Notes under the pieces: model-generated
The model's database searches: none
Told to the model about the DNA's origin: nothing
What the model saw: only the letters and a program-made list of their open reading frames with translations
Translations under genes and position numbers: made by a program
In this document: one piece after another, positions 1 through 36,662 of the stretch
Position numbering within the stretch: position 1 is the stretch's first letter
Layout: every line of letters begins with the position of its first letter
Assembly: GCA_038496445.1 (NCBI GenBank)
Contig: JALMLS010000475.1
Location: forward strand, 1-36,662
DNA: 36,662 nt
Direction of reading: 5' to 3'
Source: Trichosphaerium sp. ATCC 40318
Taxonomy: Eukaryota > Protista > Tubulinea

Positions 1-2009
1 ACAGCTACAAATAAAAAAGGTACCTCCAGTAATCTGTGGAACAAGTCATCAAAATCATCTGGATTGGTTATTTTCGAACATAGTTGTTTGAACTTCTGTA
101 ATGTTTTTAAAATATCCGTTAGTTATTATATCATTTGCAAAATCACTATTGATTGAGATAGCTAGATTCTATCAGCGTATATTATGGCAATTATATGGTA
201 GTGCCTGATCCTGTATTTTCTTGAATATGTTATTTTCTACTTTGCATTTTTTATATGCAGTGTTATACCCAACTCGAGCGATGTTATATACTACAACTGC
301 ATCTGCGCTATATGAGTCATTTATTTTACCTAAGAGTGCAGTCTTGCATGAGAAATAGCCACCAAGGCTGTAAACTCCACCAGCAATGTTATTACTACAT
401 TCGCATTAGCTCTGTACGTTCATTATTTTACCTGTAAGTGCAGTCTTGTATTGAGGCGTCTACATTAGCAAGCGCCAGTGTCCCCACCAAAGTTGTTTGT
501 AAATTTAGAATCTGAAATGTGCTCAGTTGATATGTGCTTTGAGATGATTTAATTGCTACACAATTATCTCTAAAAAAACGTGGTACCTACAGATTCCTCC
601 ATAGCCTTTGAACCAAATAAAAAGCTGCTATTCTTTACAATCACGTTCAATTTCCTTCCCCGTAAATATACCCTGTAGCAGTAAGCAACAATTTGTTTTG
701 AAAGCGGCACCTTTGTACACGTGTCCATGTTCGAAGGTCGAATTTTCAACAACTAGTCTAGAGTTTAAAATGCTGACACTTGCTGAGTTTCCTTCAAAAT
801 GTACTCTAAAGAGTTATCAGTAAAACTACAAGTTCAAATGTCCTCCAACCCTTTCAATAACATAGAGCCTCCTTGATTCTGTATTATACTTGTAGTGCGT
901 GTACAGTTGCCGCATTTGTTTCGACGAAAAAGACAGTCCCTACGATAGTACCAGTTAGAATAGACTTATTGTAATGGATAGGGATAAAAAAGAAACGTGA
1001 AACAAAATAACAGTGGTAAAAAAACGCGCTACTGTACGCCTTGTCCCTTTGCTATCAGGGCCTTAAATATTAGTAACGTAGCTGCGGCTAAGAAAAATAA
1101 CGGAAAACTCAACCTTTTCTATGTGATACCAGTTTAAGCCGGTAGCAAATTTTGTTGTAGTATTCCCGCTACAGATTTTCGGAGCTAGCCGGACCACGAC
1201 AAATTAAGCATTCAAAAAAAGCGTAAGCGAATGGTAGTTCTAAGAAACCTACAAGAACAGGCGTAGGTTTGCTACGAATAAAGCCACGTGTTTGGTAAAA
1301 AAAAAAACACTCAATAATTTGCAGTTTTGGCAGGCTGTACCTAATGTCAACGTGCCCACCTTGTATTGTAAGTACCGAAGCGATATCACTGCCATTGTCA
1401 CACTAAAGCGGAGTTTTAATATTGTTAAACTCAGCGTTAATTGTATGTTGTACGTTAAACCGAGGACACGCCATCTGTTGAATTGTAAGGTTTGAGAGTG
1501 TAATATTAACACCAAAAGTCGTTACATTCATAAAGTAATTGGTATCTCCGCCGTCAATAATAGTTTCTAAATCACCGCTTCCTACCACACGTTTTAATAA
1601 CAAAGGCTGGGTAATTTAGTGTTGAGGCAAAACCATAAAACGTACCTTCAATTGTAACGTTGGCCAGATTCAGCGGTTCCCACGTGAGGTTGGTATTGTT
1701 GTCGCCTTGAACAAAACTATTTAATAATTATTGAAAAACTGTTCTATCTTTACCCGCATACACTCCAGCGCCAAGCTTTATCACGTCATCAGATATCGCC
1801 TCAGAAAACAAGGCATATCTCAAGGATTTACATGGGTTCAAATGACTACAGTCGCCATCATCTGTACCTACAATAGTACCGTTAATACACCCTCTGCTGA
1901 ACAAGGAATTAAATTAATCCTTACCGTTGGTGGCCACATGAAGTACTGCGCATTGGTGAAGGGATACCATCACCGCGAAAACGAATAATGAAAAGTAACG
2001 TGTTGCCAT
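1..2009 (-). CDS. Beta-helix ectodomain class C GPCR paralog, copy 1 (5' half only, runs off the window; contains frameshifts)
   Basis: Reverse complement of the 5' half of copy 2: ATG at 2009 (MATRYFSLFVFAVMVSLHQCA signal peptide), same intron positions, GDCSHLNPCKSLRYAL. Several 1-nt deletions between 1 and ~700 relative to copies 2/3 (e.g. gaaggaaattg vs gaaggaaaattg). Confidence 0.8.
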
Positions 2010-2619
2010 ATCTTTTGGAAATAGTTACAAAGGATACTGCAAGGAACTGCAAAATAATTGTGATATACAACATTAGTATTCACATAAACAAAAAAAGGTT
2101 CGTACAAAAAAAAAACAAGTTCGATATTTTTGTTCGAAGCATAGTTCGAAGGATGGCCTTTTCAAAGAGTATCAGAATTCAGGACATCAAAATTGCCACC
2201 CACACAGTACATACCTTGTCTAGCTCATACCAGAAGCAAACGAAAACAGCTTCTGTTTAATCTAGGAACTGATTTGTATTTGAACTGACAAACCTTTTTT
2301 GAAGTTCGACGTCCGTTTGACATATTACTCAAATGTGGATGTAACTATGAGCACATTTATGCACTTGACCAATCGCCTAGCTGTTTTAGTATTGCTGTTC
2401 ACACCAGCAACGTCACAAAGAGCCAGCCAGAAGATACAGTGCTTAATATATTGATGACAGTGTTGTGAATCAGTACTAATACAATGTACACAAGCCTATT
2501 TACTTCACGAGGATCTCAGTCTAATTTATTAACTAACGTTTACTAATCAACAAAGGTGTTTCAAATAAACCTGCATTGAAGAAAAAATTGTAGAGTTTAC
2601 AAACTGCGAATAGGCTTAC

Positions 2620-2668
2620 AAGCTGAAATTCAAAGCTTGCATCGCCTTTCAACTGATATGTCATACTT
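2620..2668 (+). pseudogene. Tiny remnant of the receptor 3' end (coiled-coil tail/stop region)
   Basis: gctgaaattcaaagcttgcatcgcctttcaactgatatgtcatact resembles 30640-30700 with deletions. Confidence 0.55.
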
Positions 2669-3044
2669 TTGCTTGATGTCATTTTGTGATATGAAGAAAC
2701 AATTGGTTTGAAAATCGTCAACTAATCACATTGTACAGATATTGATATTACTATCACATATGCTGATTATTTGGAAGCGTTTATTGGCAACTGCTTGAAG
2801 TTCCGACAGGCATCAATGAACACTGATATGAAAGGCATAGTGGTATCTGATGGTGATGCCTGTGTAGTTCAGTAAGAACCCGTAGATGTCGACTGTTCCT
2901 GTGCCAGCGGTGCAAGTGTGTTTGCAGCAGATGGCTCTACAATCAAAAACAAACAACTTTGTTTCGCTTGGGAAATCATTCACCAAGTTTTTATTTCAAA
3001 AACAAATAACAAGAGTACTAAAAACTAAAAATACAATTGGTGTC

Positions 3045-3359
3045 ACTCGGTTGAAAGGTGGGCATGCAAGGTTTGATTCTCAGCTTGTAACCGTTGATTC
3101 TGGATATCCAATTCTTTAATTTCCTTGTTCGAATCAGAATCATGGATACTGTCCACAGCACCTGTCTACAATATAGGTAACAAAACTACACCCAGTGTAC
3201 TTACTGTTGAGAACTAAGAGGTGTATTGTTACCAAAGAAAATGACATACAACTTAGGCGCAAAGATAACAGCAAGAGTCACTAAAAGAACAAGATTTAGT
3301 AATTACGTTCAAAGTTGTTTGTGATGTACCTGTTGTACTTATCCAAATTTTGCAACTGA
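3045..3359 (-). pseudogene. Receptor fragment: TM7 + C-terminal tail, inverted
   Basis: Reverse complement matches 30347-30680 (IWISTT/intron/TLAVIFAPKLYVIFFGN...LSSQQ/intron/degenerate coiled coil). Confidence 0.8.
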
Positions 3360-3780
3360 TCACGTGCATAAACCTGCACAAATATCTACAGTCAAAAAAG
3401 GAAAATAGCCAATAATGCTGTTTTCTAAACAACTTTTGTAGAATCGCCGAGTCTTTCACTCATGATATTTTCGTACATCAATCCATGTAGCTATTTTTAC
3501 AGTAGCGTACTGTATAGTTTTGCCTTAACTCTAGATTGCATGTTATACAACAATAGTTATGTAGTTATCATAAACGGCACCAACAAATTATACCATTTAG
3601 CTCATTCAATTTTTTTAACATGCCAACACGTAGCTATGGCGGTTCTGGTCCTGAGAGATGTTATTGGTACGCTAGGTATTCTTACGTTTTCACACTAATT
3701 ATCTTTCAAGTCGCTATAACAGCCTTCTCAAAACCACGATTCATGATTGGTACTCCATTCTGTTTAACAATTATGGTAGG

Positions 3781-3970
3781 GAACAATTGTGTAGGGAATA
3801 ATATTAGTTGTTGATTCATATCTTGCAGTCTGTAAGGCTCTGAGTATTTATAATAAATCGCGTTGGTTGGCAGCGGCCATTTATGATATGTTTGTATGGG
3901 CACTGGGATATGCTATCATGTCACCATCACTTCTCAAAAGTGTGAGTGTTCTCTTCTCAATTGCAATTTG
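3781..3970 (+). pseudogene. Receptor fragment: TM5-TM6 exon, degenerate
   Basis: Matches 10115-10323 with deletions and stops (…KALSIYNKSRWLAAAIYDMFVWA…SPSLLKSVSVLFSIAI). Confidence 0.8.
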
Positions 3971-3974
3971 TTCG

Positions 3975-4992
3975 CATGAGAGTGAGCGTATGTATCTGAA
4001 AGATGTTCAATGCATGATTCAGTAGTTCTTAGACAACTCTCGAGATGGATTGTGTGTACTCCAGTTAGAGCTTCAACACCTTAGCTGATGCTAATGTAAC
4101 TGTCAGGTCTATTGTGTGTACTCCAGCTAAAGCTGATACCCACATCTGTAATACCAAAACAATACGATGCATTCAGCTCATGAACACCGCAAACACGGAC
4201 CCACGTTTTTTCCGAATTTTTCGAAAGAAAAAATTCGAAAAAATAGAATTCGATACAAAAACCGAATGCCTATACCCACCAATGGATCACTATATGTGAG
4301 CGAAGGTCGGGTTCTAGTTCCGAGCACAGCGAGGACCCGACCGTAAGTGAACCAGGCGCTTTGTAGTTTAGTGGACTGCCCTAGCTATGCATCTTTCTAC
4401 GAATTCTATTTTTTCGAATTTTTGTTTTCGGAAAATTCGGAAAAAACTATGGCCCCCGCAAACATGCTTTAGTGCTGTGTCTGTGATACGGAAACTGGAA
4501 CTAATGTCAAGATGTTGAACACCAAATGTAGTGTAATTCGCACAAATGCGCTGTAGTGTTTTATGTACAATATGCACAACATCAGCGCGCTATTGATAGC
4601 CACTAAGACGTTGTCTTTCCTCCCATACAATCCGTACTAGCTGCCTAGCTGGTGCACGGTTATTCTAACAAAGATTATTGTGTTTTTGAGAAGAGGACTT
4701 CCTGAAAGACTTGAACAATGTGATGTCGATTCAACAAGATATGACCATGTCCAACACGATACCGTTTACCGTTGGATAATACTCTACAACTTTGAGAGAC
4801 GCTAAATTGATCGGAACCATCCACGAACTCAAGTAAATGAGCAAGTATCTCCATTGGTACGTCTAACAACTCAATTGTCAATACTAATAGATTCACTAAT
4901 GCTGCGATGGTCCTCTGGCTTCCTTTCCGTTTATATTTACTGTTGCGATTTACATAATCACAGTAAGTTTGGCGCTCAGTTCTTCGTGACAA
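3975..4992 (-). pseudogene. F-box / leucine-rich-repeat protein pseudogene, interrupted by a MITE
   Basis: F-box-like LLDVPMEILAHLLEFVDGSDQFSVSQSCRVL; LRRs GVQHLDISSSFRITDTALKHV, CGVHELNASYCFGITDVGI, GVHTIDL, GVHTIHLESC; frameshifts and stops. Confidence 0.75.
4196..4455. mobile_element. Mutator-like (MULE) MITE, ~260 bp
   Basis: ~55-bp imperfect TIRs (gttttttccgaattttYcgaaa…aaaattcgaaaaaatagaattcg); perfect 9-bp TSD ccgcaaaca at 4187-4195 and 4456-4464. Removing the element plus one TSD restores the LRR frame KHVCGVHELN. Confidence 0.85.
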
Positions 4993-5695
4993 ACCAATAT
5001 TGGTTCAGCCAAAACAAAAACAGTATTTGACTATATGGTGTTCCCTATATGCGTGTACAATGTTATTAACTTGGTACTGCCCCTCCTCACTTTAATTTCA
5101 ATTTGTAAAAAACACAGAAAACAATTTATTAACTACTTCTTATCGCATGTGGTAGCTGTTGGTACAGTTTCATTACGTAGTGGTACGTTCTATTAAAATA
5201 ATCCACATTTCAATTTTTTTCATTAAAAAAATCACATGAAGTTTAAACTAAGCCTTCAACGTTTACCAATATGCGTGTAGGTGCTACTCAAACCAAAGAA
5301 GAAGATAACACACTAAAAGGGAATAAAAAAGGGTACGAGCATAAAACTACCTTATATTAATAGCATAGTTGACTCAAACATTTACGTTTGCTGTGGTGTC
5401 AAAAATTGTTTGCCATGTTTTAGAAAAAAAATCACGTGTAATTAAAAAACGCGTTAACTATTACATGCTGGCGACAGCTAATGTACAGTATAGTTTTAGG
5501 GCGTGTGATGACAATATCCTGCCAAGTCAGCAAGAGGTCCGCTGTTGTTTAAACAAACAACCTCTAGGCAACCTCTTGTAACTATAGTACCACTATGTAC
5601 CAATAAATTTTTGTTTATTGGAACAGTTTTTGTGCCCCACGAAAAGAATGAAATTTCTTACCTCAAACAGATATTTAATATTTTGTTTTCTTCTG

Positions 5696-5827
5696 GTATG
5701 TTATACATTATTTGAAAAGGCAGCATGCTTCGAACTATACTTCGAACAAAATATCGAACTGGTTCGAACCGTTTTTTGTGTATATGTGAATACTAACGAA
5801 GTATTGTGTATCACAATTATTTTGCAG
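5696..5827 (+). promoter_or_regulatory. Probable 5'-UTR intron containing four (T)TCGAAC repeats
   Basis: ctg|gtatgt donor, tactaac branch point and ttgcag acceptor just upstream of the ATG; cttcgaactatacttcgaacaaaatatcgaactggttcgaac is conserved at ~19084, ~25761 and, inverted, at ~2097-2152. Confidence 0.5.
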
Positions 5828-5864
5828 TTCCTTGCAGTATCCTTTGTAACTATTTCCAAAAGAT

Positions 5865-8800
5865 ATGGCAACACGTTACTTTTCATTATTCGTTTTCGCG
5901 GTGATGGTATCCCTTCACCAATGCGCAGTACTTCATGTGGCCACCAACGGTAAGGATTAATTTAATTCCTTGTTCAGCAGAGGGTGTATTAACGGTACTA
6001 TTGTAGGTATAGATGATGGCGACTGTAGTCGTTTGAACCCATGTAAATCCTTGAGATATGCCTTGTTTTCTGAGGCGATATCTGATGACGTGATAAAGCT
6101 TAGCGCTGGAGTGTATGCGGGTACGACAGAACAGTTTTCAACAATTATTAAATAGTTTTGTTCAAGGCGACAACAATACCAAGCTCACGTGGGAACCGCT
6201 GAATCTGTCCAAAATTACGATTGAAGGTACGTTTATGGTTTTAGCTCAACGCACTAAATCACTAAGCTTTTGTTATTAAAACGTGTGATAGGAAGCGGTG
6301 ATTTAGAAACTATTATTGACGGTGAAGATACCAATTACTTTATGAATGTAACGACTTTTGGTACTAATATTACACTCTCAAACCTTGTAATTCAACAGAT
6401 GGAGTGTCCTCGGTTTAACGTACAACATACAATTACCGCTGAGTTTAACAATATTAAAACCCTCTTTAGTGTGACGACGACTATGATATCGCTTCGGTAG
6501 TTCAAATACGAGGTGGGCACGTTGACATTAGGTACAGCCTGCAAACAATTAAGCTCTTGTTTTTGTCTTTTTTGAGGAATTATTTGGTTTGAGTAGTTAC
6601 TGTTATTGTCTGTTTCATTCAAGTTTTGAGACAGACTGACTTTTAGCAAAAAAAATCCAGTTTCTGCCCGATCTGTCAGATCTGACGGATTTGACACAAA
6701 TTGTCATTTTTTTAAATGTGATCTACCCTCACGCCTGTCCAACCGTTTCAAACCCACGCGATTTAACAAACCCAGAGCAAACTTTTTATTTACATATTTG
6801 ACGCCTAGCGTTTACAAAGCCTACAGCAACGCTGGTGGTGTTTTGGGGCGGTTTTGACGTTGTTACACCTTCATTGCTGCTTGGATGCTACCATAGCGCT
6901 TCTGTTAGCGTGGGGTAGGCGCTAGCGTAGCGCTAGTAAGTTATACACGTACGTTGATTTTTTGAAGCAAAACATACAGCAAACAGTGTTTGAGGCATTC
7001 ATACCGTGTTTGGCGGTAATGCGATAGCTTTGTAGGACATCATACCTTTTTAATTCGCTTTTAGCGCATTGAACACCTCTGTGGTTTGATCGTACCGTGT
7101 ACAGTTGGCGTAGGTAAAATACTGCGATCATCTTCCATGGTCTGTTGAAACTTACATTGAAAATTTTGCTATCACTTACCGTAAGGTACCTAAGTCATAC
7201 AATGAAGGACAACATTGTAGCACAAATAGTTCACATTGTGATAGATCTACACCATTTGACAGAAGTGTCAGATCTTGCTAGATCTGCTAAAAGTGCTAAA
7301 AACTCACTTTCTAGAAAATATTAGTAAAACTTGAATGAGACAGACAATATTGCGTTTTTTCACGTGTATTTCTCGTAGAGACATTTTTTTTCATCCTACT
7401 CTAGTATCCATCACAATAAGTCTATTCTAACTGGTACTATTGTAGGGACTGTGTTTTTCGTCAAAACAAATGCGGCAACTGTACATACTTTCACACAAGC
7501 ATAGTACAAAATCAAGGAGGCTCCATGTTATTGAAAGGGTTGGAGGACATTTGAACTTGTAGTTTTACTGATAACTCTTTAGAGTACATTTTGAAGGAAA
7601 CTCAGCAAGTGTCAGCATTTTAAACTCTAGACTAGTTGTTGAAAATTCGACCTTCGAACATGGACACGCGTACAAAGGTGCCGCTTTCAAAACAAATTGT
7701 TGCTTACTGCTACAGGGTATATTTACGGGGAAGGAAAATTGAACGTGATTGTAAAGAATAGCAGCTTTTTATTTGGTTCAAATGGCTATGGAGGAGGCGT
7801 CTGTAGGTTACCACGTTTTTTTAGAGTTAATTGTGTCTAGCAATTATATCATCTCAAAGCCACATATCAACTGCGCACATTTCAGATTCTAAATTTACAA
7901 ACAACTTTGGTGGGACACTGGCGCTTGCTAATGTAGACGCCTCAATACAAGACTGCACTTTCAGGTAAAATAAATGAACGTACAGTGCTAATGCGATTGT
8001 AGTAATAACATTGCTGGTGGAGTTTACAGCCTTGGTGGCTATTTCTCAATGCAAGACTGCACTCTTAGGTAAAATAAATGATCTATAGCGCTGATGCAGT
8101 TGTAGTAATAACATCGCTCGAGTTGGAGTACTAACACTGCATATAAAAAATGCTAAAGTAGAAAATAACATATTCAAGAACAATACTGGATCAGGCACTA
8201 CCATATATTGCCATAATATACGCTGATAGAATCTAGCTATCTCAATCAATAGTGATTTTGCAAATGATTTAATAACTAACGGATATTTTAAAAACATTAC
8301 AGAAGTTTCAAACAATATGTTCGAAAATACCAATCCAGATGATTTTGATGACTTGTTCCCACAGATTACTGGAGGTACCTTTTTCTATTTGTAGCTGTAT
8401 TAATGACATATCACTCAGGTAATGCGTTTAGCACACTGCGTGTAGCACAGGTTTGGATCAAAGAGCAATCAGACACTGTTGAACATCTGGTCATAGAAAA
8501 CGGCTTTTTGAATTTTTCAAAGGATGGAGTGTTGGAAGTGTATTCGAGTTTTAATGCTGAAAGTGGACGAATTTATGTACTGTTGTTGAAACAAAAACAA
8601 TGCACTGTTTAACTCGTAAATTTAGGGAACGTCTTCTAACCTTGAGAAACAGCTCATACTCAAACGCAATTGCACCTCCTCAGTTACTGGCACAATGTTT
8701 GACTCCATAGGAATAGAAAACAAAGGTACATGTCTTAGTTGAAAGATCACGTGATTAACCTTATAAAAATAGGATCAATGAGCTTACATACTTTATTATT

Positions 8801-10672
8801 AAGTAGCATAATATATATTCCTCATACTACTATTGTTAACCTCGAATATGCTACTTTTAGAATTGCACCAGAGATGTTTGTTCATGGGCAAGAAAGTCAT
8901 TTGAAAATGCTTCAAAACTCGACATTAGTTGTTGAAGTAAGTGTATGGTTGTGTCAACTTGCTTACGGATGTGTAGGGACGTGTAGGTCTAAAATCTACA
9001 AATGTTATTATTAGCCCTCAAAGTAGGTTCAGTATTATTTTGGGCAAGTCTTATTTGGCCATCACTGAATCAAATATTACTATTCGTAAGTTTGTAATTG
9101 TTTACAGCCTTTCGATTAATGTGTGTTTAGTGGGTACACTGTTCATATCAATACCTGGTTCAACACATGTTCGACCGTTTGACATGTTCCCTTTGATTGA
9201 ATTCTCTCAAGGGTCAAGTGTTATATTCAATGGAACCATGGTTGTTGACCACCAGTACAGTACTTTTCCATTTTCGACAGCATTAGTGTTTTCAAATAGT
9301 TCCATGTCAATTCAGATGGTGGAAAGAGAACAAACCTTAAGAGTTTGGAGGTGGAGTGATGCTACAACTATAATAGGAATATCAGTTGGGTGCTTTGGAT
9401 TGCTTTTAACTCTGTTTGTAGTCACTGTTGTATTATACTTTTGGTATGTCATTTTCAACAACACTAACTAACGGTTGAATAGGAAATCTTCACCAATATT
9501 GAGGGCATCAACACCAGAACTACTTGTGGTTATCCTCGTTGGTATCTGCTTGTTGTATTGTGGCACAATTGTTTGGTATGGCAGTAGTACTATGAAGTTT
9601 GTCTACTAAAACTAACTCAATAAAGGACTGCTCCTATATCTGATGTTATCTGTGAGTTGCGGATATGGATTCCATTGATGGGATTTATTACTACTATGGC
9701 GTACGCTTTATTTCAGTACAACTACAATAGTTTGAACTACTAATCACAACTTTAAGGCCGCTTGTGGCGAAAACTTACAGAATTCACAGAATATTTAACA
9801 CCCTCAATAAATGTCCAACTCATGTTGTTGCAGTGCCTCTAATAGATGTGGTTAACCTAACAGCTGCATTAATTTGCGGTCAAATAGTATCCTTATGCCA
9901 TGCCATTGTTTGTTTTGTTACTTGTTTATCCTTAAACTTGGTAAGATTGCTTTAATTGTGTGGTCGGCAATGTCTCCAAACCGAATTGGTTACACACCAG
10001 ATCCAAACAATAGCAACTTTAAACTTGGACACTGTGAGAGTAGATATGCTAGTGTATTTTTGATTATCACTATCCTCTACAATGTACACACACTATTGGT
10101 ACTTTATTCTGCTTAACAATTGTGTAGGGAATAATATTGATTGTTGGTTCATATCTTGCATTCGCTGTCCGTAAGGCTCCAAGTATTTATAATGAATCAC
10201 GTTGGTTGGGAGCAGCTATTTATGATATGTTTGTATGGGCGCTGATACTTGTTGGTTTGGGATACGCCATCACGTCACCATCACTTCTCAAAAGTGTGAG
10301 TATTCTATTCTCAATTGCAATTTGGATAAGTACAACAGGTATAGCACAAACAACTTTGGACCTAATTACTAAATCTTGTTCTGTAGTGACTCTTGTTGTT
10401 ATCTTTGCGCCTAAGTTGTATGTCATTTTATTTGGCAATGACGTACCTCTCAGTTCTCAACAGTAAGTACACTATGTGCTCATTTATGAGCTAATGATGT
10501 TAGGCAACATTCGCTTGATTTCGGTGGTTTGAACATCCGCAAAGAACCTGATTTGAAGAAGAAAATTAAAAAACTGGAGGCCGAGAATCAAAGTTTACAA
10601 ACCGAAAACCTAAGTTTACAAACTGAAAATGAAAGCTTGCATGCTCGCCTTTCAACAAGTAATACCAATTGA
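5865..10672 (+). CDS. Class C (GABA-B/Grl-like) GPCR with N-terminal pectin-lyase/Pmp-like beta-helix ectodomain, copy 2 (~24 exons, roughly 900-950 aa)
   Basis: Manual splicing gives an open frame: signal peptide; VATNG-DDGDCSRLNPCKSLRYAL..DVIKLSAGVY; FxxN/GG repeats; 7TM motifs KSSPILRASTPELL, CELRIW..GF, AKTYRIHRIF, RKAPSIYNESR, IFAPK; coiled coil KIKKLEAENQSLQTENLSLQTENESL; TGA at 10670-10672. Confidence 0.88.
6606..7347. mobile_element. Non-autonomous TIR element (742 bp, TA target duplication; Tc1/mariner-type behaviour) inside intron 5 of copy 2
   Basis: 22-bp TIR TTGTCTGT(T/C)TCATTCAAGTTTT with one mismatch; TA at 6604-6605 and 7348-7349. The empty site tgtTAttgcg is present in copy 3 at ~19955-19964. 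Confidence 0.9.
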
Positions 10673-11144
10673 CATGTGATACATCCTCATTCTTTATTGT
10701 TTATTTAACAATTTGGTTATGAATAAACCTGTTAGTTTTGTCATATAGTTGCCTTAACCTGTTGATAGTCGCTAGATCTTGTTTGAAGCAAACTATTAAG
10801 ACTTGAACAATGCGACAGTCTCTGACTTTCGTTTTTCGCTCTAAAAACATTGTTATCTTCCCACACAAAGATTTAGAAACGTTTATAACTATGTACGTGC
10901 TTCTTTTGGTACGTGAATGCAGTAGCAAAATGCTTTGACTTGAGATGGCGCTACTTTACTTACAGGTTAGATCTGGTAAAATATTCTAGTCGTGATGCCA
11001 TTAAAAAAGCACTTATACAATTTTTACTGTAAACTTTGTCAATGACTAGGAGCAAGCATCACTTCCAAAAACATTAACATCATGATGTCAGCCCTAGAAC
11101 AGATAAAAAAACAAAAAGCTCTTTAAATATTTATTGTGTTTGAT

Positions 11145-13046
11145 GGAACTGACTCAGATTATCGATAGTTTTTGCTATTGATAATTTTTTTTTCACATAA
11201 CGCTGAAGGCATTTTTCCGGCCGTTTTGCCGTCTCTATTCTGAGAGCCGGCTTGGTATTATATACTTTCGGCTATTTGCCGGCAGTAAATAAAGAACGTA
11301 GGTAACAAAAACTGTAGTCTTTTATTGCCTCATCGTGTTGCTGGAAGTCACTATCTGAACTGTGATCGCTGCCAAAGTACTGATCTATGTCCTCAAGTTC
11401 TGTTTTGTCTATCGTTGGGATTGAGAGTACCACCTCGAGCAGCATGGGAAATCACTTTGTGATTCATAATTTGGGTAGTAAGTTGATGTGCTGTTGGGTC
11501 TGCTCTATCCCAGTGCTCTGTTGGTTTCTTTAGTCTCAAGGGCGACCAGTTATATATATTTGCAATGAATGAATCCCTTCTGTTGCCTTCATTGTATTTT
11601 GCTGGGTGCCGTCCTGTTCTTTTCTTCGGGCCTGCTGTAGTTTTTTTCTTCTTCAATCTCTTGTCTTTACCGTACCAGCAAGTTTATTGTACACTTTTCA
11701 AGGTGTTATTAACAGCACCAAGTGCATACATGCGTTGTTGCAGTTCTAGTTCAGATTGTGGCAGCCCTTTTGGGTTTGCAAGTGGCTTATTATAAAAGTT
11801 AAGTTGGCCTGATATGCAGCAATCCTTTGTTGATTAGCTACAAAATTCTTAGACAAAAAAAAACTACTTATGCGTTTTTACAGGGTTACGCTGAGTCTTC
11901 TCAATCTATGAATATGCACAAAAGAGATTGTACTGTGATTACCTGAACTCAACATCAATAAGTTTGTCAGTGATACGCCCTGCCATTATGTCAAGTTCTG
12001 TATGTTAAAAAAAATCATCAATAAATTTATAAATTTTTCAAATAGTTGGTTATGCAATGCTTGACAGGCATGTACACTACCAATTAAATAAGTTTTATTT
12101 GTAAAAAAACTATACGGACTTCAGTACTGCCAGCTGGAAATCAGGCAAGCTCCTTTTGGTTTATGGTAGTAGCATAAATTTATTTATTTTTCTACTTTGG
12201 TAACTTGTTACATTTCACGGCTTAGCATGTTATTTTCCCTTGAGAAATACCTTGCAAAGTCCCACAGATTCAGCGGGCATATTTCAAGGTTAATAGAAAT
12301 ACATTAGCTGTTACGCAAAAGCATTCTGAGCAAGCAGTTTCATACGTATAATTCGTATTGCAATTGGAAGTTGTAGCTAGTGGCGAAGTCGTTATAGGCA
12401 CAGGTAATGACCAGTATTTTGCAAATTTTTTACTTTTGAGGTTTCCTAGTACTTTTGTTGTGACAAATTCAACATTGAAAAAGTGATAAAGTTATAAATT
12501 TACATGCCTATCTACATTGCTGGATTCAAAAATATACGATATGATCCAAGTTACAAGAGCCATAGCCTGAATCTTGCCCACTGACCATTGTACTTGAGCC
12601 AACGCTGTTTCAAAAGTTGGAGTTACCTATTTACAGGCTTGTAAGTTGTACTAGCGACAAATTTGGCTAGTATTTTTAGAGCTAGTTTAGTGTTGTAAAG
12701 GTATTCTGCTACTCGGGTTGGTTGAACAACAAAAAACAGACATAGAAAACTATTCAGAGGGATGTATAACGTTGTATTGGTCCCCATAACTAGCAAACAG
12801 GATCAAAACACTAGAACTATTTCATTAAGTGCAAGGGCTTCAGGCTCCAAAGAATGACAGGGAGAACATGCTGTTCTCATGAATTGGGGGTAAGTTGGTA
12901 TAGTTACCGCATTCATTTACCTATTGTCGGTACTACAAGGCCGGCTGAATGACCGGCATCAACTAGCTTCCCGGCTTTGTGGTTCGTGGTCAAGTGAAAA
13001 AAAAATTTATCGATACAAAAGTTTATCGATAATCTGAGTCAATTCC
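11145..13046. mobile_element. 1.9-kb degenerate DNA transposon with ~52-bp TIRs and apparent 3-bp TSD (GAT)
   Basis: GGAA(C/T)TGACTCAGATTATCGATA…TTTTTTTTTCAC occurs at both ends in inverted orientation; gat flanks at 11142-11144 and 13047-13049; broken minus-strand coding remnants inside, with no transposase motif recognised. Confidence 0.75.
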
Positions 13047-13229
13047 GATATCAATTAGGGACGGTTTTTGTAAGCGGTTCACACCTTTCATATCAATGCT
13101 TTATCCTGTGTGAATGTACCTTTGGAATGAATGGCTCTATTGTTGTTAAGTTCTATATGTGGAATAAATTATTTACTTTTTTGGTGGTTAAGAACACATG
13201 GTGTCACAATAAATTTGTATGCGTTGTAC

Positions 13230-13342
13230 CTGTAAGAACTAACAGAAGTTGCAAGATCTGTCAGATCTGACTAAACACGAAAACCAAAAGTCACAAACAG
13301 CAAAAAGTTGCAAAGATTAGCAAACTTGAATGATACGGACAA
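13230..13342. mobile_element. Solo end of the TTGTC/TA TIR element family
   Basis: Subterminal agatctgtcagatctgac motif and caaacttgaatgatacggacaa-TA terminus. Confidence 0.7.
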
Positions 13343-13544
13343 TATCTTAAGGCAATAAAAAATACAATGTCAAAGTCACATTTTTGCGTAAAATCAATGA
13401 AAAGAAAAGTCATATTGAGTCATCAAGCTAACTTATTTGTCACATTACCAGTAACCTATTACTAAATGCCTAGTCAACATCAAATGGCAAAACAAAGAAA
13501 GATATCTTAAATACACACCATTGTAGCCTGTACGAAATAGATAG

Positions 13545-13924
13545 GCGCAGCCAGAAATGAGTGTAACAGACGTCTATTACCAATAGAGCTTCAGCTAGAT
13601 ATTATGTGCCAGTTCGAGTGGAAACATGGTAAACAAGAAGGGTTCAAGTATTGGTATGACAATGGCCAATTATTCGAATAGTGTTATTCCATTAATGGTA
13701 AATTTGATGTAGAGTTTAAAGTTTGGCATAAGAACAGGGTATTGAATGAGTTGTGTTACTTTGTTAATGACAAAAAAGATGGAGAATACAAATGTTGGTA
13801 CAAAAATGGTCAATTGGAGGAGCAATACTACTTTGTCAATGGCATACGACATGGAGAATACAAGAGTTGGTTTGAAAATGGCCAACTGAAGGACCATTGC
13901 TATTTTATCAAACAACAAGATTAG
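13545..13924 (+). pseudogene. MORN-variant (YwqK-like) repeat protein, intronless, one internal TAG
   Basis: RLLPIELQLDIMCQFEWKHGKQEGFKYWYDNGQLFE*CYSINGKFDVEFKVWHKNRVLNELCYFVNDKKDGEYKCWYKNGQLEEQYYFVNGIRHGEYKSWFENGQLKDHCYF: four 24-aa GxYKxWYxNGQL repeats. Confidence 0.8.
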
Positions 13925-14187
13925 TAATACTTTATGAATGAACAACAACTTCAACTAGCTGTACATAAAGTGTTATCTGTGTCTGTAATTCTTTATGTGT
14001 AATACAATCATACTGATATCAATGCCAATGAAATGACAAGACTGTTTCAATAGAAGCTACTCTTGGTATTAATGAAGGATGGAAGGGATTATTCTCAAGG
14101 ATTTATTACACTCATAGCATTGTAGAAAAAGAATAAAAAAAGAAAAAAAAAATCATTGTTTCGAAAGTAACAAATTTTTAATGTGGA

Positions 14188-15770
14188 TTAGGGTTCATTG
14201 TCTTCTTTTTCTTCATCTGAACTATTTGTTATTTCTTCCTCCATTACCTTTCTTTTCCTCTTTCCTGTGCCTTCATTGTTATCGCTTTTACTCCTTCTAT
14301 CTCTGCAAATGGATCACAACCTGACCACCCTTCAAAATCACCCTCTTTTTACTTATTTTATGAATTTTTTTCTTATCAGCCTGGTTGATGTTATCACTGA
14401 CACCGAAGCCTGATAAGCTGCCAAAGCCAGGGCCTTGATTACTGCCAAAGATTCCAGAAGTATTAACAAAGCCACTACTGGTGTTACCAAAGCCACTAGA
14501 GCTACTATTACCGAAACCTAGCAGAAAAAAATATTAGTTGATACAAGCACCTTTACAAAAAAAAATCTCATATCCTTAGAGGACTGAAAGTAACACTAAA
14601 CGACAAGTGTGATACATGCTCCCTCCATGAATATAACTTTGTAGAGAGAAGTAAGGATAACAACAATCATGCTACCCCATCCTCGAGAGCTACCAAAAGA
14701 AGTGTTTCCAAATGATGAAGAGCCACCAAACATACCAGACGAGTTTCCAAAACCAGTGGTATTGCCAAAGCCGCTTGTATAACCAACTACAGAGCTTGTA
14801 GAGCCCATACCGTCCTCATTTTTCTGTAATTGGTAGTGTTCCCATCGCAGTTCTTCATGAGACTTTGTATTGAATTGTGGTGAGAAAGAGATGGATTGCA
14901 TGTTTACTTTTTGATTCATGTCTGTCCATTTAGTGTCTTTTTGAAATAAAAAATTACAAGAACCAAAGCAATAACAGCAAAAAAAAAAAAAAGGCAATGA
15001 CTTCAGACAAAATTTTAGCACTACTTAAGTACGAATGCGCATCACTAACAATCAGTTGGTTTGTTTACTCACTTAAGAACTTGGCTCCCTTGTGCCTCTT
15101 TTTCCATTGTTATCGCTGCCTCCCATCCACTGTTATAGTTGTTGAAGTAGCCAAAACTGCCTCCTGATTTATTAAAGCCACCTGAGCTGTTACCGCCAAA
15201 ATCAATGTTACTGTTATTGGTACCGGTCATGTTATTGCCTAAGATTGCAGAAAATTACTCAAAAAGGTCAAATACTCAATAAAAAAACACTTTTATGACA
15301 TTGTTGTTTTTAGGTAACTGTTTAAATGTGGGCATTCTTAATTGAATAAACAGGTACCTTTAGCTCCTCTCAAATACGCAGCTAGGTCATCTAATCCAAA
15401 GTAAAAAGCTTCTTGTACCATAGAGGATATGCCTATTGTACTAGGCACATCCAATATACCATCTCGGAGGTAATTCAATATGAACTCTACATGTGACAAA
15501 ATAAGAAAAAAGACGGAATAGCAGGAACCATACCAAATCGCTCTGGCGATCTATCAATAAACATGCCATCGCCGTCATCTTTAACTTCGTGTCTTCCAGA
15601 AAACGTAGCACCAAGCATGGAGTGCGGATATCTTGTGAGTGTTGACTTTGTCGTCTCGAACCTAGTTCAATAAATCATACGACGATCATGATTTTTTTGC
15701 AACTTTTAGTAATACCTTCTGCCACCAACGTTAAGAAAACGTTTTTTCTTGTGCTTGTTACAATTATGAC
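14188..15770 (-). CDS. KCTD/T1-type BTB domain fused to FG repeats and a Nup98-like GLEBS motif (start not found; possibly a pseudogene)
   Basis: Spliced LNVGGRRFETTKSTLTRYPHSMLGATFSG…FIDRSPERFEFILNYLRDG…EAFYFGL continues in frame into FG-rich sequence; MQSISFSPQFNTKSHEELRWEHYQ; many GFG/SFG repeats. One junction (~14945-15070) and the final stop (14297 or 14188) are unresolved. Confidence 0.75.
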
Positions 15771-15799
15771 GCCACTAATACCACAACATCTACAGGATG

Positions 15800-17345
15800 T
15801 TTGTAGATGATATTAAAATTTTCAAGTGCTACAAGTACGTGCATACCTCTGGGTGCTTCAGGAATACTTGCCTAAATGGCACTATTTGTTGGTGTAGGTA
15901 CATTTTATTTTACACAAAAAAAGTTGGAAATTGTCAAAAATGATTGTTACCATCAACCTTGAGCGTTACAAAGTATTAGTTTTTACATAGGCGAGTTGTC
16001 CCTGAAAGATAGAACTGATATTGTTGTTAAAACACTATCCAAAACACAATAAACAGTTATCAAGAACAAATCTGGTATGATTGGATTATTATAGCGTCAA
16101 CAGCGCTTACAATCACAACTGTAGTCAATATTATAACTCACACATTTTTCTTAGAACTTGATGTCGCTTGTAAAGAGCTGAGGATTTTTGGCATTTTCGA
16201 AAAACTGAAGCAAAAGATTCAACGCTTAGGTCAGACGTAAGTAATCTTTCTTTCATGTATTTTTGGTGTGACTAGCTAGTACTTATTCGTATTTATAGTC
16301 TACCTGAGGTTCTTGCCTAACGTAGATAACACTACACTCTATAATGTCAAACTAGCCAATTATTTTATGAAAATAGTATATCCAAAAGGAGATTTCTCTT
16401 TTGCATCAGAAGACAGTGATGTAGAAGTTCAACACAGAGGTTTTTACTTTCACGACTTTACTATTTCCTTGTAACACTTTTTCTTAGCGATTACTGAACT
16501 TCCTTACCATCTAATCCATGCGAAAAAGTATGACGCTCTCACTAAAACATTAACAAACCTTAACTATATCCACAGAAAGTGTAAGATTGGACATACAAGT
16601 AGCACTAGCCACTTAACAAAAACTAACCCATGTGAAAACAAAAGACTTTTGGCTTGATTTCAGATTACAATAGAATTCAAGATGTATCTTCTTCTAAAAG
16701 TGATACAAGGCTTGATAAAGTTACTACTGAAGTTATGGAATTCAAAAAATTCTTACGCTCAAAAGCTTACGAAATCCATGAAGATCCAAAAGGTAACTTA
16801 AACAAAAACTTAATCATTTTTTTCTTTTAAAAGTGTTCATTCAAATGGCTCTCAATCAGAACGAAATGCCAAAGGTCAGCAACCAAGCAAAGTGTATCAT
16901 AGCAAAGAAGCCAAAAGTACATTACATGGAATGGCTCAATCGCCCTCAAGCCCCATCAAAGGTAAGCCTGATAAACCGTCCATTTGGTTTTCTAACAACA
17001 ACAATCCCTAGGGTGCTTCAATGGTTATCGCAGGAACTTCTGACGTTAATGATTGCGTATACTCTCCTGATGGATCAAAGGTATTGATTGCGCACAAAGC
17101 AGGAACAGTATGCGTGTGGTCATCAAAGACAGGTACATAAACTTTCAATAATTTGACTGGTGCTAAAAACCAAAGGCGAACAAGTTGTTAGCTTTCCAAG
17201 CCATAAGGACCGTGTAAATTCTAGATTTACGAGAGATGCCGCTTTCTTTGCTTCTGTTGGCGGAGATGGTTTAGCAGTGCTATAGATTCTGTTACGATGC
17301 AAACAATAGGAAGTGTAAAAGTTTGCAACGGATGGAAAAAACTAG
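15800..17345 (+). pseudogene. NACHT-associated helical + WD40 fragment (TEP1/NWD1-like), degenerate
   Basis: LDVACKELRIFGIFEKL..IQRLGQTLPEVLA*, LANYF..RAITELPYHLIHAKKYDALTKTLTNLNYIHRKC, FIQMALNQ, WLNRPQ, and WD repeat VNDCVYSPDGSKVLIAHKAGTVCVWSSKTG; stops and an apparent internal deletion. Confidence 0.7.
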
Positions 17346-17669
17346 AACGCTTACATATTATTGCAACACCACATGTTTTTAACCATTATTTTATTTGGTG
17401 CATAGTGTAGTTCTGTTAATGTCTTTGAGGTCCAACAGGTGTCTTCTATACTCTAAAACAGATTATGTTAATACCGTGCGCTCAACGCAAGATACTTTGG
17501 AAGCGCTTGTAATTTTCTTTGAGGTTTTAACAGTTTTCTCGCGGTTAATACTCCTCTTTACGCCTGAATGTGCCACTATTCGCGCCTGGTGCTAGTAAAT
17601 TAACATGTAACAAAGCAGTATTAAATTGTAACCGTTGTTTATTGCTCCTTGGGGTGATCAGTAATGAGC

Positions 17670-17827
17670 ATGTCAGTTCTTGCAAGATCTATCAAAACTT
17701 ACAACATCTGCCGGAACTTGCAAGAACTAGCAGAAGTGACAAGATCTGACAGATCTGTTAGTTCTTGCAAGACCTTACACTTTGATACTTCTGCCAAACC
17801 TGTTGCAAACTTGAATGATGCAGACAA
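17670..17827. mobile_element. End of a TTGTC/TA TIR family element
   Basis: Repeated agatct/cttgcaag palindromes ending caaacttgaatgatgcagacaa-TA. Confidence 0.7.
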
Positions 17828-17869
17828 TACACAGTGCGTCTACATAAAATAATGTGATCGTCTTGCCAA

Positions 17870-18085
17870 GGTCTTTGAAACTTACATTAAAAATGTGTTT
17901 ATCACTTAAGGGTGTAAGTGTAAGTTGTACTATGATAGGCAGCATTGCGATTAATGGCACACAATAGTTCACATTGTGATAGATCTACACCATTTGACAA
18001 AAGTGTCAGACTTTGCTAGATCTGCTAAAAGTACTAGAAACTCACTTTCTAGAAAATATTAGTAAAACTTGAATGACATAGACAA
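17870..18085. mobile_element. Truncated copy of the right end of the 6606-7347 element
   Basis: High identity to 7140-7347, ending aaaacttgaatgacatagacaa-TA. Confidence 0.85.
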
Positions 18086-18189
18086 TAGTCCACTTTTAAC
18101 AACACTCTGAGCGCTGTTGGTTCTGATATGCAAACATGTTTGAAAACTGTGAGAAACTTTTCGAAAAAAATTCAGACTGTTATGTAATT

Positions 18190-18480
18190 AACACAAGTGC
18201 GCTGTAGTGTTTTAAGTACAAATATACGCGATATCAGTGTGCTATTGATAGCCACTAAGACGTTGTCTTGTCTCCCAAACAATCCGTACTAGTTGCCTAG
18301 CTGGCGCATGGTTATTCTAACAATGATATTTTTGTGTTTTTGAGAAGAGGACTTCCTGAAAGACTTGAACAATGCGACGTTGATTTAACAAGATACAATT
18401 GTATCCAACGTGATAGTGTATAATGTTGGATAATAATCTACAACTTTGAGAGACGTTAAATCGATCGGAACCATCCACAA
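18190..18480 (-). pseudogene. F-box/LRR gene fragment (copy of 4540-4825)
   Basis: Direct similarity to 4540-4825; joined to the upstream region by a deletion. Confidence 0.75.
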
Positions 18481-19218
18481 AACTCAAAAATCACATGAAG
18501 TTTAAACTAAGCCTTCAACGTTTACCAATATGCGTGTAGGTGCTACTCAAACCAAAGAAGAAGATAACACACTAAAAGGGAATAAAAAAGAGTACAAGCA
18601 TAAAGAAACTACCTTATATTAATAGCATAGTTGACTCAAACATTTACGTTTGCTGTGGTGTCAAAAACTGTTTGCCATGTTTTAGAAAAAATCATGTGTA
18701 ATTAAAAAACGCGTTAACTATTACTCCGACAAAACCAAACCGCGTAATGGTATGAATTGCGCGTACTTTAAACTTTTTTGAAAATAAATCTTGTAACATC
18801 TGACAAAGAATTTTCAAGTCACAAAAAGGTACATGCTGGTGACAGCTAATGTACAGTATAGTTTTAGGGCGTGTGATGACAATATCCTGCCAAGTCAGCA
18901 AGAGGTCCGCTGTTGTTGAAAGAAACAACCTCTAGGCAACCTCTTGTAACTACTGTACCAAAATTTTTGTTTATTGGAACAGTTTTTGTGCCCCACGAAA
19001 AGAATGAAATTTCTTACCTCAAACAGATATTTAATATTTTGTTTTCTTCTGGTATGTTATACATTATTTGAAAAGGCAGCATGCTTCGAACTATACTTCG
19101 AACAAAATATCGAACTGGTTCGAACCGTTTTTTGTGTATGTGAATACTAACGAAGTATTGTGTATCACAATTATTTTGCAGTGTTGTGCAGTATCCTTTG
19201 TAACTATTTCCAAAAGAT

Positions 19219-22200
19219 ATGGCAACACGTTACTTTCCATTATTCATATTAGCGGCAATGGTATCTCTTCACCAATGTGCAGTACTTCATGTGGCCACCA
19301 ACGGTAAGGATTAATTTAATTCCTTGTTCAGCAGAGGGTGTATTAACGGTACTATTGTAGGTATAGATGATGGCGACTGTAGTCGTTTGAACCCATGTAA
19401 ATCCTTGAGATATGCCTTGTTTTCTGAGGCGATATCTGATGACGTGATAAAGCTTGGCGCTGGAGTGTATGCGGGTACGACAGAACAGTTTTCAATAAGT
19501 ATTGAATAGTTTTGTACAAGGCTACAGTAATACCAACCTCACGTGGGGTGTTCTGAATCTGTCCAAAATTACGATTGAAGGTACGTTTATGGTTTTAGCT
19601 CAACGCACTAAATCACTAAGCTTTTGTTATTAAAACGCGTGGTAGGAAGCGGTGATTTAGAAACTATTATTGATGGTGTAGATACCAATTACTTTATGAA
19701 TGTAACGACTTTTGGTATTAATATTACACTCTCAAACCTTGTAATTCAACAGATGGCGTGTCCTCGGTTTAACGTACAACATACAATTACCGCTGAGTTT
19801 AACAATATTAAAACCCTCTTTAGTGTGACGACGACTATGATATCGCTTCGGTAGTTCAAATACGAGGTGGGCACGTTGACATTAGGTACAGCCTGCAAAC
19901 AATTAAGCTCTTGTTTTTGTCTTTTTTGAGGAATTATTTGGTTTGAGTAGTTACTGTTATTGCGTTTTTTCACGTGTATTTCTCGTAGAGACATTTTTTT
20001 TCATCCTACTCTAGTATCCATCACAATAAGTCTATTCTAACTGGTACTATTGTAGGGACTGTCTTTTTCGTCGAAACAAATGCCACAACTACAACGCATG
20101 TTACATACGAACTAGTAACATAATACAAAACCAAGGAGGCTCTATGTTACTGAAAGGGTAGGAGGATATTTGAACTTGTAGTTTTACTGATAACGCTTTA
20201 GAGTACATTTTGAAAGAAATTTAGGCAGCGTTAGCATTATCAACTCATCACTAGTTGTTGAAAGTTCAGTCTTCAAACATGGATCCCGAGGTGCCGCTTC
20301 CAAAACAAATTGTTGCTTACTGCTACAGGGTATATTTACGGGGAAGGAAAATTGAACGTGATTGTAAAGAATAGCAGCTTTTTATTTGGTTCAAGTGGCT
20401 ATGGAGGAGGCATCTGTAGGTTACCACGTTTTTTTAGAGTTAATTGTGTCTAGCAATTATATCATCTCAAAGCCACATATCAACTGCGCACATTTCAGAT
20501 TCTAAATTTACAAACAACTTTGGTGAGATACTGGTGCTTGCTAATGTAGACGCCTCAATACAAGACTGCACTTTCAGGTAAAATAAATGAACGTACAGTG
20601 CTAATGCGATTGTAGTAATAACATTGCTGGTGGAGTTTACAGCCTTGATGGCTATTTCTCAATGCGAGGCTGCACTCTTAGGTAAAATAAATGATCTATA
20701 GCGCTGATGCAGTTGTAGTAATAACATCGCTCGAGTTGGAGTACTAACACTGCATATAAAAAATGCTAAAGTAGAAAATAACATATTCAAGAACAATACT
20801 GGATCAGGCACTACCATATATTGCCATAATATACGCTGATAGAATCTAGCTATCTCAATCGATAGTGGTTTTGGAAATTACATAGAAACTAACGGATATT
20901 TTAAAAACATTACAGAAGTTTCAAACAATACGTTCGAAAATACCAATCCAGATGATTTTGATGACTTGTTCCCACAGATTACTGGAGGTACCTTTTTCTA
21001 TTTGTAGCTGTATTAATGACATATCACTCAGGTAATGCGTTTAGCACACTGCGTGTAGCACAGGTTTGGATCAAAGAGCAATCAGACACTGTTGAACATC
21101 TGGTCATAGAAAACGGCTTTTTGAATTTTTCAAAGGATGGAGTGTTGGAAGTGTATTCGAGTTTTAATGCTGAAAGTGGACGAATTTATGTACTGTTGTT
21201 GAAACAAAAACAATGCACTGTTTAACTCGTAAATTTAGGGAACGTCTTCTAACCTTGAGAAACAGCTCATACTCAAACGCAATTGCGCCTCCTCAGTTAC
21301 TGGCACAATATTTGACTCCATAGGAATAGAAAACAAAGGTACATGTCTTAGTTGAAAGATCACGTGATTAACCTTATAAAAATAGGATCAATGAGTTTAC
21401 ATACTTTATTATTAAGTAGCATAATATATATTCCTCATACTACTATTGTTAACCTCGAATATGCTACTTTTAGAATTGCACCAGAGATGTTTGTTCATGG
21501 GCAAGAAAGTCATTTGAAAATGCTTCAAAACTCGGCACTAGTTGTTGACGTAAGTGTATGGTTGTATCAACTTGCTTACGAATGTGTAGGGACGTGTAGG
21601 TCTAAAATCTACAAATGTTATTATTAGCCCTCAAAGTAGGTTCAGTATTATTTTGGGCAAGTCTTATTTGGCCATCACTGAATCAAATATTACTATTCGT
21701 AAGTTTGTAATTGTTTACAGCCTTTCGATTAATGTGTGTTTAGTGGGTACACTGTTCATATCAATACCTGCTTCAACACATGTTCGACCGTTTGACATGT
21801 TCCCTTTGATTGAATTCTCTCAAGGGTCAAGTGTTATATTCAATGGAACCATGGTTGTTGACCACCAGTACAGTACTTTTCCATTTTCGACAGCATTTGT
21901 ATTTTCAAATAGTTCTGTGTCAATTCAAATAATGGAAAGAGAACAAACCTTAAGAGTTTGGAGGTGGAGTGATGCTACAACTATAATAGGCATATCAATT
22001 GGGTGCTTTGGATTGCTTTTAACTCTGTTTGTAGTCACTGTTGTATTCTACTTTTGGTATGTTGTTAAAAAATCATATCTTCAAGAGCTCTATCTAACGG
22101 TTGAATAGGAAATCTTCACCAATATTGAGGGCATCAACACCAGAACTACTTGTGGTTATTCTCGTTGGTATCTGCTTGTTGTATTGTGGCACAATTGTTT

Positions 22201-23294
22201 GGTATGGCAGTAGTACTATGAAGTTTGTCTACTAAAACTAACTCAATAAAGGACTGCTCCTATATCTGATGTTATCTGTGAGTTGCGGATATGGATTCCA
22301 TTGATGGGATTTATTACTACTATGGCGTACGCTTTATTTCAGTACAAATACAATAGTTTGAACTACTAATCACAACTTTAAGGCCGCTTGTGGCGAAAAC
22401 TTACAGAATTCACAGAATATTTAACACCCTCAAGAAATGTCCAACTCATGTTGTTGCAGTGCCTCTAATAGATGTTATTAAACTAACAGCTGTATTAATT
22501 TGTGGTCAAATAGTATCCTTATGCCATGCCATTGTTTGTTTTGTTTTTGTTTATCCTTAAACTTGGTAAGATTGCTTTAATTGTGTGGTCGGCAATGTCT
22601 CAAAACCGAATTGGTTACACACCAGATCCAAACAATATCAACTTTAAACTTGCACACTGCGAGAGTAGATATGCTAGTGTATTTCTGATTATCACTATCC
22701 TCTACAATGTACACACACTATTGGTACTTTATTCTGCTTAACAATTGTGTAGGGAATAATATTGATTGTTGGTTCATATCTTGCATTCGCTGTCCGTAAG
22801 GCTCCAAGTATTTATAATGAATCACGTTGGTTGGGAGCAGCTATTTATGATATGTTTGTATGGGCGCTGATACTTGTTGGTTTGGGATACGCCATCACGT
22901 CACCATCACTTCTCAAAAGTGTGAGTATTCTATTCTCAATTGCAATTTGGATAAGTACAACAGGTATAGCACAAACAACTTTGGACCTAATTACTAAATC
23001 TTGTTCTGTAGTGACTCTTGTTGTTATCTTTGCGCCTAAGTTGTATGTCATTTTATTTGGCAATGACGTACCTCTCAGTTCTCAACAGTAAGTACACTAT
23101 GTGCTCATTTATGAGCTAATGATGTTAGGCAACATTCGCTTGATTTCGGTGCTTTGGACACCCTCAATGAGCCTGATTTGAAGAAAATTAAAAAACTGGA
23201 GGCCGAGAATCAAAGCTTACAAACTGAAAACCTAAGTTTACAAACTGAAAATGAAAGCTTGCATGCTCGCCTTTCAACAAGTAATACCAATTGA
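19219..23294 (+). CDS. Beta-helix ectodomain class C GPCR, copy 3 (apparently intact)
   Basis: Same exon structure as copy 2; ATG at 19219, TGA at 23292-23294; the divergent exons I translated stay in frame. Confidence 0.88.
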
Positions 23295-23779
23295 TATGTG
23301 ATACATCCTCATTCTTTATTGTTTATTTAACAATTTGGTTACGAATAAACCCTTTAGTTTTGTCATATAGTTGCCTTAACCTGTTGATAGTCGCTAGATC
23401 TTGTTTGAAGTAGATTATTAAGGTTCTTTTGCTCGGCAAGGTACAACTTCAGAAGAGGACTTCCTGAAAGACTTGAACAACGCGACGGTCTGACTTTCGT
23501 TTTTCGCTCCACAACACCTAATAACATTGTTATCTTCCCACACAAAGATTTAGAAACGTTTATAACTATGTAACAGCATGCATGTGCTTCTTTTTGGTGC
23601 GTGAATGCAGTAGCAAATACTTTGACTTGAGATGACGCTACTTTACTTAAGGGGCACACTGAGATGTGCAGAAATTGTTCAAATCGGCTCAAATTTTCGG
23701 GCCTATATCTTTGACATGAGGGCTTTTGAAAAACCCAACTTTTAGCGTGTGCCTTTTGACGTTTTTTTGTTGCAACAGT

Positions 23780-24480
23780 TTTTTTTTTCGAAAAATTCAG
23801 AAAGCCACTATCAATGACCAGATGTAACAGTGTCAGAATGCTCTTCAACCCAACTTGAAAACAGTAATAGGTGCAAGGCATTGCCAATAAAATACATTGG
23901 TTGTTTCGATATTGCTTATACAGCACCTCCCAAATTTGAAGCCTTGTTGCTAAAAAACAAGCAATTTGTCACATTTACTGCTCCATTGGCTCCGCTATTA
24001 ATTCCCGCTCTAAGTCCAGCTCCATTCTGTCCGATCTTATTTGTAAATGTACTATAGTATAAACTAACAGCGCTGTCAATGAGCTCCTCCTCGTCGAGAA
24101 ATTCCTGAAGGGTTTATGGCTGTATTATTGAAGAAGATTATATTGTTGCAAAGCACCTTCCCAGCGTCTGTGTATAACCCACCACCTGATGAGGCAGAAT
24201 TACCATCACTTTTCATCGCTATATTGGTACTATGTAGTCCACCTCCATAACCAGCGATATTATTACTACAAATACATAAGCGACACATACTCAATTTTTT
24301 ACCTGAAGTGCAGTTTTGTATCTCAATCTCCACATAAAGAAGCCTCACTCCCCACCATAAGATGTAGCTTTGTTGTGTGCGAATTTAGAACTTGAAATGT
24401 GCACAGTTGATTCGAGCCTTTGAGATGATTCAATTGGTAGAAACTATTAACTCTACAAATTCTTTCAACTTACCTATCAC
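23780..24480 (-). pseudogene. Fragment of a more divergent paralog of the receptor ectodomain
   Basis: SNNIAGYGGGL, GNSASSGGGLY, FFNNTA..RGGA, FFSNKASNLGGAV, then WVEEHSDTV/HLVIDSGFLNFSK matching WIKEQSDTVEHLVIENGFLNFSK; same ctgcacttcag|gtaaa…ttgtag|taataa intron; contains stops. Confidence 0.75.
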
Positions 24481-24509
24481 TTCTATTTCGAAAAAAATTC
24501 GTATCTTTC

Positions 24510-25020
24510 AAACTGTAATGTTATTCGCACAAGTGCGCTGTAGTGTTTTATGTACAAGTGTACACGACATCAGTGCGCTATTGATAGCCACTAAGACGTT
24601 GGCTTTCCTAGACATCAATCTTGATCCTGTTATGTTGTAGTTACATTGAAAGAATAGCGCTTGAACACCAGAAAGAAGAGAAAGATCTTTGTCTGTTGCT
24701 TCCGGGAAGGACAAAAAAGATATGATGGTTTGTGAGAAGAGGACTTCCTGAAAGACTTAAAAATGCGATGTCGATTTAACAAGATACCAACGTGATAGTG
24801 TATAATGTTGGATAATAATCTACAACTTTGAGAGACGTTAAATCGATCCACAAACTCAAGTAAATGAGCAAGTATCTCCCATTGGTACGTCTAACAACTC
24901 AATTGTCAATACTACTAGATTCGCTAATGCTGCGATGGTCCTCTGGCTTCCTTTCCGTTTATATTTACTGTTGCGATTTACATAATCACAGTAAGTTTGG
25001 CGCTCAGTGCTTCATGACAA
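24510..25020 (-). pseudogene. F-box/LRR gene fragment, third copy
   Basis: Similar to 4540-4992; retains an extra LRR, SFPEATDKDLSLLSGVQALFFQCNYNITGS. Confidence 0.75.
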
Positions 25021-25897
25021 ACCAATATTGGTTCAGCCAAAACATAAACAGTATTTGACTATATGGCGTTCCCTATATGCGTGTACAATGTTATTAACTT
25101 GGTACTGCCCCTCCTCACTTTAATTTCAAATTGTAAAAAACACAGAAAACAGTTTATACTACTTCTTATCGCATGCGGTAGCTGTCAGTACAGTTTCATT
25201 ACATAGTGATACGTTATGAATAATCCACATTTCAATTTTTGTAAAAAATCACATGAACATCTCAAAAATAAGCCTTCAACGTTTACCAATATGCGTGTAG
25301 GTGCTAACCAAAGAAGAAGATAACACACAAAAAGGGAATAAAAAAGGTTACGAGCGTAAAGAAACTACCTAATATTAATGCTAGCATAGTTGACTCGAAC
25401 GTTTACGGCAAACACTTTAGTGTGGAATAAAAATCACATGTGTATTAAAAAAAAACGCTTTAACTATTACTCTGACAAAACAAACCGCGTAATGGTATGA
25501 ATTGTACTTCAAACTTTTTTGAATAAATCTTATAGCTATCTGACAAAGAAGTTTCGAAAGTCACAAAAAGGTACATGGCACAGCTAAGCTGTACAACTAA
25601 TGTACACCATGTACCAATAAATTTTGGTGAACAATTATTTGCCCGCCACACGGGTTTTCTCACGAAAAGACTGAAATTTCTTACCTCAAAATAGATATTT
25701 AATATAAAAAGGTTGTTTGTTTTCTTCTGGTATGCTATACATTATTTGAAAGGCAGCATGGTTCGAACTATACTTCGAACAAAATATCGAACTGGTTCGA
25801 ACCGTTTTTTGTGTTTATGTGAATACTAACGAAGTATTGTGTATCACAATTATTTTGCAGTTTCTTGCAGTATCCTTTGTAACTATTTCCAAAAGAT

Positions 25898-28800
25898 ATG
25901 GCAACACGTTACTTTTCATTATTCGTATTAGCGGTAATGGTATCCCTTCACCAATGTGCAGTACTTCATGTGGCCACCAACGGTAAGGATTAATTTAATT
26001 CCTTGTTCAGCAGAGTGTATTAACGATACTATTGTAGGTACAGATGATGGCGACTGTAGTCGTTTGAACCCATGTAAATCCTTGAGATATGCTTTGTTTT
26101 CTGAGGCGATATCTGGTGACGTGATAAAGCTTGGCGCTGGAGTGTATGCGGGTACGACAGAATAGTTTTCAATAAGTATTGAATAGTTTTGTACAAGGCG
26201 GCAGTAATACCAACCTCACGTGGGGTGTTCTGAATCTGTCCAAAATTACGATTGAAGGTACGTTTATGGTTTTGCCTCAACGCACTAAATCATTAAGCTT
26301 TGTTATTAAAACACGTGGTAGGAAGTGGTACATTAAAAACTATTATTGACGGCGGAGATACCAATTACTTTATGAATATCCAGACGTTTGGTGGTGTTAA
26401 TATTACACTCTCAAACCTTACAATTCAACAGATGGCGTGTCCTCAGTTTAAAGTACAACATACAATTAACGCTGAGTTTAACAATATTAAAACTCCACTT
26501 TAGTGTAACGATGGCAGTGATATCGCTTCAGTACTTACAACACGAGGTGGGCATGTTGACGTTAGGTACAGCCTGCAAAAGCTGCAAATTATTGAGGGTT
26601 TAGTATTGGGGGTTTTTTTTATCAAAACACGTGGCTTTATTCGTAGCAAACCTACGCCTGCTCTTGTAGGTTTCTTAGGGCTACCATGGTAACCCTTCAC
26701 TCATGTTTTTTAATGTGTTCGCTTTGCCGATATTGTTTTTTCTTTTTTGGGAATTATTTGGTTTGAGTAGCTACTGTTATTTTGTTCACGTATATCTCTC
26801 GTCGCTACCTTCTTTTTCATCCTCTAGTATCCATTACTATTCTAACTGGTCTATTGTAGGGACTGTATTTTTCGTCAAAACAAATGCGGCAACTGTACAT
26901 ACACTACATACTTTTACACAAAAAGCCCTATAAGTATAATACAGAATCAAGGAGGCTCTATGTTATTGAAAGGGTAGGAGGACATTTGAACTTGTAGTTT
27001 TACTGATAACTCTTTAGAGTACATTTTGAAGGAAACTCAGCAAGTGTCAGCATTTTAAACTCTAGACTAGTTGTTGAAAATTCGACCTTCGAACATGGAC
27101 ACACGTCCAAAGGTGCCGCTTTCAAAACAAATTGTTGCTGACGGTTGCAGGGCAAATTTATGGCGATGGAACAGTCAATGTGATTGTAAAGAATAGCAGC
27201 TTTTTATTTGGTTCAGCATATGAAGGTGGAGGAATCGGTAGGTTTACCACGTTTTGTTGGAGCTAATTGTTCTAGCAATTAAATCATCTGATGAATCAAC
27301 AGTACACATTTCAGGCTCTAAATTTACAAACAACCAAGCTACATCCTTTGGTGGGGCAGTATCGCTTACTTATGGGGACATCTTAATACAAGACTGCACT
27401 TTCAGGTAAATAAATGAGTGTAGAAAAATAATGAATGAATAGCACTTATGCAGTTGTAGTAATAACATCGCTCATACTGAAGGTGGCGGATTATTCAGCA
27501 GTGTTAGCAATTTCTCAATGAAAGGCTGCACTTTCAGGTAAATAAAAGAGTTTAGAAAATAATGAATGAATAGCACTTATGCAGTTGTAGTAATAACACC
27601 GCTATTGTTAGTGGTGGTGGATTATCCAGTTGGTTTAGTAGCAGTTTCTCAATTAAAGACTGCACTTTCAGGTAAATAAATGAGTGTAAAAAAATAATGA
27701 ATGAATAGCACTTATGCAGTTGTAGTAATAACACCGCTAGTGGTAGTGGTGGTGGATTATCCAGTCGGTTTAGTAACAGTTTCTCAATGAAAGGCTGCAC
27801 TTTCAGGTAAATAAATGAGTGTAAAAAAATAATGAATGAATAGCACTTATGCAGTTGTAGTAATAACACCGCTATTGGTAGTGGTGGTGGATTATTCAGC
27901 AGTTATAGCAATTTCTCAATGAAAGGCTGCACTTTCAGGTAAATAAAAGAGTTTAGAAAATAATGAATGAATAGCACTTATGCAGTTGTAGTAATAACAC
28001 CGCTAGTGGTGGTGGTGGATTAATCAACGAGTATGGCAATTTCTCAACACAAGGCTGCACTTTCAGGTAAACTAATGTGTATAGAAAAAATGAATGAATA
28101 GCTAATGCAGCTGTAGTAATAACATCGCTGATGATAGAGGTGGTGCACTAAGGCTGATAACAAGTAATGTTACAGTAGAAAATAACTTATTCAAGAACAA
28201 TACTGTATCAGGTACTACCATATATATACCATAATATACGCTGATAGAATCTAGCTATCTCAATTAATATCATACCTGGAAATACTAGAATAAATTATGG
28301 TTATTTAAAAAACACTACAGTATCAAACAACACATTCGAAAATACCAATCCAGATGATTTTGATGGCTTGTTCCCACAGATTACTGGAGGTACCTTTTTC
28401 TATTTGTAGCTGTGTTAATGACATATTGTTCAGGTAATGTATTTAGCACATTGCGTATGCCACTGTTTTCAAATTGGATCAAAGAGCAATCAGACACTGT
28501 CGAACATCTGGTAATTGAAAACGGCTTTCTGAATTTTTCGAAGGATGGAGTGTTGGAAGTGTATTCGAGTTTTAATGCTGAAAGTGGACGAATTTATGTA
28601 CAGCGTTCAAACAAAAACGACACGCTGTTTAATCCTTGTAAATTTAGGGAATGTCTTCTAACCTCGAGAAACAGCTCATACTCAAACAGAATTGCACCTC
28701 CTCAGTTTCTGGCATGATAATAGATTCCATAGGAATAGAAAACAAAGGTACATGTCTTAGTTGAAAGGTCACGTGATTAACCTTGTAAAATAGGATCAAT

Positions 28801-30690
28801 GAGCATACATAGTTTATTATTAAGTAGCACAATCTATATCCCTCATACTACTATTGTTACCCTCGAATATGGCACTTTGCGAATTGCACAGGAGATATTT
28901 ATTCATGGGCAAGAAAGTAGTTTGAAAATGCTTCAACACTCGACATTAGCTGTTGACGTAAGTATATTTTAGCTTGCTAAATAACAAATAACTAATAGGG
29001 ACGTGCAAGACTAAAATCTACAGATATTTTTGTTAGCTCTCAAAGTAGGTTCAATATTACACTGGGCAAGTCTTATTTGGCCATCACTGAATCAAATATT
29101 GCTATTCGTAAGTTTGTGATTGTTTACAGCCTTTGATTTATTTTGTTTAGTGGGTACACTGTTCGTATCAATACCTTCAACACAATTTCAACTGTTTGAC
29201 TTGGTCCCTTTGATTGAATTCTCTCAAGGGTCAAGTGTTATATTTAATGGAACCATGATTGTTGACCACAGCACTACTTTTCCATTTTCGACTGCATTAG
29301 TGTTTTCAAATAGTTCCATGTCAATTCAGATTGTAGAAAGAGAACGAACCTTAAGGGTTTGGAGGTGGAGTGATGCTACGACTATAATAGGAATATCAGT
29401 TGGGTGCTTTGGATTGCTTTTAACTCTGTCTGTAGTCACTGTTGTATTATACTTTTGGTATGTCATTAAAATCGTATTTTCTCAACAACACTAACTAACG
29501 TTTGAATAGGAAATCTTCACCAATATTGAGGGCATCAACACCAGAACTACTTGTGGTTATTCTCGTTGGTATCTGCTTGTTGTATTGTGGCACAATTGTT
29601 TGGTATGGCAGTAGTACTATGGAGTTTGTCTACTAAAATTAACACATTAAAGGAGTGCTCCTATATCTGATGTTATCTGTGAGTTGCGGATATGGATTCC
29701 ATTGATGGGATTTATTACTACTATGGCGTACGCTTTATTTCAGTACAACTACAATATGTTTGAACTACTAACCACAACTTTAAGGCCGCTTGTGGCGAAA
29801 ACTTACAGAATTCACAGAATATTTAACACCCTCAAGAAATGTCCAACTCATGTTGTTGCAGTGCCTCTAATAGATGTTGTTAAACTAACAGCTGGATTAA
29901 TAAGCGGTCAAATAGTATCATTATGCCTTGATTTTGTTTGTTTCGCTTTTGTTACTTTTGTTTATCCTTAAACTTGTTAAGGTTGCTTTAATTATGTGGT
30001 CAGTAATGTCTCCAAACCGGCTCAGGCACACAACAGATCCAGGCGATAGCAGCTTTCAAGTTGCGCACTGCAAGAGTAGATATGCTAGCGTATTTCTGAT
30101 TATCACTATTGTCTATAATGTACGCAAGCCATTGGTACTTCATTCTATTAAACAATTGTGGTAGGGAATAATATTGATTGTTGGTTCATATCTTGCGTTT
30201 GCAGTCCGTAAGGCTCCAAGTATTTATAATGAATCACGTTGGTTGGGAGCAGCTATTTATGATATGTTTGTATGGGCGCTGATACTTGTTGGTTTGGGAT
30301 ACGCCATTACGTCACTATCACTTCTCAGGAGTGTCAGTATTCTTTTCTCAGTTGCAATTTGGATAAGTACAACAGGTACATCACAAACAACTTTGAACGT
30401 AATTACTAAATCTTGTCTTTTAGTGACTCTTGCTGTTATCTTTGCGCCAAAGTTGTATGTCATTTTCTTTGGCAATGACGTACCTCTCAGGTCTCAACAG
30501 TACGTACTTTGTGTGTACTCATTTGTGAGTTAATGACGTTAGGCAACATTCGCTTGATTTAGGTGCTTTTGACAGCCGCAAAGAACCTGATTTGAAGAAG
30601 AAGATTAAAAAACTGGAGGTTGAAAATCACAGTTTACAAACTGAAATTCAAAGCTTGCACGCTCGCCTTTCAACTAGTAGTACCAATTGA
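25898..30690 (+). CDS. Beta-helix ectodomain class C GPCR, copy 4, with four extra beta-helix exons (apparently intact)
   Basis: ATG at 25898, TGA at 30688-30690; canonical FTNNQATSFGGAV repeat; ectodomain exons in frame; coiled coil one heptad shorter than in copies 2/3. Confidence 0.88.
27390..28130 (+). repeat. Tandem array of ~130-bp intron+exon units (6 introns, 5 full cassette exons)
   Basis: Introns at 27406-27459, 27538-27590, 27672-27725, 27807-27860, 27939-27991 and 28067-28117; exons of 78, 81, 81, 78 and 75 nt, all phase 2-2. Confidence 0.92.
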
Positions 30691-31347
30691 TATGTGATAC
30701 TTCCTCATTGTTTATGTTAACAATTTGGTTATAAATAAAACCTTGGTCCTCTGACTTTTGTCTTTCGCTCCGTAACACCTAGTGTTTTTCTTCCCCGTAC
30801 AAAGATTTAGAACGTTTATAACTATGTAACAGCACACACGTGCTAATTCATGGCACGTGAATGCAGTAGCAAGGCTTTGACTTGAAATTGCACTCCGTTA
30901 TTTTAGGGTTAAGCTATCTTTTAAAAGACTCACTTTATTAATAACTAGATTTACCAAAAAAATTGAGCAAAGTTTAGCTTTACACCATCCTTTACTTTTA
31001 CCAAGCTGTTTACCATCAACCAACATAAATTAACACTTTAGTTGGCGTGTCTTCCTTTCACATTTTACCATTGATATGTACTGCCCCTTAAGGGCGTATC
31101 GACTAGGAGGAAGCATCATTTTCAAAAGCATGAACAACACGATGCTCTTTGGTGCATCAATATTCTCAGAATTTTTTTGGAATTTACAATTTTATTAATT
31201 TCTTGGCTCAAAAAATAGGCACATACAATAAATGTTTTGCAGAGTTACCTAAACAAACCAAGGGACCCATTTTTTTCCTTCTTTTTACAATAATTCCAAA
31301 AAAAGGGTCTGAAAATTAAATGTTTGTTTTTGGGTTTTGGTTTTTTT

Positions 31348-34300
31348 TTAGTCGTTTCTTGGATCAAAATCATCAAGGTTATCATCATCATCGTCTCCGC
31401 CATCCAATGAAATAAGACTTACATCAGGAGGAGGTCCCTCAATCGAGTCATCATCATCATCATCAAGTAACGGTATAGGTTTATCATCATCATCGTCACC
31501 GAACTCTAATTTCATCGCTAAAAAACTCAAAGTAAGTACCAACAAAAAAACCTCTGCAGTAAGATTATATATCGTACCTGATCCTTCAACAACACTACCT
31601 ACTTCACCTTCAAGTTCAGTGTTCTGTTCTTTATCTTTCATACGTTGAAGCATCTCTACTGTTTCTTCATCCTTACCAAGTTGAACAGCTGGTGTAGGAG
31701 TAGTACAACGACGACAACAGTAGATAGCAGCAGCAATGAAAATCAAGGCACCAATGACAGCACTGATAATCTACAGCAAACAGTTAATTGTCGTTCACTA
31801 ATAAAAAAAGAAACATCCAAAATTTAAAATCACGTACAATAATCCACATGGTCATGCCACCACTAGCGGTTGGCGTGTTAGGCTCAATTGGCGCTTGTGG
31901 AGGTGTAGGCGTTAGTGTTGCGGCAGGAGCAATAGGAGTAGGTGCAACACCTGTTGGTGATGCTGTAGGTACAGGTGGAACAGTACCACTGCGCATGCTA
32001 TAGATGTGTTGACCCTAAAGTAAAAAGTTAAGCGAGAGAAATTCTCAGAAAATAAAATAAACAAAAGTTGTGCTTACCGCTTGGAGAACGAATTCCTTGC
32101 CAGCCTCGCTCTGTATATGATGTGCATCTAAGCTCAACTCGTAGGTGTGCCCTTCCACGAATCCAGTAGATGTAGGTGGTACAAAGAGGAGATGCCATAC
32201 AGTAAAATCATCCTCTCCAGTGAAAGCAGCTGGTACGATCGTAGGTTTGATCTTATGGCTGTGGAGCTCTCTTGATTCAAGAGAAAATGCAGCAACAATA
32301 GTATCATAGTGGGCTCTTCTTGTGATCTGTTCACCGGCTGTCGTGTATGGAGAATTAGAAAGTATAACCTCTAGCGTGATAGGTTCCGTAGGATCGAGTT
32401 GTTCACCTGCTGGAGGAAGAACTTGCTCAATAGTAGGAGTAGCACTTGAGAGAGCTGAAACAGCAATGCTCCTGAAATACAAGTGAGAATGATTGTTAAA
32501 GCGTAGTATTCAACGAAGAAGACCATTGTATGATTTTCGTACCAATAGAATGGGAAGCAAACACGTGGTGTAGTACCCAAGTCCATATTAAAAGAATCTT
32601 GCTTGATATGAACCTTGTATAATCCAGGTGAATACAATTCTTGTCCGATCTCTTGAGTAGTAGTGAACACTCCAGCGCCACTTGTGGCTTCCTCAGAGAA
32701 TAGACCCTTAGGTAAATCCTACAAAAAAAGTCAACTCATGTTAACCAATTATTAAGAAAAAACTGAGAACAGGAAACTTGATTGTTAGACCAACTACTCA
32801 TAGATAATAGATCTACGTACACGCAGGCCACCCTCGAGTTCCAGATAGAAGGCATTGGTCATGCCATTGTAAGATAACTCAACATCAACATGGGACTGTT
32901 CAGTGATATTGAACTCGATGACGTAATCAAAAGTGTCTCCGTTTGTATGTGCAGCTATTATTTCTGGTGTCATAAAGGACTCAACAGTTTCGTTAGCTTG
33001 TCCATTAACCATCTAATTCATAAATCAGTATTGCGTCTCATGAAATAATAATAATAAAGGGCGTACAGTGAGCTGTTGAAGTGGAAGTTTAGAATTAGCT
33101 GGTTGATCCTTACACATTTCAAAATCTACTCTAAATACACTCTCAAGCATTAGATCCATGGCAAAGTAAGGACAAGGACGTGGTCTATTAGCATGGGTCG
33201 TCTAAGAAAGAAAGTCAGCATACTATCCCTCGTAAAAAGGGCAAAAATCAAAAAACAAAAATAGGAAAACGCCAACGTACTGGAACGAGTTCCAAGGTGT
33301 AATTCTTGTTTCCGTTCGGTTCTAAGTAGAAGATAGACAAACGTTGGTAGTGAGCAGTAGTTGTAGTGACAGGTTGAATGACCTCAACACCGCCAGTCGC
33401 ATTGTGAGAAATGATTTTATGCTCAAAGTTTCCGTAAACCTTATGAAGCGAAGTCAAGGCTGTAAATATGCTAGGTGAACGGGCATTGAACAAGATCTGT
33501 TGTGTGAGGTACTCATTACCACGTTGTGGCAAAGCAAAGCTAGGTCCATGAATATGAACAAAGCCATCGATTACAGGCCCGCCAAACTTTTCAGAATGAG
33601 CAGTGCTGCCATCAAAGAGATCCCAAGGTAAGATTTCTTGGTTAAATGCGGTACAGGCTAAAAACGACGAGTCAATATACAAAACTCAAACAAAAAGCAG
33701 ACAAAATCGTACCTCTTCCTTCAGAACCACTGATTGTCAAAGCAAAGAAGAACTCAGGACAGTAACTAATATCTCTTGTGTGCAAGTCATATTGTAAGTT
33801 AATATCCAAAATGTATTCGCCAGCTGGAATAATCTAAAAAAAATCAGAAAAAAAATCATGGTAGGTTTTTGTTTCCAAACATGGGTTGCTGTCGTACCGT
33901 GTTGATTGTGTTTGTATTCCATCCATTTCTTCCAATAACGTCATCAGGTAACTGACCACCATGAAGAGATAGTTGGAATTCACCAAGTAAGAACTCATAT
34001 CCAATCTTAGCAAAGAAAACACTTGATTGCTCTAGAGTGAATGGTAACGACTGAATAGTCACCCAAACCTCATTTGGTTCTGGATTCTTTTCGGCATCAG
34101 CCTTGCTTAGAATCAAAGTCTTGTGTGAGTATGTGTAGTACTAGGTCACAAGTTAATCAAAGATTGTATTGTAATTTTTTCGCAAAGTCATCAGTTTGAA
34201 CAGAAACAAAACACAAAAATAATAAAACTGTGTCATAATCAGGGCCAATGCGTTATCTCACTGCCACAAGACAATAAAGTCAAGTAGTCTAGATCGAGAA

Positions 34301-36662
34301 GCTACTCATCATGGTAGACACAAATAGAAATTGTTTTACACGAAAACCGTAATGGGAAACAGTACGTACGCCTTGAGGTGAAAGATGGATTGGATCTATC
34401 TTATCAGAAGTTGTACGTTGGCTACATGATTTTTGGCTTTCCAATTTACTGATGGTATCAATAACATAGTTCTCAGGAGCCATAGAGATCTCAGTACGAC
34501 CTGTTGTAAGCTAAAAAATAAATGTTAACAAAGAAAATAGCGAATAAAAAAAGAAATAAAAGAATATCTCTCGTACGACATCATTGCCAGCAGTGAAATA
34601 AATGAAGTGGTTGTTTGTATCATTAACAATAGCAACAACATGCAATTTACCAGGAGCTTGGTATGGTACCATAGCAACTCTAGAAAGAGAACATTAACCC
34701 AAAGAAACAGTGTCTAATCAAAAAAAAATACGAACCTAATAACTTCAGGTGGACTTGGAAGTTTGAACTTAATCTTTGATGTTCTTTCACCATTTTCCCA
34801 TGTGATGTAGTCAGACACAACATGAAGCCTCTCAGTAAAGTCGAGATAAGGCAACACATTGAGGTTGGTTGGAATCTTAGGTTGTGTAACAAGAGTACGT
34901 CCATTAGCGTCATAAGGTTCTACGCTCATCTCAAGACGGAAGTGTACACATCCACGAATCTCTGGAATGTTTGCAGCGGCTTCATAGATACCGAGGGTAT
35001 AATCGCCAGCAGCCAATCCCTTGACAGTAAGGATATTACTTGTGAGAGTATTTCTACCAAAGTAAACTTCATTGTCGCTCTCTAAATTATACAAAGTTAG
35101 TAACCATCTTTTTTGAAGAGCACTGTTAACTACGTACCTTTCTTTTTCAACTTGATGAACAAGTCACTGGTTAAAAAGTCATAACCGACAGCAACATAAA
35201 GGTTGAAAGAAGTTTGGAAGCTAACAGAGTATTCCTTGGCAAGTGGAGTCTCAACTTGTGGAAAGTAAGATTTATCACTAAAAAAAAAGTCAGCAACTTG
35301 AAGATTTCTGTACACAAGAATAAAATATAGTGGCAGTACCTAGCGTAGTTATAGATGCTCAAGGTCTTTCTACCAAGAAGAGGTTGTGCCTTGACTTCAG
35401 GGAAGTGAGCAGGAGTTGGAGAGCAGCTAGTAGGCAAGTATCTATTGGAAACAGGTAGTGGCAGAACAGCAACAACCATTGAGAAAGCACTGCAAGGATC
35501 AACAGTGCTAGAATCAAGATGCCAGAACTTAAGAACGATTTTGTACTCATAACCAGGAGAAATCTTTGCAACGAAAGATTCTTCATCGTACAAGTTTCTA
35601 CCGCTAGCGATTCTAGTTCCATTTTGAGTGAGAGATACATCAATATCAACAGTAGATCTATCAACAAAGACACGAATGACAGAAACCGTCTTTACGCTGA
35701 ATTCGATTTGACGTGTAGTCAAAGCAGCTTGATCAACACCATCAGGTACATATAATCTAGTAGTTGATTCAGTACAAAGGTAATCGCTCAACAAAAAAAA
35801 AAACTAAACAACAAAAAAATACCTTAGTGGTACGGTTGAGCGTTTGCTGCCCTTCATGTATCTGATAGTATCAAGGGTCTTTGGTATTTCAACAGCATCT
35901 TCACCAGGACATTTTGGACTCTTCCAGTCGCTTGTGGTGTATGTATTCATCAAGAATGACATATGTCCGCATCTAAAGTTAAAAAGAAAATAAGCAAAAG
36001 AAGTACAACAACAAGAGCGTCGTACCGAGGAAGAACTGGATTACCGAATACATGATGATCAAATTGAGTTATTCTTAACATGTACGTTCTACCAGGGGAC
36101 AAAATTGCAGACAAGTAGTTGTAATTGTACATAGCAACACCGTATGACTCAATAGAAACTAATCAAAAAAAGTTAATATCATCCAAACCTCAAAGAAAAT
36201 ATAAAAATCAAACGTACTATCAGTAGCGTTCTCAGGGTTGACACTGTAGAGCTCAGCACGGAAATTGCTTGTCAAGAAGTCGCTACCAATACCAAATTCG
36301 AAGGCCATATTGCTACCAGTAGTGCTAAAGGTATATTCCTTGATTTGAGGACCTAGTAAAAAAAAATAGTTAAGATAATGATGATTTGCTAATTATGAAA
36401 AAAGTAGTACTTTTAATGAATGTATAGTATTCCACAGTTTCAGTGCCGTTAAAGTACTTGTTGGTACCATACGAGATACCATCAAAGATACTTCTTGAAG
36501 GTAGTTTATCAACAATATTCGTTGGGCAAGGAGCAGATATAAAGTAGTCAGGGTCAAGAGGTGATACAGCCATCTCAAAGGTCATTTCAGGACAGAACTC
36601 ATCTTAAACAAAAAATTAGTAACAAGAAAAAAAAAACAATTTGCTCGCAGCTTCTTGTAAAG
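31348..36662 (-). CDS. Large multi-exon type I membrane protein (5' end outside the window): repeated beta-rich modules, Ig-like domain, Pro/Thr stalk, TM helix, acidic tail
   Basis: Recurring G(Y/S)(D/E)FL, DIDVxL, SPGxxYxLxI, CxxFxxxMxV motifs; TPTIEQVLPPAG…GHTYELSL…IQSEAG (Big_5-like); PTASPTGVAPTP stalk; IISAVIGALIFIAAAIYCCRRC; poly-Asp tail; TAA at 31348. Confidence 0.85.

What the first reader, a model, noticed from the sequence alone, without database searches (positions are those of the whole stretch)
5865..30690. Tandem family of class C GPCRs with a diversifying beta-helix ectodomain: candidate variable recognition-receptor system
Seen: four paralogs plus fragments, with a nearly invariant 7TM/coiled-coil part and differences concentrated in a Pmp/pectin-lyase-like ectodomain (in-frame indels, substitution patches, repeat-number change). 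Established: animal class C GPCRs use Venus-flytrap ectodomains, and FxxN/GGA(I/V) motifs define Pmp-type right-handed beta-helices. Inference: a constant signalling module coupled to a variable solenoid could be a prey, pathogen or self/non-self sensing repertoire. I cannot confirm that this architecture is unreported.
Basis: partly seen in the sequence, partly recalled or inferred. Interest (0 to 1): 0.85.

Follow-up and report, generated by a model that had tools for sequence, protein, structure and literature searches.

The report
Amoeba GPCR cluster with beta-helix ectodomains

Summary
Three intact paralogs lie on the + strand: A 5865-10672 (958 aa, 24 exons), B 19219-23294 (958 aa) and C 25898-30690 (1071 aa, 28 exons). 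An inverted fourth copy D (2009 to 1) runs off the window and has frameshifts. There are three fragments.

Each gene encodes a signal peptide, a Pmp/PbH1-type beta-helix ectodomain, a 7tm_3 domain with the PKxY motif, and a cytoplasmic leucine zipper. cDNA contigs confirm ten GT..AG introns and carry A-, B- and C-specific variants, so the copies are transcribed.

The closest full-length relative, from the amoebozoan Trichosphaerium, has Beta_helix + 7tm_3 + coiled coil. A metagenome contig holds two tandem colinear copies.

The "diversifying" reading is only partly supported.
- Ectodomains are more divergent (77-91% aa identity against 89-97% for 7TM). All coding indels are in frame, and C has five one-rung exons where A and B have one.
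- But dN/dS is 0.55-0.75 in the ectodomain against 0.41-0.48 in the 7TM, below 1 and not clearly different.
- Identity between copies is mosaic, which points to gene conversion.

The architecture is not unreported: about 30% of class C GPCRs of anaerobic gut fungi carry pectin-lyase-fold ectodomains (PMC5168858). The scan has noted the same family on other pieces of this genome. Exon centres diverge more than the tiny introns between them; this is unexplained.

The parts
5865..10672 (+). Copy A: 24-exon gene, 958 aa, intact (signal peptide, beta-helix ectodomain, 7TM, leucine zipper)
   Evidence: Model. Ten introns are confirmed by GT..AG joints in cDNA contigs; contigs of X1 match with 0 differences.
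5865..9363 (+). Copy A signal peptide plus ectodomain (exons 1-17a). Pmp/PbH1-type rungs lie in exons 4-12; exons 12-17 form a membrane-proximal beta-rich part with no Pfam match.
   Evidence: Beta_helix E 0.016 for 8095-8223. tblastn of P0002 onto exon 4, C's rung exons and exon 17. FxxN/GG motifs.
9364..10433 (+). Copy A seven-transmembrane domain (exons 17b-23), class C type with K..RI..IF after TM3 and PKLY at the end of TM7
   Evidence: 7tm_3 hits. Colinear with P0002 residues 787-1133. Sequence reading.
10565..10651 (+). Copy A cytoplasmic leucine zipper: Leu every 7 residues over four heptads, Asn at three 'a' positions. It is one heptad shorter in C.
   Evidence: Translation of exon 24. 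P0002 and P0156 also end in coiled coils.
6608..7348 (.). About 740-nt element with terminal inverted repeats, inserted in intron 5 of copy A only. It makes that intron 914 nt (170 nt in B, 294 nt in C).
   Evidence: Minus-strand spliced contigs lie over it.
7480..7510 (+). Length-variable loop of exon 6. The exon product differs in length in all four copies (31/34/38/30 aa) and is always in frame.
8195..8236 (+). GC-AG intron in A (also in B and D); the same intron is GT-AG in C (28212-28254)
   Evidence: A 1-nt indel in C inside it shows it is non-coding.
19219..23294 (+). Copy B: 24 exons, 958 aa, intact
   Evidence: B-specific variants appear in cDNA contigs of run X3.
25898..30690 (+). 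Copy C: 28 exons, 1071 aa, intact
   Evidence: C-specific variants appear in cDNA contigs.
27406..28116 (+). Copy C array of five one-rung exons (27460-27537, 27591-27671, 27726-27806, 27861-27938, 27992-28066). The exons are phase-symmetric and are separated by 50-54-nt introns.
1..2009 (-). Copy D, head-to-head with A and cut by the window start. Exons 1-7 are intact; exons 8-12 have about 10 frameshifting indels, all within the first 700 nt of the window.
3049..3272 (-). Fragment of exons 23-24 (end of TM7 plus degraded zipper) of a further minus-strand copy
3795..3968 (+). Fragment of exon 22 (TM5-TM6), 77% aa identity to A
23786..24384 (-). Fragment of a divergent family member's ectodomain: Pmp repeats plus an exon-13-like piece
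   Evidence: Chlam_PMP E 3.9e-5, 23.9 bits. Exon-13 match.

Best explanation
Shown here. This is a local cluster of transcribed paralogous genes for a lineage-specific, probably amoebozoan, family of class C (family 3) GPCRs.

Each protein has four parts:
- a signal peptide;
- an extracellular region of about 590 aa built from Pmp/PbH1-type right-handed beta-helix rungs, followed by a beta-rich membrane-proximal part, in place of the Venus flytrap;
- a GABA-B-like 7TM domain;
- a cytoplasmic leucine zipper.

The genes have 24-28 small exons and introns of 37-67 nt. In part of the ectodomain one exon encodes one rung.

The copies evolve in four ways:
- duplication, both tandem and inverted;
- gain and loss of rung exons;
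- in-frame indels in loops;
- frequent gene conversion or recombination between paralogs, which gives mosaic ectodomains.

Overall selection is purifying but relaxed (dN/dS about 0.4-0.75).

Inferred. The receptors act as zipper-stabilised dimers, like other class C receptors. The beta-helix binds an extracellular ligand. A polysaccharide or glycan-bearing surface, for example of prey microbes or the substrate, is most likely, by analogy with lyases, epimerases, tailspikes and adhesins of this fold. Binding is passed through the membrane-proximal part to the 7TM domain and a heterotrimeric G protein. The paralogs then offer a germline-encoded set of related binding surfaces. Nothing indicates somatic mixing of exons.
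For: - Gene models are intact in three copies.
- Spliced cDNA contigs give ten GT..AG joints. One run carries the SMART oligo at contig ends. A-, B- and C-specific variants appear in cDNA contigs.
- Single exons match 7tm_3 at or near the gathering score. The PKLY and K..RI..IF motifs are present.
- Among 1.84 billion representatives only 36 proteins match the TM5-7 exon at E<=1e-3. The best full-length one is P0002 from Trichosphaerium sp. (Amoebozoa). It has Beta_helix E 3e-39, a weak Chlam_PMP match, 7tm_3 E 8e-46 and a C-terminal coiled coil. It is colinear with the window's exons 3-4, the rung exons and exons 17-23.
- P0156 has Chlam_PMP + 7tm_3 + a zipper.
- Metagenome contig L002 carries two tandem colinear copies.
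- The AlphaFold model of P0002:1-860 has pLDDT 85-98 over residues 80-565, with three strands per rung. Its Foldseek matches are PL6 alginate lyases, GH110, mannuronan epimerases, the PfbA adhesin, pertactin and tailspikes.
- dN/dS values and tests are.
- Mosaic identity is shown. A=B at 0% while A-C is 25% at 6450-6599. A is about equal to C and D (0.7-2.7%) while A-B is 15% at 7501-7650. A and B share identical runs of 466 and 355 nt despite about 4% mean divergence.
Against: - No ligand, G-protein coupling or dimerisation was tested.
- The window's own ectodomain exons reach only sub-threshold Pfam scores (Beta_helix 15.2 bits, Chlam_PMP 18.7 bits). The fold assignment leans on homolog P0002 and on motifs.
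- The membrane-proximal 300 aa have no recognised fold. The model there has pLDDT below 50, and atlas hits scored 0.83 or lower.
- The joined protein was neither searched nor folded.
- Exon centres diverge more than the adjacent introns, even at synonymous sites. Simple relaxed purifying selection plus tract-wise conversion does not predict this.
Confidence: 0.62

Rival explanations
1. Selection-driven recognition repertoire. The beta-helix faces and loops are under diversifying selection. Conversion and rung-exon turnover are retained because they create new specificities for prey, pathogens or kin.
For: - Differences, in-frame indels and rung-number change sit in the ectodomain.
- The exon-6 loop differs in length in all four copies.
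- Exon centres of the C array diverge 25% while their introns diverge 3.4%.
- The three most recent rung pairs show about 25 non-synonymous against about 2 synonymous changes (p about 0.07).
- A-B ectodomain exons diverge 4.7% against 1.3% for the introns.
- The same family occurs on several other pieces of the genome.
Against: - Ectodomain-wide dN/dS is 0.55-0.75, significantly below 1 in two of three pairs and not clearly above the 7TM value.
- pS is also high in the variable exons, which amino-acid selection does not explain.
- Only three sequences were available, so no site test was possible. Variable sites could not be mapped on a model of the window's own protein.
Confidence: 0.2
2. Adhesion or mechanosensing receptor. 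The beta-helix works as a rigid adhesin-like stalk, as in Pmp, pertactin or PfbA, that anchors the cell to substrate or prey. Signalling follows attachment rather than binding of a soluble ligand.
For: - Repeat motifs and Pfam hits are of the Pmp adhesin type.
- Foldseek lists PfbA and pertactin.
- Atlas leads for the membrane-proximal part are autotransporter-passenger-like (scores 0.83 or lower, a lead only).
Against: - There is no GAIN/autoproteolysis or other adhesion-GPCR feature.
- The same fold is equally typical of polysaccharide-binding enzymes.
- No experiment bears on it.
Confidence: 0.13
3. Decaying or artefactual copies. On this reading the array is a product of assembly duplication or of pseudogenes without function.
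For: Copy D has many frameshifts, and three fragments exist.
Against: - A, B and C keep ORFs of 958-1071 codons across 24-28 exons, with all splice sites intact.
- All their indels are in frame.
- dN/dS is below 1.
- Independent cDNA contigs carry copy-specific variants.
- The flanks differ between copies.
Confidence: 0.03

Closest known systems
Class C GPCRs of anaerobic gut fungi with a pectin-lyase-fold / parallel beta-helix N-terminal domain (Seppala et al. 2016, PMC5168858)
   Same: A class C 7TM domain is preceded by a long extracellular pectin-lyase-fold/PbH1 region instead of the ANF/Venus flytrap domain. There is no nine-cysteine domain. Both are large multigene families. Carbohydrate sensing has been proposed.
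   Different: The host lineage differs (fungi against a probable amoebozoan). Homology between the two sets was not tested here, so the fusions may be independent. The fungal report does not describe a C-terminal zipper, one-rung exons, tandem clusters or conversion.
P0002 (Trichosphaerium sp. ATCC 40318, MMETSP0405 transcript), P0156 (MMETSP transcript) and the two genes on metagenome contig L002
   Same: They have the same three-part architecture. They are colinear in sequence, including the N-terminal cap (GxYAG...ITIEG), the juxtamembrane WRRW/WRW motif, the 7TM and the coiled-coil tail. L002 shares the exon order and the tandem arrangement.
   Different: Identity is only 31-51% in the parts that align. 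P0002 has many more rungs (Beta_helix matches over residues 254-560). None of them is characterised.
GABA-B-type and Dictyostelium Grl family 3 receptors
   Same: They share the 7tm_3 fold, the lack of the cysteine-rich linker and, for GABA-B (my own knowledge), a cytoplasmic coiled coil used for dimerisation. The next-best 7TM matches are ANF_receptor + 7tm_3 proteins.
   Different: Their ectodomain is a periplasmic-binding-protein-like flytrap (ANF or BMP), not a beta-helix (PMC10445921).
Chlamydial polymorphic membrane proteins and other autotransporter passengers
   Same: They share the repeat motif (FxxN, GG[AILV]) and the right-handed beta-helix rod. Pmps are also a paralogous, variable family.
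   Different: Pmps are anchored by a beta-barrel translocator in a bacterial outer membrane. Here the rod is fused to a eukaryotic 7TM domain.
Germline or somatically diversified recognition receptors (VLR, Dscam, plant NLR clusters)
   Same: A variable repeat solenoid is joined to a constant signalling part. Evolution is by duplication, unequal exchange and conversion in clusters, as in NLR clusters.
   Different: There is no evidence of somatic assembly or mutually exclusive splicing, and no demonstrated positive selection.

Membership tests
Class C (family 3) GPCR, Pfam 7tm_3 | Match to the 7tm_3 profile at or above the gathering score | tested here: met
   Exon 10128-10337 scores 34.2 bits (cut-off 33.5). 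Exon 9472-9606 scores 24.6 bits, E 2.4e-5. The colinear homolog P0002 scores 157 bits.
Class C (family 3) GPCR, Pfam 7tm_3 | Seven hydrophobic helices with class C motifs (K..RI..IF after TM3, W in TM6, PKxY at the end of TM7) | tested here: met
   Read from the exon translations: AKTYRIHRIF, MFVWAL, FAPKLY. Aligns without gaps to P0002 TM1-TM7 once intron 10339-10386 is removed.
Class C (family 3) GPCR, Pfam 7tm_3 | Venus flytrap (ANF_receptor / PBP type I) ligand-binding domain | tested here: not met
   No ANF_receptor or Peripla_BP hit on any ectodomain exon scanned. P0002 and P0156 lack it too. This domain is typical of the class but is not required by the 7tm_3 definition.
Class C (family 3) GPCR, Pfam 7tm_3 | Nine-cysteine linker (NCD3G) | tested here: not met
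   No hit. The juxtamembrane exon 17 has no cysteine cluster. GABA-B-type receptors also lack it (PMC5168858).
Right-handed parallel beta-helix (Pfam Beta_helix / PbH1; Chlam_PMP repeats) | Profile match above the curated cut-off | tested here: inconclusive
   Window exons reach only Beta_helix 15.2 bits (cut-off 25.9) and Chlam_PMP 18.7 bits (cut-off 20.6). Single exons are 20-54 aa, and the joined protein was not scanned. The neighbouring fragment 24079-24384(-) passes Chlam_PMP (23.9 bits). Homologs P0002 (134.5 bits) and P0156 (23.0 bits) pass.
Right-handed parallel beta-helix (Pfam Beta_helix / PbH1; Chlam_PMP repeats) | Three-stranded rungs stacked into a rod in a structure or confident model | tested here: met
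   Met for homolog P0002 only. pLDDT is 85-98 over residues 80-565. Foldseek top matches are beta-helix lyases, epimerases, adhesins and tailspikes. The window's own protein was not modelled.
Autotransporter / Pmp family | C-terminal beta-barrel translocator domain | tested here: not met
   The C-terminal half is a 7tm_3 domain plus a coiled coil.
Somatically diversified receptor (Dscam- or VLR-like) | Mutually exclusive or combinatorial use of cassette exons in transcripts, or DNA rearrangement | not tested
   The single read-laying run covered copy A only. There the lone rung exon is flanked by intron 7965-8002, confirmed by a cDNA joint, and by the modelled intron 8069-8105. An earlier follow-up on another array of this genome found no mixing.
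Family under diversifying selection | dN/dS above 1 in the ligand-binding part, or a significant excess over the signalling part | tested here: not met
   Ectodomain 0.55-0.75 and 7TM 0.41-0.48; Fisher p 0.35, 0.045 and 0.33. For rung exons alone pN/pS is 0.95, and recent pairs are suggestive only (p about 0.07).

The most novel reading that the evidence does not exclude
The beta-helix GPCR clusters of this amoeba are a germline-encoded recognition repertoire. Short templated patches and rung-exon turnover, guided by near-identical mini-introns and conserved exon ends, keep replacing the solvent-exposed centres of the rungs. Selection keeps the variants. This would be a unicellular analogue of solenoid-based immune or allorecognition receptors, wired to G proteins.
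Probability: 0.17. Interest if true: 0.8.

Novelty: new member of a known kind. Interest (0 to 1): 0.45.

Why it matters
It adds a second eukaryotic lineage in which class C GPCRs carry a beta-helix rather than a flytrap. That bears on how freely ligand-binding modules were swapped onto the class C 7TM core.

The family is compact and transcribed. It has a conserved cytoplasmic zipper. Its exon layout (one rung per exon, tiny introns) makes domain length easy to change.

If the ectodomains bind microbial or substrate glycans, they are candidates for how amoebae sense prey or surfaces. If the exon-centre variability proves to be selected, the family would be a simple model for the evolution of a receptor repertoire.

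Tried and rejected
- A minimal-intron dynamic-programming gene finder mis-placed several introns. I corrected them by hand from cDNA joints, paralog indels and homology.
- Two first-pass model errors were fixed later. Intron 2 is 6121-6166, not 6113-6155 (P0002 has GTYAGSNN). An in-frame, stop-free intron at 10339-10386 had been read as coding. All phmmer hits stopped at query residue 72 or so, and a cDNA contig ends at 10338 with 6 loose letters.
- As a result, the one representative search used a query with 16 intron-encoded residues at its end. This lowered its scores somewhat.
- I considered a ciliate-type genetic code for the in-frame stop at 9469. I rejected it because a 39-nt GT..AG intron is confirmed there.
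- I considered the shared TGA TAG at 8224-8229 as a common nonsense mutation. I rejected it in favour of a GC-AG intron, which is GT-AG in C and holds a 1-nt indel.
- Rfam and tRNA scans of the window found nothing.
- The Atlas feature search for the membrane-proximal part gave only scores of 0.83 or lower.
- The search for homologous proteins with the 7TM region of P0002 returned only three proteins. The relation to the gut-fungal receptors could therefore not be tested.
- The eLife 2025 GPCR survey (PMC12716839) does not mention beta-helix ectodomains.
- The look-up of sequencing runs gave coded organisms only, so the species was not identified.
Full report
**What is there.** The window is eukaryotic DNA of 37% G+C with very short introns. 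Self-comparison shows three direct copies and one inverted copy of a unit of about 5 kb, at 80-96% identity.

**Gene models.** I built the models exon by exon.
- cDNA-derived contigs from two public runs gave ten GT..AG joints in copy A. Contigs of X1 match with no differences, and contigs of X3 carry the SMART template-switch oligo as loose ends.
- The remaining introns were placed from reading frames, from indels between paralogs that are not multiples of three, and from homology.
- Copy A (5865-10672) has 24 exons and encodes 958 aa. B (19219-23294) has the same structure and length. C (25898-30690) has 28 exons and encodes 1071 aa.
- All three are free of internal stops and keep every splice site.
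- Introns are 37-67 nt, except intron 5. It is 170 nt in B, 294 nt in C and 914 nt in A. In A it has taken up an element of about 740 nt with terminal inverted repeats.
- One intron is GC-AG in A, B and D and GT-AG in C.

**Copy D and fragments.**
- D is head-to-head with A on the minus strand (ATG at 2009) and is cut by the window start.
- Its exons 1-7 are intact. Exons 8-12 carry about ten frameshifting indels against about twenty substitutions, all within the first 700 nt of the window.
- That ratio fits either a young pseudogene or poor sequence near an assembly end. I cannot tell which.
- Fragments of further copies lie at 3049-3272(-), 3795-3968(+) and 23786-24384(-).

**Expression.**
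- Spliced contigs cover exons 9-22 of A.
- The variant letters in the X3 contigs coincide with B-specific and C-specific bases at many places: for B at 7913, 7916, 7922, 8674, 9285-9319, 9851, 9977 and 10013; for C at 9342, 9366, 10016, 10029, 10053, 10160 and 10430.
- A few variants match neither copy, which points to further paralogs.
- So A-, B- and C-type mRNAs exist. Contigs cannot give expression levels.

**What the protein is.** The N-terminus (MATRYFSLFVFAVMVSLHQCA...) looks like a signal peptide.

The C-terminal third is a class C 7TM domain.
- Single exons match Pfam 7tm_3 at 34.2 bits (cut-off 33.5) and 24.6 bits.
- The class C hallmarks AKTYRIHRIF (after TM3) and FAPKLY (end of TM7) are present.

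The tail holds a leucine zipper. Leu recurs every seventh residue over four heptads, with Asn at three 'a' positions. C lacks exactly one heptad.

The ectodomain exons carry the repeat ...C-T-F | S | N-N-(I/T)-A-x-x-G-G-G..., with the motif split across exon junctions. On their own they reach only sub-threshold Pfam scores: Beta_helix 15.2 bits and Chlam_PMP 18.7 bits.

**Relatives.** A full HMMER pass over 1.84 billion representative proteins, with the TM5-7 exon as query, found only 36 proteins at E<=1e-3.
- The best full-length hit is P0002, a transcript of the amoebozoan Trichosphaerium sp. ATCC 40318. It has Beta_helix (E 3e-39, five stretches), a weak Chlam_PMP match, 7tm_3 (E 8e-46) and a C-terminal coiled coil.
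- P0002 is colinear with the window's genes. Shared parts are the N-terminal cap (GxYAG...ITIEG.G...IDGE.T.Y), the rungs, the juxtamembrane WR(R)W motif and all seven helices.
- The other long hits that I scanned are ordinary ANF_receptor + 7tm_3 receptors.
- A second MMETSP protein, P0156, has Chlam_PMP + 7tm_3 + a zipper.
- Metagenome contig L002 (7.2 kb, 42% G+C) holds one complete and one partial copy in tandem, with the same exon order.
- The family is therefore older than this genome, and its tandem habit recurs.

**Fold.**
- The ectodomain of P0002 finds hundreds of bacterial and some eukaryotic Pmp/PbH1 repeat proteins. Their alignment gives the classic consensus FxxNxAxxxGGGxY...CxF.
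- An AlphaFold model of P0002:1-860 is confident (pLDDT 85-98) over residues 80-565, with three strands per rung.
- Foldseek against the PDB returns PL6 alginate lyases, GH110, mannuronan C-5 epimerases, the PfbA adhesin, pertactin and phage tailspikes.
- The membrane-proximal 300 residues are not modelled with confidence. Atlas leads there (autotransporter-passenger-like) score 0.83 or lower and are leads only.
- The fold assignment for the window's own product therefore rests on homology and motifs.

**How the copies differ.**
- Amino-acid identity is 91/79/77% (A-B/A-C/B-C) in the ectodomain, 97/90/89% in the 7TM and 91/79/79% in the tail.
- Every indel inside coding exons is in frame. The exon-6 loop after the conserved C.F..N.CG has a different length in each of the four copies.
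- C has five one-rung exons where A and B have one.
- Nei-Gojobori dN/dS is 0.75/0.66/0.55 for the ectodomain and 0.47/0.41/0.48 for the 7TM. The Fisher test of the two parts gives p 0.35, 0.045 and 0.33. The ectodomain is significantly below neutrality in two pairs.
- dS itself is about half as large in the 7TM part.
- The nearest neighbour of each copy changes along the gene. A=B and C is about equal to D at 6450-6599. A, C and D are about equal, with B 13-15% away, at 7501-7650. B is about equal to C at 6150-6299.
- A and B share identical runs of 466 and 355 nt despite about 4% mean divergence.
- The cluster is thus being reshuffled by gene conversion or unequal exchange. The 'constant' module is partly a product of homogenisation.

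**An unexplained pattern.**
- In the C array the five 53-54-nt introns differ by 3.4% on average, while the exons differ by 16.6%, and by 25% in their centres.
- For these exons pS is 0.18 and pN is 0.17. The three most recent exon pairs show about 25 non-synonymous and about 2 synonymous changes (p about 0.07; the pairs are not independent).
- Between A and B, ectodomain exons differ by 4.7% and the introns by 1.3%.
- In the A-C and B-C comparisons, exons and introns are equally divergent.
- High synonymous divergence beside near-identical introns is not what amino-acid selection alone predicts. It is also not what tract-wise conversion predicts.
- Short templated patches from unsampled paralogs, homogenisation of introns and exon ends, or splicing constraint on mini-introns are all possible.

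**Mechanism.** The architecture, transcription and mode of evolution are shown. What follows is inferred.
- Dimerisation through the zipper, as class C receptors are dimers and GABA-B uses a coiled coil (my own knowledge).
- Ligand capture by the beta-helix, most probably a polysaccharide or a glycan-bearing surface given the fold's relatives.
- Signalling through a G protein.

**Comparison with the literature.**
- Seppala et al. (PMC5168858) reported about 100 class C GPCRs in three anaerobic gut fungi. None has an ANF domain. About 30% have a pectin-lyase fold with parallel beta-helix repeats, and the authors proposed carbohydrate sensing.
- The survey of amoebozoan GPCRs (PMC10445921) counts 37 family 3 receptors in Physarum. 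It lists 'PbH1' among the domain labels of its figures but does not discuss it in the text.
- The architecture is therefore known. This is a further member of that kind, in another lineage, with extra features: the zipper, the rung exons and the mosaic cluster.
- Whether the fungal and amoebozoan fusions share an origin was not tested.

**Earlier notes of this scan.** They describe the same family on other pieces of this genome and call the organism an amoeba. I confirmed the one-rung-per-exon layout and the exon-6 loop on this window. The organism label is consistent with the amoebozoan nearest relative but was not verified.

**Verdict.** The finding is a real, unusual and well-defined receptor family. 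It is not a new kind of system. The diversifying-repertoire idea is neither shown nor excluded.

Noticed in passing
window 6608-7348 (relative at 17845-18087): A non-autonomous DNA-transposon-like element of about 740 nt with terminal inverted repeats of about 24 nt (TATTGTCTGTYTCATTCAAGTTTT). It sits in intron 5 of copy A only. Contigs with minus-strand CT..AC joints (6887/6953, 7042/7093) lie over it in runs labelled as other organisms, as expected for a repeat family.
   Followed up: partly
window 4678-5004(-), 18320-18490(-), 24633-24890(-): An ORF with a weak F-box match (E 0.012) recurs about 1 kb upstream of copies A, B and C. The duplicated unit therefore includes this upstream segment.
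   Followed up: partly
window 10565-10651, 23187-23273, 30604-30669: The cytoplasmic leucine zipper has Asn at three successive 'a' positions. C is exactly one heptad shorter. This could set pairing specificity between paralogs.
   Followed up: no
window 13682-13921(+): An exon with MORN_2 repeats (E 2.3e-10) lies between copies A and B, so the receptor array is interrupted by unrelated genes. A BTB/FG gene at 14188-15770 was noted by another reader.
   Followed up: no
window 31351-36603(-): A long multi-exon minus-strand gene downstream of copy C has a single TM segment (IISAVIGALIFIAAAIYCC) followed by an acidic stretch. It was not identified.
   Followed up: no
L002:1262-4938 and 5412-7163: A metagenome contig (ENA ERZ25070917, 42% G+C) holds two tandem genes of the same family with the same exon order. 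It comes from a different, unidentified eukaryote.
   Followed up: partly
window 3021-3970: Two receptor fragments in opposite orientation (exons 23-24 on the minus strand, exon 22 on the plus strand) lie between the head-to-head copies D and A. They look like the scar of an inversion or breakage within exon 22.
   Followed up: no
window 8941-8985: A cDNA contig of run X3 skips 40 nt near intron 8937-8976, at a position that gives no GT..AG on copy A. It carries six other differences, so it probably comes from an unsampled paralog.
   Followed up: no

Follow-up and report, generated by a model that had tools for sequence, protein, structure and literature searches.

The window, the 36,662-nucleotide (36.7-kb) stretch of Trichosphaerium sp. 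ATCC 40318 DNA analyzed here, contains four paralogous receptor genes, the fourth of which carries a tandem array of small exons. Copy 4 (positions 25898 to 30690, plus strand) has 28 exons, encodes 1071 amino acids, and has an open frame from end to end. Copies 2 (5865 to 10672) and 3 (19219 to 23294), also on the plus strand, are intact and encode 958 amino acids each. Copy 1 (1 to 2009, minus strand) is cut by the start of the window. Its later part is 95% identical to copy 2, but 1-nt indels are abundant in it, so that copy 1 is either a pseudogene or a piece of unpolished assembly. Between copies 3 and 4 lies an inverted, broken paralog fragment with frame breaks (23790 to 24460, minus strand). 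The GC content of the window is 36.9%; the draft genome of Trichosphaerium has a GC content of 37.69% and short introns, with a mean of 75 nt (PMC10521059). A nonstandard genetic code was considered and rejected, because the apparent in-frame stops fall in introns.

Several other features were seen around and within these genes. Segments upstream of the receptor genes were duplicated along with them (4524 to 5464, 18159 to 18835, and 24486 to 25577), and one of these segments holds a short open reading frame with what looks by eye like an F-box-like stretch (4675 to 4992, minus strand). Intron 5 of copy 2 is 914 nt long, compared to 170 nt in copy 3, owing to an insertion of approximately 740 nt at about 6600 to 7350, part of which (7115 to 7349) recurs at 17845 to 18087. 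Exons 6 and 7 are mosaic among the paralogs (26860 to 27112, 7446 to 7677, and 20056 to 20290): between copies 3 and 2, about 21% of their sites differ, silent sites included, and the flanking introns show 0/170, 3/44, and 1/38 differences. Exon 7 differs at only 2 of 95 sites between copies 2 and 4, and exon 6 includes a loop of variable length. To keep the reading frame, copies 2 and 3 would require a GC-AG intron (8195 to 8236 and 20808 to 20849) where copy 4 has a GT-AG intron (28212 to 28254). A 21-nt heptad repeat is present in the coiled-coil-like tail (10581 to 10635 and 23214 to 23278), with one heptad more in copies 2 and 3 than in copy 4. Elsewhere in the window there are a 72-nt tandem repeat (13681 to 13911), whose unit resembles MORN-type repeats by eye, and a large intron-rich gene on the minus strand (31300 to 35800), which apparently encodes an extracellular protein with an acidic tail.

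Pfam and database searches were run exon by exon, and spliced models were used for frame checks and divergence counts. Copy 4 reads, in order, as a signal peptide, a Pmp-type beta-helix ectodomain, a beta-rich stalk, a class C (7tm_3) seven-helix domain, and a coiled-coil-like tail. The 7tm_3 domain was recognized in the exon at 30165 to 30374 (E = 8e-8; 32.6 bits on a 70-amino-acid piece, against a whole-domain cutoff of 33.5) and, less clearly, in the exon at 29786 to 29935 (E = 0.03), and seven hydrophobic segments can be seen by eye in the gene model. Canonical class C G-protein-coupled receptors (GPCRs) carry a Venus flytrap ligand domain. Copy 4 has none, and its ectodomain is of the Pmp/beta-helix type. 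Pfam matches to beta-helix families were weak on the exons that flank the array and absent from the one array exon scanned; GGA(I)/FxxN rung motifs are present in every array unit. The two best matches to the exon that encodes TM6-7 were the protein P0002 (MMETSP0405, Trichosphaerium sp. ATCC 40318) and the ENA metagenome contig L001, with 51% and 46% identity, respectively. P0002 is 1238 amino acids long and combines a Beta_helix domain (E = 3e-39) with 7tm_3, and 7tm_3 was found in all nine long matches scanned. L001 (42% GC), which likely comes from another amoeba, contains an apparently complete homologous receptor gene at 1090 to 5160; the gene upstream of it looks BTB-like by eye. P0002 and L001 have the same beta-helix plus 7tm_3 layout as copy 4. 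Judged by these matches, copy 4 is a putative class C GPCR with a Pmp-like right-handed parallel beta-helix ectodomain, in agreement with the GPCR beta-helix setting assumed in the initial annotation.

The receptor family is transcribed and spliced. In three public runs, contigs show GT-AG joints at the positions of ten introns downstream of the array, and one spliced contig from a related copy bridges the last array intron (joint 28066 to 28141, depth 3.9). As these spliced contigs match mostly copies 2 and 3 or other relatives, they do not establish transcription and splicing of copy 4. No contig spans the array, and no transcript of the copy 4 array was found in the four public runs, three of which gave spliced contigs, mainly of paralogs. 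The introns of this gene that are spliced out are 41 to 67 nt long.

The array was detected by Tandem Repeats Finder at 27390 to 28145 (period 135, 5.7 copies, score 1035). It consists of five symmetric phase 2-2 exons, each corresponding to one Pmp-type beta-helix rung, and six GT-AG introns of 50 to 54 nt, which is an ordinary length for this gene. On its 5' side, exon 9 (27276 to 27405; Chlam_PMP, E = 0.002, below the curated cutoff) ends at the same phase-2 junction (CTF/S). Then follow, all on the plus strand, intron 1 (27406 to 27459, 54 nt), rung exon 1 (27460 to 27537, 78 nt), intron 2 (27538 to 27590, 53 nt), rung exon 2 (27591 to 27671, 81 nt), intron 3 (27672 to 27725, 54 nt), rung exon 3 (27726 to 27806, 81 nt), intron 4 (27807 to 27860, 54 nt), rung exon 4 (27861 to 27938, 78 nt), intron 5 (27939 to 27991, 53 nt), rung exon 5 (27992 to 28066, 75 nt), and intron 6 (28067 to 28116, 50 nt). 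Exon 15 (28117 to 28211; Beta_helix, E = 0.034, weak) has the same rung start (SNNIA) and then exits the array. Every array exon starts with T and ends with AG, giving AGT (Ser) at each junction. All 32 inclusion patterns of the five rung exons keep the frame and are free of stops, whereas retention of any array intron leads to an immediate stop. Introns 1 to 5 differ from each other by 0 to 3 substitutions and one 1-nt indel and fall into two types, A (introns 1, 3, and 4) and B (introns 2 and 5), with introns 2 and 5 identical and introns 3 and 4 identical. Intron 6, with 6 or 7 substitutions and 2 gaps relative to the others, is a diverged edge copy. A 27-nt word from the 3' part of the introns occurs exactly five times in the window (none expected from shuffles), and across each acceptor 43 nt are invariant, namely, 35 nt of intron end and 8 nt of exon start.

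Most of what the initial annotation had read from this region is borne out by these data. The five exon translations with their phase 2-2 symmetry and variable residues match exactly, the first five introns are indeed almost identical, and exons can be omitted without a frameshift. Copies 1 to 3 have, as had been stated, a single rung exon each: those of copies 2 (8003 to 8068) and 3 (20616 to 20681) are 66-nt, phase 2-2 exons in intact genes, and that of copy 1, at about 330 to 394, carries a 1-nt deletion. The intron consensus proposed there resembles introns 3 and 4, from which it differs by one base in the 5' part, but a single consensus does not describe what are really two intron types. 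The orphan cassettes for which a search had been suggested were not found in the 36.7-kb window, nor were inverted or inactivated exons within its introns.

The homologs indicate how this arrangement may have arisen. The L001 gene has intron positions in common with the window gene in the leader, in the membrane parts, and flanking the rungs, but all its rungs are in one exon of about 450 nt. In the inverted fragment at 23790 to 24460, the same phase-2 intron is likewise followed by several rungs in one exon, and the rungs of P0002 are old and mutually unlike. As L001 and the fragment both keep several rungs together, the arrangement with one rung per exon is most likely the derived state, which would have been reached by duplication of the intron together with one rung. 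Copy 4 would then provide a clear example of an exon-per-repeat structure that arose secondarily, through duplication of an intron-bearing unit. There is no genomic contig of P0002 on record. Homolog searches from P0002 returned only bacterial-type Pmp-like proteins and one beta-helix-like MMETSP receptor (P0035), and no match was obtained when metagenomes were scanned with a protein profile and with the junction pattern.

To place the variable residues, we used a single-sequence structure model of the distant homolog P0002, which has a mean pLDDT of 60 overall and of 60 to 93 for most ten-residue blocks in the repeats. Each rung in this model has three strands, in standard terms PB1 (after the glycine run), PB2, and PB3 (which ends in FxxN). 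PB1 and PB2 are connected by a loop of 3 to 5 residues (T1), PB2 and PB3 by a turn of two residues (T2), and PB3 is followed by a long loop (T3). The matches of the model in the PDB were weak, and all were right-handed beta-helices that bind or cut glycans or act as adhesins. Beta-helices usually bind their substrate between PB1 and T3 (PMC10992409). The variable columns of the array are in the distal T3 loop, at the residue after GGGL, and in T1; when the columns are mapped by way of the P0002 model, the 10 that belong to T3, PB1, and T1 have 17 extra residues, versus 5 for the remaining 16. The variable residues are therefore likely to lie on the usual binding face. Several of them are Phe, Trp, or Tyr, which would resemble glycan-binding grooves. 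This placement fits selection but is no proof of it: surface loops are tolerant of change in any case, and the variable T3 codons sit in a slippage-prone GGT/AGT tract.

The units also differ in how they are related. In terms of intron types (A and B) and exon types (alpha, beta, and gamma), their order is A-alpha-B-beta-A-beta-A-alpha-B-gamma. When the 3' half of each exon is compared together with the next intron, units 1 and 4 differ by 2 nt and units 2 and 3 by 4 nt, versus 8 to 20 nt for the other pairs; the 3' half of exon 5, whose GGT tract is one codon shorter, is the most divergent. The 5' halves of the exons group otherwise, as that of exon 4 is 1 nt from those of exons 2 and 3 and 9 nt from that of exon 1, which differs from exons 2 to 4 at 9 of 28 nt. 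In the simplest reading, one duplication of two units and one of a single unit took place, and an exon was cut by a crossover close to its GGT tract. Exon 4 would then be an apparent half-rung chimera, with its T3 loop of the beta type and its PB1/T1 part of the alpha type. Rapid change confined to the 5' half of exon 1 could yield the same pattern, and crossovers could just as well have taken place in the invariant stretch across each acceptor (35 nt of intron and 8 nt of exon). A four-gamete count (27 of 91 pairs) was not taken to prove recombination, since its value varies with the framing of the units. The idea that the introns serve as recombination handles holds in part: the 43-nt invariant acceptor stretch would be usable for crossover, and there are signs of past duplication and exchange, but one exchange seems to cut inside exon 4. 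Since at least one exchange seems to be intra-exonic, whole-exon shuffling would not be the only mode.

The introns are more alike than the exon centers, as the initial annotation had proposed. Among the units, 26 of 81 exon sites are variable versus 3 of 54 intron sites (Fisher P = 2e-4); if the introns are restricted to their 28-nt core, in which 3 sites vary, P is 0.028. Minimum-change counts gave about 26 to 31 replacements, 3 or 4 silent changes, and 3 intron changes, and the mean pN/pS among units was 1.8 to 3.1, varying with gap placement. Over all five units, which are short and not independent, the replacements exceed the expectation from silent plus intron sites (P = 1e-4 to 0.03); with the inner units 2 to 4 only, this excess is marginal (P = 0.01 to 0.36), and with these inner units and the intron core taken together it is not significant (P = 0.10 to 0.36). 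A similar picture is seen between the paralogs. Introns in the helix half diverge by 7 to 8.5%, versus 16 to 18% in the membrane half (P = 1e-4 and 0.005), whereas it is the helix-half exons that diverge more. Within the helix half, fourfold sites differ at 13 to 17%, compared to the 7 to 8.5% of the introns. A general constraint on short introns was rejected, as the membrane-half introns diverge twice as much as the fourfold sites of the same gene. The introns of the ectodomain half thus look homogenized, while exon differences persist. The pN/pS ratio between paralogs is mostly 0.7 to 0.8 in the helix (in five of six comparisons; the sixth, with 9 changes, gives 2.2) versus 0.4 to 0.5 in the membrane domain. 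The helix evolves faster than the membrane domain, which falls short of proving positive selection.

The explanation that we favor, and consider fairly probable, is tandem duplication and conversion at the DNA level, with selection on one face of the helix and constitutive splicing into a longer recognition rod. An intron at the Phe-Ser/Asn-Asn point of a rung would have created an intron-plus-exon unit of about 132 nt that encodes precisely one rung in a constant frame. From one, this unit could have been multiplied to five in copy 4 by unequal genomic crossing-over: one duplication would have involved two units and another a single unit, and at least one crossover would have fallen within an exon, linking the T3 loop of one rung with the PB1/T1 part of a different one. 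Ongoing conversion would keep the introns and the scaffold codons alike. The exons do vary in excess of the introns, and the cause may be selection that keeps or favors differing residues on the PB1 face. Inclusion of all five exons is most likely constitutive and would produce a single, longer rod along which differing aromatic and polar residues are lined up. Judged by the fold relatives and by fAR1 of Dictyostelium, the receptor would probably recognize glycans or proteins on the surface of prey or of other cells and signal via the class C domain.

Less probable, but to be taken seriously, is that the array was amplified neutrally. The loops would have drifted or slipped early, after which conversion homogenized only the flanks and introns that were still similar, mismatches having blocked it in the exon centers; the rungs would be a length spacer and the differences between them without function. 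This would fit with the replacements showing no significant excess over silent changes alone across all five units (P = 0.26 to 0.39), with the pN/pS of the helix, mostly below 1 between paralogs, and with the degenerate trinucleotide tract, from which a codon was lost in exon 5. It fits less well with the sister exons 2 and 3, which differ by six scattered single-base changes, all of them replacements and none silent, next to identical downstream introns; the probability of this is 0.01 to 0.04 if the changes are neutral. Neutral amplification also does not readily account for PB2 and PB3 codons that are nearly fixed while PB1 and T1 vary.

A repertoire produced by splicing, as in brown algal ROCO or Dscam, in which combinatorial skipping of rungs would give up to 32 receptors per gene, appears quite unlikely to us. 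The frame-neutral combinations described above would allow it, introns 1 to 5 carry the same splice signals, and the ROCO LRR exons, which also have splice variants, are likewise in phase 2 (PMC11378527). Very short introns, however, usually mean intron definition, and exon skipping is then rare. The array introns are of the ordinary length for this gene, so no steric exclusion is expected, and mutually exclusive splicing by a steric mechanism was rejected because equally short introns of this gene are spliced normally. None of the array introns, each folded singly, showed a significant hairpin (z = -1.0 to +1.3). There was no skipping joint among the joints listed, which come from contigs, mostly of paralogs, and contigs cannot reveal skipping.

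That the array is an assembly artefact, in which reads of paralogs or alleles were concatenated, is very unlikely. Copy 1 is rich in 1-nt indels, parts of the window may be unpolished, and no read spans the array, but no two units are the same, all 28 exons form one open frame, and the units differ by codon-structured replacements rather than homopolymer errors. Least probable of all is a programmed somatic rearrangement from donor cassettes, similar to that of the lamprey VLR, for which the 43 nt of perfect identity across each acceptor would be suitable, but copy 4 is already a complete gene, the 36.7 kb contain neither orphan nor inverted cassettes, and no recombinase or signal was seen.

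To our knowledge, it is poorly known how amoebae discriminate between prey, kin, and parasites. With its variation in rung number (one versus five) and in groove residues, this family is a candidate, open to testing, for a variable system of pattern recognition. Going further, one could imagine that Trichosphaerium has a diversified recognition repertoire on beta-helix GPCRs, in which rung cassettes, whole or half, are gained, lost, and recombined so rapidly that isolates or nuclei differ, possibly with further variation by splicing, and in which the binding groove is under selection. We put this forward as a doubtful idea; if true, the beta-helix would be the third scaffold used in this way, after LRR and WD40/TPR, and here in a single-celled phagocyte. 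The class C receptor fAR1 is a proven sensor of lipopolysaccharide (PMC5969738).

The separate elements of this gene have been described before. In the Dictyostelium receptors GrlP, GrlQ, and GrlR (PMC1885808) and in gut-fungal class C GPCRs with a pectin-lyase fold (PMC5168858), a Pmp/beta-helix ectodomain replaces the Venus flytrap as in copy 4; the parts of these reports available to us describe no one-rung-per-exon array. Within limited coverage of the literature, we found no paper that combines these features in a beta-helix GPCR. The receptor layout is thus already known, and one repeat per phase-2 exon is known from ROCO. Like copy 4, the brown algal ROCO LRR and NB-ARC-TPR genes (PMC3341825; PMC11378527) have one repeat per symmetric exon (72 nt, phase 2, in ROCO), and in ROCO repeat number also varies between paralogs and the variable residues are on the binding face, with splice variants and selection on that face detected by site models (PMC3341825; PMC11378527). 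The ROCO analogy drawn in the initial annotation is therefore apt for the symmetric one-repeat exons and the variable, likely binding, face. It does not extend to the ROCO hallmarks of inverted or inactivated intronic exons and scattered donor exons, which are absent from the window, and the introns of copy 4, at 50 to 54 nt, have no room for noncoding exons. Moreover, ROCO has its LRR on a GTPase, whereas copy 4 has an extracellular beta-helix on a GPCR and no ROC-COR or LRR. In the catarrhine L/M opsins (PMC3213168), introns were homogenized by conversion and exon differences retained by selection, as would be the case in copy 4, but these are whole-gene paralogs with population data, whereas copy 4 has intragenic units from one assembly. 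The WD40 repeats of the Podospora NWD genes het-d and het-e (PMC1805685) also resemble copy 4 in that they are homogenized in concert except at a few surface positions, which diversify. Their number is variable as well, in a known allele series with a recognition phenotype, compared to a single assembly for copy 4, and het-d and het-e do not have an intron of their own in each repeat as copy 4 does. By analogy, the array would work like het-e and partly like ROCO, and it belongs to neither.

Follow-up and report, generated by a model that had tools for sequence, protein, structure and literature searches.

A Loop of Variable Length in Exon 6 of Tandem Class C Receptor-Like Genes of Trichosphaerium, Probably One of Several Variable Turns on a Beta-Helix Rod

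Introduction

In a group of tandem receptor genes of Trichosphaerium sp. ATCC 40318, the sixth exon carries a short loop that differs from copy to copy, and the question raised by the locus is what kind of element this loop is and how its variation arises. The first-pass annotation likened it to an antibody CDR. A comparison of all copies in the genome argues, with moderate confidence, for another reading: the loop would be a surface turn that is enlarged in a single beta-helix rung, part of the rod of a class C receptor resembling Dictyostelium GrlP, GrlQ and GrlR, variable in the germline and kept in frame. A single CDR-like element is at once too narrow and too strong a description: several turns vary in the germline, and this loop is the largest among them.

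The Receptor Genes of the Window

The window, i.e., the whole stretch of DNA analysed, is the complete contig C316 (36.7 kb) of a 70-Mb eukaryotic assembly, with a G+C content of 36-40%, introns of 38-50 nt and genes that lack a human counterpart. Repeat analysis identifies its receptor genes as a tandem family with four copies:

1..2009, minus strand: W1, the 5′ part of the fourth copy, with its ATG at 2009, truncated by the contig start
5865..10672, plus strand: W2, whole gene
19219..23294, plus strand: W3, whole gene
25898..30690, plus strand: W4, whole gene, with a five-exon cassette at 27461-28064 among the predicted beta-helix rungs

Gene models were built by a splice-path search that penalized stops in the aligned paralogs and rewarded conserved GT/AG sites, with manual correction based on the alignment. 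The paralog alignment sets the W2 start codon at 5865 and the exon 2 acceptor at 6006/6007; an exon 2 starting at 5981 was rejected because it gave apparent frameshifts in the alignment, and an extra exon at 6647-6850, proposed by the splice-path search, is false, present in W2 only and located inside the long, variable intron 5. The resulting models of W2, W3 and W4 are open from end to end. A hydrophobic signal peptide is encoded by exon 1. Exons 2-12 supply the predicted beta-helix rungs, about one per exon, and among them is a cassette array whose number of exons varies. A stalk and the first membrane helix follow in exons 13-17, the remainder of the seven-helix domain in exons 18-23 and a coiled coil in the final exon. 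With the signal-peptide exon and exons 2-5 preceding it, the variable stretch is indeed exon 6, as first numbered.

Other features of the genes vary as well. Intron 5, the sole long intron, has about 170 nt in W3 and 914 nt in W2 (6532-7445), the extremes of its range, and the insertions that it holds in one copy are unrelated to those in another. A heptad coiled coil with weak leucine-zipper matches forms the C-terminal tail (10504-10672, 23129-23294 and 30543-30690); it measures 148-169 nt and differs between copies by whole repeats. Two copies are interrupted: in W1 exon 8 (about 645-673, minus strand) a run of A is one nucleotide short, which leads to a stop, and exon 13 of C10c, a copy on the 780-kb contig C10, has 163 nt rather than the expected 164, a single-base frameshift. 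Each is either true pseudogenization or a homopolymer assembly error, and W1 may be a broken gene.

The spacers contain remnants of the family. Between W1 and W2, positions 3049-3968 hold the debris of another member:

3795-3968, plus strand: exon 22 transmembrane fragment with internal deletions
3207-3272 and 3049-3162, minus strand: exon 23- and exon 24-like pieces

This relic, which is also found at C10:185252-185410, is birth-and-death debris. A truncated relic between W3 and W4 (23786-24434, minus strand) combines exon 9-like and exon 13-like pieces and includes an intronless open stretch of 90 aa (24079-24348, minus strand) in which three PMP-type rungs directly follow one another and which scores 24.7 bits against Chlam_PMP, above the threshold; this intronless relic might be a processed copy. 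On the 3′ side of W4, the minus strand of 31348-35794 has several long open reading frames (e.g., 33248-33682 and 35171-35794) that are unrelated to the receptor family and returned no Pfam match; one of them, 31348-31746, encodes acidic runs of D.

A genome-wide DNA search retrieved nine copies of exon 6: in addition to those of the four window genes, C10 has three (C10a, C10b and C10c) and contigs C486 and C394 have one each. The transmembrane exon has about 49 matches in the genome. Distant paralogs on contigs C78 and C114 possess an equivalent of exon 6, with loops of 4, 8, 8 and 10 residues, so that the variable site must be old.

Exon 6 and Its Loop

The exon and its loop are located as follows:

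26860..26973, plus strand: exon 6 of W4, 114 nt, with the AG acceptor, GT donor and open frame conserved in all copies
26888..26935, plus strand: W4 loop, 16 aa (GNCTYTTYFYTKSPIS), between NKC and IIQNQGG
7446..7538, plus strand: exon 6 of W2, 93 nt; loop at 7474-7500, 9 aa
20056..20157, plus strand: exon 6 of W3, 102 nt; loop at 20084-20119, 12 aa, unique sequence
850..939, minus strand: exon 6 of W1, 90 nt; loop at 888-911, 8 aa, same as in C10c
26974..27017, plus strand: intron 6 of W4, 44 nt, 95% identical among copies and adjoining the exon of the unalignable loop

In W4, exon 6 opens with the last base of a split codon and closes with the first two bases of the next one. The four window paralogs differ in loop length as first reported (8, 9, 12 and 16 aa), and the reported translations are exact. 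With the copies from elsewhere in the genome, seven distinct loops rather than four are found among the nine exons, so that exon 6 variability is somewhat stronger than first described. The core lengths are 18, 21, 24, 24, 33, 33 and 45 nt, each divisible by three, and none of the nine copies has a frameshift at the loop, in agreement with the claim that all loops preserve the frame. The flanks of the core (28 nt on the 5′ side and 41 nt on the 3′ side) are 91% identical on average, while the core itself is unalignable; even the only two pairs of equal length are 40% identical, which is near random.

Loops are shared in two cases, between W1 and C10c, whose genes are about 96% identical, and between C10a and C486, whose genes are 99.7% identical. 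Near-identical copies with identical loops indicate that the variation is germline and not somatic; for somatic generation of diversity this is indirect counter-evidence, drawn from the assembled copies.

The composition of the loop is distinctive. Thr makes up 22% of loop residues and Tyr 11%, compared to 8 and 3% in the rest of the ectodomain, and the sequon N-C-T is present in four of the seven distinct loops, including that of W4, which combines it with one Cys. The initial description of the loop as rich in Tyr and aromatics thus holds for Tyr, but enrichment is only weak when all aromatic residues are taken together (p = 0.06), and the loop of W1 contains no aromatic residue. The enrichment of Thr and Tyr together with the recurrent N-C-T makes glycosylation a candidate alternative role for the loop.

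A Probable Beta-Helix Ectodomain on a Seven-Helix Core

Exon 22 alone (W2 10128-10338) scores 34.2 bits against Pfam 7tm_3 (PF00003), above the gathering cut-off of 33.5 (E 2.8e-8, profile positions 174-242), and exon 18 adds a match of 20.2 bits (profile positions 34-62) that is colinear with it. By their predicted peptides, the receptors are members of the class C (7tm_3) seven-helix family. The best solved relatives of the exon 22 peptide, GABA-B1, GPR158 and mGlu, are all class C and match in the TM5-TM6 region, at weak E-values (0.003-0.1). The coiled-coil tail recalls that of the GABA-B receptor; by contrast, the ectodomains of GABA-B, GPR158 and mGlu are entirely unlike those of the receptors described here.

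The ectodomain resembles a different group of proteins. Repeated FxxN and GG(A/G)(I/L/V) motifs build the beta-helix of chlamydial polymorphic membrane proteins (PMPs), surface adhesins that, like the present receptors, form a variable multigene family. Similar motifs recur here, yet chlamydial PMPs are bacterial autotransporters, whereas here the ectodomain is eukaryotic and fused to seven helices. Taken singly, the cassette exons reach 12.5-13.3 bits against Chlam_PMP (PF02415; E 0.1-0.2), below its cut-off of 20.6. Pfam searches with single ectodomain exons gave nothing useful, exon 6 being without a match, and a profile of the rungs matched no solved structure.

The closest counterparts by described architecture are in another amoeba. 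Dictyostelium discoideum GrlP, GrlQ and GrlR are family 3/class C GPCR-like proteins that have long N-termini resembling Chlamydia PMPs and no known ligand (PMC1885808, PMC10445921). They share with the Trichosphaerium receptors a long N-terminal region, here of putative PMP-type repeats, joined to 7tm_3, an amoeba host, lineage-specific amplification and the status of receptors without a known ligand, and the Trichosphaerium family would be GrlP/Q/R-like. One rung per mini-exon, cassette arrays and turns that vary between paralogs, all seen here, are not described in those reports (PMC1885808, PMC10445921). Another Dictyostelium class C GPCR, fAR1/GrlL, binds folate and lipopolysaccharide and drives phagocytosis (PMC5969738); as an amoeba seven-helix receptor that recognizes bacteria, it is a precedent for the prey recognition proposed below, although it uses a Venus-flytrap-type domain in place of a beta-helix.

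Probable Position of the Loop on the Rod

Alignment of the cassette rungs reveals a common motif, NNxA followed after 0-3 residues by GGG and further on by CTF, and ordinary rungs have 0-4 residues between the FxxN-like and GG motifs. Exon 6 has the order DC-x-F-R-x-N-K-C, loop, IIQNQ-GG; set against the cassette alignment, this order places the loop in the FxxN-to-GG turn, where it would replace the short link of other rungs. Besides the cassette rungs, exons 5, 7, 8 and 9 also vary in the length of this link. Equivalent turns of a beta-helix stack, and the variable links would therefore line up as one edge of the rod, from which exon 6 would project most.

The loop may be fastened to the preceding rung through its Cys:

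26504..26565, plus strand: exon 5 of W4, beginning with Cys, followed by a short length-variable turn

The second Cys noted earlier as retained lies inside the loop in all four window copies but is missing in C394. Six distinct copies have both the loop Cys and the first Cys of exon 5, and C394 lacks both; because the two are absent jointly, in what amounts to one event, they are candidates for a disulphide bond between the loop and the preceding rung.

How the Loops Differ Between Copies

The loops of W2, C10b and W4 form one series, related by clean indels of 9, 3 and 9 nt with few substitutions. Those of W1/C10c and C10a/C486 form a second series and are one codon apart, and the W3 and C394 loops lie outside both. 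Alignment of the W3 loop with the others at the DNA level, as a search for compensated frameshifts, was ambiguous. One step in the first series coincides with a repeat:

26896..26911, plus strand: TACATAC direct repeat, two 7-nt copies at 26896 and 26905, period 9

This repeat falls on a 9-nt in-frame insertion in W4 relative to W2 and C10b, and at least one 9-nt loop insertion could plausibly have arisen by a small tandem duplication or by slippage. The suggestion that short repeats drive slippage is thus reasonable for that insertion, with its period of 9, and more speculative for the remaining events; the repeats are modest, and Tandem Repeats Finder reports no tandem repeat in the loop.

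Sequence has also moved between copies. For the greater part of their length W2 and W3 are 97-100% identical, but identity falls to 85% in a patch of about 250 bp that spans exon 6, intron 6 and exon 7. Here the nearest copies to W2 are W4 and C10c, and the number of synonymous and intron changes rises as well. Mosaic identity profiles and raised synonymous and intron changes are together the signature of gene conversion, so that the patch would be a conversion mosaic rather than a site of local hypermutation.

Paralogs or Alleles

The window itself has a relative elsewhere in the assembly. Its ends, 1-4195 and 30973-36662, are colinear with C10:161594-188949 in inverted order, at 95.9% identity over 3.9 kb and, in a match of 5.7 kb that reaches the contig end, at 98.6%. 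Two origins are possible for C316, recent segmental duplication or divergence as a haplotype of the C10 locus; under both, the four copies in the window are paralogs.

It is quite possible, if somewhat short of probable, that part of the apparent paralog diversity is allelic, with C316 an alternative haplotype of C10 and the receptor cluster structurally polymorphic. The colinearity of both ends points this way, as do the correspondence of W1 to C10c and the presence on C486 of a 99.7% identical copy of C10a. The middle of the contig, however, differs, having three full genes and unrelated genes where C10 has two; the copies located there are only 85-91% identical, and recent segmental duplication fits the ends equally well.

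Indels, Diversity and Selection

Exon indel blocks are multiples of three in 26 of 27 cases, compared with 11 of 53 for the short introns and 17 of 68 for the long intron 5, which indicates that the reading frame is under selection; the same counts serve to check the gene models as a whole. The argument from frame preservation to selection on a functional protein is thereby upheld: the region is coding and frame-constrained. The contrast in indels between the loop and the rest of the gene, on which the first-pass annotation made its reading depend, survives by half. In-frame indels occur in 11 of the 13 ectodomain exons outside the cassette, and the six transmembrane exons have none, yet the loop is still the top spot, with 5 of 26 indel events falling in 17 of 537 ectodomain codon columns. 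The Poisson probability of such a cluster is 0.0016 for this single window, while the scan statistic, which allows for any 17-column window, gives P = 0.12; the loop is therefore the most length-variable spot but not overwhelmingly so, and the clustering is suggestive, not decisive.

Comparison with introns gives a larger excess. Introns accumulate indels of multiples of three at about 0.013 per column, so that about 0.7 would be expected in the loop core of about 51 columns; the core has from at least 4 (from its five distinct lengths) to 6 (from gap blocks), about nine times the intron density, in a region that was picked post hoc and in which, being unalignable, gap-block counts depend on the alignment. 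This excess makes the loop a probable indel hotspot beyond simple tolerance, through mutational bias or selection.

Could the variation nevertheless be neutral? A surface turn free of constraint, in a gene family that expanded recently, could be built from slippage-prone, low-complexity codons and drift with its frame preserved; it would carry no adaptive or ligand-related meaning, a reading that we consider possible though doubtful. It accommodates the wide spread of in-frame indels over the ectodomain exons, the scan-statistic result, values of dN/dS below 1 and the single substitution in 24 nt between the W2 and W4 loops, which matches the approximately 4% divergence of the flanks. The excess over introns, however, demands a local mutational bias at the least; in addition, a composition of Thr/Tyr/Ser, Cys and N-x-T is kept across very different loop sequences, and distant paralogs have retained the variable site.

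At the opposite extreme, the loop could be a true CDR-like specificity determinant that touches ligand and evolves under positive diversifying selection, with a different target for each receptor. The loop differs in every distinct copy, the W2 and W3 loops are unrelated in genes that are nearly identical elsewhere, and these exons are more diverse than the adjoining introns: nucleotide diversity (pi) is 0.125-0.18 in exons 5-9 and 0.05-0.07 in introns 4, 6 and 8, an order that is reversed in the transmembrane half. A composition rich in Tyr, Ser and Thr, as in this loop, is typical of binding loops such as those of antibodies. Other turns, however, are equally diverse: mean pairwise difference in windows of 12 codons is 0.61 in exon 9, 0.58 in the exon 6 loop and 0.57 in exon 12, against means of 0.23 for the ectodomain and 0.09 for the transmembrane part. 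The view of the loop as a singular CDR fails on this ground and on the spread of in-frame indels. The unrelated W2 and W3 loops sit in the patch that also has synonymous and intron changes, which argues for an imported or retained old tract and not for local adaptive change. Pairwise Nei-Gojobori estimates of dN/dS are 0.62 for the ectodomain, 0.35 for the transmembrane part and 0.49 for the alignable columns of exon 6; these columns show no direct sign of positive selection and lack the CDR- or VLR-type concentration of variation with dN/dS above 1. Values of 1 or more are confined to exon 5 (1.40) and exon 9 (1.07), each based on few sites. Such a determinant is on these grounds unlikely. 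Antibody CDRs and lamprey VLR inserts share with the exon 6 loop a Tyr/Ser/Thr-rich segment that varies in length and sequence between members on a conserved scaffold, but here the variation is germline, copy by copy, with no sign of assembly or hypermutation in somatic cells, and near-identical copies share loops; the "CDR-like" label is an analogy only.

A broader version extends recognition from the loop to the whole ectodomain. The family would then be a germline class C beta-helix repertoire whose stacked turns form a hypervariable recognition ridge, exon 6 being the largest, diversified by in-frame indels, gain and loss of cassette exons and gene conversion at a haplotype-polymorphic locus. 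Taken as a whole this is rather improbable; if true, it would be a solenoid-based protist analogue of innate immune, prey- or self-recognition receptor families.

Finally, an annotation artefact, with the core an unrecognized mini-intron or the copies decaying pseudogenes, is very improbable: intron sizes approach that of the core and W1 and C10c each carry one frameshift elsewhere, but the core has no conserved GT...AG, excision of the sole W4 candidate introduces a stop and the AG of this candidate is absent from most of the other copies, which led to rejection of a hidden intron, and the threefold periodicity of the seven core lengths and of the exon indels, together with the full open models of W2, W3 and W4, speaks against both forms.

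A Model for the Variable Turns

The preferred reading, an enlarged and germline-variable turn on a GrlP/Q/R-like rod, combines these observations as follows. In exon 6 the FxxN-to-GG link would have grown into a loop of 8-16 residues, rich in Thr, Tyr and Ser, with a Cys and usually an N-x-T sequon. Copies would diverge mainly where codons are rich in A, C and T, through in-frame indels of 3, 9 and 12 nt, of which one or more resemble a tandem duplication, and patchy gene conversion would reshuffle the changes between copies. Only indels in multiples of three would survive because the genes are kept functional. Variable turns also lie at the beginning of exon 5, in exons 9 and 12 and in the cassette rungs, and of this series the exon 6 loop would vary most in length. 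Together the turns probably line one edge of the rod and, because GrlP/Q/R and fAR1 provide precedents, this edge is a candidate binding surface for prey or particles.

Implications

How free-living amoebae distinguish prey, partners and self is largely unknown, and receptors of the GrlP/Q/R type have been without an assigned ligand since they were first described. Variable turns mapped onto a conserved rod provide concrete sites for loop-swap and binding experiments and a marker for population surveys of receptor diversity. Even if the loop proves neutral, it documents how genes that encode predicted beta-helices in mini-exons change length without loss of frame.
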